In this document: positions 1 to 60,356 of the stretch, piece by piece
Layout of the letters: each line of letters starts with the position of its first letter
Numbering within the stretch: the stretch's first letter is position 1
Source: a virus
Lineage: Duplodnaviria; Caudoviricetes
DNA length: 60,356 bases
Virus record (IMG/VR): IMGVR_UViG_3300027593_000003
Location: 1 to 60,356 of that record
Strand: one strand, 5' to 3'
The notes under the pieces: model-generated
What the model was told of the DNA's origin: nothing
What the model saw: the letters and a program-made list of their open reading frames with translations, nothing else
Databases searched by the model: none
Translations under genes and position numbers: made by a program

Positions 1-42
1 TAGGGTAAGAACCCATATGAGAAAAATGGGAAAGAAGGTTTC

Positions 43-153
43 ATGAAATTCTGTACATATTGCGATAAGCTCTCATATACATCTAAAGTAACCAGAGATG
101 GTAAAACAGTATACTACTGTGATGATCATGCTGATAGAATAGCAGTTGACTAG
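43..153 (+). CDS. 36-aa putative zinc-finger microprotein
   Basis: Hand-translated MKFCTYCDKL...YYCDDHADRIAVD (CxxC...CxxH); ATGA overlap with an upstream partial ORF (2..46); not in ORF track. Confidence 0.65.
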   Translation: MKFCTYCDKLSYTSKVTRDGKTVYYCDDHADRIAVD

Positions 154-158
154 GATTA

Positions 159-167
159 TGGTATAAT
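159..167 (+). promoter_or_regulatory. extended -10 promoter, leaderless
   Basis: TGGTATAAT, 6 nt before ATG 174, no SD. Confidence 0.6.
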
Positions 168-173
168 ACGAAT

Positions 174-305
174 ATGAATAGATGTTCTGCACACACATGC
201 TCATTGCCATCACTTGTATTTAGAAAAGATGATCCATCTATTGGATACTGCATGGCACATGGCATGGAATACGCATACGTTATGAAGTCTAAAGAATCTA
301 AATGA
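174..305 (+). CDS. 43-aa putative zinc-finger microprotein
   Basis: MNRCSAHTC...GYCMAHG (Cx4C...CxxH); ATGA overlap with next ORF. Confidence 0.6.
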   Translation: MNRCSAHTCSLPSLVFRKDDPSIGYCMAHGMEYAYVMKSKESK

Positions 306-379
306 ATTGGATTCAAGCAACAGTAATATTTGGACCTATATTGGTTCTATTAATAGCATTTTGGGATGATATCAAATGA
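302..379 (+). CDS. 25-aa membrane microprotein
   Basis: MNWIQATVIFGPILVLLIAFWDDIK; ATGA overlaps at both ends. Confidence 0.55.
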   Translation: MNWIQATVIFGPILVLLIAFWDDIK

Positions 380-522
380 AGAAGATCTATGCTTTAATTG
401 CTCTAACTGCGACAGCAGTCTTTTCAGGTCTTGCTATGTCTAAATTTTTAAATTGGGCGGGTAAGCAAGAAGATATCTTTGATTTTGACCTAGATGAAGA
501 TATAGACAGTGAAGACTTCTAA
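376..522 (+). CDS. 48-aa membrane-anchored protein with acidic tail
   Basis: MKKIYALIALTATAVFSGLAM...DFDLDEDIDSEDF; ATGA overlap. Confidence 0.6.
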   Translation: MKKIYALIALTATAVFSGLAMSKFLNWAGKQEDIFDFDLDEDIDSEDF

Positions 523-592
523 TCTATATAGGTCAATACAATGGATTGCTTGGCTTCTTATGGGTATGTATATTATATCCTGGCTATTGTAG
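509..592 (+). CDS. 27-aa hydrophobic microprotein
   Basis: GTG start, KTSNLYRSIQWIAWLLMGMYIISWLL. Confidence 0.4.
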   Translation: MKTSNLYRSIQWIAWLLMGMYIISWLL

Positions 593-801
593 AAAATTGC
601 TAGCTTTTTTTCTCCCGCCCTTTTAAGGGTCTAAGTATCAGAGATACCAAATATGACCCGTTAGGGCTTTAGAACCCTCGTAGAGGGCTTATATGGGATA
701 TTCTAGAAAATGTTGCAAAGTAATATATGGGTCTTCTATCGCCGAAGCACTTTTTTCGCACTTTTTACACTAATTGCACTATATGTCTGATTTGTACGGT
801 A

Positions 802-1443
802 TTAACCAACTACCCAATCGCCATGCTTATAGATCCAGTCAACAAAAGAATACTTAACGCCAGAAAGAACTTCATCCGATAGATACGCTTGTCCTTGATC
901 AATTGGGAAACAATACAAAGTGTTTGGCTTAAGTTCTATCTTAGATCCATCAGACAAAAGTTTTATATTTCCGCCAGTCCATTCGCCTAAATAATAAAGC
1001 GCTATGTAGTCTGCTGACTTCCATGTATCCTTACCGCCCCACATTCTGCTTACATCGTCACCAGGTCTTGTTCTATTAATTGTGTTATGTTCGTTTGTCC
1101 AATATTCATTAATTATTGCTTCAACTATTGCAGCGTTTAATGTTTGGATAGTAAGTGGTTTTGAAATTCTTGCGTATAGTTCTGAAGTTTCAGGTATACC
1201 GTGACCAATCCAAGATTCTTCATCAAGAGATTCACATTGAAATAAAATGTATGTGTAGTCTTGAGGATTTAACAGATCGTCGTACTTGAGAATACCGTTT
1301 CCAATGTCAACAAAGCCTGGCTTCTGGTGCAAATAAACTTGTTCAATAGGAACATCGTTTTTAATTTCAAATTGTTGAATAGTTTCTAGTTCTGAAGAAT
1401 CGTTTTGTTCTTCAATAATATTTTCCCAAATAATCTCAGCCAT
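802..1443 (-). CDS. degenerate 2OG-Fe(II) oxygenase-fold protein
   Basis: YYLGEWTGG...KPNTLYCFP...VLSGVKYSFV follows the P4H-like pattern, but HxD and distal His are absent. Confidence 0.65.
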   Translation of the reverse strand: MAEIIWENIIEEQNDSSELETIQQFEIKNDVPIEQVYLHQKPGFVDIGNGILKYDDLLNPQDYTYILFQCESLDEESWIGHGIPETSELYARISKPLTIQTLNAAIVEAIINEYWTNEHNTINRTRPGDDVSRMWGGKDTWKSADYIALYYLGEWTGGNIKLLSDGSKIELKPNTLYCFPIDQGQAYLSDEVLSGVKYSFVDWIYKHGDWVVG

Positions 1444-1444
1444 T

Positions 1445-2002
1445 TTATTTCTTTTCTGTTAAAAAAGTAGAATAAGCATATCTTATTCCGCTAGTAACTT
1501 CTGCTACGCCGTGTCTAATTAAAGCACCGTGTATTAGTAAATCTCCAGACTTAGGCTTTATTTTTAAACCAAGTGATGGGTAATACAATTCTCCGCCTTC
1601 AAAGTTATCTGTAAAGTATGCAACTGCCCCATATTTTGTTATTGCACATGTATTAAAGTCATCGTTTGAAGTTGCTTCACCATCTTCACCACAGGTATCT
1701 TCATGCTCGTGCATACTATCTCCAGGAAACATTCTGTGAAAAGAGGAATTTCTTGTAGCTACATATCCTGGATCTACTAGATCAGATACTCTTTCGTTAA
1801 CCTCAAGCAATTCTGGTATAGCTTTACTGACCTTGCCGTTATACCAATCTAGCGGACTATTTGCTTCGTTCCACTCAGGCTCTGTTAAGCTGTTTGCAAT
1901 ATTCTCTAATGAGATACACTCTTCTTTACTTAAAAAATTTTCGTATACCCAAATTTCGTCGTATATTTTTTTAACGTTTGGGTTGTTGTCAAAATTAAGC
2001 AT
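1445..2002 (-). CDS. 2OG-Fe(II) oxygenase (prolyl 4-hydroxylase-like)
   Basis: HED...YFTDNFEGGELYYP...KPKSGDL...HGVAEVTSGIRY. Confidence 0.9.
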   Translation of the reverse strand: MLNFDNNPNVKKIYDEIWVYENFLSKEECISLENIANSLTEPEWNEANSPLDWYNGKVSKAIPELLEVNERVSDLVDPGYVATRNSSFHRMFPGDSMHEHEDTCGEDGEATSNDDFNTCAITKYGAVAYFTDNFEGGELYYPSLGLKIKPKSGDLLIHGALIRHGVAEVTSGIRYAYSTFLTEKK

Positions 2003-2156
2003 CTTTTTTCTTTCTCCAAAAAAATATCTTAGATAGAATTTTTTCTACCCGAAGTTCTATTCTAGTTTCCATTTTGCCCGCAGGAGTTTCTTCCTTATAA
2101 TACTTTGTTCCAAAGTAAGGATTCTTCATTTGTTTAGAAAACTCATGAGGGGTCAT
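1995..2156 (-). CDS. hypothetical protein (53 aa)
   Basis: Start moved to MTPHEF at 2156, 6 nt downstream of minus-strand TATAAT (2163-2168); overlaps next gene. Confidence 0.6.
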   Translation of the reverse strand: MTPHEFSKQMKNPYFGTKYYKEETPAGKMETRIELRVEKILSKIFFWRKKKDA

Positions 2157-2179
2157 ACTTCTATTATACACCCCAAAAA

Positions 2180-2266
2180 ACAAAAAACCCAATCAGAGGC
2201 GGATCCGATTGGGCTTTGCTGCCATTTAAGGCAATTATAGGGAACAATAAATTGCTCGACCTATAA
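2180..2266 (-). ncRNA. candidate small structured RNA
   Basis: Lies between a TTGACT-17-TACAAT promoter and an intrinsic terminator; three hairpins with G-U pairs only on the minus strand; no ORF. Confidence 0.45.
2182..2217 (-). terminator. intrinsic terminator
   Basis: Minus strand GCCCAATCGGA-TCCGCC-TCTGATTGGGT followed by a T run. Confidence 0.75.
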
Positions 2267-2270
2267 TATT

Positions 2271-2299
2271 ATTGTATTGTATACAATATTTTAAGTCAA
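2271..2299 (-). promoter_or_regulatory. sigma70-type promoter with overlapping palindrome
   Basis: TTGACT-17 bp-TACAAT; perfect palindrome TATTGTATACAATA at 2275-2288. Confidence 0.6.
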
Positions 2300-2301
2300 G
2301 A

Positions 2302-2496
2302 CTAATCTACAGAAATCATTCCTCTTGCAATTAGTGCATCAACAATTCCGCTACACATCTGATTATATCCAGGCTGTGCTTGCAATAAAGCTTTTTCTAG
2401 TTCTACCAGGTCTCCCTGTGCTTGTACGGTTGCCTGTCTTGATTGAATATTAATCTGTTCAACCATTGTGTCTACTACTGCTTCTTTAGTCGCCAT
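2302..2496 (-). CDS. hypothetical protein
   Basis: 64-aa ORF with purine-rich SD, in overlapping minus-strand run. Confidence 0.7.
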   Translation of the reverse strand: MATKEAVVDTMVEQINIQSRQATVQAQGDLVELEKALLQAQPGYNQMCSGIVDALIARGMISVD

Positions 2497-2698
2497 TTTC
2501 TTCCTTTTCTTCTATTGAGTATGATGGACTAGGACCCAAAAGGAATCCTTCTTTATGATATTGTACCATTTTCCCTACTTCTTCTCCACCTACCGAGCCC
2601 TTTGCTATTAAGGTCAGCATATCGTAAATACGGTGAAGCATTATATAATTTACCATAGGCAAATTGTCTTCTAGCGCTTGTGGATCTTTTTCTTCCAT
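2486..2698 (-). CDS. hypothetical protein
   Basis: Start MEEKDP at 2698 by TAATG overlap and GGGAGG SD. Confidence 0.7.
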   Translation of the reverse strand: MEEKDPQALEDNLPMVNYIMLHRIYDMLTLIAKGSVGGEEVGKMVQYHKEGFLLGPSPSYSIEEKEENGD

Positions 2699-2901
2699 TA
2701 TGGCCTCCCCATATCGTTCCAAAATATTTCCCTACCCATAGCGTCTTTGTCTAATATGGCATTTCCTTCAAATTCATATGAGGAAAAGGTCTCTTCTTTC
2801 GCCGCACTGAAATTTGCACTATTTTGCGGAATCACTTTAACGTGAAAAAAATTCTCTTCTTGTTCACAGGTGCATTGCCCATTTTTACATTCATCCAACA
2901 T
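2698..2901 (-). CDS. hypothetical protein
   Basis: 67-aa ORF overlapping both neighbours. Confidence 0.6.
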   Translation of the reverse strand: MLDECKNGQCTCEQEENFFHVKVIPQNSANFSAAKEETFSSYEFEGNAILDKDAMGREIFWNDMGRP

Positions 2902-3100
2902 TTTCCACTGCCCTTACGATATCATCGTAGTCTTTAGACCCAAGTATTTTTTTATATTCACAGGATAAGCAATAAATAAATACCCTGTCTTCGCCGTCCT
3001 GATTAGGTAAAAGAGAGCCCTGATCCATTGGGCATAAAAGCTCTGGAACAAGGCCCTCTTTTGATAAAGAGAGATACTTCGATACATACTGTATCTTCAT
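2891..3100 (-). CDS. zinc-ribbon protein
   Basis: CPMD...CLSC. Confidence 0.7.
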   Translation of the reverse strand: MKIQYVSKYLSLSKEGLVPELLCPMDQGSLLPNQDGEDRVFIYCLSCEYKKILGSKDYDDIVRAVENVG

Positions 3101-3105
3101 TTATC

Positions 3106-3657
3106 CTACTTCTTTTCAGTTGTTGGGAATCGCAATAGCCATTCCTGCGCTTTAGGGGTCATACCCTTCCAGCTTGACCAATCTAAACCGCCGTTGGTCA
3201 TATAATACGTTATCTCTGCGTTTGTTACTGGGTCGAATAACTCTTTGTTACTCTTTAGGTCGAACTTCTCAAGTCTTTCAGGACCAAGATTTCCGATCAT
3301 GTTTATCTGGAATACTCCGTAAGAACTATCTCCAGTTTTCTTATCCCCGTTATATGCAAGCGGTCTTCCGTTAGATTCACGCTTTGCTATGGACCAAGCT
3401 TTCTTAAGGCCTACTCCTTCGAATCCTACAGTCTTGAGTAGTAATACTAGCTCTTCGTCTGTAAGCATCTCAGATGGCTTGTAAATTTCTTTACTGAACT
3501 TATCTAAGACTTCTTGCTTTAGTTGGGCTTCAGTTTTCACTAAAGGTTTTACTACTAAGGCTTGTGTAGGCTGGACTGGAAACATAAATAATGTTATCAT
3601 TACTATTGTAACCAGATTATGAGCCAAATCACTAACCTGTTGTTTTATTTTCTCCAT
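3106..3657 (-). CDS. lysozyme-like/SLT transglycosylase with N-terminal hydrophobic segment
   Basis: AKRESNG (catalytic Glu), GDSSYGVFQIN, W..W; GAGGAGG SD supports start at MEKIK. Confidence 0.85.
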   Translation of the reverse strand: MEKIKQQVSDLAHNLVTIVMITLFMFPVQPTQALVVKPLVKTEAQLKQEVLDKFSKEIYKPSEMLTDEELVLLLKTVGFEGVGLKKAWSIAKRESNGRPLAYNGDKKTGDSSYGVFQINMIGNLGPERLEKFDLKSNKELFDPVTNAEITYYMTNGGLDWSSWKGMTPKAQEWLLRFPTTEKK

Positions 3658-3690
3658 TGGCATTTCCTCCTCTAGAGATAACGAACTACA

Positions 3691-3720
3691 ATCATAACAT
3701 TGATAGGATAAACCTGTCAA
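3691..3720 (-). promoter_or_regulatory. sigma70-type promoter for left minus-strand operon
   Basis: TTGACA-18 bp-TATGAT with extended TG. Confidence 0.6.
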
Positions 3721-3742
3721 GCCAGTCAACTAGAAAGAAAAC

Positions 3743-4744
3743 ATGAATATATCTTATTATACTATTCAAGCGGGACTAAATCCTGCTGTTGGCTTTGGCT
3801 ATGCAGGAAAAAACATTGTTAAATCATTAAACAATTTAGGTCATTCTGTATCTTTTGCTAATCCCAAATCTACTATTCAATTAAACTTTACTCAGCCACA
3901 TCATTATAAGTTGCATAGAAATCAATATCAAATTGGATACACCCCGTGGGAGTCAACAGCTATGAGACCAGACTGGGTTGAAAGATTTAATGCGTGTGAT
4001 GAAGTTTGGGCACCATCTAATTGGTGTGCACAAGTATTTAAAGATAACGGAGTTACAAAACCAATATATATTTATCCACACGGTATAGAAGATATTTGGA
4101 AACCAAAGCGTAGAGTTATTAGAGAAGGACAACCACTTAAATTTTTACACATAGGAGAACCATCTCCAAGAAAAGACGGACAAATAGCAGTAGATACTTT
4201 TATTAAACTGTTTGGCGGAAACCCAAATTACCATTTAACAATTAAAGCTCATAAGTTTAATACTGTTAGAGTCTACGATCAATATAATAATTTTGTGAGT
4301 CCAGAAAAGGCATACGGTAACATAACTTTAATTACAGATGAGTTAGAAGAAGCAGATCTTGTTGCGTTGTATCACAGTCATCATGTTTTGTTATATCCTA
4401 CCTGGGGAGAAGGTTTTGGTTTTATTCCGCTCCAAGGTTTAGCAACTGGCATGCCAGTTATATCAACATATGATTGGTCTCACTATGTGGACTACATGGG
4501 ACCACTTAAATTAAAATCTAAACTTACAGATGAGACTTTACCTAAATCAGTTGGCGATGAATACATTGGTAAGATGTTTAAACCTGATGCAAAACATTTA
4601 GAAGAGTTGATGCGTGAAATAACTATGGATTACAATGCATACTCTGGTTATTATTTTGCTCAGTCAACTAAGATACACAAAGATTATAATTGGGATCAGT
4701 TGACCAAGAAAGCCTTTGAACATTTAGTAGAAAAATTTTCTTAG
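3743..4744 (+). CDS. GT-B glycosyltransferase (GT4-like)
   Basis: YTPWE, PHGI, RKDG, EGFGFIPLQGLATGMPVI. Confidence 0.9.
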   Translation: MNISYYTIQAGLNPAVGFGYAGKNIVKSLNNLGHSVSFANPKSTIQLNFTQPHHYKLHRNQYQIGYTPWESTAMRPDWVERFNACDEVWAPSNWCAQVFKDNGVTKPIYIYPHGIEDIWKPKRRVIREGQPLKFLHIGEPSPRKDGQIAVDTFIKLFGGNPNYHLTIKAHKFNTVRVYDQYNNFVSPEKAYGNITLITDELEEADLVALYHSHHVLLYPTWGEGFGFIPLQGLATGMPVISTYDWSHYVDYMGPLKLKSKLTDETLPKSVGDEYIGKMFKPDAKHLEELMREITMDYNAYSGYYFAQSTKIHKDYNWDQLTKKAFEHLVEKFS

Positions 4745-4767
4745 GGCTTCCCCTTTTAATTGATCTT

Positions 4768-4776
4768 TGGTAGAAT
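4768..4776 (+). promoter_or_regulatory. extended -10 promoter for nrdJ
   Basis: TGGTAGAAT in intergenic region. Confidence 0.5.
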
Positions 4777-4832
4777 AGGATCTTCACACTAAATTTAAAT
4801 TAACCGCTAGGCGGAGAAAAAGGTATTATAAA

Positions 4833-6767
4833 ATGTCTAAGACTATTGCAAACCCATACGAAAATTTCATTGCGTTATCCAGATATGCAAGATGGATATC
4901 AGAAGATAATCGCCGTGAGACATGGGGTGAGACAGTAGATAGATATTTTAGTTTTATGCTAAATCATTTAAAAGAAAATTATAATTACATTCCAAATGAA
5001 AAGCTTGTTGCGGAATTAAAAAATGGTGTATTTGAACGAAATGTTATGCCGTCTATGCGTTCCGTGATGACTTCAGGAGTAGCACTAGAAAGAGATAATG
5101 TTGCAGGATATAACTGTGCTTTTCTTCCCGTTGATTCACCACGTTCATTTGACGAAACAATGTATATCCTTATGTGCGGTACAGGAGTAGGGTTTTCTGT
5201 TGAGTATAAGTATATTAATAAACTTCCTGCCGTCCCAGAATCATTAGAAAAGTCGACTACAGTAATTACAGTAGAAGACTCCAAGCAAGGTTGGGCTAAA
5301 GCATACCGTGAGTTGCTAGCACTACTATGGTCTGGACAGATTCCAGCAATTGATGTTTCTAAAGTAAGACCAGCAGGTGCAAGACTTAAAACAATGGGCG
5401 GAAGATCATCAGGCCCACAACCACTTGTTAATTTATTTGATTTTACAATTGCAAAATTTAAGAGTGCTACAGGCAGAAATCTTAAGCCAATTGAATGCCA
5501 CGATATTATGTGCAAGATTGGTGAGGTAGTTGTTGTAGGCGGGGTTCGTCGCTCAGCAATGATTTCTCTTTCTAACATTAACGATATTGAGATGGCACAG
5601 GCTAAATCAGGTAACTGGTGGGAAGCCAATACACAACGTGCTTTGTCTAACAACTCTGTTGCGTACTCACGCAAGCCAGACATGGAGCAATTTATTGCAG
5701 AATGGAAATCTCTATATGATTCAAAGTCGGGAGAACGAGGTATATACAATGTGGCCGCAGCTCAAGCCCAAGCAGCCAAGTATGGAAGAAGAGATCCAGA
5801 TATACACTATGGAACTAACCCGTGCTCAGAGATTATCCTACGTCCTTATCAGTTTTGTAACCTTTCAGAAGTCGTACTACGTGAAAGTGATACAAAGAAA
5901 GAAATTGAACGCAAAGTTGAACTTGCAACAATTCTTGGAACGTGGCAGTCAACGCTTACAGACTTTAAATATCTTCGCAAGATCTGGAAAGACAATACAG
6001 AAGAAGAGCGCCTACTAGGTGTTTCTCTAACTGGACAATTCGGACACAAGTTTATGTCAGGTAAAGAAGACCTTGTTTCGCTAGAAGCTTTTTTAATGAC
6101 TCTTAGAGAATTAGCAAGAGCAAAGAATAAAGATGAGGCTGGGAAGATTGGGATTCCTGAGTCTGCTGCTATTACATGTGTAAAGCCATCAGGAACAGTA
6201 TCTCAATTGGTCGGGGTATCTTCAGGAATGCATGCTTGGCATTCTCCATATTACATTCGTACAGTTCGTGGGGCAAAAGGAGATCCTATTTCTACATTTT
6301 TAAAGGAAGTTGGAATTCCAGTAGAAGATGATGTTATGAAACCAAATGACACATACGTATTTTCATTTCCAGTAAAAGCACCAGAAGGTGCAATTGTTAG
6401 AAATGATTTAACGGCTATTGAGCACCTAAATATTTGGTTAGTTTACCAACGTGCCTGGTGCGAACACAAACCTTCAATTACAGTTTCTGTAAAAGAAGAT
6501 GAATGGATGGAAGTTGGTGCTTGGGTATATAAGCATTTTGATGAGGTCTCTGGAATTTCATTCCTGCCGCACTCAGATCACTCATACAAGCAAGCTCCAT
6601 ACCAAGAAGTAACAGAGGAAGAATACAATGCTCTTGTTGCTAAAATGCCCAAAGAAATTCGATGGGAAGATTTATCTTTTTACGAGACAGAAGATGGCAC
6701 TTCTACCAATGCTACGCTTGCCTGCAGCTCAGATGGAAACTGCGAGCTTGTGGATATTTCCGCTTAG
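4833..6767 (+). CDS. nrdJ: class II (adenosylcobalamin-dependent) ribonucleotide reductase
   Basis: YNCAF, GGVRRSA, TNPCSEI, CNLSEV, TCVKPSGT, C-terminal Cys pair; no beta-subunit gene adjacent. Confidence 0.95.
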   Translation: MSKTIANPYENFIALSRYARWISEDNRRETWGETVDRYFSFMLNHLKENYNYIPNEKLVAELKNGVFERNVMPSMRSVMTSGVALERDNVAGYNCAFLPVDSPRSFDETMYILMCGTGVGFSVEYKYINKLPAVPESLEKSTTVITVEDSKQGWAKAYRELLALLWSGQIPAIDVSKVRPAGARLKTMGGRSSGPQPLVNLFDFTIAKFKSATGRNLKPIECHDIMCKIGEVVVVGGVRRSAMISLSNINDIEMAQAKSGNWWEANTQRALSNNSVAYSRKPDMEQFIAEWKSLYDSKSGERGIYNVAAAQAQAAKYGRRDPDIHYGTNPCSEIILRPYQFCNLSEVVLRESDTKKEIERKVELATILGTWQSTLTDFKYLRKIWKDNTEEERLLGVSLTGQFGHKFMSGKEDLVSLEAFLMTLRELARAKNKDEAGKIGIPESAAITCVKPSGTVSQLVGVSSGMHAWHSPYYIRTVRGAKGDPISTFLKEVGIPVEDDVMKPNDTYVFSFPVKAPEGAIVRNDLTAIEHLNIWLVYQRAWCEHKPSITVSVKEDEWMEVGAWVYKHFDEVSGISFLPHSDHSYKQAPYQEVTEEEYNALVAKMPKEIRWEDLSFYETEDGTSTNATLACSSDGNCELVDISA

Positions 6768-6776
6768 TGGTAGAAT
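6748..6776 (+). promoter_or_regulatory. promoter for holin
   Basis: TTGTGG-17 bp-TAGAAT with extended TG. Confidence 0.5.
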
Positions 6777-6833
6777 TATAGTATTGGGTAAAACCAAAAT
6801 TCTGGGCACCCCGCCCAAAATGGAGATGATAAA

Positions 6834-7076
6834 ATGGCTATCAAAAAATTTGATAAAGCTGATTTAAATAAAGATGGGAAAGTAACTATGCAAGAACAAA
6901 TCTTAGCAGCACTAGGAACTTACGGAAGAGCATTTTTGGCAGCAGCCACGGCTCTATATATGACTGGAAATACTAATCCAAAAGATTTAATTGCGGCTGG
7001 CGTAGCAGCAGTTGCTCCAGTAATCCTAAAGGCATTAAGCCCAAGCAACAAAGAATTTGGATTTACAAGCAAGTAA
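6834..7076 (+). CDS. putative holin with N-terminal EF-hand loop
   Basis: Two Ala-rich hydrophobic segments (YGRAFLAAATALY; LIAAGVAAVAPVIL); DLNKDGKVTMQE loop. Confidence 0.65.
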   Translation: MAIKKFDKADLNKDGKVTMQEQILAALGTYGRAFLAAATALYMTGNTNPKDLIAAGVAAVAPVILKALSPSNKEFGFTSK

Positions 7077-7091
7077 TTTAATTATTACTGT

Positions 7092-7133
7092 TAGGATAGC
7101 TCCTGTGCTAAAATAAGCATAGGAGTTTTCCTA
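7092..7133 (+). terminator. long hairpin, possible terminator, containing TGCTAAAAT -10-like element
   Basis: TAGGA-TAG-CTCCTGTGCT / AGCATAGGAG-TTT-TCCTA. Confidence 0.5.
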
Positions 7134-7150
7134 TTTAGGAGTACTATAAA

Positions 7151-7498
7151 ATGGCAGGGCAAAAGAATTTCGAAGTGGATCAAAATGCCACATTTTCATT
7201 TATTGTTGAGTATAAAGACAATAGTGGACTACCTGTTGACCTAACAGGCTCAACAGCTAAGATGCAGGTAAGAGATACAAAAGGCGGAACTAAATTAGCT
7301 TTTAGTTTAACATCACCCGCAGGCGGAATTACAATAACCCCCCTACTTGGCAAACTAACTATTAAAATGACTCCCACACAAACTAATAAATTGTTCTATC
7401 CAAAATCATCTTATGACATTATGTTAACCGACTCCAATGCAAACAAGATTAAATTGATAGAAGGATTTATAACACTTAGTAGATCGGTGACAATATAA
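7151..7498 (+). CDS. virion structural protein (Ig-like/BppU-like)
   Basis: DQNATF...PVDLTGSTAKMQVR...YDI pattern; first gene of fibre region. Confidence 0.65.
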   Translation: MAGQKNFEVDQNATFSFIVEYKDNSGLPVDLTGSTAKMQVRDTKGGTKLAFSLTSPAGGITITPLLGKLTIKMTPTQTNKLFYPKSSYDIMLTDSNANKIKLIEGFITLSRSVTI

Positions 7499-7935
7499 TG
7501 GTAGAAACAATTATAGTAACGGTTCCAAATAATGAAGTTATAGTTTCTTCCCCAGGCCCACAAGGCCCAAGAGGAAAAAGCATACTTAATGGAATAGGTA
7601 GTCCCGCAGAAAATTTTGGCCTTGAAGGAGATTTTTACTACGATAAAAGTACAACAAGGTTTTATGGGCCAAAGCCAACAGACCTAACTTGGGCTGGAGC
7701 AACTAATTACCTTCTAAACATGACTTTAGAGTATTCCTGGGAACTTACACAAGTAACTGGGCCAGTATCTGGAGTGTATTCTGTAGAGATTAATCATAAC
7801 CTAGGAATGAAACCCAATGTTACGATAAAATCAAGCGCAGGCGACGTTTTAGAAACAGGAATAGATTATAATAGTAGTAACAAAATAACACTGACAATGG
7901 CTCAACCATTCTCAGGGACAGCGTACCTGTCTTAA
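7498..7935 (+). CDS. fibre-associated structural protein with short collagen-like motif
   Basis: PGPQGPRG, GDFYYD, HNLG; TAATG overlap. Confidence 0.65.
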   Translation: MVETIIVTVPNNEVIVSSPGPQGPRGKSILNGIGSPAENFGLEGDFYYDKSTTRFYGPKPTDLTWAGATNYLLNMTLEYSWELTQVTGPVSGVYSVEINHNLGMKPNVTIKSSAGDVLETGIDYNSSNKITLTMAQPFSGTAYLS

Positions 7936-7947
7936 GGGAGTTAGCAA

Positions 7948-9357
7948 ATGGCAAGAAAATTTTTAGTTAGCGTTGATCTCAATAAGAATGAGCTTCTCAA
8001 TGCCAGAATCCAAAACCTTGGAGCTGCACCATCTAGCCCAGTAACTGGACAGATTTACTACGATACATCAAATCAAACGATGTACTACTACAATGGATTG
8101 TCATCACCAGATGGCCCATGGATGCCTATGTCTGGATCAACGGAAGTTATCCAAGATGTTATTGGCTCATCCGTAGTTGCAGGTACAGCATTAACATCAA
8201 CTTATAACGATGCCGCTGGAACAACAACATTAAAATTAAATGACACAGCCGTAACAGCTGGCTCATATGGCTCAACAGTTAAAATTCCTACATTTACAGT
8301 AGATGCTCAAGGTCGTTTGACTGCCGCAAGCGAAGTAGATGTAGCAACAGTACTTACAGTTAACGGAGACACTGGAACAACTGGTATTTCTCTATTAACA
8401 GAAGGATTACAAGTATCAGGCGGAGAAGGAATTGATGTTGTTGTAACAGACAATACAGTTACAGTATCTGCAGAAGATGCAACTTCATCAAACAAGGGTG
8501 TTGCAAGTTTTGATGCAATAGATTTTACAGCTACAGCAGGAAATATAACTTTAAACGCTGAGCGTGTACAAGACATTGTTGGAGGAATGATTGATTCTAA
8601 TACAGAGTCAGGAATTTCAGTAACGTACGATGATGTAAATGGAAAATTAGACTTTAATGTAGCAGATCCAATTATTACTCTTTCAGGAGATATAAACGGT
8701 TCTGCAACAATGACAAACCTAGGTGATGTAACAATCACAACAACTATCCAGCCAAACTCCGTAGCCCTCGGAGATGACACAACTGGAGCATATATTGCAA
8801 CAGTTGCTGGAACAGCAAATGAGGTAACAGTATCTGGTTCAGGTGGAGAAACAGCAGCAATTACAATTGGTTTGCCAGATGACGTAACAATTACTAACAA
8901 CCTTACAATTGGCGGTAACTTAAACGTAACTGGAACAATTAACTCAGTAAGCACCACTCAGGTAAATATTGTTGATAATAAGATTAATCTTAATACCGAC
9001 TTTACAGGAGCACCAACAGTAGATGCTGGTATAAGAGTAGAGCGTGGAACATCTGCTGACGTAGAAGTTCTATGGAATGAAACCTCAGACCAATGGACAC
9101 TTACAAATGATGGCACAAATTATCATGAGATTGTACGTAAATGGAAGTCTGACATTACAACAACAGAGGTTGCTCCTTATACATTTACAGCAACCCACAA
9201 TCTTGGTACAAGAGACGTAACTGTTGCAGTGTATTCAAATTCTTCACCATTTGCAGAAGTTGAAGTAGATGTTGATCATACATCACCAAACGCAGTGACC
9301 CTAACATTTGCAATCGCACCGACAGCTGGAGCATATAGAGTCGTAATTACTGGATAA
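7948..9357 (+). CDS. tail/head fibre protein
   Basis: GQIYYD, TFTVDAQGRLT, T/G/V-rich beta repeats, C-terminal HNLGT. Confidence 0.75.
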   Translation: MARKFLVSVDLNKNELLNARIQNLGAAPSSPVTGQIYYDTSNQTMYYYNGLSSPDGPWMPMSGSTEVIQDVIGSSVVAGTALTSTYNDAAGTTTLKLNDTAVTAGSYGSTVKIPTFTVDAQGRLTAASEVDVATVLTVNGDTGTTGISLLTEGLQVSGGEGIDVVVTDNTVTVSAEDATSSNKGVASFDAIDFTATAGNITLNAERVQDIVGGMIDSNTESGISVTYDDVNGKLDFNVADPIITLSGDINGSATMTNLGDVTITTTIQPNSVALGDDTTGAYIATVAGTANEVTVSGSGGETAAITIGLPDDVTITNNLTIGGNLNVTGTINSVSTTQVNIVDNKINLNTDFTGAPTVDAGIRVERGTSADVEVLWNETSDQWTLTNDGTNYHEIVRKWKSDITTTEVAPYTFTATHNLGTRDVTVAVYSNSSPFAEVEVDVDHTSPNAVTLTFAIAPTAGAYRVVITG

Positions 9358-9367
9358 GGAGAGCTAA

Positions 9368-9670
9368 GTGTCTGTAAGAAGATTAGTTCCGCTACACGCA
9401 GTAGTGCTTGATTCAGATCCAATCAATTCTAGAATTGGTGACCTGTATTATAATAGCGTTGAAAATGCTTTAAAGTTTTATGACGGTGCTGCCTGGAATT
9501 TAGTTGGCGGCGGAGCAATAACTGGATTACTTGATCACGTACATACATACGACGGAGATGTTTATTCTGTTAGCGCAAACGAAATATCTTCAGATGGATT
9601 AATTGATGGTGGAACTCCTTCAACAGTCTTTGCAGATTTGCCAAAAAATATTGACGGAGGAACACCATAA
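9368..9670 (+). CDS. small fibre adaptor (paralog of 14997..15470 C-half)
   Basis: GDLYYN..ENALKFYDG..W, LLDHVH, IDGG end; TAATG overlap. Confidence 0.7.
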   Translation: MSVRRLVPLHAVVLDSDPINSRIGDLYYNSVENALKFYDGAAWNLVGGGAITGLLDHVHTYDGDVYSVSANEISSDGLIDGGTPSTVFADLPKNIDGGTP

Positions 9671-11469
9671 TGCCTGCTAAAATTAAGATAAGAAGAGGAA
9701 CCTCCAGTCAGTGGGCATCATCTACTAATATTTTAGATCAAGGCGAACTAGGATATGATATATCTACAAAGCTAATTAAGATTGGCGACGGATCATCTTT
9801 ATGGGCTAGCCTACAACCAGTAAATAAATTTGAAATTCAAGAACTTGCACAAGATGCTATATATGAAGCATTAACTAATTTTGTAGCAACTGGACAAAAT
9901 ATAACTGCCACATATAATGATTCAAGCAATACAATGACTTTGGACACAGGCACAAATGTAGTCCTTATTACTAATTTAAATACCGCAATTTCAACTGAAG
10001 TTTCTAATAGAAATACAGCAATTGCAACTGCTAAGTCTGAAGCAATTTCAGCTTCCGCCACAGATGCCACTACAAAGGCTACAGCGGCTCAATCAGCAGC
10101 AGCAACAGATGCAACTACTAAAGTAGCAGCAGAAGCAACCCTTCGGGTATCAGGCGACGCAGCTTCTGTATCTACAGCAGCAGCAGATGCAACTACTAAG
10201 GTGGCAGCAGAAGCAGCCCTTCGAGTATCAGGCGACGCAGCCTCAGTTGCAACCGCAGCCACAGATGCAACTACTAAGGTCGCAGCAGAAGCAGCCCTTC
10301 GAGTATCAGGCGACGCAGCCTCAGTTGCAACCGCAGCAGCAGATGCAACTACAAAAGCAGGTGCTGCATTAACTTCAGCAAATAGCTACACAGATACAGC
10401 CGTCTCATCTTTAGGAAATACTGCAGCAACAACATATGTTCTTCTTTCAGACGTTGGAAATATAGATGGCGTTGCATCGCTAGACGGAACTGGAAAAATC
10501 CCAGACACAGAAATTCCAGCAGGCATTGCAAGAGATACAGAAGTTACAACAGCTATTTCAACAGCTATTAACACTCTTATTAATTCAGCCCCAGGCACAC
10601 TAGACACATTAGGTGAAATTGCTACAGCTATGGCTACTAGTGATTCTGCTGCAGCAGCCTTAGTAACTGCAGTTAATTTAAAGGCCCCTATTGCTTCACC
10701 AACCTTTACTGGTACAGTAAGCGGAATTACAAAAGATATGGTCGGCCTTGCAAATGCAGACAATACAACAGATGCTAATAAGCCAGTTTCAACTGCTACA
10801 CAAACAGCACTAGACTTAAAATTAAATTTGGCAGAACCTTCAGTAGATTATTACGTAAGCAATTCAGGAACTGGCGGATATCTTGTAAATGGAGTCTTGA
10901 ATGGAACAATTAATTTTGTAAAAGGCAAAAAATATAGAATTATTGTAAATGCAGTAGGCCACCCATTTTGGATACAAACATCATATGGAGCATACAACCC
11001 AGCAGATGTTTATTCTACGGGAGTAACAAATGCTGGAACAGATAGTGGATCAATATTAGTAGAACTTCCTTTATCAGCACCAGATGATTTATACTACGCA
11101 TGCCAGTATCACTCTACAATGAAAGGAACAATTAATTCTAAGCCTGACGAGCTTTTAGACTATGCAACCTCTTCAGCAGCAACTGCTTACACTATAACCT
11201 CTGCAAATTCCGCTAAGACAACAGAGTTTACTGCAACAACAGATGTGACAATTACAATACCATCTGACCCATCTAATACAACTTGGCCGATTGGTACTTC
11301 TCTTGAATTAAGACAGATGGGAGTAGGCAGACTTATATTCTCCGCAACATCCCCCGCAACAATTGTTTCAACAGATGGATATTTAAAAACAAGAACACAA
11401 TATTCCTCAGCATTTTTAGAAAAAAGAGCTTCAAACGCATGGATACTAACTGGAGATATTGACGCATAA
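9670..11469 (+). CDS. fibre protein: Mtd-N-like start, Ala-rich coiled coil, cupredoxin-like domain, GDIDA terminal domain
   Basis: IKIRRGT..QW...GELGYD...KIGDG; APGTLDTLGEI; GHPF...CQYHSTM. Confidence 0.8.
   Translation: MPAKIKIRRGTSSQWASSTNILDQGELGYDISTKLIKIGDGSSLWASLQPVNKFEIQELAQDAIYEALTNFVATGQNITATYNDSSNTMTLDTGTNVVLITNLNTAISTEVSNRNTAIATAKSEAISASATDATTKATAAQSAAATDATTKVAAEATLRVSGDAASVSTAAADATTKVAAEAALRVSGDAASVATAATDATTKVAAEAALRVSGDAASVATAAADATTKAGAALTSANSYTDTAVSSLGNTAATTYVLLSDVGNIDGVASLDGTGKIPDTEIPAGIARDTEVTTAISTAINTLINSAPGTLDTLGEIATAMATSDSAAAALVTAVNLKAPIASPTFTGTVSGITKDMVGLANADNTTDANKPVSTATQTALDLKLNLAEPSVDYYVSNSGTGGYLVNGVLNGTINFVKGKKYRIIVNAVGHPFWIQTSYGAYNPADVYSTGVTNAGTDSGSILVELPLSAPDDLYYACQYHSTMKGTINSKPDELLDYATSSAATAYTITSANSAKTTEFTATTDVTITIPSDPSNTTWPIGTSLELRQMGVGRLIFSATSPATIVSTDGYLKTRTQYSSAFLEKRASNAWILTGDIDA
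10105..10352 (+). repeat. three 78-nt (26-aa) tandem repeats
   Basis: TDATTKVAAEAALRVSGDAASVATAA units at 10105, 10183, 10261. Confidence 0.9.
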
Positions 11470-12845
11470 TGTCAAGACCAAGAGCAAGAAGAAGAAAAGT
11501 AGCCGTAGTCTCATCAAGACTAAAAGGATTTTTATCATTTCAAGAACTTTTTCAAAGCGGATTAAGAAACGGCTGGAAAGTTGTAAGATCTGGTTGGTCT
11601 GCGGGATCGGGTGCAGTTTCCGCATCAAACCCAACACAATATCCTTTATTGTCTACAACAATGTCAAAGACAAATGTCACAATAGAAATTACAGAGCCAG
11701 GTATTGGTACAGGCGCAGCACTTTGGGTTACTGACTCAGGTAACTGGTATGGAGTTGTAACATCTCAAGAAGTTTCGTCAGGAACGGGTAATTGCGGCAC
11801 ATACTCTGCAATAAATAATTGTGGATATACAAATCCATGTGTAGCAACAGGCGGATTTTATACTAATAGTGGGTACGAAGATTTTGGATATCAATGTATT
11901 AACACATCAACATACTCATGGAACGGAAACCCTGCAAGTTACGGAAACTATAGTTGTTCTTGCCCAAATGCTAATAACTGTGCATTTGGATATGTTGCTT
12001 CTGGAAACTATTCTCTTTCTTATTGTGCAAATATTTCATATAGCGCAAACTATTGTGGATATTATACTCAAGCACATCAATACTATGATAATTGTAAAAC
12101 TGGAGGAAATTGTGTAGCAACAGGAGGAAACTGTAGAACCTATGGAAACTGTTTAGTTTATGGTAGCTACTATATCTCTTGTTGCAAAGCTTATAATACA
12201 TACAATTCTTGTGCCTATACAAATCCATGCGTAGGTGGATATATTTATTGGACAACTCAAGAGTCACTTGCTCCTTGTTGTGCTCTAGGATACACTGCAG
12301 ATTACGTAGCAAGTAACTGTGCAACTGGAAGCCCATCAACAAATAACGCTTGTGGATACTGTGGCACTATAGAAGCACAACCTGCTGGATCAGTAACAAA
12401 TAATTGTAGTTGCTGCGGCAGAACAGCGCAAGACATTCGTTTAGTCCTTTACCCACAAGACAGCTATAACCCTTGCGGAGCTGGAGGAAACTGCGTTCAA
12501 ACTGGTGGAAATTGCACAAGTTATCAAGACACTTATCCTAGAAAAATTAAAATATTTAAATACGCATCAAACGTATTAACTGAGGTTGCTTCACAAACTT
12601 TAGACTCATTAACTTCTTATCCCGTTATTAGATCTTTAAAGATTATAGTAACTAATGCAGTAAAAGGCGGATCAACTGCTACAATAACAACAAAAACATA
12701 TTCAGATACCTTATTTACAAATCAAATAGGTTCTGATTTTATACACCAGGCAACAGGATTGAAAGTTAATACCAATTACGGTATAATTGCTAATCCAAGC
12801 GCTTACAATCAAAATATATCAGTACAAAAAATACTAATCTCTTAA
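11469..12845 (+). CDS. cysteine-rich virion-associated protein (cargo 1)
   Basis: Basic N-terminus, beta-rich flanks, 28 Cys in 11793-12515 with GGNC/YxNPC motifs. Confidence 0.8.
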   Translation: MSRPRARRRKVAVVSSRLKGFLSFQELFQSGLRNGWKVVRSGWSAGSGAVSASNPTQYPLLSTTMSKTNVTIEITEPGIGTGAALWVTDSGNWYGVVTSQEVSSGTGNCGTYSAINNCGYTNPCVATGGFYTNSGYEDFGYQCINTSTYSWNGNPASYGNYSCSCPNANNCAFGYVASGNYSLSYCANISYSANYCGYYTQAHQYYDNCKTGGNCVATGGNCRTYGNCLVYGSYYISCCKAYNTYNSCAYTNPCVGGYIYWTTQESLAPCCALGYTADYVASNCATGSPSTNNACGYCGTIEAQPAGSVTNNCSCCGRTAQDIRLVLYPQDSYNPCGAGGNCVQTGGNCTSYQDTYPRKIKIFKYASNVLTEVASQTLDSLTSYPVIRSLKIIVTNAVKGGSTATITTKTYSDTLFTNQIGSDFIHQATGLKVNTNYGIIANPSAYNQNISVQKILIS

Positions 12846-12858
12846 AGGGGGGCAAGAA

Positions 12859-13071
12859 ATGACAATAGAAATTCCACAATGGACATTTGTAACTAAAGAA
12901 GAAGAAGCTACAAAAGTTAGATTTGCAATATGTGTAGATGACACAGTTCAGCAAATCATGGAAGTTAATTTAGCACAAGCTGCGCTATGGGTATTAAACC
13001 CAGTAGTAGTACGATGCAACGATTTAGCTACACCAGGAGATTCTCGAGCAGATGCAGTAGCAGGTCTGTAA
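12859..13071 (+). CDS. small hypothetical, possible fibre chaperone (paralog of 13771..14067)
   Basis: FAICVDDTVQQIM vs LALVIDNEVVDIM. Confidence 0.65.
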   Translation: MTIEIPQWTFVTKEEEATKVRFAICVDDTVQQIMEVNLAQAALWVLNPVVVRCNDLATPGDSRADAVAGL

Positions 13072-13770
13072 ATGAAGGTAATAAAGTTTATACCTTGGGT
13101 AGAACACTATCCATTGGTTAAACCTGTCAGGTCACAAATTCCACAATGGTGGAAAAAAGGTGAGACTGAAGTTATTATTAATGGAGAAAAACAGGGTAAC
13201 GGAATGAAATCTTGTATACCCTTTATGGAAATAATGTCAGGCGGATATGAAATATTAACTCCATTTGACATCCATGTCATTAAAGACGAAGATGGCAATA
13301 CTCAAGTCAGATGGCAAGGGCCAGAGGGCTGGGATGATTTTGTTGGCGAAAGAGCAAAAGAGCTGGGTGCGACGATACCTAGACCTGCGGGGCATTTACC
13401 AATGGGTTTTATTTGGTCCTGCAAGTGGTCTTGGAAAACACCAAAAGGATATAGCACATTTGTAACTCATCCATTTAATCGATACGAATTGCCATTTACC
13501 ACTTTAAACGGAATTATAGATAGCGATGGTTTTCACGGAAACGGAAATATACCATTTTTTATTAAAGAAGATTTTTCAGGGACTATTCCAGAAGGAACTC
13601 CTTTTGTACAGATATTCCCATTCAAAAGAGACAAGTGGAAAATGTGGACAGACAACTCTTTTAATGCTAGAATATTAGAAGATCAAAATAAAAATTTACG
13701 AACTGCTGATGAAAATGGACTATACCCTTGGTCTTATAAAAAAAGGTTTTGGAAAAAGAAAGAGTTTTAA
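13072..13770 (+). CDS. DUF6065-related / dUTPase-like fold protein
   Basis: PQWWK, KSCIPF, TPKGYS, GIIDSD, GTPFVQIFPFKR. Confidence 0.7.
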   Translation: MKVIKFIPWVEHYPLVKPVRSQIPQWWKKGETEVIINGEKQGNGMKSCIPFMEIMSGGYEILTPFDIHVIKDEDGNTQVRWQGPEGWDDFVGERAKELGATIPRPAGHLPMGFIWSCKWSWKTPKGYSTFVTHPFNRYELPFTTLNGIIDSDGFHGNGNIPFFIKEDFSGTIPEGTPFVQIFPFKRDKWKMWTDNSFNARILEDQNKNLRTADENGLYPWSYKKRFWKKKEF

Positions 13771-14067
13771 ATGTTTAAAAGAAAAACAATTTATAAAAGA
13801 AGCCCAAAAGCAAATGACTTTAACGCACCCAAAGAATTCCACGAGGGCAATAAAATATTTACCCTAGCCCTAGTTATTGATAATGAAGTTGTTGACATAA
13901 TGAGAACAGAAGAGCGGCTAATGTCTATCTTAACAAGCGAGCCCAAAATCATAGATTTGACAACAAAAGATTATAAAGTCCACGTAGGCTGGACTTACCT
14001 AGAAGAAGAAGGGGAGTTTATATCTAATGAAGTTAAAGAAGAAGATAGTTCAGGCGCAGACGTCTGA
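13771..14067 (+). CDS. small hypothetical, possible fibre chaperone
   Basis: LALVIDNEVV...VGWTY..GEF. Confidence 0.65.
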   Translation: MFKRKTIYKRSPKANDFNAPKEFHEGNKIFTLALVIDNEVVDIMRTEERLMSILTSEPKIIDLTTKDYKVHVGWTYLEEEGEFISNEVKEEDSSGADV

Positions 14068-14695
14068 TAGAACAGTAGATTTTACACCTCCCGTCCCAGC
14101 AAAAACAGAAATACCAGATTGGTTTAAATCAATCCCATCCTTGGTAGAAGGAGAAATGTCTATCAAGCGTTGTGTTCCAGTTTTAGATGCATTTACGGCG
14201 GGATATATAATTGTTTCTAATGTTGATTTTATGTTTGATGAAGAATCAGGAAGATTTTTAGATAATGCTTCTTACAGTAGCCCAATAAGCCACCACTTGG
14301 ACTTTCAAACTGAAGACATGCAGATAGACAAAAATTTAAACCCTCATCCATTTAAATGGAATAATCAATGGCATCTTAAACTTCCAAAAGGATACAGCCT
14401 ATTAATTACACACCCACTAAATAGAACAGAGCTTCCCTTTCACAGCCTAACTGGAATTGTTGATGCAGATGTTCATCCAGTAGTAATTAACTTCCCGTTT
14501 TTTATGAAAAAAGGTTTTAGCGGATTAATCCCAGCTGGTACACCCCTAGTTCAAATTATTCCAATCAAGAGGGAGCCCTGGAAATTAAAAGTAAATGATC
14601 AAGATACCTATTTTTATAAGGATTTTTGGAAATGGAACTCTCAGCCAGAAGCAACATATAAAAGAAAGTTTTGGCAAAGAAAGGATTACAGCTAA
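14027..14695 (+). CDS. DUF6065-related / dUTPase-like fold protein
   Basis: PDWFK, KRCVPVLDA, PKGYS, GIVDAD, GTPLVQIIPIKR. Confidence 0.7.
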   Translation: MKLKKKIVQAQTSDRTVDFTPPVPAKTEIPDWFKSIPSLVEGEMSIKRCVPVLDAFTAGYIIVSNVDFMFDEESGRFLDNASYSSPISHHLDFQTEDMQIDKNLNPHPFKWNNQWHLKLPKGYSLLITHPLNRTELPFHSLTGIVDADVHPVVINFPFFMKKGFSGLIPAGTPLVQIIPIKREPWKLKVNDQDTYFYKDFWKWNSQPEATYKRKFWQRKDYS

Positions 14696-14931
14696 TGCCT
14701 GATAGTCCAAAAAAAGCAAGACCCTGGGATTTGTTTACTTCAAAGACTAGAGTTCCAATTGAGATTGCCCTTGAAAGATATGAGATTTGCAAAGGTTGTC
14801 CCGAACTTATTCAGACAACTAAGACATGTAAAAAATGCGGATGCTTTATGGCAGCCAAAACAAAACTTCCACATGCTTCCTGCCCACTTGGCAAATGGGA
14901 TGCAATTGAAGTGGCTCCTAAAGAAGAATAA
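14695..14931 (+). CDS. small Cys-rich metal-binding protein (DUF6171-like)
   Basis: CKGC...CKKCGC...CPLGKW; start by TAATG overlap. Confidence 0.7.
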   Translation: MPDSPKKARPWDLFTSKTRVPIEIALERYEICKGCPELIQTTKTCKKCGCFMAAKTKLPHASCPLGKWDAIEVAPKEE

Positions 14932-14996
14932 CACCTTTGCTTAAACGGTGAATTTAATAAATCTTGGTGTATAATTAGGGAAGGAGCGTACAGTAT

Positions 14997-15470
14997 ATGG
15001 CAATAACCTTTCCAGCTAGTCTGGATAATTTCACCAATCCTCAGTCTGTGAGTTCGGTTGCTAACCCTTCACATTCTCAACAGCATTCTGATGCTAATGA
15101 TGCCATAGAAGCTCTTCAAGCTAAAATAGGTGTTAACAATTCAACCGTACCTACAACTATAGATTATAGAGTTAAAACTCTTGAGCTAGGTATTGCAAAA
15201 AGAATTCAAACGCTATCTGCCGCCCCATCTTCTCCAGAAACTGGCGCAGTCTATTTTGATATTTTTGAAAACACGATTAAGGTTTATAATGGAGTAGTAT
15301 GGTACGACGTGGCTGGCCCAAAGTCTATTCTTGAGCACGATCACGAAATCAATGGATTGGTTAATTCTGTAGACTATGGAAACTATGTTAGCGAAGACAA
15401 GATTTTTGCAAACGCTGGCTCAACTTCCTCAGCTTATATAGATAACTATATCGACGGGGGTGGTGCATAA
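14997..15470 (+). CDS. small fibre adaptor
   Basis: FPASLD..., HSDANDAIEALQ, GAVYFD..ENTIKVYNG..W, IDGG end. Confidence 0.7.
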   Translation: MAITFPASLDNFTNPQSVSSVANPSHSQQHSDANDAIEALQAKIGVNNSTVPTTIDYRVKTLELGIAKRIQTLSAAPSSPETGAVYFDIFENTIKVYNGVVWYDVAGPKSILEHDHEINGLVNSVDYGNYVSEDKIFANAGSTSSAYIDNYIDGGGA

Positions 15471-18400
15471 TGGCAATTAGAATTCAATTACGCAGAGATA
15501 CAGCAGCAAATTGGACTTCAGTAAATCCTGTTTTAAAAGCAGGAGAATTTGGTATTGAAACAGATACACTTAAGGTAAAAGTAGGTAACGGTACAAGTAC
15601 ATGGACTCAAATATCCAGCTACCTTAATATTACACCTGCACAGCTAGCAACCACAGTTACATCAGTAAATGCCTATACAGACACAGCCGTAGCATCGCTA
15701 GGTAACACAGCAGCAAACACATATGTTCCACTTTCAGATGTAGGAAATATAGACGGAGTTGCCTCCCTTGACGGAACTGGAAAAATCCCAGACACAGAGA
15801 TCCCAGCAGGAATAACTAGAGATACAGAGCTATCTGCAGCAATTAGCACAGAAGTTACAAACAGAAATTTAGCAATAACAAATGCAATAAGTAATCTTAT
15901 TGATGGTGCCCCAGCAGCTTTAGATACGCTTAATGAACTTGCCGCAGCAATAAATGACGATGCATCTTATGCAGCAACTATAACAACGGCACTTGGTTTA
16001 AAAGCACCTCTAGCTTCACCATCTCTAACTGGAACCCCTCTTGCACCAACAGCAGCAGTAGATACCAATACAACACAGATTGCAACTACAGCATTTGCTA
16101 AAAAAGAAGCAGATGACGCAGAAGCAGCAGCAGCCACAGATGCAACTACTAAGGTCGCAGCAGAAGCAGCCCTTCGAGTATCAGGCGACGCAGCCTCAGT
16201 TGCAACCGCAGCAACAGATGCAACTACTAAGGTTGCAGCAGAAGCAGCCCTTCGAGTATCAGGCGACGCAGCCTCAGTTTCAACCGCAGCCACAGATGCA
16301 ACTACTAAGGTCGCAGCAGAAGCAGCCCTTCGAGTATCAGGCGACGCAGCCTCAGTTGCAACCGCAGCAACAGACGCTACTACTAAAGCTAACGCAGCCC
16401 AAGCAGCAGCAATCGCAGCAGCAGCAACAGACGCTACTACTAAAGCAGATGCCGCTCAAGCAGCAGCAATCGCTGCAGCAGCAACAGCAGCAGGCTCAGC
16501 GCTTACTTCAGCCATCGCAACAGAAGTTACAAATCGAAATACTGCAATTACAAACGCAGTAGACGGACTTGTTGATGGAGCACCAGCACTTCTTAATACG
16601 CTTAATGAACTAGCTGCAGCAATTAATGATGATGCTAATTACACAACAACTATTACAACTGCTTTAGGAACAAAAGCTCCTTTAGATTCACCAGCGCTTA
16701 CTGGTACACCTACAGCACCCACAGCAGGCGCAAATACTAGTACAACACAGATTGCAACTACAGCATTTGCTAAAGCAGAAGCAGACGCAGCAGAGGCAGC
16801 AGCAATCGCAGCAGCAGCAACAGACGCTACTACTAAAGCTAACGCAGCCCAAGCAGCAGCAGCCACAGACGCTACTACTAAAGCTAACGCAGCCCAAGCA
16901 GCAGCAGCCACAGACGCTACTACTAAAGCTAACGCAGCCCAAGCAGCAGCAGCCACAGATGCTACTACTAAAGCTAACGCAGCCCAAGCAGCAGCAGCAA
17001 CAGACGCTACTACTAAAGCTAACGCAGCCCAAGCAGCAGCAGCAACAGACGCTACTACTAAAGCAGATGCCGCTCAAGCAGCAGCAATCGCTGCAGCAGC
17101 AACAGCAGCAGGCTCAGCGCTTACTTCAGCCATCGCAACAGAAGTTACAAATCGAAACACTGCAATTTCAGGAGCAGTAAGCACATTAGTAGATGGTGCA
17201 CCAGATCTTCTTAATACATTAAATGAAATAGCGGCAGCAATTAACGATGATCAAAACTATACAACAACTATTACCACAGCTCTGGGAACAAAGGCACCAC
17301 TAGCCTCCCCAGCGTTTACTGGAACAGTTACTGGTATTGATAAAACAATGGTTGGCCTTGCTAACGTTGATAATACAACAGATGCCCTTAAACCAATATC
17401 AACAGCTACACAGACTGCTCTTAATCTTAAAGCGCCACTAGCGTCACCAACGTTTACAGGAACAGTGGTTCTTCCAGATAATACAATTACTAACGCAATG
17501 CTGGCTGGATCAATTGCAAATGCTAAACTTGCAAACTCTTCCATTACAATTAATGGAAACGCAGTATCTTTAGGTGGAACTGTTACTTTAGCTACTGGAC
17601 AAGCGGCAACTGAAAGCACACTTGGAACAGTATATGGAAAAGTAACACTAGCTGGAGTTGATAATACATCTCTAGGAAGTCTAACCTTTCAAAATACAGA
17701 GACTGGTATTTTAAACACCGCTATTGGTAATGAATCCTTAAGAACTCTATCTAGTGGAGAAAGAAATACAGTAGTAGGTTATCAGGCGGGTACACTTATA
17801 GAGACTGGATCAGATAACACCCTACTAGGAACAGGTGCAGGAAATACTTTGCTTAGCGGAGTCAATAATATTATTATTGGTTCTAACGCCCAAGCAGCTA
17901 CAAACAGCACAAGCAATGAAATCATTATCGGAAATGGTTCAATTACAACATTTAAGATTCCAGGAATTGGCCTTGTAGCATCAGCAACAGACTATATTAT
18001 TACTGCAACAGCTGCACAAAATTTAACCAACAAAACAATAACATCACCAACAATTATTAGTCCGATATTTCAAGGTCCAATATCGGTCTTTTCTCCAACA
18101 GATGATAGCCACGCAATAAACAGAGGCTATTTAGTTGCAGAGTTAGCAGATGCCGTCGGAAGCGATATAATTCCTTTAGACAGCCTATCTCAATTATTTG
18201 ACGGATATACTTCAAGATTCCGTTTAAAGTTTAATGGAGCAACCTTTGATCCAACAAATCCATATAAGCTTTTGATAACAATTAATGGTATAATTCAAAT
18301 ATTGGGAAACCAAGATCAACACTGGCTCAGCGCACTACCTTCTGAGGGATACTTTGTAGATAATGATGGATATATACAGTTCGGGGAACCAATCCCAGCT

Positions 18401-18502
18401 GGGTCATCATTTGAAGCAAGATATATATCAGGACCAAATACGCAAACAGTTAAAAAATCTAGATATCCGTTCAGAGCAACAGATATATTATTAGGAGATT
18501 AA
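15470..18502 (+). CDS. long fibre protein with Mtd-N-like start and Ala-rich repeats
   Basis: IQLRRDTAANW...GEFGIE..KVGNG; three DGAPxxLxTLNE/KAPLxSP fibre repeats. Confidence 0.85.
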   Translation: MAIRIQLRRDTAANWTSVNPVLKAGEFGIETDTLKVKVGNGTSTWTQISSYLNITPAQLATTVTSVNAYTDTAVASLGNTAANTYVPLSDVGNIDGVASLDGTGKIPDTEIPAGITRDTELSAAISTEVTNRNLAITNAISNLIDGAPAALDTLNELAAAINDDASYAATITTALGLKAPLASPSLTGTPLAPTAAVDTNTTQIATTAFAKKEADDAEAAAATDATTKVAAEAALRVSGDAASVATAATDATTKVAAEAALRVSGDAASVSTAATDATTKVAAEAALRVSGDAASVATAATDATTKANAAQAAAIAAAATDATTKADAAQAAAIAAAATAAGSALTSAIATEVTNRNTAITNAVDGLVDGAPALLNTLNELAAAINDDANYTTTITTALGTKAPLDSPALTGTPTAPTAGANTSTTQIATTAFAKAEADAAEAAAIAAAATDATTKANAAQAAAATDATTKANAAQAAAATDATTKANAAQAAAATDATTKANAAQAAAATDATTKANAAQAAAATDATTKADAAQAAAIAAAATAAGSALTSAIATEVTNRNTAISGAVSTLVDGAPDLLNTLNEIAAAINDDQNYTTTITTALGTKAPLASPAFTGTVTGIDKTMVGLANVDNTTDALKPISTATQTALNLKAPLASPTFTGTVVLPDNTITNAMLAGSIANAKLANSSITINGNAVSLGGTVTLATGQAATESTLGTVYGKVTLAGVDNTSLGSLTFQNTETGILNTAIGNESLRTLSSGERNTVVGYQAGTLIETGSDNTLLGTGAGNTLLSGVNNIIIGSNAQAATNSTSNEIIIGNGSITTFKIPGIGLVASATDYIITATAAQNLTNKTITSPTIISPIFQGPISVFSPTDDSHAINRGYLVAELADAVGSDIIPLDSLSQLFDGYTSRFRLKFNGATFDPTNPYKLLITINGIIQILGNQDQHWLSALPSEGYFVDNDGYIQFGEPIPAGSSFEARYISGPNTQTVKKSRYPFRATDILLGD
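16136..16385 (+). repeat. three 78-nt repeats near-identical to 10105-10352
   Basis: Units at 16136, 16214, 16292. Confidence 0.9.
16820..17063 (+). repeat. five-plus 45-nt (15-aa) tandem repeats
   Basis: TDATTKANAAQAAAA at 16820, 16865, 16910, 16955, 17000, partial 17045. Confidence 0.9.
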
Positions 18503-18506
18503 GAAA

Positions 18507-21500
18507 ATGGCAAGAAAAATATTATTGGAAACATCTTACACGTTTACCCCATCAACAAGAACTATTTCGATCCCAAAGACAATTTTGAAAGAAAGATTGC
18601 TTTTGATCACAAACGTAACAACAAATCAGGTTATCTATAACTTCTCAGATCCAAGCTTGGGCACAACATCATACTCAGCTAGCACAGACGCATTCATGGT
18701 AGAAAATACCACAATGGTTCTGGCATACAACACTGCATCAATGACATCAACTGATAAGCTTATGTTTACAATTGATACATTTGATGAAAGTTTTACTCCA
18801 GCAGAGTCACAGCTAGACCCAGCCAACAAATTTAGAGTTTCTCAACCTAGAGCTCTTATTGATACTGACTTTGAATACGGTACACAGACTTCTAAATGGG
18901 AAAACTTGGGATTAGTAAATAACAGACCATTTTCTTATGCACGACCAACACCTATTGCTAATATTTCTTCTATCGGTCTCCCAACAGGCTCAAGAACAGT
19001 TACAGTAACACTTTCATCTGGAACAGCCCCAGCAAATGGAACTCCAATTTCAATTCAGGATACATTCCTAGCAATTGCAGATGGTAACTTTATTATTGAA
19101 AATGGTGGAGGAGGTTCAAGCTTTACATATACAGCATCTGCTATAAATAGAACAAGCATTACAGAAATTCTTGACCCAAATAAGACTCTTGTTGTTCAAG
19201 GAGTTCTTTACACTGGTGCTCAAATTGGCGGAAACGCATCATTGACTTATTCAGGAAGAAAGATTACAGTAGTAACATCAATTCCTCACGGACTTGCCCT
19301 AGGAAATGAAATTGTTGTTCTAGGTGCTACAGCAACAACTAATCCACCAAACGGTAACCAGGAAGTTGCCCAGGTACTCAATCCAACAACATTTGCATAC
19401 TATCACGACGCAATACCAACAGGAACAATAGCTGGTGGAATTGCAGTATATGTAAGACCACAGTCTACATTTGCACACAGACCACATGATGGTGGTGTTT
19501 TGTTTAGCGCAAACTCATCATCTAACTATGGTCAATGCATTAGACAAACTCGTCGTTATTTTAGATACCAGTCAGGTAAAGGAATCCAGATGTCATCTGG
19601 AACCGTCCTAAAGCCATATGCTGGAATTGAAAATATTACATCAAACGGAACAGTAGCCGTAACAGTTCAAACAAAAGAAAAGCATAATTTGCAGCCAGGA
19701 ACTGTAATTAAAATTGGCGGATGTAATGAATCAGCGTACAATGGAACATTTACAATTAACAATGTTCTTAGCGCTACATCATTTCAATATCAAGCACTAA
19801 CAGTTCCTTCAGCAAACGTAGCAACTGGAGCATTCTTTGCATCAGTTGAAGCATGGTACGGATGCCAAAATAGACTAGGTGTCTTTGATGACCAAAATGG
19901 TTTGTTCTGGGAATACGATGGAACTACACTATACGCAGTTCGCAGAAGCTCAACATTCCAGCTTTCTGGTAAAGTAACAGTATCTGCAAATTCTGCAACA
20001 GTTTTGCAGTCTAGCGTAGAGTTTCCAACATACTTCTCTAAGCAGGTTATTCCAGGAGATAGAATTGTAATTCGTGGACAATCATATAAGATTGTTGCAA
20101 TTGCATCAGATACATCTATGACAATCAGCCCAGCATACCGTGGAGCAAGTGCTTCAATGTGTATTGTTTCAAGAACAGACGATACAAAAATTCCTCAAAG
20201 CGCTTTCAATCTAGATAAGATTGACGGAACAGGACCTTCTCAGTACAACATAGACCTAGGCAAAATGCAGATGTTTTATGTTGACTATACATGGTATGGT
20301 GCAGGATTTGTAAGATGGGGTGTTAGAGGCCCAAAGGGTAACGTTGTTTATGTACACAAGATGCCAAATAACAACGTTAATACAGAGGCCTACATGCGCT
20401 CAGGTAACTTGCCAGGTAGATATGAAAGCACAACAAATCCACCTTACACAAAGGCAACTACAGAAATTTTAACAACAGATTCTGCTCTAACAGTTGCATC
20501 AACAGCTGGCTTCCCGCCTTCAGGAACTCTTGTAATAAGAGACGGAAGCACTTACGAGTATGTAAACTATACAGGAAAATCAGCTACAACATTTACAGGT
20601 CTTACAAGAGCACAAGCAGGTGTTCCAGGAGGACTTACCGTTACAATTGTAGTCGGATCAAGCACTGGAACAGTAGCAAGCAACGCTGGAATTCAAGTTG
20701 GCCAAAGAGTAATCTCCGACGCATTCCCAGAAGGAACATTCGTTTCTTCAATTGTTGGCAACGCTATTCAATTTAGCAAAGCAGCACTATCAGCTAACCC
20801 TACTGGAGTTATTATTGTTCCAATGGGTGCAACATCAGCTCAAGCATTTACATTCGCATCAACTTCACCAACAATGGTAGAGTTGGCATTCCCATCATTC
20901 TCAGCATCCATATCACACTGGGGAACCTCAGTAATTATGGACGGTAACTTTGATGAAGATAAGTCACTTGTCTTTACATATGGACAAAGAACTACAAGCG
21001 CAATTGCCGCAGGTGCTTCCAGAGCCCTTATGGCAATTCGTGTAGCTCCTTCAGCAGATAATGGTATTGCAGCAGCATTCGGACAAAGAGAGCTAGTAAA
21101 CCGTATGCAGCTTACATTAAAGGCTCTAGACGTTACAACATCTACATCAGGTGCAAACCTTCTTGTAACAGCTGTTCTAAACGGAGTTCCTTCAACAACA
21201 AATGCATGGACTAACGCAGTAGGAAACGTATCAGGAGTAGCTAACTCATCACTATCACAGATTGTTGATTATTCAACTACATCAACTACACTTAGTGGTG
21301 GAGAAATTACAGCAGGTTTCTTCGTAGGAACTGGATCAAACTCAATTGATCTATCTCCAGTTAGAGATCTAGGAAACTCTATTATCGGTGGAGGATCTGC
21401 AAACTCAAATGCAAACATTTTTCCAGACGGTCCAGATACACTTACGATTGTTGTTACCAACATTGGTTCAGCAGCAGCAAACGTGTACTCAAGACTATCC

Positions 21501-21521
21501 TGGACAGAGGCTCAGGCATAG
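18507..21521 (+). CDS. large virion structural/fibre protein
   Basis: T/S/G-rich; HGL/HNL...G beta modules; RQTRRYFRYQSGK and WYGAG motifs typical of aquatic phage virion proteins. Confidence 0.7.
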   Translation: MARKILLETSYTFTPSTRTISIPKTILKERLLLITNVTTNQVIYNFSDPSLGTTSYSASTDAFMVENTTMVLAYNTASMTSTDKLMFTIDTFDESFTPAESQLDPANKFRVSQPRALIDTDFEYGTQTSKWENLGLVNNRPFSYARPTPIANISSIGLPTGSRTVTVTLSSGTAPANGTPISIQDTFLAIADGNFIIENGGGGSSFTYTASAINRTSITEILDPNKTLVVQGVLYTGAQIGGNASLTYSGRKITVVTSIPHGLALGNEIVVLGATATTNPPNGNQEVAQVLNPTTFAYYHDAIPTGTIAGGIAVYVRPQSTFAHRPHDGGVLFSANSSSNYGQCIRQTRRYFRYQSGKGIQMSSGTVLKPYAGIENITSNGTVAVTVQTKEKHNLQPGTVIKIGGCNESAYNGTFTINNVLSATSFQYQALTVPSANVATGAFFASVEAWYGCQNRLGVFDDQNGLFWEYDGTTLYAVRRSSTFQLSGKVTVSANSATVLQSSVEFPTYFSKQVIPGDRIVIRGQSYKIVAIASDTSMTISPAYRGASASMCIVSRTDDTKIPQSAFNLDKIDGTGPSQYNIDLGKMQMFYVDYTWYGAGFVRWGVRGPKGNVVYVHKMPNNNVNTEAYMRSGNLPGRYESTTNPPYTKATTEILTTDSALTVASTAGFPPSGTLVIRDGSTYEYVNYTGKSATTFTGLTRAQAGVPGGLTVTIVVGSSTGTVASNAGIQVGQRVISDAFPEGTFVSSIVGNAIQFSKAALSANPTGVIIVPMGATSAQAFTFASTSPTMVELAFPSFSASISHWGTSVIMDGNFDEDKSLVFTYGQRTTSAIAAGASRALMAIRVAPSADNGIAAAFGQRELVNRMQLTLKALDVTTSTSGANLLVTAVLNGVPSTTNAWTNAVGNVSGVANSSLSQIVDYSTTSTTLSGGEITAGFFVGTGSNSIDLSPVRDLGNSIIGGGSANSNANIFPDGPDTLTIVVTNIGSAAANVYSRLSWTEAQA

Positions 21522-21533
21522 GAATACAAAACA

Positions 21534-22034
21534 ATGTCTATTACTAAAGGAAAATTTCCTTACGAAACAGATTTGCAGGTTAAGTCATTATCAGTTTCTG
21601 ATAACTGCGGTCTTTCTGGAATAACAACATTTTCTGGAGTAGTAAAGTTAAGTGGAACACTTGACAGCACATTAGGTAACATTCAGTTTATAGATGGGGT
21701 ACAGTCAAAACAAGGTATCCCATCTATAACACCTATATCTACTAAATTCTTTAATTACACACTAAGTAATTTAAATGAAAGAGATACTATTATTGATATG
21801 AGAATGACTGTTGCAAATACAGTAACAATTCCAGCGGACACCATTCTCAATTTTCCTGTAGGAACCACTATCGATATTTTGCAAACAGGAGCAGGACAAA
21901 CTACAATTCAGGCAGGCGCAGGAGTTGTATTAAACTTTACTCCAGGACAAAAATTAAGATTCCAATGGTCAATTGCAACAATATTAAAACGAGATGCCAA
22001 CACTTGGCTTTTATTTGGAGATTTAACAGCGTAA
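21534..22034 (+). CDS. adaptor protein homologous to C-terminus of 9670..11469
   Basis: VTIP...FPVGT.I.I.Q.GAGQ...LR.QWS.AT..KR..NTWLLFGDLTA. Confidence 0.75.
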   Translation: MSITKGKFPYETDLQVKSLSVSDNCGLSGITTFSGVVKLSGTLDSTLGNIQFIDGVQSKQGIPSITPISTKFFNYTLSNLNERDTIIDMRMTVANTVTIPADTILNFPVGTTIDILQTGAGQTTIQAGAGVVLNFTPGQKLRFQWSIATILKRDANTWLLFGDLTA

Positions 22035-22050
22035 GAAGGGTATTTAAAAA

Positions 22051-23715
22051 ATGGGAAAAAAGACGGGTAGAAAAGCGCAACTCTCTGGAGATTTTGAATA
22101 TCCAGTACCACCAATTAATGTAGTTGCTACAGATGTAGGAACAGATAGACCATATAACAATGGTGCTATAAGTATTACTTTTGAATACCCATCAGGTCAA
22201 TTACCTATTATAAACTATACCGCAAAGTTTACTCCAAATACAGGATCAACCACTTACACAGATTTTGCAGCAACATCTCCAATTGTTATTAGTGGAATAC
22301 CTTCAGGACTGACTGGCTTTGTAACAGTAAATGCAACAAATGTAAATGGAACTTCTCAGGAGTCCACTGCAACCGCCCCACTTTTAGTTACAACAGTTCC
22401 ACAGTCACCAAGAACAGTAACAGCAACATCTACAACTACTGGACCAGGACATAGCACAGATGGAAATCAGACTACTACTCCAGGACAGCGTGGACAGGAT
22501 ATTGTTTCTTGGGGACACCCAGCAGATGGAGGTAAGGCTATATCAAAGTATGTTATTACTTCTTCAGATACAGCAGTACAGCCAGGCGGCTTAGCATCTC
22601 CATACGAAGTTAATTATCCAGCAACATCTTTGGGAATTAGAGAAACAATGGCAAGCGCCCAAATTTATACAGTAAAAGCAGTAAATGCAAATGGAACATC
22701 TCTTGGTCAAGCCACTGGTGAAGTTACAACATTCTTCTCACCTCCAGCATTCTTTTCACCACCTAACTTTTTTGCACCACCTAACTTTTTTGCACCACCT
22801 AATTTTTTTGCGCCACCTAACTTCTTTGCGCCACCTCAGTTCTTTGCACCACCAAACTTCTTCGTTCCACCACTATTCTTTGCACCACCTCAGTTTTTTG
22901 CCCCACCGCAGTTCTTTGCGCCACCGCAGTTCTTTGCGCCACCTAACTTTTTTACCCCTCCAGGGTTCTTTGCACCACCAAGATTCTTTGCCCCTCCAGC
23001 ATTCTTCTCGCCTCCAGGGTTCTTTTCACCACCAAGATTCTTCTCGCCTCCAGGGTTCTTTGCACCACCAAGATTCTTTGCCCCTCCAGGGTTCTTTGGC
23101 CCACCAAGATTCTTTGGTCCTCCAGGGTTTTGTATTCCAGCAGATACTGAAGTGCTAACTACAGACGGTTATAAGAAAGCAAAAGATATTAAAGTTGATG
23201 ATTATCTTTTAACTGCTTCTTTTGATAACCTACCTAAGCATGACTCTAATTGTTCTCAAGGCCACATAACAACAGAATGTATTATCAAGGTTGCTGGATG
23301 GAGAGACCTATCTATGGTTAACCCATCTACCCTAGAGTCTAAGGTTACAAATATTTTTAAACAAACAAAATCCTCATTTATGAGAATTAACAACAATCCT
23401 AAACACGACCTATCTTTAGTAGAGCAGCCTCTAGTAAAAAGAGGCAGCGAATACATGTTCCCAGAAGTAACTGATTTAGAGGTTGGCGACGAGATTTATA
23501 ATTACGATGATCCCTCTAGTCCAATTGTTATAGATTCACTAAATATAATTGAAGAAGATCTAGATGTCTTCCTATTCTATAGAGAGCCTTGGGGACTTCT
23601 TGTAGCTGGATCAATGCTTGCCTACAATGGATGCGAAACATCTACTGAATTTATTCAAGTTGAAGATGATCATCATGATCAAGAAGAGGCAAATACAGAA
23701 TTTCAGGATATATAA
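22051..23715 (+). CDS. FN3-FN3-(FFxPPx)22-Hint domain protein (cargo 2)
   Basis: Two FN3-like units (P..P..V.A...W...Y...A.N.NG.S), 22 hexapeptide repeats, then CIPADTEVLTTDGYKKAKDIKVDD...LVAGSMLAYN. Confidence 0.85.
   Translation: MGKKTGRKAQLSGDFEYPVPPINVVATDVGTDRPYNNGAISITFEYPSGQLPIINYTAKFTPNTGSTTYTDFAATSPIVISGIPSGLTGFVTVNATNVNGTSQESTATAPLLVTTVPQSPRTVTATSTTTGPGHSTDGNQTTTPGQRGQDIVSWGHPADGGKAISKYVITSSDTAVQPGGLASPYEVNYPATSLGIRETMASAQIYTVKAVNANGTSLGQATGEVTTFFSPPAFFSPPNFFAPPNFFAPPNFFAPPNFFAPPQFFAPPNFFVPPLFFAPPQFFAPPQFFAPPQFFAPPNFFTPPGFFAPPRFFAPPAFFSPPGFFSPPRFFSPPGFFAPPRFFAPPGFFGPPRFFGPPGFCIPADTEVLTTDGYKKAKDIKVDDYLLTASFDNLPKHDSNCSQGHITTECIIKVAGWRDLSMVNPSTLESKVTNIFKQTKSSFMRINNNPKHDLSLVEQPLVKRGSEYMFPEVTDLEVGDEIYNYDDPSSPIVIDSLNIIEEDLDVFLFYREPWGLLVAGSMLAYNGCETSTEFIQVEDDHHDQEEANTEFQDI
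22732..23127 (+). repeat. 22 x 18-nt coding repeat (FFxPPx)
   Basis: Counted directly, 396 nt. Confidence 0.95.
23131..23628 (+). other. Hint (intein-like) autoprocessing domain
   Basis: Block A Cys1 motif, LEVGD motif, terminal Asn; non-canonical block B and +1 Gly. Confidence 0.75.
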
Positions 23716-23718
23716 TCC

Positions 23719-23747
23719 TTGACTATATTGCATAAAAATGCTATTCT
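23719..23747 (+). promoter_or_regulatory. leaderless sigma70-type promoter of oxygenase operon
   Basis: TTGACT-17 bp-TATTCT with extended TG; ATG 6 nt downstream. Confidence 0.7.
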
Positions 23748-23753
23748 TTAATA

Positions 23754-24377
23754 ATGATATACAACAAAAAACAACTGTATCCTGGAATATGGGTATATCC
23801 TAATTCTTTTCCAAAAGAACTTGATCTAATTAATAGGATTGAGGAATGCGTATCTAGCAAGCAAGCTGACTGGAATGGCGCAAGTGTTTGCTTAGAAGAA
23901 ATAGATTTAACTTATAGAGATGCCTGGGATTTTAAGTTATCGGCTTTAGGCAAATCCCACCCACTTTATAAAGATATTTATGACTGTCAAAAAGATGCAG
24001 TTCAAGATTTTTGCAATATGTATTCAATTAAAATGGATTTCTGGGAATGGACAAATATTGTTAAGTATTACCCAAATCAATTTTTTCAAGAACATGCAGA
24101 TGACGGTTGGTCATATAAATGCGCTGTCTCTCTAGTTGGATATCCAAATGATGGATATACTGGGGGAGGGCTATATTTCCCTAAATTTAATTTACATATA
24201 ACCCCAGAACTAGGAGACCTTGTTATATTTCCATCATCCTTTATATATTCTCACGTAGCACTGCCAGTTGAAACTGGTGTTAAATATTCTTTTGTTACCA
24301 TGCTAGACTACAACGACGACGCCCATACTGAAGAATATGATAGAATGATAGATAACAAACACAAGGGGAAAAAATAA
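23754..24377 (+). CDS. 2OG-Fe(II) oxygenase, P4H-like
   Basis: HAD...GYTGGGLYFP...HVALPVETGVKY. Confidence 0.9.
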   Translation: MIYNKKQLYPGIWVYPNSFPKELDLINRIEECVSSKQADWNGASVCLEEIDLTYRDAWDFKLSALGKSHPLYKDIYDCQKDAVQDFCNMYSIKMDFWEWTNIVKYYPNQFFQEHADDGWSYKCAVSLVGYPNDGYTGGGLYFPKFNLHITPELGDLVIFPSSFIYSHVALPVETGVKYSFVTMLDYNDDAHTEEYDRMIDNKHKGKK

Positions 24378-24378
24378 T

Positions 24379-25119
24379 ATGCTTCCAAATGGAGAAACGA
24401 TCTACCCAGGAATTATTGTATACAGAGACGTTTTTAAAAAAGAATACAATCTGGCAGAAAGATTAGAAAAGGTTTTAGAAAAACAGGAAAACAAGAAGCA
24501 CTGGAATTTAGCTCAAACAGGTTTTGATACACTAAATACAGACTACAGGGATGCTTGGGATTTTAAGATTAAAGAAAACGATGGAGGATCCTTAATGTAT
24601 GGAAATGGTAACCACGTTCAAGAAGAAAATCTTACGGAAGATGAAATAGAGCTAAGACAAATATGGAGAGACTCAAAAGGAGTCCAGCTTAGCGCTGTAG
24701 CAGATTATATGAATATGTTCCAGCTACCTCCATTAAATTACTGGGAATCTTTTAACTTTATTAAGTATGCAAAAAATCAACATTTTAATGTGCACTCAGA
24801 TCACGGGTACTCGTATGTATGTGTGCTTTCATCAGTAGGATATATTAATGACGATTATGAAGGCGGAGAGTTATTTTTTGATAAATTAGGTCTTAAGATT
24901 AAGCCAAAAGCTGGAGACTTATACCTATTCCCATCTTCTTATATCTATTCTCACGCAGCAATGCCAGTCCGATCTGGAACTAAATATGCTATTGTAACTA
25001 TGCTAGATTATCAAGAAGCTCCACATACACCTCTCTATAGAGAAATAGAAGCAAGCTATGAATATAATCATTTCACTGAAGGGAAAAAATTTATCCCAGC
25101 AGAACAAAGGGAGAGCTAA
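24379..25119 (+). CDS. 2OG-Fe(II) oxygenase, P4H-like
   Basis: HSD...YINDDYEGGEL...HAAMPVRSGTKY. Confidence 0.9.
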   Translation: MLPNGETIYPGIIVYRDVFKKEYNLAERLEKVLEKQENKKHWNLAQTGFDTLNTDYRDAWDFKIKENDGGSLMYGNGNHVQEENLTEDEIELRQIWRDSKGVQLSAVADYMNMFQLPPLNYWESFNFIKYAKNQHFNVHSDHGYSYVCVLSSVGYINDDYEGGELFFDKLGLKIKPKAGDLYLFPSSYIYSHAAMPVRSGTKYAIVTMLDYQEAPHTPLYREIEASYEYNHFTEGKKFIPAEQRES

Positions 25120-25833
25120 TTGATTAGAATAACAGCATATGATAATTTTCAAGACACTGCTAACATTGAGCCTCTTTCTGCAAAAAGAGACTGGATGGAT
25201 GAAACAGAGCACAATCATGCATACAGATGCTTTCCATTAACGCTAGCAAATCAATTAGGCTGGGGTATATCATTTCCAGAAGATATAACCTTTATGTGGG
25301 ATGGAGTAACAAGTACTTATCCACATAACGTTCAGGTTTTGCAGGGACAAAAGTACTGCGAGACTGGTAGAGGTCACTCAACAATTAACTTTAAAACAAA
25401 TTTAACTTTTGAAACAGACAGTAACTATACTTTGCTATCTTTTCCAGTTCCAAATATGTTCGTTGATGGAGCTCAGGCCGTAACAAGTTTATTAACAACA
25501 TCCTTTTTTGGCAGCCCATTGCCAGTTGCATGGAAGATTACAAAGCCCTACGTTCCAATTACAATCAAAGCTGGACAGCCAGTAATTGCAATTTTACCAA
25601 TATCTTTAACAGAGCTAAACAATTCTACTCTTGAGGTAAAGGATATAAGGCACATGCCACAGCCACACCTTGAGAATATCCCAACTTATGAAGGAGCAGT
25701 TGCTGCAGCTAAAGAGGCGGCAGAAAAACAAATTTGGACGGATTACTATAGGGATGCTACAGATTATCTAGGTAATAAGCTTGGGTCCCACGAAGTAAAA
25801 TCAATTAAGCTGAAGGTTAGTAAGCACAAATGA
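25120..25833 (+). CDS. DUF6065 family protein
   Basis: RDWMDET...AYRCFPLTLANQLGW...WDG; TTG start with SD. Confidence 0.7.
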   Translation: MIRITAYDNFQDTANIEPLSAKRDWMDETEHNHAYRCFPLTLANQLGWGISFPEDITFMWDGVTSTYPHNVQVLQGQKYCETGRGHSTINFKTNLTFETDSNYTLLSFPVPNMFVDGAQAVTSLLTTSFFGSPLPVAWKITKPYVPITIKAGQPVIAILPISLTELNNSTLEVKDIRHMPQPHLENIPTYEGAVAAAKEAAEKQIWTDYYRDATDYLGNKLGSHEVKSIKLKVSKHK

Positions 25834-26540
25834 AAATTGTTTTTAATTCAAATAGGCACTATAACAACGACGAACTTGCACCAAGTCCTTCAAAAAATAC
25901 AATGCCAGCATGGTTTAAAAATGCCAGCAAATATTGGAAAGATTTTGAGGGAAACGATGTAGTCGGGCCACCAGATAATAAAAAGGGCCCAGGATTTAAA
26001 TCTTGTCCAGCTCTTCATGATATTTTTACAACAGGATATACATTTACAACACCATGCGACATTAATGTTTTTATGCAAAGCGGATATCCATTAATAAAAG
26101 CAGAGCCAGGATATGATGATTTTGTTGCAATACGTTCGCATATGGGAGAGTTCTATTATCCTGAAGGGTATTATAAATTTGTTTACCATTGGTATCCAAA
26201 CTGGGGGTTTACGCTTCCAGATGGATACAGCGCTTTAGTAGTTCAGCCAATCAATAACTTCGGCCTGCCTTTTTTAACAGTAGGCGGTATAATTGATAGT
26301 GACAAGTACGGAGCACCAGGACTGATGCCCTTTTTTATTAGAGACGGATTTACAGGAATAATTCCAAAAGGAACCCCTTACGCACAAATTATTCCGATCA
26401 AAAGAGAAGAATGGGTATCAGAGTTTAATTTGTATACCTATCAAGAAATGCAAAAAAAGCATGACGATCACGTAGCTATTTATAGAGCAGACACTGGCGT
26501 TTATAAAAAAAGAACTTGGGTACCTAAAAAATATGAATAG
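25830..26540 (+). CDS. DUF6065-related / dUTPase-like fold protein
   Basis: PAWFK, KSCPALHD, PDGYS, GIIDSD, GTPYAQIIPIKR. Confidence 0.7.
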   Translation: MKIVFNSNRHYNNDELAPSPSKNTMPAWFKNASKYWKDFEGNDVVGPPDNKKGPGFKSCPALHDIFTTGYTFTTPCDINVFMQSGYPLIKAEPGYDDFVAIRSHMGEFYYPEGYYKFVYHWYPNWGFTLPDGYSALVVQPINNFGLPFLTVGGIIDSDKYGAPGLMPFFIRDGFTGIIPKGTPYAQIIPIKREEWVSEFNLYTYQEMQKKHDDHVAIYRADTGVYKKRTWVPKKYE

Positions 26541-26553
26541 GAAAAGAAACTAA

Positions 26554-27237
26554 ATGGATAACACGGTAGAGAACTCATCGGATATTAGAAAGCACAGAAC
26601 ATCTATTACTCCTTCAGGATACTTTGGCAACGGCCCAGAAAACATTGTTGAAATTGAAAATTTGTTAACTGAAGAAGAAAATGAATACCTTCTTAATTTT
26701 ATTAAGGGTAATCAAGTATGGGATCAAGGGCAAGACGTACGTAATGAAAATGGAACTATAATTTATCAACACAATGTATGGGCAGATCGTGTTGCAACAA
26801 AAAAATCCCTAGATGAATCAGACCCTAATGTTTCGGTAATGCTAAATACAATAATTCAAAGACTAAGACTTATTATTGAAAAGCACTTTAATGTAGAGGT
26901 AAACCCAACAGGGCCTTGTTTAGTAAGATGGCCAGTTGGTTCTATGCAGTGGCCACATGCAGACAAAGAGTTGCACGAAGGTCCAGACAAGGGCACCGCA
27001 AACAATTTCCCGTGGTACGACATTGGAACAGTAATTTATTTAAATGAAGACTATGAGGGTGGAAGACTTCATTTTCCAAAACAAGAAATTGCCTTTAAGC
27101 CAAAAGCTAGAGCTGCATATTTTTTTCCAGGAGATTTAAACTATATACACGGAGTAGACGTAATTACACAAGGCACCAGATACACCTCACCATGGTTCTG
27201 GACTATAACTAAATTAGGAGAAAAAACAAATGGCTGA
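26554..27237 (+). CDS. 2OG-Fe(II) oxygenase
   Basis: HAD...YLNEDYEGG...HGVDVITQGTRY. Confidence 0.9.
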   Translation: MDNTVENSSDIRKHRTSITPSGYFGNGPENIVEIENLLTEEENEYLLNFIKGNQVWDQGQDVRNENGTIIYQHNVWADRVATKKSLDESDPNVSVMLNTIIQRLRLIIEKHFNVEVNPTGPCLVRWPVGSMQWPHADKELHEGPDKGTANNFPWYDIGTVIYLNEDYEGGRLHFPKQEIAFKPKARAAYFFPGDLNYIHGVDVITQGTRYTSPWFWTITKLGEKTNG

Positions 27238-28090
27238 TTTCACATCAAAAACACTCTATCCTAGAATTGAAATCTACAAGGGCTTGCTCCCAGATCATAA
27301 AGAAATTTTTGATGTTGTAAAGTCAACCGAGAGCATTGAAAATGAGTCGGACGAGCACTACTTTGTTCCGTGGACAAAATGGAGCAAGTTTGGAACTTAC
27401 TCATCAACAAAGTTTAAGGGTGCAGTAGAAAGCCTACTTGGTAAAAATAAAACCTTCGACAAAGAGTACTGGGCTGCCGAAAAGGTTTGGGACGCATATA
27501 ATGTTGCCATTGATGACTATATTAAAAAGTATAATGTAGAGCTTCCCAAAGATTGTCAGCTAGGATCATCCTCATTCTGTAAATATTTTACTAACGTTGA
27601 TTCTTTAAAAAATAATTTAACCATGCAGTATCATACTGATTTTAAGCAAACAGATAAGGATGCTCCAGGAGATAAGTTTTATATTACATGCACAGTTTAC
27701 ATTAACGATGATTACGAAGGTGGAGAAATAGAGTTTTATGTAAACGGAGAATTTGTTCCTGCATATAAGCCAGAGGCTGGAGATATTATGGTTTTCCCTT
27801 CTGGCGAAGGATACTATCATGGAGTTAAGACTGCAACAAAAGGCAATAAGTATTTAATAAGAAACTTTATGTTTTATCCATATGCAGGGTCAGAAGAGTG
27901 GCTTGCAAACCAATTGAAGTATGGTGCAACAAAATGGGCAGAGATGGAAAAAAGAAGAATAAGCCTTGATGTATACGGAGGCAACTTGGTATTTGAAAAC
28001 GGAAAAGAAAAGGTTCCAACTGAAAAAGAAATACAAGACCACATAGACTATTTGGATAGTTTAGAAGATAAAGATAAGACGGTGTGCTAA
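27230..28090 (+). CDS. 2OG-Fe(II) oxygenase
   Basis: HTD...YINDDYEGGEI...HGVKTATKGNKY. Confidence 0.9.
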   Translation: MADFTSKTLYPRIEIYKGLLPDHKEIFDVVKSTESIENESDEHYFVPWTKWSKFGTYSSTKFKGAVESLLGKNKTFDKEYWAAEKVWDAYNVAIDDYIKKYNVELPKDCQLGSSSFCKYFTNVDSLKNNLTMQYHTDFKQTDKDAPGDKFYITCTVYINDDYEGGEIEFYVNGEFVPAYKPEAGDIMVFPSGEGYYHGVKTATKGNKYLIRNFMFYPYAGSEEWLANQLKYGATKWAEMEKRRISLDVYGGNLVFENGKEKVPTEKEIQDHIDYLDSLEDKDKTVC

Positions 28091-28800
28091 TGGAAATTAT
28101 ATCCCTTAAAGATGATGTTTTTGTTGTTGATAATTTAATTACAGAAGAAGAATGTCAAAAAATAATTGCTTATTTTGATGCAATTACAGATGCAGGACAT
28201 TTAAAGTGGAATCAAATATCTTTTTATGGTTCTTTGGCAATGGGCTACTGGCCATGGGACGAAAACCTTTTAGTGTTTGGATTGCCTAAAGATTACTTTT
28301 CTATTTTAAAAGAAAAAGTAAAAAAGGCAGGAGAGATGTGTTTTGATAGAGAGCTATCAGAGGTTAGCTACCATGCACAAAAATGGGTAGTTGGCGCATT
28401 CGCTGGATTTCATTCAGACAATACTCATGAAGATGGTTCCCCCTCTGCATTCTATAAAAGCAAGTACGCTGGGTTTCTTTACTTAAATGATAATTTTGAT
28501 GGAGGAGTTTTAAACTTCAAACATCATGATATTGCAATAAAGCCAAAGCCTGGAAGATTAGCTTTCTTTAAAGGTGGGCACGGTAATGAGCACGAAGTTA
28601 CTATGGTTCAAAAGGCAGAAAGATATACAGTCGGATCTTTTTGGGATAATGCCGACGCTGTTTACACGCCAGAACAAATAGCTGAATGGGAAGCTGAGCT
28701 TAAAGAGACAAGAGCGGAACAAGAAAAAACTTACGAAGAATGGAACGAGCTTAAGAAAAAAGGAACTCCTCCAACACATAAGGGCAAATACGATGCATAA
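28090..28800 (+). CDS. 2OG-Fe(II) oxygenase
   Basis: HSD...YLNDNFDGG...HEVTMVQKAERY; start by TAATG overlap. Confidence 0.9.
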   Translation: MEIISLKDDVFVVDNLITEEECQKIIAYFDAITDAGHLKWNQISFYGSLAMGYWPWDENLLVFGLPKDYFSILKEKVKKAGEMCFDRELSEVSYHAQKWVVGAFAGFHSDNTHEDGSPSAFYKSKYAGFLYLNDNFDGGVLNFKHHDIAIKPKPGRLAFFKGGHGNEHEVTMVQKAERYTVGSFWDNADAVYTPEQIAEWEAELKETRAEQEKTYEEWNELKKKGTPPTHKGKYDA

Positions 28801-29395
28801 AGAAATTATTAACAAGGATATACATTACTACACTGAGGTTTTTGATGATACAGAATCCATGATAAAAGAAATTGAATGGATGGACCAATTTCAAGATGTT
28901 GGGTCTCAAATAACTAAATGGGAGCCATGGCTTTCTTCTTGCAAAAGTGTGCAGTACGGTTATCAAAAAACAATAAATTATAAAAATGTTTTAAACAATA
29001 ACCCTAGAGACAGACATAACTCTAAAATTGCCAGTATAATCCATTATAGAGCAATTCAAATAGGAGAAGAATATGCTTTGTCTCACGGCATAGATCTCGG
29101 CGATCTTCCAACACATTGTAAAATATATAAGTATGACAACTTAACAGAAATGGGTCCTCACACAGATTACGATCCAGACTATAGCCCAAAAGATTTAATA
29201 GGCACAGTCTCAATTGTTTTTTATATAAATGATGACTACTTGGGTGGAGATCTAAATTTTCCAAATGACGATATATCTGTAAAGCCAAAGGCAAGCAGCG
29301 CATTAGTGTTTAAATCACACGGAGTTTTACATGAGCCAAAGCCAACAACAGAAGGCACGAAATATATGGTTGCAATATTTTTCTTTAAAAAGTAA
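28793..29395 (+). CDS. 2OG-Fe(II) oxygenase
   Basis: HTD...YINDDYLGG...HEPKPTTEGTKY. Confidence 0.9.
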   Translation: MHKEIINKDIHYYTEVFDDTESMIKEIEWMDQFQDVGSQITKWEPWLSSCKSVQYGYQKTINYKNVLNNNPRDRHNSKIASIIHYRAIQIGEEYALSHGIDLGDLPTHCKIYKYDNLTEMGPHTDYDPDYSPKDLIGTVSIVFYINDDYLGGDLNFPNDDISVKPKASSALVFKSHGVLHEPKPTTEGTKYMVAIFFFKK

Positions 29396-29425
29396 CCCTA
29401 ATAAGGATTGGTATATAATAATAAG

Positions 29426-31198
29426 ATGAGCTACCAACTTAAAGTAATGAATGATTCCCCGATTGGCTTCTGGCCTCTAGACGAGTTGTCTGGCACCACC
29501 GCAACCGACGTTTCTGGATGTGGTAATTCTGGAACTTATACTGGGACAATTTCTACAGGGCTAATTCCACTTGTTTCGGGCGGGGCAAATGGGTCATTGA
29601 TAACAAACACAAAGTACATTACGCTGCCAGTAACTAAAGACTATTACGGATCTACCGCCGATGGTGGATTTGCAGATAGCAACTCTTCAGATAATGCATT
29701 CTCATTAGAAACATGGATTTATCCTAAAATTACAACAACTGGCCTAACAACCATATTTGCCGACTCAACAAAGAATATAGGTATTTTTTATGAAAAAGGA
29801 AATATTGTATTTAAACTGGAGGCGGAAAGACTTGATTACACTTTACCTAATATTAGTCAATCTCATCATATTGTAGCCTCATACTCTATTACAGAAATGT
29901 CTTTATATGTAGACGGCAAATTTGCAGCAAGCAAATCTTTAACTAATTACAAGTTTACTAGCTCAACAATTACATTAAAATTAGGCCCAACGGGAAATGC
30001 ATCCGATTCATTTATTGTAGATGCCCCAGCAGTATATAGGTATGCTTTGGGCCTAGATAAAATTTTAGAACATTATAACTATTCTGGCACTACTTCACCG
30101 CTTCAAGTTTCTTACCCAGATAATGGCACCTTATTTGAAATATATGATGATAGCGTAAGCAAGCAATTTAATTTTGCCTATCCCGCCAACAAACCGCTAG
30201 AGATTTTTGCTTCAGAAGATTTAACTTACAATCTAGAAGAGAAATGCCTTGAAATTAATAAAACGGCCTCTGCAGCCTCTAAGAGCGTGGTTGTAGTAGA
30301 TGCCATAGCAATTCCTGCAGGATTTGATCTAGACTCCTCTAAGATAGAATGGAGCGGCGATAATGGGGTCTCTGTAAGAACCTCTACCGATGGAACAACA
30401 TGGCAAGCATGTGCTAATGGAAGATCAATTCCTCAATTTAAATTAGGATCATTTAGTTCTGAAAGAACCCTTTATCTTGAGATAACATTTACATCCTCAG
30501 ACACATCCAAATTTATTCCAAGACTTTATAATCTACTTCTATGCTTTTATAAAGATCAAATACTTTATTCAATAAGCAACCCTGACTATATTTATACAAT
30601 AGAAAGCACCCCTGGATTTGCCTCAAAAGATATAACTCTAGGAAGAATTAAGTACCCCATTTTATCCCGCCAAAAGCTAAATGGAGTCACAACGGCAGAC
30701 GGAGCAGGATTTAAAATTAACACGGCAGAATCAATAAAAACAATAGAGCTATTTTTAACCCTGTCAGACCTTACAGCAAACTCTATTATATCAAGCACAG
30801 CAAGCGGGGATTTTGTATCGGCAGGATATTCTTGGGCTGCTAATGGAACTATTACTAAATCTAATATATCTGCTATTTATGTCAATGGGATAGACAGAAC
30901 ATCTCAGACAAATGTAAATTCTGTATTTACAGCAAATGAGCTTTATCATGTTGTAATTGTAACAAGCGGACCAATTACAGGTCAGATACTATTTAATCAT
31001 GCAGCAACAGGTGGCCCTTCTAGTCTATATCAATACATCGCTTATTACCCAACCCCATTTACAGCCCCTACTGCGTTATCTCACTACAACATGCACATAG
31101 GAAGATCCGCCACAGTAGCAGACGATTCGTCCATAACATTGACAGAAAACTCTGTAGAGTTCTATGACAATGACTGGATTGTACTTCAAAACAAATAA
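29426..31198 (+). CDS. LamG/concanavalin-A-like virion protein
   Basis: PIGFWPLDE, FSLETW, HHIVA..LYVDG; start MSYQLKV 6 nt after TATAAT (29414-29419). Confidence 0.75.
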   Translation: MSYQLKVMNDSPIGFWPLDELSGTTATDVSGCGNSGTYTGTISTGLIPLVSGGANGSLITNTKYITLPVTKDYYGSTADGGFADSNSSDNAFSLETWIYPKITTTGLTTIFADSTKNIGIFYEKGNIVFKLEAERLDYTLPNISQSHHIVASYSITEMSLYVDGKFAASKSLTNYKFTSSTITLKLGPTGNASDSFIVDAPAVYRYALGLDKILEHYNYSGTTSPLQVSYPDNGTLFEIYDDSVSKQFNFAYPANKPLEIFASEDLTYNLEEKCLEINKTASAASKSVVVVDAIAIPAGFDLDSSKIEWSGDNGVSVRTSTDGTTWQACANGRSIPQFKLGSFSSERTLYLEITFTSSDTSKFIPRLYNLLLCFYKDQILYSISNPDYIYTIESTPGFASKDITLGRIKYPILSRQKLNGVTTADGAGFKINTAESIKTIELFLTLSDLTANSIISSTASGDFVSAGYSWAANGTITKSNISAIYVNGIDRTSQTNVNSVFTANELYHVVIVTSGPITGQILFNHAATGGPSSLYQYIAYYPTPFTAPTALSHYNMHIGRSATVADDSSITLTENSVEFYDNDWIVLQNK

Positions 31199-31222
31199 TT
31201 TGTCTTATTGGTTGACAAAAGC

Positions 31223-31251
31223 TGGACTTTAGCAGGAAGTAATGGTAAAAT
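31223..31251 (+). promoter_or_regulatory. promoter of head operon
   Basis: TGGACT-17 bp-TAAAAT with extended TG. Confidence 0.6.
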
Positions 31252-31259
31252 AAATTACT

Positions 31260-31601
31260 ATGGATATTAACCGCATTAACAGCAAAGTCCTTGAAGAAGA
31301 AACAACTCTTGGGATATATGTTTGGGAAATGCCCGATGGCAGATGGATTGGAGACGACAATGGCAACTTTCTTTCGATCACGTCAAAAAAAGGAAATAGA
31401 TCCAAGGTCGATGCTTTGGCTAGAGAAGTTCGCTCATTCGGTATATACGAAGGCGGGCCTAAATTTCTTTCTGGAAGAAGGAAGATTGACGATGAGGAAT
31501 TCCAACACCAAAAGCAAAGACTCGACTGGGGACTAGTGCCAGACCCACTAGATATTGGAAACTATAAAGACGAAATGAAAAAATTGCGGGGGATGAAATG
31601 A
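31260..31601 (+). CDS. hypothetical protein upstream of portal
   Basis: 113-aa ORF, ATGA overlap with portal. Confidence 0.8.
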   Translation: MDINRINSKVLEEETTLGIYVWEMPDGRWIGDDNGNFLSITSKKGNRSKVDALAREVRSFGIYEGGPKFLSGRRKIDDEEFQHQKQRLDWGLVPDPLDIGNYKDEMKKLRGMK

Positions 31602-33181
31602 GCGTAGAATTTCTTAATGAGGATAACTCAGAAAACATAATTAATATTTCAAACAATGCGGATTGGTTTTCTTTAAAAAAAGACGAAGTCAGCAACGACC
31701 CATTTGCAGCGGGCCTAGAAGATCTTAAAAAGGTAAGAGGCCTAGGACCAGCTTTTAAGCGCAAGATTAGCAGAGAGTTTTCTAAATCATTTTCTGGTAG
31801 AGAAGAGACGGGCACACAGCAAAATTTATTAGCACAAGCAATTACTGGCTATGCTATGTTTGACCTAGTAGAACCACCATACAACCTAGAGTACCTTTCA
31901 AAGGTATATGAGATTTCAACATATAACTATGCTGCAATTAATGCTAAGGTAGCAAACATTGTTGGGCTAGGCTATGATTTTATAGAGACAAAGAAAACAA
32001 ACGATGCCATTGATTCACTTACGGACGAAAAATCCCTTGAAAGAGCCCGTAGAAAGCTAAGCAAATTAAGACAAGATTTGCATACTTGGCTTGACACTAC
32101 AAATGACGAAGATACTTTTACCCAGACATTAATTAAAGTTTTTACAGATTACGAAGCAACAGGCAATGGATACATTGAAATTGGTAGAACCACAAATGGA
32201 AACATTGGATACATCGGTCACATCCCAGCAAAGACAATGCGTGTGCGTAGACTCAGAGATGGCTTTATTCAGCTTCTATACGGCAAGGCTGTTTACTTCA
32301 ACAACTTTGGGGACACAGAAACAGAGAATCCAATTGCTGGTCAAGAAGACCGCCCAAATGAAATCATTCATATAAAAAAGTATACCCCAATGAACAACTA
32401 TTATGGAGTTGCAGATATTATTGCAGCCCAGGTCTCACTTGCAGGTAACGAGTTGTCTGGAAGATATAACCTTGATTACTTTGAAAACAAAGCGGTTCCA
32501 AGATATATTATTACAGTAAAAGGCGCAAAGCTTTCTCCAGAATCAGAAAGAAAATTGCTTGAGTTTTTCCAGGTTGGACTAAAGGGAAAGAACCACAGAT
32601 CACTTTATATCCCACTTCCAGGAGACACCCCAGACTCAAAAACCGAATTTAAAATGGAGCCAGTTGAGGCAAATCCACAGGAATCTTCATTTAATATTTA
32701 TCGCAAATCTAATAGAGATGAAATACTTCTGGCCCACCGTGTCCCAATTAATAAAATTGGAACCCCCGAAGGAGTTAATTTAGCCGTAGCACGAGATGCC
32801 GATAAAACATTTAAAGAGCAGGTTTGCCGTCCAGCACAAATGATTTTAGAGAAAAAATTAAATAAAATATTTGAGGAAAAGACAGATGCATTAACCCTTA
32901 AATTTAATGAATTAACTCTTACCGACGAAGATACTCAATCTAAAATCGACGAAAGATATTTAAGAATGCAGGTAATTACCCCTAATGAAGTTAGAATTAG
33001 AAAGGGTATGATTCCTCTAGACGGCGGAGATGAAGTAGTTGATTTAAAGGCACAGGATGCAGCAGAGCAAAGTGCCCAGGCTGGAAATACAAGACAAAGA
33101 TCCCAAAACCGAGAGGCAACCTCACCAGATAAATCTGGAGAAGGACGAAATGCCAAAGGCGATGGAAGACAAGTTGACTAA
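31598..33181 (+). CDS. portal protein
   Basis: TGNGYIEI, EIIHIK, YYG, YFENKAVP, AHRVP, TPNEVR; position before protease. Confidence 0.9.
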   Translation: MSVEFLNEDNSENIINISNNADWFSLKKDEVSNDPFAAGLEDLKKVRGLGPAFKRKISREFSKSFSGREETGTQQNLLAQAITGYAMFDLVEPPYNLEYLSKVYEISTYNYAAINAKVANIVGLGYDFIETKKTNDAIDSLTDEKSLERARRKLSKLRQDLHTWLDTTNDEDTFTQTLIKVFTDYEATGNGYIEIGRTTNGNIGYIGHIPAKTMRVRRLRDGFIQLLYGKAVYFNNFGDTETENPIAGQEDRPNEIIHIKKYTPMNNYYGVADIIAAQVSLAGNELSGRYNLDYFENKAVPRYIITVKGAKLSPESERKLLEFFQVGLKGKNHRSLYIPLPGDTPDSKTEFKMEPVEANPQESSFNIYRKSNRDEILLAHRVPINKIGTPEGVNLAVARDADKTFKEQVCRPAQMILEKKLNKIFEEKTDALTLKFNELTLTDEDTQSKIDERYLRMQVITPNEVRIRKGMIPLDGGDEVVDLKAQDAAEQSAQAGNTRQRSQNREATSPDKSGEGRNAKGDGRQVD

Positions 33182-33198
33182 CCCTGCTCAACTGTTAT

Positions 33199-33227
33199 TT
33201 GCCTTTTTATCTATAAGTCGCTAAAAT
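33199..33227 (+). promoter_or_regulatory. leaderless promoter
   Basis: TTGCCT-17 bp-TAAAAT, 7 nt before ATG. Confidence 0.6.
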
Positions 33228-33234
33228 TAAGCAT

Positions 33235-34569
33235 ATGAATATTGAAAAGTCCCTATGGACTAGCCATGGCAATGACATTAGTTTATCTGTCCCTTTCACA
33301 AAAGTAAACCGTGAAAAGAGAACAGTATCTGGTTTTGCTACCCTAGACAATATTGATCAAACAAATGATGTTGTAACCGCAGAAGCAAGTATTAAAGCAT
33401 TTGAAAGTTTCCGTGGAAACATTCGTGAAATGCACGGATCTCTTGCAGTTGGCAAAATGGTTTCATTTAAGCCAGAAACTTTTTATGACCCAGCAACTAA
33501 AGAATTTTATAATGGAGTATATGTAACAGCATACATTTCAAAGGGTGCACAGGATACCTGGGAAAAAGTTCTAGACGGAACCCTATCTGGATTTTCAATC
33601 GGCGGAAAGATTAATGAGTCAGATAACGAAGTTAATAAGGCAAGCGGTAAGACAGTAAGATTTATTAAGGACTACGATTTGATTGAACTATCAATTGTAG
33701 ATTCTCCAGCAAATGAACTTTGCAATGTTCTATCTATTCAAAAGGTAAATGGCCAATTGATATTTAAGGGAATTGCAACCGAAGTAGTAACAGAAAATAT
33801 TTTTTACTGTGAAGACAGTAACTCTGTTTTTATCTCAACAGAGAAAACATATGACTCACCAGTTTCTGGTAAGCCAGCACAACTAATTGGTTGGGTTGAG
33901 AGCTCAGATGTTAATAAAGCAAAAGAGATTGATAAGATTCTTGATGCGTACAAGCATTCAAGATTTACGTTGCCTGATACACAAACAATTGCAAAACAGG
34001 CAAACGCAGAAGGAGGTAATGAAATGTCAGACAATACAGAAAACGTAGTTGTAGAAGATGTTGCAGTTGATGCAGCTCCAGAAGCAGCCGTTGAAGATAC
34101 AGCAGTAGTTGCAGAAGATGCAGCTCCAGTTGACGCTCCTGCAGAAGCAGCAGCAGAAGACGTTCCTGCCGAAACTCTGGAAAAAGCAGCCGAAGTATCA
34201 GAAGATAAGGTTGATGAACCTGATTTTGCGAAGATGTTAGGCGATCTAAAAGGCTTTTTCTCAGAAACTCTAAATAAGGCATCTGAAGCAAATGCAGCAC
34301 AAGTAACAACAATCCAAGAGACTGTTGAATCTTTTAGCAAGAGCGTAGATTCTAGAATTTCAGAGTTGGCAGAACAACACAAAGTACTTTCAAGTACTGT
34401 AAATGATATCAAGAGCACGATTGATGGTGTACAAAAGCGTGTCGATGCAGTAGAATCAGAGACTGCAATTAAGAAGTCTTCAGATCTTGGCCGATCAGAA
34501 GAGGTAACAATCAGAAAATCTAAATGGAACGGTTCTTTCCTCGGTTCCGTAAACGAAATATTTAACTAA
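33235..34569 (+). CDS. HK97-type prohead protease with C-terminal scaffold
   Basis: VSGFAT, EMH, GFSIGG, ELSIVDSPAN; acidic and coiled-coil C-half. Confidence 0.9.
   Translation: MNIEKSLWTSHGNDISLSVPFTKVNREKRTVSGFATLDNIDQTNDVVTAEASIKAFESFRGNIREMHGSLAVGKMVSFKPETFYDPATKEFYNGVYVTAYISKGAQDTWEKVLDGTLSGFSIGGKINESDNEVNKASGKTVRFIKDYDLIELSIVDSPANELCNVLSIQKVNGQLIFKGIATEVVTENIFYCEDSNSVFISTEKTYDSPVSGKPAQLIGWVESSDVNKAKEIDKILDAYKHSRFTLPDTQTIAKQANAEGGNEMSDNTENVVVEDVAVDAAPEAAVEDTAVVAEDAAPVDAPAEAAAEDVPAETLEKAAEVSEDKVDEPDFAKMLGDLKGFFSETLNKASEANAAQVTTIQETVESFSKSVDSRISELAEQHKVLSSTVNDIKSTIDGVQKRVDAVESETAIKKSSDLGRSEEVTIRKSKWNGSFLGSVNEIFN
34024..34569 (+). CDS. nested in-frame scaffolding protein
   Basis: AGGAGGT at 34011-34017, 6 nt before in-frame ATG (MSDNTENV). 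Confidence 0.6.
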   Translation: MSDNTENVVVEDVAVDAAPEAAVEDTAVVAEDAAPVDAPAEAAAEDVPAETLEKAAEVSEDKVDEPDFAKMLGDLKGFFSETLNKASEANAAQVTTIQETVESFSKSVDSRISELAEQHKVLSSTVNDIKSTIDGVQKRVDAVESETAIKKSSDLGRSEEVTIRKSKWNGSFLGSVNEIFN

Positions 34570-34584
34570 GGTAGGTATAAAATA

Positions 34585-35634
34585 ATGAGCAATGAAACAT
34601 TAGAAAAGGCCGTAAACGCTGGTACTCAGGTATCAACAGGATTCGGTTCAGCAACTGGTGGAACAGGAGTACACGTAGCGTCTGAAAATGGCAACGGTGG
34701 ACTTCTAAACCCAGAACAATCTGCTCGCTTCTTAGATTATATGTTCGACGCAACCGTAATCGGTAAGGTCGCACGTACAGTTCGCATGAAGTCAGATACA
34801 GCAGAAATTGATCGTATGTCAGTAGGCGAAAAGCTTATGAAGCTTGCGACAGAGGCAGACAATACTGCTGTTAACTCAGCAGTAACTTTCTCAAAAATCT
34901 CTTTGACAACAAAGAAGCTACGCATGGACTGGGAGCTTTCAACAGAGTCTCTAGAAGATAACATCGAAGGTGCAGATCTAGAAGATCACATTGCACGTTT
35001 GATGGCGACACAAGCAGGAAATGACATCGAAGATGTTATTCTTAACGGTGACACATCACTTTCTTCAGACGCACTTTACAAGTCATTTGATGGCGTTGTA
35101 AAGAAGGCAAAGGCATCAGGTCGTGTCGTAGACGCAGCTGGAGCCGCAGTATCACGTGAAGTATTCAACAAGGCACTTAAGGCTATGCCACGTAAGTACA
35201 AGCAACGTCGTGGAGACCTTCGCTTCCTTGCTGGATCAAACTTGATTCAGGATTTCCTATATGCTAACAGCATTGGAACAAATCAGACAATCCCACAGGA
35301 CATCGCTTCAAGCGTAATCCGTGGAGGAGTCGCACCACTAGGTGGACCTGCAGGATATGTGGCACCATTCGCATTTGGTATTCCAATTGTTGAAGTTCCA
35401 CTACTTCCAGAGACACAGACTGGTACACACTCAGCAGCAACAGGATCACACGGAGATATCCACTTGACATTCCCAAATAACGTAGTTATTGGAATAAAGC
35501 GTGATGTAACCGTTTACCGTTTCTTCGTGCCACGTAAGGACACAATCGAGTACACAATGTATACTCGTGTTGGCGTTCAAATCGAGCAGGCAGACGCTTG
35601 GGTAGTTGTAAAGAACGTTAAGGTTGCTTCTTAA
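34585..35634 (+). CDS. major capsid protein (HK97 fold)
   Basis: GGLLNPEQ, ELSTESLEDNIEG, LNGDT; position; followed by terminator. Confidence 0.92.
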   Translation: MSNETLEKAVNAGTQVSTGFGSATGGTGVHVASENGNGGLLNPEQSARFLDYMFDATVIGKVARTVRMKSDTAEIDRMSVGEKLMKLATEADNTAVNSAVTFSKISLTTKKLRMDWELSTESLEDNIEGADLEDHIARLMATQAGNDIEDVILNGDTSLSSDALYKSFDGVVKKAKASGRVVDAAGAAVSREVFNKALKAMPRKYKQRRGDLRFLAGSNLIQDFLYANSIGTNQTIPQDIASSVIRGGVAPLGGPAGYVAPFAFGIPIVEVPLLPETQTGTHSAATGSHGDIHLTFPNNVVIGIKRDVTVYRFFVPRKDTIEYTMYTRVGVQIEQADAWVVVKNVKVAS

Positions 35635-35654
35635 TTAATTAAGAAATAGCCCCC

Positions 35655-35692
35655 GAAAGGCCCCCAATTAATTTTGGGGGCTTTTCATTTTA
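35655..35692 (+). terminator. intrinsic terminator
   Basis: GAAAGGCCCCCAA / TTGGGGGCTTTTC stem and T-rich tail. Confidence 0.85.
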
Positions 35693-35701
35693 ATTTAACA
35701 A

Positions 35702-35710
35702 TGCTATAAT
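35702..35710 (+). promoter_or_regulatory. extended -10 promoter
   Basis: TGCTATAAT just after terminator. Confidence 0.6.
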
Positions 35711-35735
35711 TGAGGAACCTAACAAAGGAGAATAT

Positions 35736-36143
35736 ATGTCATTTGAGACATTGAAAGTAGCAGAACTCAGAAAAATTGCAGAAGACTTTGCAGTTGATAC
35801 TGATGGACTAAAGAACAAGGCCGATATTGTTGCCGCTCTTGCCGAAGAGGGAGTAACCTGGTCTGTTTACCAAAAGACTATTGAAGATATTGAAAAAGCA
35901 GCAGATGAATTTAGCGATGAAGCAGAAGAGATCCTCCCAAGGTTTAATCCTGATTCTCAGCCAGAAAACACGATGCTAGTTAGAATGACTAGAGATAATC
36001 ATAGATATGATATTCTAGGTTTTACTTTTACAAAGGAGCATCCTTTTGTCGCAATGACATCAGAAGACGCTCAAGAAATTTTTGACAAGGAGGAAGGTTT
36101 TCGCTTAGCAACTCCAAAGGAAGTTCAGGAGTACTACGCTTAA
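35736..36143 (+). CDS. Rho-N/HeH-like domain protein
   Basis: LKVAELRKIA...KADIVAAL; follows capsid gene. Confidence 0.6.
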   Translation: MSFETLKVAELRKIAEDFAVDTDGLKNKADIVAALAEEGVTWSVYQKTIEDIEKAADEFSDEAEEILPRFNPDSQPENTMLVRMTRDNHRYDILGFTFTKEHPFVAMTSEDAQEIFDKEEGFRLATPKEVQEYYA

Positions 36144-36153
36144 CCTTTATTAA

Positions 36154-37134
36154 ATGGAAATTCTAGTAGGTTCAAATTCACCAGTAACGCACAAAGTGTT
36201 TTGGCAGGGGCAGCTAACTGATTCAGATAGCCTTCCAGTTGTAAAGATATATGACATTACAGAAGATCCAACAGTATCTCCTTCAATTAATCCAGGAACA
36301 ATACTTGCAACATTAACACCTGTAAAATCAGAAGTAGATGCGGGAACATATATAGTATACATTCCCTTAACCTACACAAATAGACAAAGGCAGTTAAGAT
36401 TAAATTGGTCCTATTCAGTAGGAGGAACTTCTACACAAAAAGACCATAAGGTGTATGTGCAAACCCCGTACACTGATATGAGTCAGGCAATTGACGCTTT
36501 GGGGTTGGGGTCTGACTATTCAGATCCTAATTCTAAATCATATTTTGAATTGTGTGCTGCAGAAAGATATGCTAGAAAATTAATTGAATCTTATACAGGT
36601 CAACAATTTTATTTGTATGATGATGTTCAGATTGCGTATGGATCAGGCTCTGATGTTTTGCCGTTACCTTATAAGCTAGCAGAGCTTCACGAATTATATC
36701 AAAACGATATACTGCTTTTAAATAATTTAACCAACGTAAATAATTGGACTTACAACACAATTGTTTCAGAGACTGGTTTTGGAATAAGAATAAATAGAGC
36801 CAATATGCTTGACAATACAGTATACATAGCAAACGGAATGGTTCCTCCATCAATAAACGATACCAGCAATGGAGTTTTTTCAAATGGGTCAACGTATAAA
36901 GTTCAAGGTAGATTTGGCTGGCAAGAAGTTCCAGATGAAGTTGATCTAGCGTGTATTGAATTAATGAGAGACTATTTCTCAAAAGACAAGGTATGGCGTA
37001 ACAAATACATGAAGTCTATAAAAACTTTTGATTGGCAATTTGAGTACAACTCGGGCACATACTCAGGGACTGGCAATTTGTATGTAGATCAGCTGCTTTT
37101 ACCTTACGTTATTAATAAAATGGTAGTTATATAA
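36154..37134 (+). CDS. head-tail adaptor
   Basis: ARKLIESYTGQ.F, GW..VPDEV..A, VDQLLLPY; synteny. Confidence 0.75.
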   Translation: MEILVGSNSPVTHKVFWQGQLTDSDSLPVVKIYDITEDPTVSPSINPGTILATLTPVKSEVDAGTYIVYIPLTYTNRQRQLRLNWSYSVGGTSTQKDHKVYVQTPYTDMSQAIDALGLGSDYSDPNSKSYFELCAAERYARKLIESYTGQQFYLYDDVQIAYGSGSDVLPLPYKLAELHELYQNDILLLNNLTNVNNWTYNTIVSETGFGIRINRANMLDNTVYIANGMVPPSINDTSNGVFSNGSTYKVQGRFGWQEVPDEVDLACIELMRDYFSKDKVWRNKYMKSIKTFDWQFEYNSGTYSGTGNLYVDQLLLPYVINKMVVI

Positions 37135-37562
37135 TGTATGATCTTGTTGAATCTATACTTACTATGTTTATGGATGTCTATAAGCCAGTTGATTCGCAGG
37201 ATCCAGATACAGGCTCAATAAAAAAAGAATGGCAATATGACAGAACTGTATCGTGTAGCGCAAAGGGCAACATAAGCAACTCTGCTTCAAGCATTACTAA
37301 AGACGGACAAAAGTTTTCCAATAAGTATACTAATGAAGAAGTGTTACAGATTAGAACATCAGAGCAAGTAACATTAAGAGAAAAAATTACAAACATTAGA
37401 GACCATGATGGAAACACTATATGGGAAGAATTAAATTTTCCAACCAACACTCCTACAGTTTTTGAGGTAATAGGAACAACTCCAATGACAGACCCGTTCG
37501 GCGGCATAGTGGGATATAACTCTACTGTCAAGAGATCGGAAAACCAGACAATTGGACAATAG
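37134..37562 (+). CDS. head closure/stopper protein
   Basis: Size and synteny; DPDTG, DPFG motifs. Confidence 0.6.
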   Translation: MYDLVESILTMFMDVYKPVDSQDPDTGSIKKEWQYDRTVSCSAKGNISNSASSITKDGQKFSNKYTNEEVLQIRTSEQVTLREKITNIRDHDGNTIWEELNFPTNTPTVFEVIGTTPMTDPFGGIVGYNSTVKRSENQTIGQ

Positions 37563-38334
37563 CTCACTACTAGTTACTGCAGCCAGCGGATTACAAAAGG
37601 GTATGGCTGGGACTAAGGGTAAAATTTTACAAGACAGCACAGTGGCACAAATATCTGCTGCAGTTTATTATCACGCCCAAGTAGTGTCTAAGGTAACAAC
37701 AAATAAGACATTTGAAAAGAAATTCCAGTCAGTTATATTTAATCAAATAGAACAAGACTTTGGCCTATATGTAGACTCTCAAGCAAGAGTTAATCCTAAG
37801 TCTTTGCACCACGTATACGAATGGAAGAAGACTGGAATTAAAAGCGCTAGATTATTTGATCTTAGTATGACTCCAAAGAATGGCCTTTCCTTTACAATAA
37901 CATCTAATTTTTTGCCATCTAAATCAGCTGTCCCAAATAACTTTGGAAAAAGAAAACATGTGTTTATAAATAAAGCTTCTGTGATGGAAGCAGGGATGCC
38001 TCTAGTAATCCGTCCAAGGTACGCAGAGCGCTTAGTATTTGAAACTAGTACTGGAGTAGTATATATGCCTAAAGGGGCCTCTGTGACCGTTACAAGGCCT
38101 GGCGGAGGTAAAGCAACTGGAAGATTCCAGATAGCTTATGCACAATTCTTTACAGGTAATCTAGTAAACCTATCAATAAAAAATTCAGGATTTCAGAGGA
38201 TATTTAATTCAGCATTAACTAAAGCAATGAAAGTTCCATCTGATGTTAGAAAAGTTAAATATTCATTTAATGCTAATACATTAAATATGCAGGCAGAGTC
38301 AGCAATTGCCTCAGCATTTGGAGGTGCAGCATGA
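37552..38334 (+). CDS. neck/tail-completion protein
   Basis: Basic protein between stopper and terminator genes. Confidence 0.55.
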   Translation: MDNSSLLVTAASGLQKGMAGTKGKILQDSTVAQISAAVYYHAQVVSKVTTNKTFEKKFQSVIFNQIEQDFGLYVDSQARVNPKSLHHVYEWKKTGIKSARLFDLSMTPKNGLSFTITSNFLPSKSAVPNNFGKRKHVFINKASVMEAGMPLVIRPRYAERLVFETSTGVVYMPKGASVTVTRPGGGKATGRFQIAYAQFFTGNLVNLSIKNSGFQRIFNSALTKAMKVPSDVRKVKYSFNANTLNMQAESAIASAFGGAA

Positions 38335-38840
38335 CAGATTATAAAGCAGATGTAATGCTTGATTTAAGAAAGTACCTATGGTCTGAATTAAAGGCTAATA
38401 ATATTTTTACAGCCACAGATTATTACTCGGACAATATAGGGCAAGAGATTGTTCCAATTATTCCAGTTCAGCAGTCCCCAGAAATGAATCAATTTTTGAG
38501 CGGGAAGAAACACATAGTCTATGACAAGATAGGTATGTCATATGAAGACAACTGGGCAATATGCTGTGAGCAGATCCTATTTACAATATATTCAACAGAT
38601 GTTTCAGAGATTAATGAAATTAGAAACTTAATGACAGACCTATTTAGAAGAATGGATGAGTCGGCTAGGGATACCAATGCCTACTCTGGCATATCTAAGA
38701 AATTTAAATTCTTTAGTATATTTGTTGCCGATATATCTCCAACTGCCCCATCCGAAGAACTGGCAGGGTTTTTGTCTGCAGATGTGGTGCTTGAGGTTAA
38801 ATACGCAAGGCACATAGGTACAACAGGCAGATTTCTATAG
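38331..38840 (+). CDS. tail terminator protein
   Basis: Size and position directly before tail tube. Confidence 0.6.
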   Translation: MTDYKADVMLDLRKYLWSELKANNIFTATDYYSDNIGQEIVPIIPVQQSPEMNQFLSGKKHIVYDKIGMSYEDNWAICCEQILFTIYSTDVSEINEIRNLMTDLFRRMDESARDTNAYSGISKKFKFFSIFVADISPTAPSEELAGFLSADVVLEVKYARHIGTTGRFL

Positions 38841-38841
38841 T

Positions 38842-38870
38842 TTGCCTTTTGGCGCATTATACTCTATTAT
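38842..38870 (+). promoter_or_regulatory. promoter for tail tube
   Basis: TTGCCT-17 bp-TATTAT. Confidence 0.5.
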
Positions 38871-38959
38871 TGGATATAGAGGGAAGGGCCTAGCCAGCCA
38901 AGATTTAAGATTTTACATTAAAAAAATATATATATTTTGAAAACAGGAGGTACGAAACA

Positions 38960-39682
38960 ATGGCATTTAACTCAGCCAAAAATATTCTTGTAGGAGCTTC
39001 ACCGCTCTACATTTCAACAAGCGATTCAACAGTATCTGGTTATAAGGAAAACCTTTTAGACAGAGCCACTGGTGGAATTTCTTTCACAGCAAGAGCAAGA
39101 GCAACAGCAGCACTAGACGCATCTTCAGATGTTCGTAACGTAGGATTTACAAACAATGGTCTTCAGATCACTTACAACCCAACTTACGATTCAGTAACAG
39201 TAGATCAGCTTCTAGATACAGCAAAGCTTTTCAAGTCTGCTATGGAGGTTATGATTGCAACTGAAATGGCTGAAGGTACACTAGAAAATACTCTAGTTAT
39301 TTTCGGTCAAGGAGGAGCAACACTAACTAAGCAAGGAGTCTCAGGAGCAGCAACAGATGATTACCCAACAAAGGGTGCAACTGGCGCAGACGACAAGACC
39401 CTTACACTAGGACTTGAGGCAGGATCACTTGGTATTGCCCCAACAGAACGTCAGCTATTTGCAGTTGGTCAAGCACCAACACTAGCAACTACAGCAACAG
39501 GAGAAGTAGACGCAACAACAGAGCGTGTATATTATGCACGTCGTGTTTTGTCAGTACAACAGTCACAATTCTCACTTGCACGTAACGCAGCAACAACTTT
39601 CCCAGTAACATTCCGTCTTCTTCCAGACGCTAACTACAGCGGCTCAGAATACGGTAAGATTATTGACCGAGTTCTAGCTTAA
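38960..39682 (+). CDS. major tail tube protein
   Basis: NILVGA, VGFTNNG, VDQ, E.TLEN, FPVTFRLLP; strong SD; own terminator. Confidence 0.85.
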   Translation: MAFNSAKNILVGASPLYISTSDSTVSGYKENLLDRATGGISFTARARATAALDASSDVRNVGFTNNGLQITYNPTYDSVTVDQLLDTAKLFKSAMEVMIATEMAEGTLENTLVIFGQGGATLTKQGVSGAATDDYPTKGATGADDKTLTLGLEAGSLGIAPTERQLFAVGQAPTLATTATGEVDATTERVYYARRVLSVQQSQFSLARNAATTFPVTFRLLPDANYSGSEYGKIIDRVLA

Positions 39683-39695
39683 TTTATTTAAGCAG

Positions 39696-39726
39696 GAAAG
39701 GCCCCCGAAAGGGGGCTTTTTCATTT
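39696..39726 (+). terminator. intrinsic terminator
   Basis: GCCCCC-GAAA-GGGGGC followed by TTTTT. Confidence 0.9.
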
Positions 39727-39753
39727 GTATAGATAATATCTATATGTTATAAT
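39725..39753 (+). promoter_or_regulatory. promoter for tail operon
   Basis: TTGTAT-17 bp-TATAAT with extended TG. Confidence 0.65.
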
Positions 39754-39782
39754 AATTAAGACTAGATCCTAGGAGGATTAAA

Positions 39783-40115
39783 TTGGCAACAACAGTATAT
39801 AGCGTAGAACAAGTAACACTTCAGAATGGCGCAACAGTTAATCTGAAGCCTTTAAGTATTAAAGAGCTAAGAAAATTTATGCTCGTATTACAAGCAGCAA
39901 GCGATTCAACTACAGAGGATCAAACACTCAATGTACTAATTGACGCAGTTGCAGTAGCACTTGAAAAACAACTACCAGAGTTGGTAGCAAATAGAGATGC
40001 ACTAGAAGATGCACTTGACGTCCCCACAATTAATCGCATACTTGAGGTATGTGGTGGGATTAAGATGGACGACCCAAACCTTCTAGCGGCAGCGGTTCTG
40101 GCTGGTCAGAACTAG
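39783..40115 (+). CDS. tail assembly chaperone (gpG-like)
   Basis: Between tube and tape measure; TTG start with AGGAGG. Confidence 0.85.
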   Translation: MATTVYSVEQVTLQNGATVNLKPLSIKELRKFMLVLQAASDSTTEDQTLNVLIDAVAVALEKQLPELVANRDALEDALDVPTINRILEVCGGIKMDDPNLLAAAVLAGQN

Positions 40116-40450
40116 ATTTAGCCGCTTTAGAGGGTGAAGTTTTTCTTCTAGGTCACTGGAAGAATTACGAAGAACTAGAAGAAAGTCTTTCAATGCCAGA
40201 ACTTATTCAAACATTGAAATCTTTTAAGAAACAAAAGTCGGAAGACAGAAAGTTTACGGCAAGTCTTAAAGGAATAGATTTAGATGTAGACGAGGAAGAC
40301 TCAGCACCACAAGCAAAAACTTTTGACGATGTTAAAAGGCAAGCGCTTGGGATAAATGCTTCAGGTGATGACATAGTTTCTCTACAAGGAAGCTTGGCAG
40401 CACAAGCAGGATTCGGAATCGGAGCAGGTCTAGGCTACACAAAGGAGTAA
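40073..40450 (+). CDS. tail assembly chaperone extension (gpT-like), -1 frameshift product
   Basis: C CCA AAC slippery heptamer at 40073-40079; -1 frame open from 40064 to 40450. Confidence 0.8.
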   Translation, partial: PKPSSGSGSGWSELDLAALEGEVFLLGHWKNYEELEESLSMPELIQTLKSFKKQKSEDRKFTASLKGIDLDVDEEDSAPQAKTFDDVKRQALGINASGDDIVSLQGSLAAQAGFGIGAGLGYTKE

Positions 40451-40461
40451 GATAAAGATAA

Positions 40462-43400
40462 ATGGCTGATGAAAATATTGTAACTAATATAGTTGCTAAT
40501 GCAGATTTTTCAGGTCTTATTGCAGATGTCAATAAGGTCACAGCATCGTTATCAAAACTTCAAGCACAAATAATTCAATCAGACACAAGACTGGCAAGTC
40601 AAGTGGCTACAATGAACAGGTCTTTTGGTGAAAACCTAAGAAGAACTGGACAATTTTCATCACACTTTGTTACCTTAACATCTGATGTTGAGAAGTTTGG
40701 CACCAACCTAGACAGGGGCCAAATGAAGCTGAAGCAATACTTTCAGACGTTTCAGCAACACACAAAGACACAGGGCGGGTTAATTAGAGATCTTGCTAAG
40801 CAGCAAGTAGCATTACAAAATGCAATTATTCAGCCAATGGGCAAAAATGCTCAAGGGCTTATGCAATACAGTGTACATATTCCACAGGGTCTTGATGCTG
40901 TAAAAAACAAAACTGCTTTAGCAAGACAAGAGCTACAAATCATGAACAAAGTTGTTCAAGATGGTGGAGTTCAACTTATTAACTGGGGTAAAAATACTCA
41001 ATGGGCAGGCCGTCAGTTAACAGTAGGATTAACAGTACCGCTAGCAGCATTCGGTAAAGCAGCAGCAGATGCATTTAGAATGGCAGATGCAGAGCTAGTA
41101 AGACTTACAAAGGTTTATGGTGGAGTCGCAGCAACATCAGCAGAAGAGCTTGGTAAAGTAAGAAGAGAAGTTACTCAAACAGCTAAAGAAATTTCAAAGG
41201 CTTACGGAGTTTCATTTAAAGATACAATTACTCTTGCAGCAGACATTGCAGCAACTGGCAAGCAAGGTAATGAACTTTTACAGTCAGTTAAAGAAACAAG
41301 CAGACTTGCAGTACTTGGAGAAGTAGACAGACAAGAAGCAATGAAGGCCACCCTGGCAATTCAAACTACATTTAAACAAAACACTGATCAACTTTCTGAA
41401 TCTATTAACTTTCTTAACTCAGTTGAAAACCAAACCTCAACAAGCCTTGCAGATTTAATTGAAGCTATTCCAAAAGCAGGCCCAGTTATTCAGGGTATGG
41501 GTGGAAGCGTAAAAGACTTAGCTCTTTATATGACAGCAATGAAGGAAGGCGGAATTAACGCTGCTGAAGGAGCAAACGCTCTCAAGTCAGCACTTGCATC
41601 ACTTATTAATCCTACAAAGGTAGCAAAAGAAAAATTTGCAGATATGGGAATAGACTTAGGTGGAATTGTAACAAACAATGCAGGAAACCTAACAGAAACA
41701 ATTTTTGAACTACAAAAGGCATTAGATAATCTAGATCCTTTACAAAAACAACAGGCTATTGAGCAACTGTTTGGAAAGTTCCAGTTTGCTAGACTTAATG
41801 CTTTGTTCTCAAACCTAGGAAAGCAAGGAAGCCAAACGCTTCAAGTTATGGATTTAATGAAGGCAAGCTCTCAGGAGCTAGAGCAAGTGGCTGGCCGAGA
41901 ATTATCAATGGTAACAGAGTCTGCTTCTGGAAAGTATAAAAGAGCAGTAGAAGGATTAAAAGCAGATCTTGCAGGAATTGGCGACGAGTTCTTAAAGATT
42001 CAAACATTTTTTATTAATGTTGTAGATGGCGTTATTAAATTTATAAACAAATTGCCAGACCCAATTAAATCTCTGTTAACATTTGTTACAGGATTTACAG
42101 CAATCATTGGTCCAGTAATTATGTTAACTGGTGTTCTTGCCAACTTCTTTGGGTATATAATTAAAGGAGCATCCCACTTCAGGGCTTTGTTTAAAGGCGG
42201 AGAAGGCTGGAAAATGCTTACGCCAGAAATTTTGGCAGCACAAAAAGCAGGATCACTTGTTGAGGCAACATTCTATAGTGATGCTAAAGCAGCTACAGTA
42301 TTAAAAACTGCAATTGCAGGTCTAGTAACAGAATTTGAATTACTACAATCAAAGGCAATGACTGGTGCAATATCTGCCTCCCCAGCAATTTCAACAATGG
42401 CAGGAAATGTTGTTAAGGGCAGCGGAGCAAGAGTTGTTGATCCTAATCACCCGCTAATTAGTCCAGAAGATACACGGTCAATGTCTCACCTTAATCCAGT
42501 TGCTGGAATGACAATGGATCAGAAATCAACACAAACAATTTTCGGAACCGTACCTGGGGCACCAAAAGTAAATCAAAAAATTGGTAATAATCCTCAAATG
42601 TATATGTCTGGCGACCTTCCAAAGATTCCAGGGCTAACATCAATAGGTGGAGCTTCTACAGGTATCGTTGCAGCAGAAGCCGCAAAGTGGCATGCAATGA
42701 CAGGCGCACTTGCAATGCAATCACAAGCAGAAATTGCTTTGCTTAAAAAAGAAGTTGCATCAACTGGGCTTATAACGGCATCACTGTCTGATTCGTATCA
42801 GGCATTACTTCCAACAATGACTAAACTGACTGCTAATGCAGCAACAGAATCAGCAGCAATTGTTGCACAGTTGCAGGCTGGCAAGCTAACGGTAGATCAA
42901 GCAAGAGCTAAGATTATTCAATTAAATGCACAAGTAGAGTCTATGATTGCACAGGCTTCCGTAGACATTGCTGGGCAACAAGGAAGAACAATAGGGTTAA
43001 CAACAGTCCCTCTATTAAATCAGCCAGTTGTAAATGCTGCTGGAAAAACTAATATGAAAGAGCTTCTTCGCCCAGGAAGAACCAGAGACCTTCTTAATAA
43101 AATTGCAAGAGGGCTGGGCGTAAAAACGTTTGGTGCTGGATACAGTACAGAAACAACTATTCCAAAAAGATTTAATACTGGAAGCCTTGTTCCAGGAACT
43201 GGCAATACAGACACAGTGCCCGCAATGCTTACTCCAGGAGAGTTTGTTATTAATAAAGAAGCAACGGCGGCAAATCTGCCATTGCTTCAAGCAATTAACA
43301 ATGGTCAGCAGTCTAATACAGGTCAATATAATATAGGCGGAATTGTACAGGCATTTTTAAAAATGAATCGGGGCGGCAGTTCAAAGCCCATGGTTTCAAA

Positions 43401-46400
43401 AAGATTAATAGATAAACTCTTCCCAGGAAGACTTACATCTCGTGCAAATGCTGAATACTATGAGCCAAAAGGCAACACGGGTGTTTTTGGAGGAAATGTT
43501 TCTAACAGAAAAATTTCTGCATCAACAGCAAAAATAAATAAAGATATGGAAGGGGACGGGGTAGATCCAAGAACCTTACTTGCTTCTGTAAATGCAAGAG
43601 GTGGAGGGTCAAGATTATCTACTGATGTGTTTTTAGACGGTCTAGTGGGAGCAGGAGTAATTACAAAAGCAGAAAAAAGAAGACTTTCAAAGCTAGTATT
43701 TAATGCTTATGCAAAAAAAGTTCTTTCAATGGGTAAGGTTAATGACACCAATAACCCAGTTTATTCAGTATCAGAAAGTTTATTAAGAAAAGAACTTGGC
43801 GGAAATGCAATTGGCATAGAAGCTTGGGACAAGTGGTCTCGTTCTCCAGGAAGCTTTGCTCATCCAACACGCAGAAGCTCCACTGGATTCTTAAACCAAA
43901 TTCAAGCTGGGGGAAGATCTATTAGATTTTCAAACCTAGAGGCTTCAAAACAAAATAAATTTTATCATTCAAAAGAGTCATCAAATCCATTTATACAAAT
44001 ACTCGCATCTTTATTTGGCGCAACAAAATTAAATAGAGGCGGGCCAGTAGGCAATGTATTAAAAAGCACAGCTTTTAAAAACATAGGAGCTAGGTTTGGA
44101 AAAATAGGAGAGAAATGGGGAGCCACTTCTCTATCTATTGGTATGGGAAAAAAGCTTTTTGGAGGTTCTGGATTAACCCCTAAAGCTCAAAACTTAATGT
44201 ATGGAAAGCTAGTTGAAAATCTTGAAAAAGAAAGACCATACGGCTATGTAACAAATGAGCAAGGTCACCTTAAGAATGCTTTAGAGCCACATGTTGTAGA
44301 TATACTTATTAAGTCAGCTGCAGGAGATGTACTTCAATCAGGCGGAAAAAATTTAAGTAAAATTGATAGAGAAATATTAAGAACTAAGTTTGCAAACTGG
44401 GACAACAAGTCTTGGACACCTTCGACTGGTAAAGTAAGAAAACAAATGTTTGGAATGAACGCAGGCGGAATGGTTCCAGGAGCTCAATACTTTAACAGAG
44501 GTGGAAGAGTAAAGGGAGTTCAATACTTTAATGACGGAACTAAAAACCCAGTTCAGCGAATAACATTTGGATCTGCTTATAAACAAGAAAGAGCAAAAGG
44601 TAATATAGGAACAGGAATGATGGGCGCAGGACCAATGGCTGGTATGGGTATTGGCATGGGAATGCAGATGGCTGGTGGAGCAATTGGCGGACAAGCAGGA
44701 CAAATGATGCAATTTGCATCAGTGCTTCCAATGCTTGCTCCAAATATGCTAGGCTCGTTAAGTAAGCTAGCTGGAGGATTTAAAGGTGTTGGCGGAGCAG
44801 CAGGAATTGCTGGTAAAGCAATTGGTCTAGCAATGAGATTTGCACTAGGCCCTGTCGGATTGCTTCTTACAGCACTTACTGCAGGATATGCAATATTTAA
44901 AAAGTTTAAGCAAGAGCAAGAGCAAAATAAAATTGAGAAAACTAACTCGGTTGGAATTACAGAAAAATCTGCAGCAGAGGCGGGGATTAAATACAACAAT
45001 CTTTCTAATTCTATTAAAGCAGTAAATGACCAACTTGATCTAACTAGAGCAAAGGGAAGAAATGCCTATGAAGCCCTCAACTCAGCGGGAGTTCAAGGTC
45101 TAACTCTAAGCATTAAAGAATTAAGAGCAGGAATAAAGAATGCAAAAGAAAACCAAAAAGAGCTAGTTGGAACATTTACAGACATAGATGTATCTGGAGA
45201 TGCTGACAAGCAGGCAAAAGTTACTGAAATTGCTACTAACTTAAAGGCACAATTTATAGCAGCAGGTATTTCTGCCCAAGAGGCAACAAATAAAATCTAT
45301 GCAATTATATCCGCATCAGATAAAGCCGATATGGCATTTAACGCAATATCTAGCAAGGGCTTTAGAGAAATTGTTGATGCGGGAACCGCAGCAGATGCAA
45401 TGTTGGAAAAGCTGCTCAATACTAGCCTATCTGGAGATGACTTGGGTATGGCTATCTCAAATACCATAGATGCATTTGACGAAAGTTTAGCAAAAATACT
45501 AAAAACTAAAGATGCAAATGGCGAACTTATAACTCAGCAAGAAGCTATATCAAAAATTTTAGATGATATTAATTCAAAAGAAAATTCACAATTACAATTA
45601 GGTACCGCTAAGCTAGAGTCTCTTAAAGAAACACATCCAGAACTTGCTAAAGTACTTAATGCTGCAGATAATGTTGCAGGAATGTATGCAAAATGGAGAC
45701 TTAGACTTGCGGGAGTCAGAACTGATTTAAGTGCAATAACTTCAGAGCAAGCTCAAGCCCTACTAGCATTTGAGTCAGCACTAGACTCCTCTATAGCCGC
45801 CTCAGAATCCAAATCTTCAGGAAGCGGTATTGGGGCCAAATCACAAAAATCTATTGCTGCTTTGCAAAAATTAATTACAGCTGGTGGACAAAAAGCAGCA
45901 GTGGCTGCACAAAAAACTCAAGATCAAATTAAGGAAGAAATTAAACTTATCGATAAAAAAATTGATAAGATTAATGAAGAGGCAGACGCCAGAAAGAAAG
46001 CATTAGAGGCTTCACAAAATAAAGAAAACTTAGCCCTTGAAATTCAAAAAGCTCAGCTGGAATACGCAGACAAAATGGCTGCAGGAGATATGGCTGGAGC
46101 AGCCCAGGCACAGCTAAAGATTAAGCAACTTGTTGGAGAAAGAGAAACTCAAAAATCTATTGATGCAATTGAAGAAAATAGAGCTAAGCGTGAAAAAGAA
46201 TTAATTGCCCAAAGAGAAAAACTTCAAGCTCAATCAGATAAGGCTGCAAAAAATCTAGCTAGCGCTCAAAATAATGCTACTTCAGCGGGCGAAAGAATGA
46301 ATAAGGTTGATCAGTATCAAAACGAATATCAAAGACTGGTAAAGGAACAGGCCAGACTAGATGTAATCTTAGCAGAAAATCCAGAAGACAAAAAGGCATT

Positions 46401-47304
46401 AAAAGATCAACAAGAACTAGTAAGAGGACCTTTAGGAGACCTTGCAAAACAAATTGCTGCGGACTCAAAGGGATCGGATAAAGTTTTAGCAGCAGAGCTA
46501 AAGAAAATATTTACTGGCACATTAATTAATGAGAAGGGAGAGTCTATGGCAGGCAGAGTTATGTCTGCGACTCATCCAAAGGGTGTTTCCACCTATAAAC
46601 CTGGATCGGCAGATGCAGCATTAAAACAAGATGCTTCTGCGGCACTTGCAGGTGCCAAGGCAATCACAGGCGGAAAAACTATTGCAGATCTTTACAATGC
46701 TTATAAAGGTCTAGATGGTTCTAAGAAGGCTAGTACTAAAGACACGGCTATGAAAATTGCCGACAATATTTATGATAAGTATTTACAAAAAGACGGAAGT
46801 CTAAATTCTCAAGGTAGAAGAGCTATCATGAACGCAAACAGTCTTGGTGCTGGTCAATACTTTACATATGAAGGAAAAACATATAAGGGCAACAGCGGCG
46901 GAGCAAATGATTTCTTACCAGCAATTCTACAGTCAGCAGCGGGAGGATACATATCTGGCCCAGGAACTGGAACATCAGATTCTATTCCAGCAATGCTTTC
47001 AAACGGTGAGTTTGTTATTAATGCCAAGTCTGCAGCTTCCTTTGGATACGGAAATCTAGAATCAATTAATAAGATGGCGGCAGGTGGACTTGCTGCAAGA
47101 TTTGATATTCCATCATATAATACTTCATCTGGAATGAAACAAGGTGGGTCAGAATCAAGCACTTCTAATGTTACTATTAATGCTACACTTAACTTTGGAG
47201 AATCTCCTAAGAACGGCAGAGAGCTTTGGAAAGAATTTAAGCAGATGGCTAAAGCAGAGGGTGCAAAAATTGGAGAGAACATCGTTATAGGGGGAAATAA
47301 TTAA
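40462..47304 (+). CDS. tape measure protein with internal inserted domains
   Basis: 2280 aa; GLTVPL, TP901-like core, PAML.PGEFVIN motifs. Confidence 0.95.
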   Translation: MADENIVTNIVANADFSGLIADVNKVTASLSKLQAQIIQSDTRLASQVATMNRSFGENLRRTGQFSSHFVTLTSDVEKFGTNLDRGQMKLKQYFQTFQQHTKTQGGLIRDLAKQQVALQNAIIQPMGKNAQGLMQYSVHIPQGLDAVKNKTALARQELQIMNKVVQDGGVQLINWGKNTQWAGRQLTVGLTVPLAAFGKAAADAFRMADAELVRLTKVYGGVAATSAEELGKVRREVTQTAKEISKAYGVSFKDTITLAADIAATGKQGNELLQSVKETSRLAVLGEVDRQEAMKATLAIQTTFKQNTDQLSESINFLNSVENQTSTSLADLIEAIPKAGPVIQGMGGSVKDLALYMTAMKEGGINAAEGANALKSALASLINPTKVAKEKFADMGIDLGGIVTNNAGNLTETIFELQKALDNLDPLQKQQAIEQLFGKFQFARLNALFSNLGKQGSQTLQVMDLMKASSQELEQVAGRELSMVTESASGKYKRAVEGLKADLAGIGDEFLKIQTFFINVVDGVIKFINKLPDPIKSLLTFVTGFTAIIGPVIMLTGVLANFFGYIIKGASHFRALFKGGEGWKMLTPEILAAQKAGSLVEATFYSDAKAATVLKTAIAGLVTEFELLQSKAMTGAISASPAISTMAGNVVKGSGARVVDPNHPLISPEDTRSMSHLNPVAGMTMDQKSTQTIFGTVPGAPKVNQKIGNNPQMYMSGDLPKIPGLTSIGGASTGIVAAEAAKWHAMTGALAMQSQAEIALLKKEVASTGLITASLSDSYQALLPTMTKLTANAATESAAIVAQLQAGKLTVDQARAKIIQLNAQVESMIAQASVDIAGQQGRTIGLTTVPLLNQPVVNAAGKTNMKELLRPGRTRDLLNKIARGLGVKTFGAGYSTETTIPKRFNTGSLVPGTGNTDTVPAMLTPGEFVINKEATAANLPLLQAINNGQQSNTGQYNIGGIVQAFLKMNRGGSSKPMVSKRLIDKLFPGRLTSRANAEYYEPKGNTGVFGGNVSNRKISASTAKINKDMEGDGVDPRTLLASVNARGGGSRLSTDVFLDGLVGAGVITKAEKRRLSKLVFNAYAKKVLSMGKVNDTNNPVYSVSESLLRKELGGNAIGIEAWDKWSRSPGSFAHPTRRSSTGFLNQIQAGGRSIRFSNLEASKQNKFYHSKESSNPFIQILASLFGATKLNRGGPVGNVLKSTAFKNIGARFGKIGEKWGATSLSIGMGKKLFGGSGLTPKAQNLMYGKLVENLEKERPYGYVTNEQGHLKNALEPHVVDILIKSAAGDVLQSGGKNLSKIDREILRTKFANWDNKSWTPSTGKVRKQMFGMNAGGMVPGAQYFNRGGRVKGVQYFNDGTKNPVQRITFGSAYKQERAKGNIGTGMMGAGPMAGMGIGMGMQMAGGAIGGQAGQMMQFASVLPMLAPNMLGSLSKLAGGFKGVGGAAGIAGKAIGLAMRFALGPVGLLLTALTAGYAIFKKFKQEQEQNKIEKTNSVGITEKSAAEAGIKYNNLSNSIKAVNDQLDLTRAKGRNAYEALNSAGVQGLTLSIKELRAGIKNAKENQKELVGTFTDIDVSGDADKQAKVTEIATNLKAQFIAAGISAQEATNKIYAIISASDKADMAFNAISSKGFREIVDAGTAADAMLEKLLNTSLSGDDLGMAISNTIDAFDESLAKILKTKDANGELITQQEAISKILDDINSKENSQLQLGTAKLESLKETHPELAKVLNAADNVAGMYAKWRLRLAGVRTDLSAITSEQAQALLAFESALDSSIAASESKSSGSGIGAKSQKSIAALQKLITAGGQKAAVAAQKTQDQIKEEIKLIDKKIDKINEEADARKKALEASQNKENLALEIQKAQLEYADKMAAGDMAGAAQAQLKIKQLVGERETQKSIDAIEENRAKREKELIAQREKLQAQSDKAAKNLASAQNNATSAGERMNKVDQYQNEYQRLVKEQARLDVILAENPEDKKALKDQQELVRGPLGDLAKQIAADSKGSDKVLAAELKKIFTGTLINEKGESMAGRVMSATHPKGVSTYKPGSADAALKQDASAALAGAKAITGGKTIADLYNAYKGLDGSKKASTKDTAMKIADNIYDKYLQKDGSLNSQGRRAIMNANSLGAGQYFTYEGKTYKGNSGGANDFLPAILQSAAGGYISGPGTGTSDSIPAMLSNGEFVINAKSAASFGYGNLESINKMAAGGLAARFDIPSYNTSSGMKQGGSESSTSNVTINATLNFGESPKNGRELWKEFKQMAKAEGAKIGENIVIGGNN

Positions 47305-47786
47305 TGGCAACTACAGTATATTTACCAGTAGGCTCACTTCTTTATATTGATACATCTGCTACAGACACCCCTACTTGGGCAAAACTTTCAGAGCACAATA
47401 GACAGCCAATGTCTATTAATCAAAACCGTTTTCAAAAAGTAACAAGAATGAGCAATGGAACACTTAGAAAGTTCTTTATTGCAGATAAAAGAGAATTTAG
47501 CACATCCTGGGAAATGCTACCATCATTTTCAAATATGACCGTAGATGCAGGATACGGAGCAATAGATTTAAAATCATATTTTGAAGGCACTAAGGGCCAG
47601 GGAGTTTTTAAACTTAAGATAGTATATGGTAAAAATCAAACAACACCATTTGCAGATAGAGAAGAAATATTTACGGTGTCTTTTACATCTTGCAGTTTTG
47701 AGGTAATAAAGAGAAACGTCAAGGATTCTTCAAGCGATCCAGCTCAAGAATTTTGGAATGTATCTATTGCAATGGAGCAGGTATAA
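47304..47786 (+). CDS. distal tail protein
   Basis: RMSNGTLR, W.MLP; directly after tape measure. Confidence 0.65.
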   Translation: MATTVYLPVGSLLYIDTSATDTPTWAKLSEHNRQPMSINQNRFQKVTRMSNGTLRKFFIADKREFSTSWEMLPSFSNMTVDAGYGAIDLKSYFEGTKGQGVFKLKIVYGKNQTTPFADREEIFTVSFTSCSFEVIKRNVKDSSSDPAQEFWNVSIAMEQV

Positions 47787-50026
47787 TGATTACCACAATT
47801 CCATCAAATAACAATACTGTTGTTCAAAATCTATTTAAGCAAAAATCTTCTGTTAAAATAAACACTGGATGTACAATAGAATACAACATGAACTCTATGC
47901 TTGATAACATTACCGTTACATATCCATCTACAATGGATCAATATTATGCCAAGTCAGCAGATGGCAAGATCAATACATATAAAAAACTTTTTCCAATTGA
48001 TTCAATTATCAAGCCATTTAGACCGCTCTTCTCTGGAGTAAAGTATCTCATCTGGACAAAGCTACAAACAGATACTCCTGCAAATAGTTTTTATGCTCCA
48101 AGAACATTAATTTATCCACGAGCAACATCCCCACAAACAGACGGGTATGAGTCTGCCGTTACAACTTTGTACCCCAGACTTTATTACCCTGGGCTAACAA
48201 CTTCATATAAGTATTGGGTAACACCAATAAATCAAAGCGCAGATTTAACCGTTAATTATTCTATTCTTTCTGCAACAATTAAAGAAGCTTCTTCTTCGGG
48301 CTCTGTTGTCACATACAAAACATTAAACAACCATGGATTCTCTTCAGGCCAAACAGTAACGATTACTGGTCTTTCAACATCTTCTTTTAATTTATCTTCA
48401 AGCGTAATTGCTTCTACTCCAAGCCCAACATCTTTTACTATTGCTTCGTCTGCCACGGGAGCGTGGGCAAGAGCGCAATCTGCAACAGCAACATTATCCG
48501 CAGCAACAAAGCCTGCTGTGTCAAATAAGATAGTTGCAAGATTTGAAAAAACTCATGCATTCCCAAGTAATTACACAATGACAATTACCTATTCAGATGC
48601 AACAACGGCAACCGTAGGCCCATCATCTGTAGACCTATCAGGACAAATTGTTTTGTACTACAACGGAACTACATGGACTTCAACAGAGCCAGCCTCTTAT
48701 GCTACACCTAAATTAATTAAATCAATTAGGCTTCAAGCAACAAATCCAGGAGGCGGAAAAGTATTAGGGGTTATTGAGTTATCAGCAAGATGGATAAAAG
48801 ATATATCCTCAGACATAGTTTCTCTTGATATTGAAAAAGAATCTTCTTCAAGCTCAGAGGAGATACTTCCTGTTGGAAAGATTACTGCAAACAGCCTAAG
48901 TATAGACATTGTTAAATATAATCAATCTGCACTTGAATACGTTTCATATAATAGAGAATCAAATTTTGATATAACAAAAACATACCTAGTTAAGAATGCA
49001 GAAATGAAGCCTTACTTTTCCGTGTACCACTCTGCAGGAACATATGGGTCGGCGGGAGATTTGTATGACAAGGTTCCACAAGGATCATTTTATATAGATT
49101 CCTGGGAAATAGCAGATACTGGCGAAGTGTCTTTAAATGCATTAGATGCCGCTAAATATCTAATGGATACAGTAGCACCAGATATTTTATGCGAAGCATA
49201 CCCAGTAACCAGTATTATAAGAAGACTGCTAGACTCTATAGGATTCACAAGCTACGAAATTAGAACTGCATTAGATGACAAGTCTGTCCCTGTTATTAAT
49301 TATTGGTGGACAAATGGTTCTAAAACAGTTTGGCAGGCCCTTCAAGAGTTATGCCGTGATATACAAATGAATGCTTTCTTTGATGAAAATAACATTTTGC
49401 AGTTTGCAAGCCGTGATTACATTTACAAGAAGACAGGCATAGACTGGGCATTTACTTATGATGCAGATGGAACGACGCTTCCAAATATAATTAATTTTAA
49501 TAAGCAGGAAATCCCTTCTGCAAACCAAGTTAAAATTTTGTGGCAAAGCCAACTTACATCGAACTATGCTGGAAACTCGGGAGATTTGTGGACCGATGAG
49601 GTTTCGTACCTAAGTGCTGGAGGATTAAGATCAAGCATAGCAGCAGACACGTCACCAGAAAACACAATACTTGCAGTAGATGTAGAAACATTAGACGATT
49701 ACAGTAATGCAACCTTGTATAATTTTGCGGGATATGTTATGATTGATTCAGAAATAATTGAGTACGATGCAATACAATATCAATATACACCTATAGGATC
49801 AACAACATCTCAAAACGTATGGGTTGAATCATCATCAGATGTAAATAAATTTAGATACCTGTCTAGACCAGGATATGACCTTGTGTCAAAGCAAACATTT
49901 TTTAGACCTACAGGTTTGTACCGTGTAAAGACAAGAGGAGCATTTGGAACCACACCAGCATATCACGCAGCCTCCGCCCTTACTGGTTTGGCTGACTGGT
50001 CTCAAAGAAAGGCGACGTGGGAGTAA
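47786..50026 (+). CDS. tail tip/hub protein
   Basis: QGSFYIDSW, WQALQEL, FFDE.N.L.F; start by TAATG overlap. Confidence 0.7.
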   Translation: MITTIPSNNNTVVQNLFKQKSSVKINTGCTIEYNMNSMLDNITVTYPSTMDQYYAKSADGKINTYKKLFPIDSIIKPFRPLFSGVKYLIWTKLQTDTPANSFYAPRTLIYPRATSPQTDGYESAVTTLYPRLYYPGLTTSYKYWVTPINQSADLTVNYSILSATIKEASSSGSVVTYKTLNNHGFSSGQTVTITGLSTSSFNLSSSVIASTPSPTSFTIASSATGAWARAQSATATLSAATKPAVSNKIVARFEKTHAFPSNYTMTITYSDATTATVGPSSVDLSGQIVLYYNGTTWTSTEPASYATPKLIKSIRLQATNPGGGKVLGVIELSARWIKDISSDIVSLDIEKESSSSSEEILPVGKITANSLSIDIVKYNQSALEYVSYNRESNFDITKTYLVKNAEMKPYFSVYHSAGTYGSAGDLYDKVPQGSFYIDSWEIADTGEVSLNALDAAKYLMDTVAPDILCEAYPVTSIIRRLLDSIGFTSYEIRTALDDKSVPVINYWWTNGSKTVWQALQELCRDIQMNAFFDENNILQFASRDYIYKKTGIDWAFTYDADGTTLPNIINFNKQEIPSANQVKILWQSQLTSNYAGNSGDLWTDEVSYLSAGGLRSSIAADTSPENTILAVDVETLDDYSNATLYNFAGYVMIDSEIIEYDAIQYQYTPIGSTTSQNVWVESSSDVNKFRYLSRPGYDLVSKQTFFRPTGLYRVKTRGAFGTTPAYHAASALTGLADWSQRKATWE

Positions 50027-51738
50027 TGGGAGCATATAGAGAATATGAATCTTACATTCCCCTATCAACTACTAATATTGGTGCAATACCAGAAATAACT
50101 TTTATTTCAACTTCATCAATTTCCGTAAAAATTTCTAAAACAAATATGACGGTGGAACCAACAAGCTACTCTGTAACATACTATAAGATAGATTCAGCAG
50201 GAGCTATTGTTTCTGGCACTTCTCAAACCGTAACAAAAACTGAAAATCCGTTTACAATAAGTGGTCTTTCAACAAATCAATCTTATGGAATTTCTGTAAA
50301 AGCAAGCAACGGCAGCACGTTTGGCAACAGTGTATATAGGTCATTTGCAACCCCAATAGAATATAATGTGGCGGGGTATAAGGGTACAGTAGTAGATCCT
50401 AATAAAGCTGCAGCTGCAAAGTCATTTTTAAGAATGTCTAATAGCTCAAAAAGCCCAAAAGAATACTCTGTTGCCTATAGAACATTTAATGCAATATCAT
50501 TGCCAACGTTTACAACATCGTATGCTGGGCTTCCCTCATATATTCAAGAAGCAATAAGATTAAACTCAACACGACATTACGCATTTGGCACAAAAATGTT
50601 TTTAGAGTCTACGATTGATAGAACAAGGCAGTCGGCTGGTCTTGGGTTTTTTGTAGACGGGCAAGGCAACGATGGGTATTATATTTTAATTGATAGTACA
50701 GAAACAGCGGGGGCGGTAAATAAAAAAGAAGTTAGAATATGCAAGGTAAAAGGCGGAGACATACGTGTATTAAATGATACTCAAAAAAATACGGTAACTA
50801 GCCTTAATGGAGTATACGGAGGAAGATCTTATGATATTGATGTTAAGGTTAAGGTTAATCTGTCAACAGTAAAAATCAGCGTATATATAAATGGATTTTT
50901 GATTTCTGCTACAGATAGCACTGGCGTATATGAAGATGACAATGGTAAAAGCTCTGTAACCCAAATATTAAATCCGACAAAAACAATTGCCCTTGTATGT
51001 AAATATGGAGAGGCTATATTTGACTACGTATATGGTACAGATATAGATGAAAAGAAATATAATGATTCTGAGTTTGTAAAAAATATGTATAGAGGATCTT
51101 TTTCTAATGATTATCTAGATATTGGATTTGGAGACATCATCTACAATAATTCTGTAGAAGAAGACAATGCCAACAAGCCAGTAGGCATAGACGAGTTTGG
51201 AACCTCAGTTAGAGAAATAAGAAAAGTATCTTTAAGATACAACAGCGCCCCAGCATACCCAATTAAATTTTCAACAGGGCTAAATACATCGGTAAAAATA
51301 TTGGGATCAAGAGTTAGCAATTTTGGCGGGGAGACCTATGTATTAAATAATAGCTCTGCCCTTACTCCATTAAATGATGAAAAGGCAGCAACATTTTATT
51401 TATATGGAGATACAATTGCCCCATCTGGAACTTTAGAATACAACTCAGATATTCTGTCAGAGTATATTAATCAAGAGCCCATCATATTTGAATCCTCTTG
51501 GCTACAAAACCTTTCGGATGTAGAGGCACTTGGCGCATGGATTAAAAATAACATTGTAAACAAAGGTAGACTAATTAATCTATCAGTATTTGGAAATCCA
51601 TTTATTGCCGTTGGCGATATTGTATCAGTAAAGTATTTATATCAAGGGTTAGATGGTACACAAAAATTTATAGTTACAAACGTTAGACATTCGTTTAGCG
51701 ACGGGCTGGATACGGAGATCACATGTCGATCATTATAG
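50026..51738 (+). CDS. minor tail protein (FN3 + lectin-like + C-terminal hub motif)
   Basis: FTISGL..NQSY.I.V.A; FGNP.I.VGDIV. Confidence 0.7.
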   Translation: MGAYREYESYIPLSTTNIGAIPEITFISTSSISVKISKTNMTVEPTSYSVTYYKIDSAGAIVSGTSQTVTKTENPFTISGLSTNQSYGISVKASNGSTFGNSVYRSFATPIEYNVAGYKGTVVDPNKAAAAKSFLRMSNSSKSPKEYSVAYRTFNAISLPTFTTSYAGLPSYIQEAIRLNSTRHYAFGTKMFLESTIDRTRQSAGLGFFVDGQGNDGYYILIDSTETAGAVNKKEVRICKVKGGDIRVLNDTQKNTVTSLNGVYGGRSYDIDVKVKVNLSTVKISVYINGFLISATDSTGVYEDDNGKSSVTQILNPTKTIALVCKYGEAIFDYVYGTDIDEKKYNDSEFVKNMYRGSFSNDYLDIGFGDIIYNNSVEEDNANKPVGIDEFGTSVREIRKVSLRYNSAPAYPIKFSTGLNTSVKILGSRVSNFGGETYVLNNSSALTPLNDEKAATFYLYGDTIAPSGTLEYNSDILSEYINQEPIIFESSWLQNLSDVEALGAWIKNNIVNKGRLINLSVFGNPFIAVGDIVSVKYLYQGLDGTQKFIVTNVRHSFSDGLDTEITCRSL

Positions 51739-51762
51739 TCGACCAGATGATATAATAATAAA

Positions 51763-52539
51763 ATGACAAAAGACACTAATAGAGTTGACGGAAAATCGGT
51801 TGTTGTTGGGCCTCCAATTGTTTTGCCAAAAAATTCTCCTGACCGTGTTTTTTTAAGAAGAACAGTTGGAATAGACATTGAAGAAGGTTTTAATTCAAAC
51901 GGAGTTAGTCCATTTCTTATGGGTTCAGGCTCAGGAATCGGTGGTCCTGGCGGAAGCACCCCAGTAGATCCAAATCCACCAGGAGCAATAAGCGATATAC
52001 CACAATTAAGCGATATTGAAAATATTACCTATCAACAATATTATAACAGCGCTAACGCAGTAAGAATTAAAGCTATTATTAAAATTAGAAACTCTAGTAA
52101 AAATAAAGCAAATGTTATAGGAGTAGATGCAAGAAACCAGCCAAGTGGTAAAACATCTTCAGCAGATCCTGTAATACCAGTAGGATTTACACAGCCTTCT
52201 CCTTCCGTTCCTTCAGTTGCTTTTGACAGAACTGGAACAGCAGTAGCTTGGGGATGGAACAATGTATCTGGATTAGGATCTTATCAATCAGTTACTTATC
52301 AGTGGGAAATAAGATCATCTTCAAGTGTTACAAGTACAAAAATAAGTTCGGGAACAAAGACATACGTCTCTGGCGGACTATTATCAATAGGAGATAGTGG
52401 AAAAACTAGAAATTATAGAGTTAGCTCGGCGCAAGGAGATACGGCTGCAACAGCTTCTCAAAGATGGCTACGAGTTAGAGCGGTTGTTTTGGCGACAGAT
52501 GGCAAAACATATTATTCGGGATATTCTACACCAATCTAA
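51763..52539 (+). CDS. minor tail protein
   Basis: Leaderless TGATATAAT promoter (51748-51756); FN3-like C-half. Confidence 0.6.
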   Translation: MTKDTNRVDGKSVVVGPPIVLPKNSPDRVFLRRTVGIDIEEGFNSNGVSPFLMGSGSGIGGPGGSTPVDPNPPGAISDIPQLSDIENITYQQYYNSANAVRIKAIIKIRNSSKNKANVIGVDARNQPSGKTSSADPVIPVGFTQPSPSVPSVAFDRTGTAVAWGWNNVSGLGSYQSVTYQWEIRSSSSVTSTKISSGTKTYVSGGLLSIGDSGKTRNYRVSSAQGDTAATASQRWLRVRAVVLATDGKTYYSGYSTPI

Positions 52540-52547
52540 GGGGAATC

Positions 52548-53471
52548 ATGATAAAGGGAACATACATATATTACGAAGATGGCCAAGAGGTATATAGGTC
52601 TGAAAACGTTATTACTAAATACGGCAAAAGGTTTTTAACAAACTTTATAGCTGGAAGAGATTCGTTTGCATCAAAGTCCATGGCCTTTGGAATTGATAGT
52701 ACGGCAGCCCTAGATACAAACACAAGATTAGGTTTTGAGTTTTACAGAACCCCTGTTCTTTTTGGAAGTACAGACATACAGACATTAAATGATACATCGA
52801 CATATGCCGTAGTATATAAAGCAACAATCCCACAGGATGTTTCTGGTTACATTACAGAAGTTGGTTTGTATCCAGAATATAAAGAGTCCCTGGCCTCTTA
52901 TGATAGTAAGTTTATAGCAGATTTTGAAAACCAGCTAGACTGGACCAACTTTCCATTGATAACAACAACAGATGCTAGAGTTGGTCAATATCTTTTGTCT
53001 ATGTCTTCAAATGGAACGTCGGCACAAGAATATAAAACAAATGTACAGCCCATAGATCTTTCAGGTTATAGTGTTAATGATACATTAAGGTTAGCCTATG
53101 TAAAAAATGATGCCAACCTACAAAACATTATAATTAAGTTTTATAGCTCAGCGCTAGACTATTATTCTGTAACCGTCACACCAGAAGCGGGGACTGGATA
53201 TAAAATATCGTCTGATATAACTATAGATAATTTATTTTTAAATGCCAGCACAGGAAATGTTGATCCTTCTAACATTAATCAAATTGGAATTGTTGTAACA
53301 CCAGTTTCTGCACAATCAACATCCGTAGGCCTAGATGCTTTAAGAATTAACGATGAAGATACTTTTAGCCCAAACTTTGGTTTAATTAGCCGCTCAGTTT
53401 TATCTACACCATTAGTTAAATTAGCTGGAAGGCAAGTAGACGTAGAATATAGATTGGATTTAGGATTCTAA
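52548..53471 (+). CDS. minor tail/baseplate protein
   Basis: NVITKYGK, ITEVGLY, VEY motifs typical of fibre-attachment proteins. Confidence 0.6.
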   Translation: MIKGTYIYYEDGQEVYRSENVITKYGKRFLTNFIAGRDSFASKSMAFGIDSTAALDTNTRLGFEFYRTPVLFGSTDIQTLNDTSTYAVVYKATIPQDVSGYITEVGLYPEYKESLASYDSKFIADFENQLDWTNFPLITTTDARVGQYLLSMSSNGTSAQEYKTNVQPIDLSGYSVNDTLRLAYVKNDANLQNIIIKFYSSALDYYSVTVTPEAGTGYKISSDITIDNLFLNASTGNVDPSNINQIGIVVTPVSAQSTSVGLDALRINDEDTFSPNFGLISRSVLSTPLVKLAGRQVDVEYRLDLGF

Positions 53472-53472
53472 T

Positions 53473-55923
53473 ATGGCTTATGAAGATCTAGATGACTATA
53501 GCGTAGGTGCTGCTGGCAGCGATACGTTTGATATTGTCATCCCAGATCTAGATCCTTCTAGTGCATATCCAATTCAATTTAGATGGCAGTTTGCAGATAA
53601 AACATCAGGACTATGGTCTGTCTCTAAAGTGCTATACACTCCAGAGATTGCTCGACCAGAGTCAACAAACGTTGTAGCGGTATGGAATGGAACTAACCTA
53701 GAAATTTCATGGGAAGCTCCAAATCTTGCAAACGGATTTACAATATATTTAACCTCTGGAGCAACGACAGTACCATTTGGCTATACGTTAGATAAAACAA
53801 AAACTACACAAAAATTTATTATTTCTTCAAGAGATTTAATTAATAACTTTGCAAGTGTTCTCCCAACAACCTTAACTGGTTTGCTAAAAACTACTTACAT
53901 AGATACATCTACTGTTGGAACAGCGTTTGCCATACCTCCTTATGCGGATGCTATTTCTAATCAAAATATTTTAGATGCAGATTGGTCAGTACTTTCCGTT
54001 TCAAATGGATTTACAGTTTCTTGGGGTGGAACATTAGTTTCTTCTGCTGAATATAAATACACCGAGGTCCACACTTCATCTTCTCAGGCAGGCACTTATG
54101 ACATAGTGTATTCTGGCATAGGTCCAGCTATTGTAACGGTTGCATCTTTATCTACAAACTATATTAAAATCAAGCACGTATCTGTTACAGGATTAAAGTC
54201 TAGTTTTTCAAACGTCAAACAGGCAGTGCCATTTGATCCAATAGTTTTTGATGACACTCCGCCAACTAATAATTTTTCCCTAGGCACTGCTACAGTAACT
54301 GATGATTCAAACGGATTATTTTCTTTTGACAAAAAGGTATTGTTTACGTGGACAGAAAATGCAGACAGCAGCACATCTGGATACAGAATAAGATTTAGAA
54401 TTGCTGGATCAGGATCAGTTTATACGTACATGTCTGTTCCAGGAAAAGAAAAAACTTCTACCTATATATATGGTTTAAAAGGCGGCAAATCTTATGAAGT
54501 TGCAGTAAGCACATTTGATATCTATGGTAATACTAATGAAACGCAATGGCAAACTTATCCAAACATAGTAGCTCCAGTAAGCAATTCTCTTTTGCCAGAT
54601 GTTGCAATTACAGCTGGAGATATGAAATTAGGATATGGAATCAGTTCAGATAATTCTAAAAAAGGATTGTATATTGCCCCAGATAACTACTGGTATGTTC
54701 AAGGAAACACAAACGTATCAAGTGCTGCATACTTATCAGTTGGAGGCGCAACGGATAAACTGGTTTGGAATGGAACAAGCCTATCCGTAACTGGAACTGT
54801 TAATGCAAATGCTGGCAATTTTACTGGCTCTATTCAAGTAGGAGGCCAATTTAAACTTACTACTGCAACAGGAACTAAAATTGAAATGGGAGCTCTTACA
54901 AATGCTTCAGGGGCATATACAGGTGGAGTTGGTATTCAAGGAACAGATGCAAATGGTACTCTATTTCAGCTGGACACATCTTCTGGAATTATTGCTAATA
55001 AGGGAACAATTGGCGGATGGACAATCAGCGAAACAGAAATAAAAAGAGGAAATACCAGCCTAGGGGCAAGCGGTGCAATTTCAGCAGGAGCCGCTGGACA
55101 GTTTTCCGTATCATCAGCAGGAGCTCTTAGCGCAACAGGTGCTACTATAAGCGGAGAGATAAAAGCAACCTCTGGATTTATTGGAAGTACAAATGGATCA
55201 ACAGCAACTGGTTTTAATTTTAATGCTACACAAATTACTTCAGTTGGTTTCCCATCAGGATCATCACAAATTATACTAGATGGATCAACTGGAACAATTT
55301 CGGGCGGAAAAATTAATGGTACATTAATTACGGGATCAGATATTACTATGAGTGGTTCGGCAACACAGTATGGCACTTCGACAACAAAATTATTATTTTC
55401 AGCATCAGATTATAAAATAGCTGCTGGATCATCTACTTTTACCTATCCAAGCAACACTGGTTATTACGATGGAGACGGAGAATGGGTTAGTACAGGTGCT
55501 TCAACTATCGTTACAAATAATGATATTAGATTTACAGACAACACGTGGGGTGGAGCAGTACCAACTGTAGGCGTCTCAACATTTTCTTACGGAGAACTTT
55601 GGCTAGGCTCAGGAAATGGAACTACAACCGCAGGAACAGTAGATTTATTTGCAAACTTCCCTGGAGATTACATTGGAATAAGTCTTACAGCTAACTCAAC
55701 AACTCAAAACATAATTATAAAAGGCCCTGCTGGCGCAGGATTTGGATCATCATACGTGCACAGAAGCAGTGCTACAGACTCAAGCAAAGAGTCTCCAGCA
55801 TTTCTTCAGGTAGACTCTGGTGGCAGACTAACTAGAGGAAGAGCTATATTTTCAGGTGGTTCATCTGCTCCAAGTTCAGACATCGGCCTACAAGGCGATC
55901 TATACTTTTCGACTGCGAGTTAA
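53473..55923 (+). CDS. tail fibre/spike with FN3 domains
   Basis: SGYRIR..YIYGL.GG.SYEVAV; GTIGGWTI; Gly-rich beta repeats; GDLYF end. Confidence 0.75.
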   Translation: MAYEDLDDYSVGAAGSDTFDIVIPDLDPSSAYPIQFRWQFADKTSGLWSVSKVLYTPEIARPESTNVVAVWNGTNLEISWEAPNLANGFTIYLTSGATTVPFGYTLDKTKTTQKFIISSRDLINNFASVLPTTLTGLLKTTYIDTSTVGTAFAIPPYADAISNQNILDADWSVLSVSNGFTVSWGGTLVSSAEYKYTEVHTSSSQAGTYDIVYSGIGPAIVTVASLSTNYIKIKHVSVTGLKSSFSNVKQAVPFDPIVFDDTPPTNNFSLGTATVTDDSNGLFSFDKKVLFTWTENADSSTSGYRIRFRIAGSGSVYTYMSVPGKEKTSTYIYGLKGGKSYEVAVSTFDIYGNTNETQWQTYPNIVAPVSNSLLPDVAITAGDMKLGYGISSDNSKKGLYIAPDNYWYVQGNTNVSSAAYLSVGGATDKLVWNGTSLSVTGTVNANAGNFTGSIQVGGQFKLTTATGTKIEMGALTNASGAYTGGVGIQGTDANGTLFQLDTSSGIIANKGTIGGWTISETEIKRGNTSLGASGAISAGAAGQFSVSSAGALSATGATISGEIKATSGFIGSTNGSTATGFNFNATQITSVGFPSGSSQIILDGSTGTISGGKINGTLITGSDITMSGSATQYGTSTTKLLFSASDYKIAAGSSTFTYPSNTGYYDGDGEWVSTGASTIVTNNDIRFTDNTWGGAVPTVGVSTFSYGELWLGSGNGTTTAGTVDLFANFPGDYIGISLTANSTTQNIIIKGPAGAGFGSSYVHRSSATDSSKESPAFLQVDSGGRLTRGRAIFSGGSSAPSSDIGLQGDLYFSTAS

Positions 55924-55928
55924 TATAA

Positions 55929-58900
55929 ATGCCAAAAACTTTTCTTAAAAAATCCACGGGATGGACTGAAATGAAGTCTATCTTTGTTAAAAAATCAACA
56001 GGGTGGACTGAAACAAAAAGTATATTTATAAAAAAACTTGTTAGCGGAGTTCTCACGTGGGTTAAAGTTTATACTAAAGCATCTTTGCCAGACACTACAA
56101 CTGCCCCATCTATAAGAACAACAAATACGGGCGCTGGAACCATTTATGATGGTCCAGTAGCCGTTAGTCCAAGATTTTTAAATGACAACTTATATGGCAA
56201 AGACGGAGTATATACAAACTATACTTCTATTTTTGGAAGAAAGTTTACAAAAGCAGATGCAGCATCCGCTTTGCCAGCAGAAAGAACCACAGTAGTTACG
56301 GGAGATTTATTTACTTCAGGAGGTGGAGTTACTGAAGCAGATAGAACTGCGCTTGACGGAAAATATTTATTTTATGAATTAAGTGTTCAAAATGGTTCTA
56401 CTGCAAATCAAATTCAGCCAATCTCTCCAGCACTTAAAATGATTAAACGAGCTCCAGCAACAACAGATTTTCAATGGACTGGAGTAGAGCAGGCTGGAAC
56501 AGAGCTTGTTCTAAATTATGTTTATGAAAATTATTATTACAACAAAATAGATCCAAATCTATCCTATATAAAATGGTGGAGAAACACCACCGATGAACCT
56601 GGCGGTGATTTAATTAAAACAGAAACTATTGCAGCAACATCTACTGGAGCAACATCCACTTCTAGATCAGGGACAAGCCGCTACACCCCAAGTGCTATTA
56701 CAGATTCTGGAAAATATATTATAGCTGAAACCACTGCGGTAAATTCAAATACTGTACATTTTGGCTATACAGACAACTATAGCGTTGCTTCATTTTCAAC
56801 AGGAATAATTGGTGCACCACTTGTTTTTTCTAATGTTGAAGTACAAGATGAAAATGGTGAAAATGGTTTAGACAATAGAGGCCGATGGCCAGTAGGCACA
56901 TTAAATAGATATGCATGGACACTTGATGGATATGATGCCAGCACTACTATAAGAATTAGATATAGAATGTATAATTATGATACAGATAGATACTACAAAA
57001 TTTCTACAGGTTTAATTCAAGCAGATACCGATGCTGGAGCAGAAGCTGCATATGATTCATATGTTAGCACTCCAGGAGCCAGTAATTACATAAGCAGTGT
57101 TTCTGTAAGCGGAACTACAGCAACATGCTACGATTACCTTGATCTAATTGATACTTCTGTTTTTAATGGAGGAGGCTCAGGCCCTACTTGGTGGCTAGAG
57201 ATAGAGTTAAGTGCTACCAAGGGTATAGGAAGAGTTTATGAATTAGGATATACAGGCGGATATGCTACTTATTATACTGGAAAAGCAATTGATTCTTCAA
57301 TCTCAGTAAGCCCTACCACTGCTGCAAGAAATGCAAATGTAACAATTTCTGGATCTTTAATTGGATACCCAGCTACTCCATCTACAAATGGATATCCCCG
57401 TCAATATAAAGTTGATTACGGAGATAACTCAGACAGCGGATGGTTACCAGTAGGAGAGTACGCATCGGGCACATTAAATCCAACATTTAGCTTAACAAAA
57501 CAATATTCTGAAGCAGGATCATATACCGTATCAATCGAAACAATACCTTATTATGAATCTTCTACAGCTTCTCTTACAGTAACCTCATCAAAGGTTCCCC
57601 CAACAATGGGAACCCCAACTCTATCAGCCGCAGGGGCTTTTGTAGTTGGATCGAGAAGGCTTTCTGTTCCATTTACAGCAGTCACAGACTCTGGACCTGC
57701 GTATCAAATTTACTGGCATTATAGCTCAGATACTCCTGGTGTTTCTGTTACTCCCGATGGGTCAAGAACAATAAGCCCCGTTTTAGATGAGTCTGGACCA
57801 GACGCTATTGGAAGGTGTTATGTTTTTATTAGATCTTCAGCTACAACTACAACAACAGGAACAACTGCACCTTCAACAACATTAAGTAATTGGAGTGCTG
57901 GTACTTATATTGATATATCTGGTACCAGAACTTTAACTTATAATAAAAATACTACTGATACCGTAGAAAACCTACCTTCTAACTCAAGCGGAACCGACCC
58001 ATGGAATGGATGGGCTACAACAGTATCTTCAAACACTCCAACTAGAACAGGGCATACCTTTAACGGATACAATACTCAGGCAGATGGAACAGGCACTAAT
58101 TATGCAGCAGGTGCAGCAATTACTTTAACTTCAGCCGTAACTCTATATGCAAAATGGACAGCAAACACCTATGCCGTTACTTACTACGGCAACAGCAACA
58201 CTGGAGGATCTGTCCCAGATGCTCAAACAAAAACACATGGAGTTAACCTTACACTAAGAACAAATGTAAATACTTTAACCAGAACTGGTTACACTTTTGC
58301 TGGTTGGAACACAAATTCAAGCGGAACTGGAACAGATTATGCAGCAGGTGCTACATACAGCGGCAATACAGCATTAGATCTTTATGCTAAATGGACAACT
58401 AGTGTAACTTTATACACAGTTACATTTAGCGCAAATGGTGCAACGGGATCACCTTCTAAATCAACTGCACCACAAACTACAGAAGGAGGATCAGTTACTC
58501 TTGCTACAATAGGAACCATGGGTGGAGGAACCAATAGAATTTTTGGTGGTTGGAGAACTGGTACTACTTCTGGAACTGTATATGCATTCGGCGCTAGCTT
58601 TACTCCTACCTCTAATATAACCCTATACGCATATTATGGGACTCAGCCAACGTGTTCTGCGCCTACTCTTTACTTTAGAAGATATCCAAATAACAGTAGC
58701 ACTAGCTACGAGTACTTTGCAGACTATCCAACTCCGTCAGGAGCGTATACTGAAATAATAGGAATGCAATATGAAATTTATTCAGCAAACTCTACAAGTG
58801 GATCTACAGTAACGGGAGGAGCTGGTACACTTGCCTATCCAACTGGAGGAGATACTTACCCATATCAAAGCACAAGGGATGGAACGTACTGGTCTTTCCT

Positions 58901-59027
58901 TGTAAGATCTGGTGAAGGCAGTAGAACCACGGCAGCGGTGGGAACAAGGTTCGGTAGAGTCAGAGTTAGAATGAGAGGAATTGATGGGGTTAATTATCCA
59001 GGAACATATACCTCACCACTATTATAA
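55929..59027 (+). CDS. adhesin-like tail protein with PKD-like and InlB B-repeat domains
   Basis: VDYGD; three TY..N...R.GY.F.GWNT...LYA.W-type repeats. Confidence 0.75.
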   Translation: MPKTFLKKSTGWTEMKSIFVKKSTGWTETKSIFIKKLVSGVLTWVKVYTKASLPDTTTAPSIRTTNTGAGTIYDGPVAVSPRFLNDNLYGKDGVYTNYTSIFGRKFTKADAASALPAERTTVVTGDLFTSGGGVTEADRTALDGKYLFYELSVQNGSTANQIQPISPALKMIKRAPATTDFQWTGVEQAGTELVLNYVYENYYYNKIDPNLSYIKWWRNTTDEPGGDLIKTETIAATSTGATSTSRSGTSRYTPSAITDSGKYIIAETTAVNSNTVHFGYTDNYSVASFSTGIIGAPLVFSNVEVQDENGENGLDNRGRWPVGTLNRYAWTLDGYDASTTIRIRYRMYNYDTDRYYKISTGLIQADTDAGAEAAYDSYVSTPGASNYISSVSVSGTTATCYDYLDLIDTSVFNGGGSGPTWWLEIELSATKGIGRVYELGYTGGYATYYTGKAIDSSISVSPTTAARNANVTISGSLIGYPATPSTNGYPRQYKVDYGDNSDSGWLPVGEYASGTLNPTFSLTKQYSEAGSYTVSIETIPYYESSTASLTVTSSKVPPTMGTPTLSAAGAFVVGSRRLSVPFTAVTDSGPAYQIYWHYSSDTPGVSVTPDGSRTISPVLDESGPDAIGRCYVFIRSSATTTTTGTTAPSTTLSNWSAGTYIDISGTRTLTYNKNTTDTVENLPSNSSGTDPWNGWATTVSSNTPTRTGHTFNGYNTQADGTGTNYAAGAAITLTSAVTLYAKWTANTYAVTYYGNSNTGGSVPDAQTKTHGVNLTLRTNVNTLTRTGYTFAGWNTNSSGTGTDYAAGATYSGNTALDLYAKWTTSVTLYTVTFSANGATGSPSKSTAPQTTEGGSVTLATIGTMGGGTNRIFGGWRTGTTSGTVYAFGASFTPTSNITLYAYYGTQPTCSAPTLYFRRYPNNSSTSYEYFADYPTPSGAYTEIIGMQYEIYSANSTSGSTVTGGAGTLAYPTGGDTYPYQSTRDGTYWSFLVRSGEGSRTTAAVGTRFGRVRVRMRGIDGVNYPGTYTSPLL

Positions 59028-59188
59028 TGATATCAACAGACGATAAAAGATATTTAATTTTTTCTAGGTTAAAAAACCTAGAGGGATTAAAAAATAGAAA
59101 AATTAGCCAAGACCCAGAGGTATTTGAGTCTATTGAAGATTTAAACTCACAGATTCAGGCATTGACTAATATGCTTGAAATGCTATAA
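59027..59188 (+). CDS. 53-aa coiled-coil protein
   Basis: Hand-translated MISTDDKRYLIFSRLKNLE...; TAATG overlap; resembles 59207..59443. Confidence 0.6.
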   Translation: MISTDDKRYLIFSRLKNLEGLKNRKISQDPEVFESIEDLNSQIQALTNMLEML

Positions 59189-59189
59189 T
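59162..59189 (+). promoter_or_regulatory. sigma70-type promoter
   Basis: TTGACT-16 bp-TATAAT with extended TG. Confidence 0.6.
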
Positions 59190-59206
59190 ATGAAAGGAGG
59201 AACAAA

Positions 59207-59443
59207 ATGACAACAATGCTAACAAATGAAGAAAAATTAAACATAGTTAATCAGCACATTAAGTCTGTAGAGTATAACCTATACGGGCACAGTCTGGATT
59301 TAATTCAAGCAAATGCAGTGTCATCGCCAGATGCTGGACAAATTACTGCAATTAATGCTAGAATTGCTGAAGCAAATGCTGTAAAAGCAGCGCTAGTTAC
59401 TGAAAAAAATTCATTAACTGTAGTAGTAGTAGAACAGGAATAA
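59207..59443 (+). CDS. small coiled-coil protein
   Basis: AAGGAGG SD; helical heptads. Confidence 0.75.
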   Translation: MTTMLTNEEKLNIVNQHIKSVEYNLYGHSLDLIQANAVSSPDAGQITAINARIAEANAVKAALVTEKNSLTVVVVEQE

Positions 59444-59446
59444 AAA

Positions 59447-59620
59447 ATGGCAGATAAAGCTGAACTAATTATAACAGCTTTACAGCAAAGAATTGGGGAG
59501 ATTGTCTCAAACTATGAGACTCAGATTGCAATTCTTCGTGCAGAAATTACAACAATTATGCAGCAACAGCAAGAAAAAGAAGAAGCGGTAAAAGAATACG
59601 AAAATTCTTTGCCTCTATAA
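59447..59620 (+). CDS. 57-aa coiled-coil protein
   Basis: Hand-translated MADKAELIITALQQRIGEIVSNYETQIAILRAEIT... Confidence 0.7.
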   Translation: MADKAELIITALQQRIGEIVSNYETQIAILRAEITTIMQQQQEKEEAVKEYENSLPL

Positions 59621-59631
59621 GGAGATAAGCA

Positions 59632-60069
59632 ATGGCAACAAATTCATTTATACCAGTTACATTTAACGACGGGGAGCCACTGGATCCTGTCAAGTTAAAT
59701 AAGTTGGTTGATAATATAAATAATATATATCAGTCTAATGCCATATCTTTATCTAATTCATCAACAGGGACATCTCCTCAAGTTCCAGTCATATTTACAT
59801 TTAGACATAAGTTTGAAAATGTAAAAGCGGGCACCCCACAGAACACTCCTATTAATTTTGGAGATAAGTTTACTCAGTCTGAATTGTCTTCAAGTAAGGT
59901 ATATATTTCTACTGGGATAAGGGCTTCCGTAACAGACAAGGATGTTATAACCGCAAGCGTAGGTGGAGTAAGTACAGGAAATCCAACGCTATATGTTAAT
60001 TTTAACGGAGACAATACTCGCACCATATACGTAGATGTAATAGCAATCTGCATGAGGGATATCGTTTAG
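59632..60069 (+). CDS. putative fibre-tip/structural protein
   Basis: FNDGEPL...KLN.LV.NI N-terminus, beta-rich C-terminus ending VIAIC. Confidence 0.6.
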   Translation: MATNSFIPVTFNDGEPLDPVKLNKLVDNINNIYQSNAISLSNSSTGTSPQVPVIFTFRHKFENVKAGTPQNTPINFGDKFTQSELSSSKVYISTGIRASVTDKDVITASVGGVSTGNPTLYVNFNGDNTRTIYVDVIAICMRDIV

Positions 60070-60074
60070 ACCCC

Positions 60075-60113
60075 TTGACAAGCACCACCAATATGTTACA
60101 ATTATTGTAACAT
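60075..60113 (+). promoter_or_regulatory. promoter with operator-like palindrome
   Basis: TTGACA-16 bp-TACAAT; ATGTTACAAT-T-ATTGTAACAT at 60093-60113. Confidence 0.65.
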
Positions 60114-60114
60114 C

Positions 60115-60140
60115 AAAGTCACGTACCCGTGACTTTTTTT
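60115..60140 (+). terminator. intrinsic terminator
   Basis: AAAGTCACG-TACC-CGTGACTTT + TTTT. Confidence 0.8.
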
Positions 60141-60157
60141 ACATATTAAGGTAGAAA

Positions 60158-60356
60158 ATGAGCAACGATTTAAAATGGATGCTTTCATCCGATCAGCAGT
60201 TCCCATATCAAGATGATAAGATGATAGCCCTATGGTTTAAGGTCATGAAATGGTTTAAGCCAGACGTTGTAGACTACCTTGGAGATACAGACGATCAGGC
60301 CTGTTATAGCAAATATACAGAAGGAAGATCCGCAGAGTTTTTAAACTGTCATAAGA
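60158..60356 (+). CDS. calcineurin-like metallophosphoesterase (partial, runs off window)
   Basis: Hand-translated MSNDLKWMLSSDQQFP...PDVVDYLGDTDD (DxQ and GDxxD motifs). Confidence 0.7.
   Translation, partial: MSNDLKWMLSSDQQFPYQDDKMIALWFKVMKWFKPDVVDYLGDTDDQACYSKYTEGRSAEFLNCHK

What the first reader, a model, noticed from the sequence alone, without database searches (positions are those of the whole stretch)
9368..29395. Two paralogous 'fibre-adaptor-cargo-maturation' cassettes in tandem
Seen: cassette 1 (9368-14931) and cassette 2 (14997-29395) both begin with a small IDGG-ending gene coupled by TAATG to an Mtd-N fibre. Both then present the same terminal domain (..WILTGDIDA at 11469; ..WLLFGDLTA at 22034) immediately before a gene with a basic N-terminus and a low-complexity insert (Cys-rich vs Pro/Phe-rich). 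Both end with DUF6065-like genes plus cargo-matched extras: a Cys-cluster protein vs P4H-like enzymes. Inference: a modular display platform where swappable cargoes dock on a common adaptor and travel with their own processing genes.
Basis: partly seen in the sequence, partly recalled or inferred. Interest (0 to 1): 0.85.

Follow-up and report, generated by a model that had tools for sequence, protein, structure and literature searches.

The report
Tandem phage fibre-and-partner gene cassettes
An uncultured tailed phage carries two related sets of fibre genes in a row. Each ends in the same small domain, followed by a different odd partner protein and that partner's own helper genes, which looks like a plug-and-socket way of hanging swappable tips on virus fibres, though binding has not been shown.

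Summary
Both cassettes start with a small gene joined by TAATG to an Mtd_N fibre. Both carry the same ~95-residue terminal domain (34% identity, E 4e-10), followed by a protein with a basic N-terminus: one has 28 Cys, the other 22 FFxPPx units. Both end with DUF6065-type genes.

The terminal domain folds like the T4 gp9 / CBA120 TSP4 XD1 module and the Pa223 capsid-spike knob. In 70 of 71 related viral loci it lies at the extreme C-terminus. In 41 of 54 distinct gene pairs the next gene starts with one conserved N-terminal peptide on at least seven unrelated protein bodies, and 38 of 54 overlap by one base. This fits the known branching-domain plus docking-peptide systems, but with a different domain. 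Binding is inferred only.

Each cassette is gained or lost as a unit. P4H-like oxygenases and DUF6065 accompany Phe/Pro-repeat partners (56 of 56 loci) and no other partner (0 of 62). DUF6065 has a dUTPase fold, so calling it a maturation gene is unproven. The two terminal domains are not sisters, so this is not a recent tandem duplication.

This scan's notes already report the Phe/Pro-repeat plus oxygenase module in at least 141 other genomes, and fibre connector pairs elsewhere.

The parts
9368..9670 (+). Cassette 1 small gene (100 aa), ends ..NIDGGTP; its stop overlaps the next ATG (TAATG)
   Evidence: Homologous to 14997-15470 (E 9e-8). Weak PHROG tail-fibre hits.
9670..11469 (+). Cassette 1 fibre (599 aa): Mtd_N start, Ala-rich repeats, terminal socket-like domain in about the last 95 residues (about 11182-11466)
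   Evidence: Pfam Mtd_N 2.4e-12. phrog_8780 C-terminal match 3.6e-15. The C-terminus matches 21534-22034 at E 3.7e-10. GGAG lies 14 nt before the next ATG.
11469..12845 (+). Cassette 1 partner (458 aa): basic N-terminal peptide, 28 Cys in residues 109-349 (11793-12515), Cys-free flanks
   Evidence: TAATG overlap. Three relatives at 63-70% identity with the same junction. No Pfam, PHROG or NCBIfam family.
12859..13071 (+). Small gene (70 aa), unknown function, conserved in cassette 1 relatives
   Evidence: 79-83% identity in L077-L079.
13072..13770 (+). DUF6065-like paralogue (232 aa)
   Evidence: phrog_7084 1e-32. Pfam DUF6065 only 14.8 bits. Paralogous to 14027 and 25830.
13771..14067 (+). 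Small gene (98 aa), unknown function
   Evidence: 73-80% identity in L077-L079.
14027..14695 (+). DUF6065-like paralogue (222 aa)
14671..14931 (+). Six-Cys small protein (DUF6171-like); a start at the ATG at 14695 is also possible
   Evidence: phrog_13558 6.8e-17. Pfam DUF6171 24.8 bits, below the 27 cut-off. Cys at residues 40, 43, 53, 56, 58 and 71.
14997..15470 (+). Cassette 2 small gene (157 aa), ends ..YIDGGGA; TAATG overlap
15470..18502 (+). Cassette 2 fibre (1010 aa): Mtd_N start, repeats shared with the cassette 1 fibre, no terminal socket domain
   Evidence: Pfam Mtd_N 7.9e-17. Repeat families D1-D5.
18507..21521 (+). 1004-aa virion structural protein with no counterpart in cassette 1
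   Evidence: phrog_5838 at E 0. 44-47% identity to 'virion structural protein' genes of cyanomyoviruses S-RSM4, Syn1 and S-PM2.
21534..22034 (+). Free-standing 166-aa protein whose residues 68-166 are the socket-like domain
   Evidence: AlphaFold model, pLDDT about 94 over the domain. Fold matches. 72 related viral loci.
22051..23715 (+). Cassette 2 partner (554 aa): basic N-terminal peptide, two FN3-like domains, 22 FFxPPx units (22732-23127), Hint-like end
   Evidence: FN3 is inferred through homologue L019 (Pfam fn3 7e-21). Hint support is weak.
23754..25119 (+). Two P4H-like 2OG-Fe(II) oxygenase genes
   Evidence: Pfam PF13640 at 33.5 and 46.4 bits. Nearest solved relative is Bacillus prolyl 4-hydroxylase, E 1.5e-5.
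25120..25833 (+). DUF6065 protein (237 aa), dUTPase fold
   Evidence: Pfam 6.9e-34. Model pLDDT 90.9. dUTPases at Z 8.4-10.7.
25830..26540 (+). DUF6065-like paralogue (236 aa)
   Evidence: Paralogous to 13072 and 14027.
26554..29395 (+). Four more 2OG-Fe(II) oxygenase genes
   Evidence: Pfam PF13640 at 26.1 (below the 27 cut-off), 38.2, 40.8 and 36.5 bits.

Best explanation
The region holds two homologous, anciently diverged fibre modules of a roughly 110-kb siphovirus-like phage.

Each module encodes:
- a small fibre-type protein;
- an Mtd_N fibre;
- a ~95-residue beta-sandwich 'socket' domain, fused to the fibre end in cassette 1 and a separate 166-aa protein after an extra 1004-aa virion protein in cassette 2.

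I infer that the gene right after the socket encodes a distal tip protein. Its short N-terminal peptide would plug into the socket, as in the known branching-domain plus docking-peptide receptor-binding systems, so different tips can hang on one kind of fibre end. In cassette 1 the pair is translationally coupled: the stop and start overlap, and a GGAG sits inside the Gly-Asp codons that end the socket.

Each tip type is inherited together with its own accessory genes:
- The Phe/Pro-repeat tip comes with six prolyl-4-hydroxylase-like oxygenases, a DUF6065 protein and a DUF6065-like protein. The repeat is the likeliest oxygenase substrate.
- The Cys-rich tip comes with two DUF6065-like genes, two small genes and a six-Cys protein of unknown action.

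Shown: homology, fold, gene order, conserved peptides and co-inheritance. Inferred: physical docking, virion location and any chemistry.
For: Homology of the two modules.

Socket fold (model):
- Pa223 spike knob: Z 14.1, rmsd 1.9 over 97 residues.
- Klebsiella phage KP1 baseplate protein: Z 9.9.
- CBA120 TSP4 residues 79-182: Z 8.9.
- T4 gp9 and gp10 appear in the Foldseek list.

Position and coupling:
- The domain has 0 or 1 residue after it in 70 of 71 complete ORFs.
- Among 54 distinct pairs, 38 overlap by one base and 4 by four bases.

Conserved N-terminal peptide:
- 41 of 54 downstream genes begin with it (M-P-I-L/I-G-x-x-x-S type).
- It sits on at least seven body types: Gly_rich_2, fn3, a ~185-aa family, a LamG-like type and three singletons.
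- Its invariant Gly and Ser each use four codons. Third-position identity is 0.55 against 0.76 at positions 1 and 2, so selection acts on the protein.
- L019 and L032 combine the FN3 body with this peptide, and their sockets sit in the matching socket clade. The peptide therefore follows the socket, not the body.

Cultured example: Gordonia phage Kroos gp40 (socket end) and gp41 are both annotated as minor tail proteins, with a 4-nt overlap.

Precedent: docking peptide plus branching domain, modelled in PMC6872550 (passages) and validated by engineering in PMC13352976 (abstract).

Co-inheritance:
- Cassette 1 is wholly absent from the complete 109-kb relative G001.
- All eight of its genes are collinear in L078 and L079. 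L077 starts inside the fibre gene, so it lacks the small gene.
- The block 21534-29395 is collinear in 10 of 10 close relatives.
- That block is absent from G006, whose portal, protease and capsid genes are 91-96% identical to the window's.

Partner-matched accessory genes:
- Of 80 loci found through DUF6065, 80 have oxygenases.
- All 53 with at least 3 kb upstream have the socket.
- In 56 of 56 the next ORF has 3-28 aromatic-Pro units, and this holds for 33 of 33 distinct proteins.
- Of the 62 socket loci with other partners, none has an oxygenase or a true DUF6065.

Nearest solved relative of 24379-25119: Bacillus prolyl 4-hydroxylase, E 1.5e-5.
Against: - No binding was shown.
- The fold match is to XD1/gp9-type modules. 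PMC8825819 describes these as spacers of unclear function, whereas XD2/XD3 do the docking.
- The best structural match is a distal knob with no known partner.
- The window's own peptides depart from the common motif. Cassette 2's belongs to a different basic class with a 16-nt gap. Cassette 1's likeness rests on a MAFFT alignment with a 7-residue insertion and on inspection by eye.
- Socket clades and peptide classes also follow phage relatedness, so their agreement (5 changes against 35 in shuffles) is not independent evidence.
- The charge anticorrelation (rho -0.55) rests on about three lineages.
- The Phe/Pro loci may all descend from one ancestral arrangement within one broad phage group.
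- DUF6065 has a nucleotide-enzyme fold. Its haloarchaeal-virus relative sits beside ribonucleotide reductase.
- The literature reads phage 2OG oxygenases as metabolic or DNA-repair genes (PMC9146016 passages).
Confidence: 0.5

Rival explanations
1. The terminal domain is simply the distal, receptor-binding knob of each fibre, as in the Pa223 capsid spike. The downstream genes are then separate fibre proteins or fibre-assembly helpers that sit next to it by inherited gene order, without docking on it.
For: - The best fold match is a distal C-terminal knob (Z 14.1; described as a knob in the passages).
- XD1-type modules are not the docking modules in CBA120.
- Fibre chaperones are typically encoded just after fibre genes (recalled, not tested here).
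Against: - Unrelated downstream bodies keep one N-terminal peptide under protein-level selection.
- That peptide follows the socket clade rather than the body in L019 and L032.
- Downstream proteins of 180-850 aa with FN3, Gly-rich and LamG-like parts do not look like small chaperones.
- Many socket carriers are only ~210 aa (median 211), like adaptor proteins.
Confidence: 0.22
2. The conserved end of the socket gene and start of the next gene form a junction kept for translational coupling and as a homologous crossover site for swapping tip genes. No protein-protein contact is needed.
For: - One-base or four-base overlaps occur in 42 of 54 pairs.
- A GGAG lies inside the terminal Gly-Asp codons.
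- Bodies are clearly swapped at this boundary.
Against: - Third codon positions of the peptide vary (0.55 identity), and the invariant Ser uses both TCN and AGT codons. The DNA itself is therefore not what is conserved.
- The basic-class partners keep a conserved peptide despite 8-59 nt gaps.
Confidence: 0.1
3. The oxygenase/DUF6065 blocks are nucleotide-modifying, DNA-modifying or metabolic islands that merely insert next to fibre genes. They do not act on the partner proteins.
For: - DUF6065 has a dUTPase fold.
- By eye, the paralogues keep strings like dUTPase motifs III and IV.
- The haloarchaeal-virus homologue lies beside ribonucleotide reductase and a DNA methyltransferase.
- Published views treat phage 2OG oxygenases as DNA-repair or metabolic genes.
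Against: - Linkage to aromatic-Pro partners is strict: 56 of 56 against 0 of 62.
- The partner and the block are lost together in G006.
- The nearest solved relative is a prolyl 4-hydroxylase.
Confidence: 0.15

Closest known systems
Anchor / branching-domain / conserved-peptide receptor-binding systems (E. coli phage G7C gp66-gp63.1, CBA120 TSP1-4, K1-5 gp37 adaptor, Klebsiella KP32-type RBP1/RBP2)
   Same: A carrier fibre or adaptor protein offers a small beta-sandwich domain. The next receptor-binding gene starts with a short group-specific conserved peptide, and its body is freely exchanged (PMC6872550 passages; PMC13352976 abstract).
   Different: - The domain here sits at the extreme C-terminus, not after an N-terminal anchor.
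- It matches XD1/gp9-type folds rather than XD2/XD3.
- The partner is usually coupled by a one-base overlap.
- No depolymerase is involved.
- Binding is untested.
Pseudomonas phage Pa223 capsid spike gp52, C-terminal knob (PDB 9ny6)
   Same: Closest solved fold: Z 14.1, rmsd 1.9 over 97 residues, also C-terminal on a trimeric fibre-like protein.
   Different: - Only 13% identity.
- That knob is on the capsid and has no known partner protein.
- The authors suggest a role in host adsorption.
T4 gp9 and the XD1 modules of T4 gp10 and CBA120 TSP4
   Same: Same fold set as TSP4 XD1's own neighbours in Table 2 of PMC8825819 (gp9, gp10, CpaA 6o38, StcE 4dny). The socket model hits TSP4 79-182, 6o38 and 4dny, and 1qex.
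   Different: XD1 lies inside proteins as a spacer whose function the authors call not fully understood. Here the domain is terminal.
Prolyl 4-hydroxylases acting on repeat proteins (Bacillus anthracis P4H, PDB 3itq/5hv0; chlorovirus PBCV-1 P4H, recalled and named in earlier scan notes)
   Same: 2OG-FeII_Oxy_3 family. A Pro-rich repeat protein is encoded nearby.
   Different: - There are six diverged paralogues plus a DUF6065 protein and a DUF6065-like protein.
- The candidate substrate is an aromatic-Pro hexapeptide array on a fibre-region protein.
- No activity has been shown.
Trimeric dUTPases
   Same: The DUF6065 model aligns to 13 dUTPase-type chains at Z 8.4-10.7.
   Different: - 7-13% identity.
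- An extra helical C-terminal part is present.
- No Pfam dUTPase hit at E 0.1.
- The catalytic motifs were not tested formally.

Membership tests
Branching-domain / conserved-peptide RBP systems | The carrier has a T4gp10-like XD2/XD3 jelly-roll branching domain | tested here: inconclusive
   The model aligns to TSP4 residues 79-182. PMC8825819 assigns these to XD1, not XD2/XD3. T4 gp10 appears only weakly in Foldseek (E 0.07 and 0.75).
Branching-domain / conserved-peptide RBP systems | The second protein carries a short conserved N-terminal peptide while its body varies | tested here: met
   41 of 54 distinct pairs share one peptide on at least seven bodies. A second, basic class is kept in 33 distinct Phe/Pro-repeat partners. 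The window's cassette 1 peptide is only a loose match.
Branching-domain / conserved-peptide RBP systems | Physical binding of the peptide to the domain, needed for incorporation into the virion | not testable with these tools
   Needs biochemistry or a virion structure.
Pfam Mtd_N (PF18454) | Score above the gathering cut-off of 26.3 bits at the N-terminus | tested here: met
   47 bits for 9670-11469 and 61.3 bits for 15470-18502, both over residues 5-43.
Pfam DUF6065 (PF19541) | Score above the cut-off of 26.6 bits | tested here: met
   25120-25833 scores 117.8 bits. The 'DUF6065-like' genes do not reach it: 13072 scores 14.8, 14027 scores 16.9 and 25830 has no hit. They are linked to it only through phrog_7084, a BLASTP hit at E 0.06 and alignment A2.
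Pfam 2OG-FeII_Oxy_3 (PF13640) | Score above the cut-off of 27 bits | tested here: met
   Five of six genes pass: 33.5, 46.4, 38.2, 40.8 and 36.5 bits. 26554-27237 scores 26.1, just below.
Prolyl 4-hydroxylase (enzyme activity) | Hydroxylates peptidyl proline | not testable with these tools
   Sequence likeness only: Bacillus P4H at E 1.5e-5 for 24379-25119. No PDB hit for 27230-28090.
Hint / intein-like domain | Significant match to a Hint-superfamily model, with N-terminal Cys and C-terminal Asn motifs | tested here: inconclusive
   TIGR01445 scores E 0.066, 14.2 bits against a 24.5 cut-off. There is no Pfam hit and no PDB profile hit. Atlas feature hits to Hint-type clusters reach 0.91-0.92. 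Cys after the repeat and ..YNGC near the end are invariant in 8 of 8 relatives.
Trimeric dUTPase | dUTPase beta-barrel fold | tested here: met
   Z 10.7 to 8.4 for 13 chains. Foldseek probability 1.00.
Trimeric dUTPase | Five catalytic motifs | not tested
   Motif-III-like and motif-IV-like strings were seen only by eye in the three paralogues. No formal alignment to a dUTPase profile was made.
Pfam DUF6171 (PF19668) | Score above the cut-off of 27 bits | tested here: not met
   24.8 bits, E 2.9e-5. phrog_13558 scores 6.8e-17.

The most novel reading that the evidence does not exclude
Aquatic and soil phages may share a readable plug-and-socket code. A gp9/XD1-like domain at the very end of a fibre would accept tip proteins through short N-terminal peptides of at least three classes: hydrophobic, basic FN3-type and basic Cys-rich-type. 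Each exotic tip would bring its own chemistry kit. Prolyl-hydroxylase-like oxygenases with dUTPase-fold partners would tailor aromatic-Pro arrays. dUTPase-fold proteins with a Cys-cluster protein would serve a 28-Cys knot. Virion tips would then be post-translationally tailored, and the many orphan phage 2OG oxygenases would be structural-protein modifiers rather than metabolic genes.
Probability: 0.3. Interest if true: 0.8.

Novelty: new variant of a known kind. Interest (0 to 1): 0.6.

Why it matters
- If the terminal domain is a socket for N-terminal plug peptides, fibre architecture and tip exchange in many uncultured phages, and in cultured actinophages such as Gordonia phage Kroos, could be read from sequence. 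Host range could also be re-engineered by peptide swapping, as is now done in Klebsiella phages.
- The strict pairing of P4H-like oxygenases and DUF6065 with Phe/Pro-repeat tips gives long-unexplained phage oxygenases a testable protein substrate.
- The Cys-rich cassette offers a second, different tip-plus-helper set on the same platform in one genome. That makes a natural comparison for which helpers go with which tip.

Tried and rejected
- Complex prediction: three copies of the cassette 1 socket (105 aa, alignment A4) with the first 60 residues of the Cys-rich partner (alignment A5). Verdict: no answer (score 0.07, mark 0.32). It counts neither for nor against binding.
- Megablast of the whole region against cultured phages: no match.
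- tblastn of DUF6065 (25120-25830) against cultured phages: no match.
- Profile comparison of the Cys-rich protein family (A7) with the ~185-aa downstream family (A6): probability 0.1, so the idea that the Cys-rich protein is that family with an insert is dropped.
- PDB profile search with the Hint-like end: only chance-level hits.
- NCBIfam scan of nine proteins: nothing of use.
- Promoter and terminator scan of 9200-29190: counts equal to shuffles (63 against 57.6, and 17 against 14.6). It gives no evidence for separate transcription units.
- Literature:
  - 'DUF6065' is found in 0 papers.
  - The four-term search on prolyl 4-hydroxylase, bacteriophage, tail fiber and proline-rich found no listed paper holding the P4H term. 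I found nothing in print linking phage P4H-like genes to a fibre protein. The library omits most subscription journals, and supplements were closed.
- Careful maximum-likelihood tree of socket domains: it did not finish in 268 s, so only the quick tree (SH-aLRT) is used.
- tblastn counts for the FN3-like partner changed with the low-complexity filter (61 of 80, fewer). I replaced them with a direct next-ORF test.
- DUF6065-like hits in L015, L017 and L018 were not located among the forward-strand ORFs I printed and were left.
- My notebook says 42 of 54 for the peptide motif. The recount is 41 of 54.

Full report
**Setting.** The window is a whole IMG/VR viral contig of 60,356 bases, estimated 56% complete. 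It has a portal, a head protease, an HK97-type capsid protein and a head-tail adaptor, and its 757-aa and 573-aa genes hit a minor-tail-protein PHROG. A 2280-aa ORF at 40462-47304 sits where a tape measure would; it was not scanned against any family. This looks like a large siphovirus-like phage. A complete relative is 109 kb (G001). The fibre genes studied here lie between a ribonucleotide reductase gene (4833-6767) and the portal gene (31598-33181), all on the plus strand.

**The observation.**
- The two small genes are homologous (33% over 88 aa, E 9e-8). Each ends a few residues after IDGG.
- Each stop codon overlaps the start of an Mtd_N fibre gene as TAATG (Pfam 47 and 61.3 bits against a 26.3 cut-off).
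- The last ~95 residues of the 599-aa fibre match the free-standing 166-aa gene (34% over 94 aa, E 3.7e-10). These are the only two copies in the contig.
- The next gene starts with a basic peptide in both cassettes: net +6 and +3 in the first 15 residues.
- The two partners carry either 28 Cys within 241 residues or 22 unbroken [FY]FxPPx units. They are not detectably related to each other.
- Three DUF6065-like genes are mutual paralogues (E 1e-29 to 3e-36). A fourth is a true DUF6065 (117.8 bits).
- Cassette 2 has six 2OG-FeII_Oxy_3 genes. Cassette 1 has a six-Cys protein.
- Two corrections apply. Cassette 2 has an extra 1004-aa virion protein gene whose homologues are 'virion structural proteins' of cyanomyoviruses (44-47% identity). 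Its partner gene follows a 16-nt gap rather than an overlap.

**What the shared terminal domain is.**
- With an alignment of 56 sequences the 166-aa protein gives a confident model over residues 68-166 (pLDDT about 94).
- The best solved match is the C-terminal knob of the Pa223 capsid spike (Z 14.1, rmsd 1.9, 97 residues).
- Next come a Klebsiella phage KP1 baseplate protein (Z 9.9), CBA120 TSP4 residues 79-182 (Z 8.9), CpaA and StcE. T4 gp9 and gp10 appear in the Foldseek list.
- According to PMC8825819 (passages), TSP4 residues 79-182 are the XD1 module. Its own structural neighbours are gp9, gp10, CpaA and StcE, which is the same set.
- That paper assigns partner docking to XD2 and XD3 and calls XD1's function not fully understood.
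- The fold therefore places the domain among the modules of branched phage fibres, but it does not show that it docks anything.

A search of viral contigs with the 166-aa protein gave 72 loci.
- In 70 of 71 complete ORFs the domain is followed by 0 or 1 residue.
- After removing duplicates there are 54 distinct pairs of socket gene and next gene. In 38 the genes overlap by one base and in 4 by four bases.
- In 41 pairs the next gene begins with one conserved peptide (M-P-I-L/I-G-x-x-x-S and close variants).
- The 13 exceptions include the 7 close relatives of this window.
- Behind the peptide the proteins differ. They include Gly_rich_2 proteins of 270-850 aa, an FN3 protein, a ~185-aa family, a LamG-like type and three singletons.
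- The invariant Gly and Ser of the peptide are each written with four different codons. Third positions are only 0.55 identical against 0.76 for positions 1 and 2, so the protein is under selection, not a DNA site.
- L019 and L032 carry the FN3 body typical of this window's cassette 2 partner, but with the common hydrophobic peptide. Their sockets fall in the clade of sockets paired with that peptide.
- In cultured phages the domain ends 'minor tail proteins' of 47 Gordonia phages and a few others.
- In Gordonia phage Kroos, gp40 ends with the domain. gp41, also annotated as a minor tail protein, overlaps it by four bases and starts with a variant of the peptide followed by a run of Arg.

**This window's own pairs.**
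- Cassette 1 has the typical one-base overlap, with GGAG inside the last Gly-Asp codons of the socket.
- Its partner and three relatives share a basic N-terminal peptide. MAFFT aligns this peptide to the common motif only with a 7-residue insertion, so the likeness is weak.
- Cassette 2's partner belongs to a second, basic peptide class (M-S/G-K-x-x-G-R-K...D-F-x-x-P). This class is conserved in 33 distinct proteins that always follow a socket after 8-59 nt.
- Socket net charge falls as peptide charge rises (Spearman -0.55, 55 pairs), but this rests on about three lineages.
- In a quick tree the two sockets of the window are not sisters. The cassette 1 type is a separate long branch (SH-aLRT 100).
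- The cassettes are therefore old homologues, although their fibre genes share a 291-nt stretch at 90% identity that points to recent exchange.

**Cassettes as units.**
- The complete relative G001 has cassette 2 but no gene of cassette 1.
- L078 and L079 keep all eight cassette 1 genes in order. L077 starts inside the fibre gene, so it shows only the seven from the fibre onward.
- The block from the 166-aa gene to the last oxygenase is collinear in 10 of 10 close relatives.
- That block is missing from G006, which has cassette 1 and the 1004-aa gene and whose portal, protease and capsid genes are 91-96% identical to the window's. Other genes stand in its place.

**Are the accessory genes matched to the partner?**
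- Eighty loci were found through DUF6065 (48-98% identity, out of more than 573 matches). All 80 have 2OG oxygenases.
- All 53 with at least 3 kb of upstream sequence have a socket.
- In 56 of 56 loci with a socket, the next ORF carries 3-28 aromatic-Pro units, with or without a Hint-like end.
- In many of these loci the socket is fused to the end of a 750-1100-aa fibre. In L145 this is an Mtd_N fibre preceded by a small gene, which is the layout of cassette 1's front.
- By contrast, among the 62 socket loci with other partners, none has an oxygenase or a true DUF6065.
- The nearest solved relative of one oxygenase is Bacillus prolyl 4-hydroxylase (E 1.5e-5).
- This supports the idea of partner-matched genes for the Phe/Pro partner, with two cautions. 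The loci may share one ancestral arrangement, and no chemistry is shown.
- This scan's notes report the same module in at least 141 other genomes and fibre connector pairs elsewhere. I treat these as leads, not support.

**DUF6065.** The model (pLDDT 90.9) has the trimeric dUTPase fold: Z 10.7 to 8.4 for 13 chains, and Foldseek probability 1.00.
- No paper in the library mentions the family.
- A relative of the DUF6065-like paralogues occurs in 49 haloarchaeal virus records. In HF2 it lies between ribonucleotide reductase and the tail genes.
- Calling these genes 'maturation' genes is therefore unproven. A nucleotide-linked role remains open.

**Hint-like end.** Support is weak:
- TIGR01445 at E 0.066;
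- Atlas feature hits to Hint-type clusters at 0.91-0.92;
- invariant Cys and ..YNGC motifs in 8 of 8 relatives.

**Verdict.** The reading as a modular platform is partly supported by comparative evidence and by analogy with branching-domain plus docking-peptide systems (PMC6872550 passages; PMC13352976 abstract). Docking itself, the place of these fibres on the virion, and any enzymatic tailoring remain inferences.

Noticed in passing
window 10091-10381 and 16122-16412: The two otherwise diverged fibre genes share a 291-nt stretch of 78-nt repeat units at 90% identity. This suggests recent exchange between the cassettes.
   Followed up: partly
window 14671-14931: The six-Cys gene is listed from a TTG at 14671. 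An ATG at 14695 would overlap the stop of the preceding gene by one base, like the other coupled junctions here.
   Followed up: no
window 18507-21521: This 1004-aa protein is a homologue (44-47% identity, full length) of 'virion structural proteins' of T4-like cyanophages (S-RSM4, Syn1, S-PM2). There it follows two giant fibre-like genes. Here it sits in a siphovirus-like genome.
   Followed up: partly
L086 (Halorubrum phage HF2) 6908-7792: DUF6065-like paralogues have 27-32% identical, full-length relatives in 49 haloarchaeal virus records. In HF2 the gene lies alone between ribonucleotide reductase and the end of the baseplate/fibre genes.
   Followed up: partly
L150, ORF after the socket gene (299 aa): One aromatic-Pro repeat partner ends not in a Hint-like domain but in a short Cys-rich tail with GNC/NNC-type motifs. 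These recall the Cys-rich partner of cassette 1.
   Followed up: no
L010 about 1719-2184: A close relative of the window carries a 59% identical copy of the six-Cys gene and a small-gene homologue just upstream of cassette 2. This may be a remnant of cassette 1.
   Followed up: no
window 13072-13770, 14027-14695, 25830-26540: By eye, the three DUF6065-like paralogues keep strings resembling dUTPase motif III (G-I/V-I/V-D-S/A-D) and motif IV (G-T-P-x-V-Q-I). The true DUF6065 does not show them clearly.
   Followed up: no
window 7151-9357: Three more fibre-type genes precede cassette 1. One has a weak LtfC-like hit (E 1e-3). A 469-aa protein shares its N-terminal motif with the small genes of both cassettes (40% over 50 aa, E 2e-8).
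   Followed up: no
L168 (Actinomycetia phage DSL-LC01) 3252-5282: In this cultured lake actinophage the socket domain (50% identity) ends a collagen-repeat protein. The next gene, 54 nt on, is a beta-propeller-like protein without the common N-terminal peptide.
   Followed up: partly

What the first reader, a model, noticed from the sequence alone, without database searches (positions are those of the whole stretch)
22051..29395. Candidate new system: (FFxPPx)22-Hint cargo protein with a dedicated eight-gene oxygenase/DUF6065 block
Seen: a protein with two FN3-like domains, 22 Phe-Phe-x-Pro-Pro-x repeats and a Hint domain. Directly downstream, under its own promoter, sit six 2OG-Fe(II) oxygenases with intact HxD...H triads and two DUF6065/dUTPase-like genes. 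Four of the six have Lys at the 2OG-binding position, as in collagen-type and algal-virus prolyl 4-hydroxylases (established). Inference: the repeat is the substrate, receiving Pro and possibly Phe/Asn/Arg hydroxylation, and the Hint domain releases or ligates its C-terminus. This would give a chemically tailored peptide displayed on a virion fibre, a RiPP-like logic in a phage. Possible roles are adhesion, receptor mimicry or protection from grazers and proteases.
Basis: partly seen in the sequence, partly recalled or inferred. Interest (0 to 1): 0.93.

Follow-up and report, generated by a model that had tools for sequence, protein, structure and literature searches.

The report
Phage Phe-Pro repeat protein plus hydroxylases
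An uncultured freshwater phage encodes, among its tail-fibre genes, a protein with 22 Phe-Phe-x-Pro-Pro-x units capped by a self-cleaving-type (Hint) domain and followed by six collagen-hydroxylase-like enzymes, which makes the repeat a testable candidate target for phage oxygenase arrays whose role is unknown; no chemistry has been shown.

Summary
All gene-level observations hold. The 554-aa protein has two FN3 domains, exactly 22 FFxPPx units and a Hint/intein-like domain that starts at Cys361. Six 2OG-Fe(II) oxygenases with intact HxD...H follow; four have Lys and two Arg at His+10. There are also two DUF6065-type genes with a dUTPase-like fold. Only the "own promoter" is no better than chance.

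The substrate idea is partly supported, by comparative genomics only. In 51 of 56 assessable loci sampled through an oxygenase, an aromatic/Pro repeat gene lies within three genes upstream. In loci sampled through the repeat protein, 54 of 59 aromatic-Pro-Pro repeat proteins have at least 3 such oxygenases. None of 40 one-Pro (FGFSPF) repeat proteins do; those are followed by a different enzyme set. The nearest solved relatives are collagen-type prolyl and lysyl hydroxylases.

Against it: all loci belong to one phage lineage with conserved gene order. Only three independent contrasts exist (p 0.25). The region is a plastic hot spot. The Hint domain comes and goes at least 20 times. DUF6065 is unexplained.

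The scan has noted the same cassette before on other DNA (63 notes in at least 49 genomes). I found nothing on it in print.

The parts
21534..22034 (+). 166-aa protein equal to the C-terminal domain of tail-fibre proteins ('adaptor'); always precedes the repeat protein, either free or fused to the fibre
   Evidence: PHROG hits to the C-termini of fibre and minor tail proteins (phrog_18179, phrog_8780). The same domain ends the upstream fibre in L016, L019 and L017. Syntenic in the 9 closest of 14 loci; only partial or weak matches in the other five.
22051..22731 (+). N-terminal part of the repeat protein: conserved basic N-terminal peptide plus two FN3 domains (residues 1-227)
   Evidence: Profile A4 against PDB hits titin and fibronectin FN3, E 8e-75. 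Atlas feature hits to viral fn3 clusters score 0.96.
22732..23130 (+). 22 x Phe-Phe-x-Pro-Pro-x (residues 228-359) plus Phe360
   Evidence: Regex count. TRF finds period 18 x 21.7 copies. It is the only one of 55 window ORFs with more than 2 Pro-Pro dipeptides (23).
23131..23715 (+). Hint / bacterial-intein-like domain from Cys361 to ...Tyr-Asn526, then a 28-aa acidic tail
   Evidence: Cys at position 1 in 72 of 72 aligned homologues. Terminal Asn in 74 of 98. The block-B position is Glu here (His 53, Gln 49, Glu 21 of 124).
23754..24377 (+). ox1, P4H-type 2OG-Fe(II) oxygenase (Lys at His+10)
   Evidence: PF13640 33.5 bits; alignment.
24379..25119 (+). ox2, P4H-type 2OG-Fe(II) oxygenase (Lys)
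   Evidence: PF13640 46.4 bits. Best PDB hit is the B. anthracis prolyl 4-hydroxylase, 1.5e-5; the ox1/ox2 profile reaches 8.8e-8.
25120..25833 (+). DUF6065 protein (duf1), dUTPase-like fold
   Evidence: PF19541 E 6.9e-34. AF2 model pLDDT 92. Foldseek hits are dUTPases.
25830..26540 (+). DUF6065-like paralogue (duf2), 18% identical to duf1; keeps a G-I-I-D-S-D motif
   Evidence: phrog_7084 E 1.7e-33; family HMM; alignment A3; motif count.
26554..27237 (+). ox3, 2OG-Fe(II) oxygenase (Arg at His+10), the best conserved of the six
   Evidence: PF13640 26.1 bits, just under the cut-off of 27. Profile A5 hits B. anthracis P4H at 1.7e-5 and prolyl 3-hydroxylase 1 at 2.1e-5. At least 584 relatives in IMG/VR.
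27230..28090 (+). ox4, 2OG-Fe(II) oxygenase (Lys)
   Evidence: PF13640 38.2 bits.
28084..28800 (+). ox5, 2OG-Fe(II) oxygenase (Arg)
   Evidence: PF13640 40.8 bits.
28793..29395 (+). ox6, 2OG-Fe(II) oxygenase (Lys)
   Evidence: PF13640 36.5 bits.
13072..14931 (+). Second pair of DUF6065-like genes (13072-13770, 14027-14695) plus a small DUF6171-like Cys-rich gene (14671-14931), downstream of another fibre gene and a Cys-rich 458-aa protein. Possibly a sister cassette without oxygenases.
   Evidence: Family HMM. PF19541 weak hit at E 2.7e-4. PF19668 24.8 bits, under its cut-off of 27. ORFs.
802..2002 (-). Two further oxygenase-family genes on the other strand, away from the block
   Evidence: Family HMM. 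PF13640 24.8 bits for 1445-2002, under the cut-off; none for 802-1443.

Best explanation
This is a virion-protein maturation cassette of an uncultured freshwater siphophage lineage of about 110 kb.

Proposed mechanism:
1. The repeat protein (FN3-FN3-(FFxPPx)22-Hint) is made together with the tail fibres.
2. The six collagen-hydroxylase-like 2OG-Fe(II) oxygenases encoded right behind it hydroxylate residues of the repeat. The most likely targets are the prolines; the C-terminal units read Pro-Pro-Gly / Pro-Pro-Arg.
3. The C-terminal Hint domain makes a thioester at Phe360-Cys361. This either cleaves the domain off or passes the repeat's C-terminus to another nucleophile.
4. The result is a roughly 360-aa modified appendage attached to the fibre through its FN3 end.

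Shown: the domain architecture, the enzyme family, the conserved pairing, and the change of enzyme set with repeat type.

Inferred: that the repeat is the substrate, which residues are modified, that the Hint domain is active, that the protein sits in the virion, and any role of the two DUF6065 proteins (no function proposed beyond 'accessory').
For: (a) Pairing when sampled through an enzyme. I examined the best 80 of at least 584 IMG/VR relatives of ox3. Of these, 8 were duplicates and 16 had the cluster at a contig edge. Of the 56 assessable, 51 have an aromatic/Pro repeat gene within 3 genes upstream (33 directly adjacent) and 1 has only a 5'-cut Hint ORF. The other 4 have none flagged: two read the repeat in the wrong frame at the contig edge, one is at an edge, and one is truly different.

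(b) Pairing when sampled through the repeat protein (L006-L148, unique proteins with at least 4 downstream genes). Of 59 aromatic-Pro-Pro repeat proteins, 55 have at least 1 PF13640-type oxygenase before the next large gene, 54 have at least 3, and 54 have DUF6065. Of 40 FGFSPF (one-Pro) repeat proteins, none has at least 3 such oxygenases. 36 of the 40 carry a different roughly 215-aa family and 13 carry a sulfotransferase-like gene (PF03567, E 3.4e-7).

(c) On a tree of the FN3 regions (125 rows), repeat class and enzyme set never separate: 88 A+oxygenases, 36 B+other set, 1 A with few, 0 mixed. The tree needs 5-6 changes.

(d) Enzyme family. Best solved relatives are B. anthracis prolyl 4-hydroxylase (8.8e-8), lysyl hydroxylase LH3, prolyl 3-hydroxylase 1, a viral-type lysyl hydroxylase (6ax6) and the PBCV-1 prolyl 4-hydroxylase 5c5t (0.0069). 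No AlkB or TET entries appeared.

(e) The cargo is the only Pro-Pro-rich ORF of 55 in the window. The genes are packed at -8 to +38 nt on one strand, inside the fibre-to-portal block.

(f) The paralogues are old (18-44% identical), and each keeps its place and orthologue down to loci whose portal is about 75-80% identical.

(g) Hint fold with Cys at position 1 in all aligned homologues.

(h) Contigs of four metatranscriptome-labelled runs cover parts of the cargo and of most enzyme genes at 99-100% identity. This shows presence only, since DNA carry-over is not excluded.
Against: - All loci come from one phage lineage with the same gene order, so the pairing may be inherited rather than selected. 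Only 3 independent contrasts lie on well-supported branches. The enzyme set goes the same way in 2.7 of them on average and the other way in none, but the sign test gives p 0.25. The tree is the quick one, not the careful search.
- Repeat and enzymes are physically contiguous, so block recombination alone could move them together.
- The site is a plastic region. The related Streptomyces phage BillNye has glycosyltransferase, RNR and endolysin there and no oxygenases.
- Oxygenase genes also occur away from any repeat gene (window 802-2002). 31% of other genes in these loci also have an oxygenase within 3 genes, against 80% for repeat/Hint genes.
- 4 of 59 aromatic-Pro-Pro repeat proteins have no oxygenase next to them.
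- DUF6065 has a dUTPase-like fold, which fits nucleotide chemistry better than protein chemistry. A DUF6065 pair also follows a Cys-rich protein that has no Pro repeat.
- Six to eleven paralogues are more than proline hydroxylation alone explains.
- The window's Hint has Glu at the block-B His position and Tyr-Asn instead of His-Asn, so its activity is uncertain.
- No mass-spectrometric or virion data exist.
Confidence: 0.5

Rival explanations
1. The oxygenase/DUF6065 block is an accessory or host-takeover gene set unrelated to the repeat protein. It might act on 2OG level or metabolism, nucleotides or DNA, or host proteins. It sits beside the repeat gene only because both lie in the same plastic region, kept by descent.
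For: Published readings of multi-copy phage 2OG oxygenases are 2OG/nitrogen signalling or DNA repair (PMC3037559; passages found with paper reading 'find'). The DUF6065 fold is dUTPase-like. Haloarchaeal virus homologues of duf2 lie next to RNR and a methylase, not oxygenases. The region is variable, and BillNye lacks the block. One lineage, only 3 independent contrasts. Extra oxygenases lie elsewhere in the window.
Against: The nearest solved relatives are protein (collagen-type) hydroxylases, with no AlkB or TET entries. The block lies inside the late structural gene run on the same strand with near-zero spacing. The enzyme set switches with the repeat type in 124 of 125 tree rows, with no mixed case. 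The dUTPase-like G-h-h-D-x-D motif is kept in only 66 of 255 unique DUF6065-type ORFs.
Confidence: 0.22
2. The oxygenases modify another virion protein (the long fibres, the 1004-aa structural protein or the downstream 596-aa laminin-G-like protein) or the host surface. The repeat protein is a bystander fibre decoration.
For: Fibre genes and a laminin-G-type protein flank the block in every locus. Second-site repeat proteins without adjacent oxygenases exist (4 of 59). Six or more paralogues suggest several targets.
Against: No other ORF in the window is Pro-rich. The flanking proteins stay the same while the enzyme set follows the repeat type.
Confidence: 0.12
3. The repeat is the target, but the chemistry is not simple proline hydroxylation. 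It could be aromatic or beta-carbon hydroxylation, cross-linking, or priming for glycosylation by the phage GT4 enzyme at 3743-4744. The Hint domain would act only as a removable folding or trimerisation cap, like the self-cleaving C-terminal chaperone domains of other phage fibres.
For: 6-11 diverged paralogues. Mixed Lys/Arg at the 2OG site. A GT4 glycosyltransferase is nearby. In relatives the Hint is replaced by Cys-rich knots or by nothing, as expected of an exchangeable end cap.
Against: The GT is conserved in BillNye, which lacks the cassette.
Confidence: 0.15

Closest known systems
Chlorovirus PBCV-1 prolyl 4-hydroxylase (PDB 5c5t) and that virus's Pro-rich repeats. The biochemistry is recalled (Eriksson et al. 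1999) and was not read here.
   Same: A virus-encoded P4H-type 2OG oxygenase together with virus-encoded Pro-rich tandem repeats. 5c5t is hit by the ox1/ox2 profile at E 0.0069.
   Different: That system is a eukaryotic giant virus with one enzyme. The repeats are not adjacent to the enzyme gene and there is no Hint. Here there is a bacteriophage with 6-11 paralogues, DUF6065 partners, an aromatic-Pro-Pro unit and a Hint cap, all in one gene run.
Bacillus anthracis prolyl 4-hydroxylase (PDB 3itq, 5hv0) and collagen-like surface proteins
   Same: Best solved relative of ox1, ox2 and ox3 (E 8.8e-8 and 1.7e-5). Same PF13640 family and HxD...H triad.
   Different: About 30% identity over only the core strands. 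That enzyme is cellular and single-copy, and its substrate is Gly-X-Y collagen-like. Here the repeat lacks Gly at every third residue.
Collagen maturation: prolyl 4- and 3-hydroxylases, lysyl hydroxylase LH3, and a removable C-propeptide. Mimivirus collagen hydroxylase is also relevant (6ax6; its identity is recalled).
   Same: Several hydroxylase types act on one repetitive Pro-rich chain whose C-terminal domain is removed after assembly. LH3, P3H1 and 6ax6 are among the hits.
   Different: There is no Gly-X-Y repeat and no evidence of a triple helix. Removal would be by a Hint thioester, not by a protease.
Bacterial intein-like (BIL) domains and the BIL2 domain of Tetrahymena BUBL1 (PDB 6tmm, 6y75, 2lwy)
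   Same: Best structural matches of the C-terminal domain. Cys at position 1 and a C-terminal Asn. They have no homing endonuclease and sit in a non-essential host protein. BIL domains cleave or ligate their N-terminal flank (recalled).
   Different: 12-14% identity. Pfam Hint models do not detect it. The window copy has Glu for the block-B His and Tyr-Asn at the end. Only a short acidic tail follows it.
Multi-copy 2OG-Fe(II) oxygenases of T4-like cyanophages (Sullivan et al. 2010, PMC3037559)
   Same: Several paralogues per phage genome with unknown substrate. They are distant homologues, 22-34% identical over part of ox2, and share phrog_61.
   Different: In the records listed they lie next to replication genes such as uvsX or the primase-helicase, not in a block behind a repeat protein. 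The published ideas are 2OG signalling or DNA repair.

Membership tests
P4H-type 2OG-Fe(II) oxygenase (Pfam PF13640) | Score over the Pfam gathering cut-off (27 bits) | tested here: met
   5 of 6 pass (33.5-46.4 bits). ox3 scores 26.1 bits, just under. In the six-frame search the ox3 region (26956-27186) scores 27.2 bits and is flagged over the cut-off; that search returned five matches and did not return ox6.
P4H-type 2OG-Fe(II) oxygenase (Pfam PF13640) | Fe(II) facial triad HxD...H | tested here: met
   Invariant in 6 of 6 paralogues.
P4H-type 2OG-Fe(II) oxygenase (Pfam PF13640) | Basic residue for the 2OG C5 carboxylate about 10 residues after the distal His (Lys in collagen P4H; position recalled) | tested here: met
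   K in ox1, 2, 4 and 6; R in ox3 and 5. That Lys marks collagen-type and algal-virus P4H is recalled, not tested.
P4H-type 2OG-Fe(II) oxygenase (Pfam PF13640) | Hydroxylates peptidyl proline | not testable with these tools
   No assay was possible. The co-folding job gave no answer (see Tried and rejected).
Hint / intein-like superfamily (BIL type) | Hint fold | tested here: met
   AF2 pLDDT 90.9. Foldseek hits BIL2, BIL, inteins and hedgehog with E 1.5e-5 to 1e-3. The profile hits inteins at E 8.5e-6.
Hint / intein-like superfamily (BIL type) | Nucleophile (Cys/Ser) at position 1 | tested here: met
   Cys361 in the window. Cys in 72 of 72 homologues aligned at that column; 52 of 124 were not aligned there.
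Hint / intein-like superfamily (BIL type) | Block-B Thr-x-x-His and C-terminal His-Asn | tested here: not met
   The window has Ser-x-x-Glu and Tyr-Asn. In the family the block-B position is His 53, Gln 49, Glu 21, and the penultimate residue is His 74, Tyr 19. So it has the fold and the nucleophile, but it is not a canonical splicing intein.
Hint / intein-like superfamily (BIL type) | Pfam Hint/intein models match | tested here: not met
   0 families at E 10 for the C-terminal 178 aa.
Fibronectin type III | Sequence profile match to FN3 domains | tested here: met
   Profile A4 hits titin and fibronectin FN3, E 8e-75 to 1e-6, as two domains. The single sequence is not detected by Pfam.
DUF6065 (PF19541) | Score over the cut-off (26.6 bits) | tested here: met
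   duf1 scores 117.8 bits. duf2 is not detected by Pfam and is linked only through phrog_7084 and the family HMM.
dUTPase (enzyme) | Trimeric dUTPase fold with the five conserved motifs | tested here: inconclusive
   The fold is similar (TM 0.67 on the target, E 4.8e-4, about 10% identity). The sequence profile gives only E 0.22-1.4. A motif-III-like G-h-h-D-x-D is present in duf2 but in only 66 of 255 family members. The other motifs were not checked.
RiPP pathway | Short precursor with leader and core, with the leader removed to release a small peptide | tested here: not met
   The precursor is 554 aa with two folded FN3 domains. The self-cleaving domain is C-terminal, so the product would be about 360 aa. 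It works 'like' a RiPP only in having the tailoring genes next to the substrate gene.
Collagen-like protein | Gly at every third residue | tested here: not met
   The unit is FFxPPx. Gly occurs in 2 of 22 units at position 3 and in 5 of 22 at position 6.

The most novel reading that the evidence does not exclude
Phages of an abundant freshwater lineage run a multi-enzyme post-translational tailoring pathway on their own virion appendage. A battery of 3-11 specialised hydroxylases, with dUTPase-fold partners, decorates an aromatic-proline polymer. A Hint domain then uses thioester chemistry to ligate the polymer covalently to the fibre or to a host-surface nucleophile. A sister branch uses a sulfotransferase-like enzyme and a second enzyme family (a weak lead points to oxygenases) on a Phe-Gly-Phe-Ser-Pro polymer. 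This would be a modular 'substrate plus matched enzymes' system, so far unknown in bacteriophages.
Probability: 0.3. Interest if true: 0.88.

Novelty: new variant of a known kind. Interest (0 to 1): 0.7.

Why it matters
Arrays of 2OG-Fe(II) oxygenases are among the commonest orphan genes of aquatic phages, and their substrates are unknown. Here a candidate substrate is encoded right in front of them, and it changes when the enzymes change. That turns an open question into a simple co-expression and mass-spectrometry experiment.

If the reading is right:
- It would be the first enzymatic hydroxylation pathway for a bacteriophage structural protein.
- It would show a new use of Hint/BIL thioester chemistry in virion assembly.
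- It would provide a set of hydroxylases acting on unusual Phe/Pro polymers.

If it is wrong, the cassette is still a widespread, conserved marker of an uncultured phage lineage of about 110 kb.

Tried and rejected
Searches in the 'phages' collection:
- Megablast of the block and tblastn of the whole cargo: no match.
- tblastn of the Hint domain and of duf1: no match at E 1e-3. No sequenced isolate in that collection carries the cassette.

Co-folding: complex prediction with ox2 (alignment A6) and cargo residues 234-287 returned 'no answer' (score 0.00, controls not run). This counts neither for nor against binding.

I used the search for related loci with two of them instead.

Cellular context of DUF6065: the single genome-contig scan returned 8 loci, all with the same phage-type gene order, lying in MAG bins of discordant phyla. 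This gave no cellular context and no host.

Identity of the roughly 215-aa family of the FGFSPF loci (fam0):
- Atlas features point to PF13759 2OG-FeII_Oxy_5 clusters (0.96).
- The family conserves HDH...GHPH...R-I-T-x-A-Y-D.
- Pfam finds nothing.
- hhalign against my oxygenase alignment gives 2% probability.
- PF13759 searched on three such contigs hits other ORFs, not fam0.
It remains a lead only.

RNA: contigs from RNA-labelled runs show presence only. Depth differences between genes are not interpretable from contigs.

Literature (all searches by the paper search):
- 'DUF6065': 0 papers.
- Four further searches combined phage, prolyl hydroxylase, tail fibre, collagen-like, Hint and bacterial intein-like terms. 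Judged from the listings (titles and abstract starts), none describes this cassette.
- Of these papers I read only passages of PMC3037559.
- Supplements were closed and not consulted. Gene tables in supplements of freshwater phage metagenome papers could mention these genes.

Rejected readings:
- Canonical splicing intein: no +1 nucleophile pattern, and there is no extein to rejoin.
- Collagen: no Gly-X-Y.
- Dedicated promoter: not above chance.

Full report
**What the window is.** The window is a whole IMG/VR virus record of 60,356 bases, estimated 56% complete, at 36-46% G+C, with no tRNA genes. The finding lies in a run of same-strand structural genes:
- tail-fibre proteins (7948-11469 and 15470-18502);
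- a 1004-aa virion structural protein;
- a 166-aa fibre-end domain;
- the cargo gene;
- eight enzyme-like genes;
- a laminin-G-type 596-aa protein;
- portal, protease and capsid genes.

The portal is about 60% identical to those of Streptomyces phages such as BillNye. The window shares BillNye's order transglycosylase - glycosyltransferase - RNR ... portal. BillNye has no fibre/cargo/oxygenase insert there. The 1004-aa protein is 44-47% identical to virion proteins of T4-like cyanophages. Near-identical DNA is held by many riverine and freshwater metagenomes. The host is unknown.

**The observation.**
- The cargo (22051-23715, 554 aa) has exactly 22 FFxPPx units at residues 228-359.
- Pfam sees nothing in it. 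A profile of 24 homologous N-termini matches FN3 domains of titin and fibronectin, best E 8e-75, as two domains.
- A profile of 27 C-terminal domains matches inteins and a bacterial intein-like domain. The AF2 model (pLDDT 90.9) is closest to BIL2 of Tetrahymena BUBL1, the C. thermocellum BIL, inteins and hedgehog Hint.
- Cys361 opens the domain. Cys is present in all 72 homologues aligned at that column. The window copy has Glu at the block-B His position and ends Tyr-Asn rather than His-Asn.
- Six downstream genes are PF13640 oxygenases, five over the cut-off and ox3 0.9 bit under. HxD...H is invariant. At His+10, four have Lys and two have Arg.
- duf1 is DUF6065 (E 6.9e-34). duf2 is a distant paralogue. 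The family model (pLDDT 92) resembles only dUTPases.
- The promoter-like site between cargo and ox1 is a 9-of-12 match in a region with no excess of such sites.

**Relatives.** The cargo query found 14 loci. All keep the cargo - oxygenase/DUF6065 order, and those that reach far enough also keep the laminin-G protein and the portal. The closest nine keep all six oxygenases and both DUF genes in the window's order. In three loci the repeat protein ends without a Hint, in a Cys-rich tail or after a few residues. The C-terminal domain alone found 45 representative proteins. Of the 16 I retrieved, the full-length ones are mostly N-terminal (largely FN3-like) domains + a short aromatic/Pro repeat of another kind + a Cys-started Hint ending His-Asn. 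Two of these were used to fetch 127 more loci.

I called ORFs in all loci and searched them with HMMs built from the window's oxygenases, the DUF genes and the Hint alignment. This gave 546 oxygenase, 163 DUF and 114 Hint ORFs.

**The pattern.** In repeat-sampled loci, counting unique proteins with at least 4 downstream genes:
- 55 of 59 aromatic-Pro-Pro repeat proteins are followed by at least 1 PF13640-type oxygenase, 54 by at least 3, and 54 by DUF6065.
- None of 40 FGFSPF-repeat proteins has at least 3 such oxygenases.
- 36 of those 40 are followed by a different roughly 215-aa family, and 13 by a sulfotransferase-like gene.

The roughly 215-aa family may be an Oxy_5-type oxygenase (Atlas features 0.96 and an HDH...GHPH...R motif). 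Pfam and hhalign do not confirm this.

I also sampled the other way, through ox3. There are at least 584 relatives in IMG/VR, and I examined the best 80. Of these, 8 were duplicates, 16 were not assessable and 56 were assessable. Among the 56, 51 have a repeat gene within three genes upstream and 1 has a 5'-cut Hint ORF. Of the 4 without, three are contig-edge artefacts.

As a description only: 151 of 189 repeat/Hint ORFs have an oxygenase-type gene among the next three genes, against 367 of 1176 other genes.

**How independent is this?** I built a tree of the FN3 regions with 125 rows out of 178 unique repeat proteins. I left out proteins of class 'other', those whose repeat starts outside residues 150-320, those cut at a locus edge, and those with fewer than 4 downstream genes. 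The tree is the quick one, because the careful search did not finish. It shows 88 'aromatic-PP + at least 3 oxygenases', 36 'FGFSPF + other set', 1 'aromatic-PP + few' and no mixed case. It needs 5-6 changes, of which well-supported branches force 3. The independent-pairs test finds 3 pairs on supported branches. The enzyme set goes the same way in 2.7 on average and the other way in none. The p value is 0.25, which cannot be significant with so few pairs. Hint presence changes at least 20 times on the same tree. Because the repeat is the 3' end of the gene next to the enzymes, block recombination could also move them together.

**Enzyme family.** Profiles of ox1/ox2 and of ox3 hit the following:
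- B. anthracis prolyl 4-hydroxylase (8.8e-8; 1.7e-5);
- lysyl hydroxylase LH3;
- prolyl 3-hydroxylase 1;
- PKHD-type hydroxylases (PiuC);
- 6ax6;
- PBCV-1 P4H 5c5t (0.0069).

No nucleic-acid oxygenase appears. Two hits to designed proteins, with 0 matched stretches, are spurious. Distant relatives in isolates are the cyanophage 2OG oxygenases, at 22-34% identity. For those, Sullivan et al. 2010 proposed 2OG signalling or DNA repair (passages read).

**DUF6065.** It has a dUTPase-like fold. A dUTPase motif-III-like G-h-h-D-x-D occurs in duf2 and in both genes of the second pair, but in only 66 of 255 unique family ORFs. The second pair in the window (13072-14695) follows a different, Cys-rich 458-aa protein behind another fibre gene. 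So DUF6065 goes with 'the protein after a fibre' more generally than with Pro repeats. Its role is unexplained. duf2 homologues in haloarchaeal tailed viruses lie next to RNR and a methylase.

**Expression.** Four RNA-labelled runs hold contigs that are 99-100% identical and cover parts of the cargo and of most enzyme genes. One contig runs from cargo codons across the intergenic space into ox1, with only 28 letters inside ox1. This shows presence only.

**Reading.** The best-supported mechanism is a virion-protein maturation cassette. Collagen-type hydroxylases would act on the Pro-rich repeat of a fibre-attached FN3 protein, and a Hint cap would cleave or transfer the repeat's C-terminus. 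I put this at about 0.5.

The main rival, at about 0.22, is that the enzymes are unrelated accessory genes kept beside the repeat gene by descent in a plastic region. The 'RiPP' label does not fit, because the product would be a protein of about 360 aa. The Hint domain is optional in the family.

**Earlier notes.** The scan has noted the same cassette on other DNA (63 notes in at least 49 genomes). Follow-ups there reached the same partly supported reading. I reached mine before reading them, and I tested the shared claims here.

**Print.** My searches found no description of it.

Noticed in passing
window 9670-14931: A possible sister cassette. It has a 599-aa fibre ending in the same C-terminal 'adaptor' domain as the 166-aa protein, then a 458-aa protein with a Cys/Tyr/Gly/Asn-rich insert. 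After that come two DUF6065-like genes separated by small ORFs, and an 86-aa Cys-rich DUF6171-like gene (24.8 bits, under the cut-off). It has no oxygenases. Similar roughly 80-aa Cys-rich ORFs lie between the repeat gene and the oxygenases in other loci (e.g. L016 11375-11617).
   Followed up: partly
L022-L084 (e.g. L023 9992-16799): A sister branch of the phage lineage carries FN3-FN3-(FGFSPF/GV)n-Hint proteins. These are followed by a sulfotransferase-family gene (PF03567, E 3.4e-7), two or three copies of an unassigned roughly 215-aa family with an HDH...GHPH...R motif, a class II-like RNR, and one or two PF13640 oxygenases.
   Followed up: partly
window 802-2002 (- strand): Two more oxygenase-family genes lie on the opposite strand, near a transglycosylase. 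They are far from any repeat gene. One has weak PF13640 and Tet_JBP hits, both under their cut-offs.
   Followed up: partly
window 18507-21521: The 1004-aa virion structural protein is 44-47% identical over its full length to structural proteins of T4-like cyanomyophages (S-RSM4, S-PM2, Syn1). The portal, in contrast, is 60% identical to those of Streptomyces siphophages. The fibre module looks exchanged between unrelated phage groups.
   Followed up: partly
L007 802-2019; L023 1232-2704; L120 9458-10501; L145 2754-6074 and others: Many related contigs carry second and third Hint-capped proteins with other N-terminal domains (PASTA, long fibre-like regions). Their repeats differ too (poly-Pro, PTFPTF, APVTPPVSP). 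About half are followed by a single oxygenase.
   Followed up: partly
L232-L239: Contigs with this phage gene order sit in MAG bins labelled Bacteroidia, Acidimicrobiaceae, Luteolibacter, Beijerinckiaceae and others. The labels disagree, so these are probably binning carry-over and say nothing about the host.
   Followed up: no
L091, L092 (giant-virus MAG contigs): The FGFSPF-type query matched a short repeat stretch (about 69% over 45 aa) in giant-virus contigs that also hold two oxygenase-family ORFs within 10 kb. This may be a chance low-complexity match.
   Followed up: no
window 3743-4744: A GT4-type glycosyltransferase is conserved in position with Streptomyces phage BillNye. It could matter if hydroxylated residues are glycosylated.
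   Followed up: no
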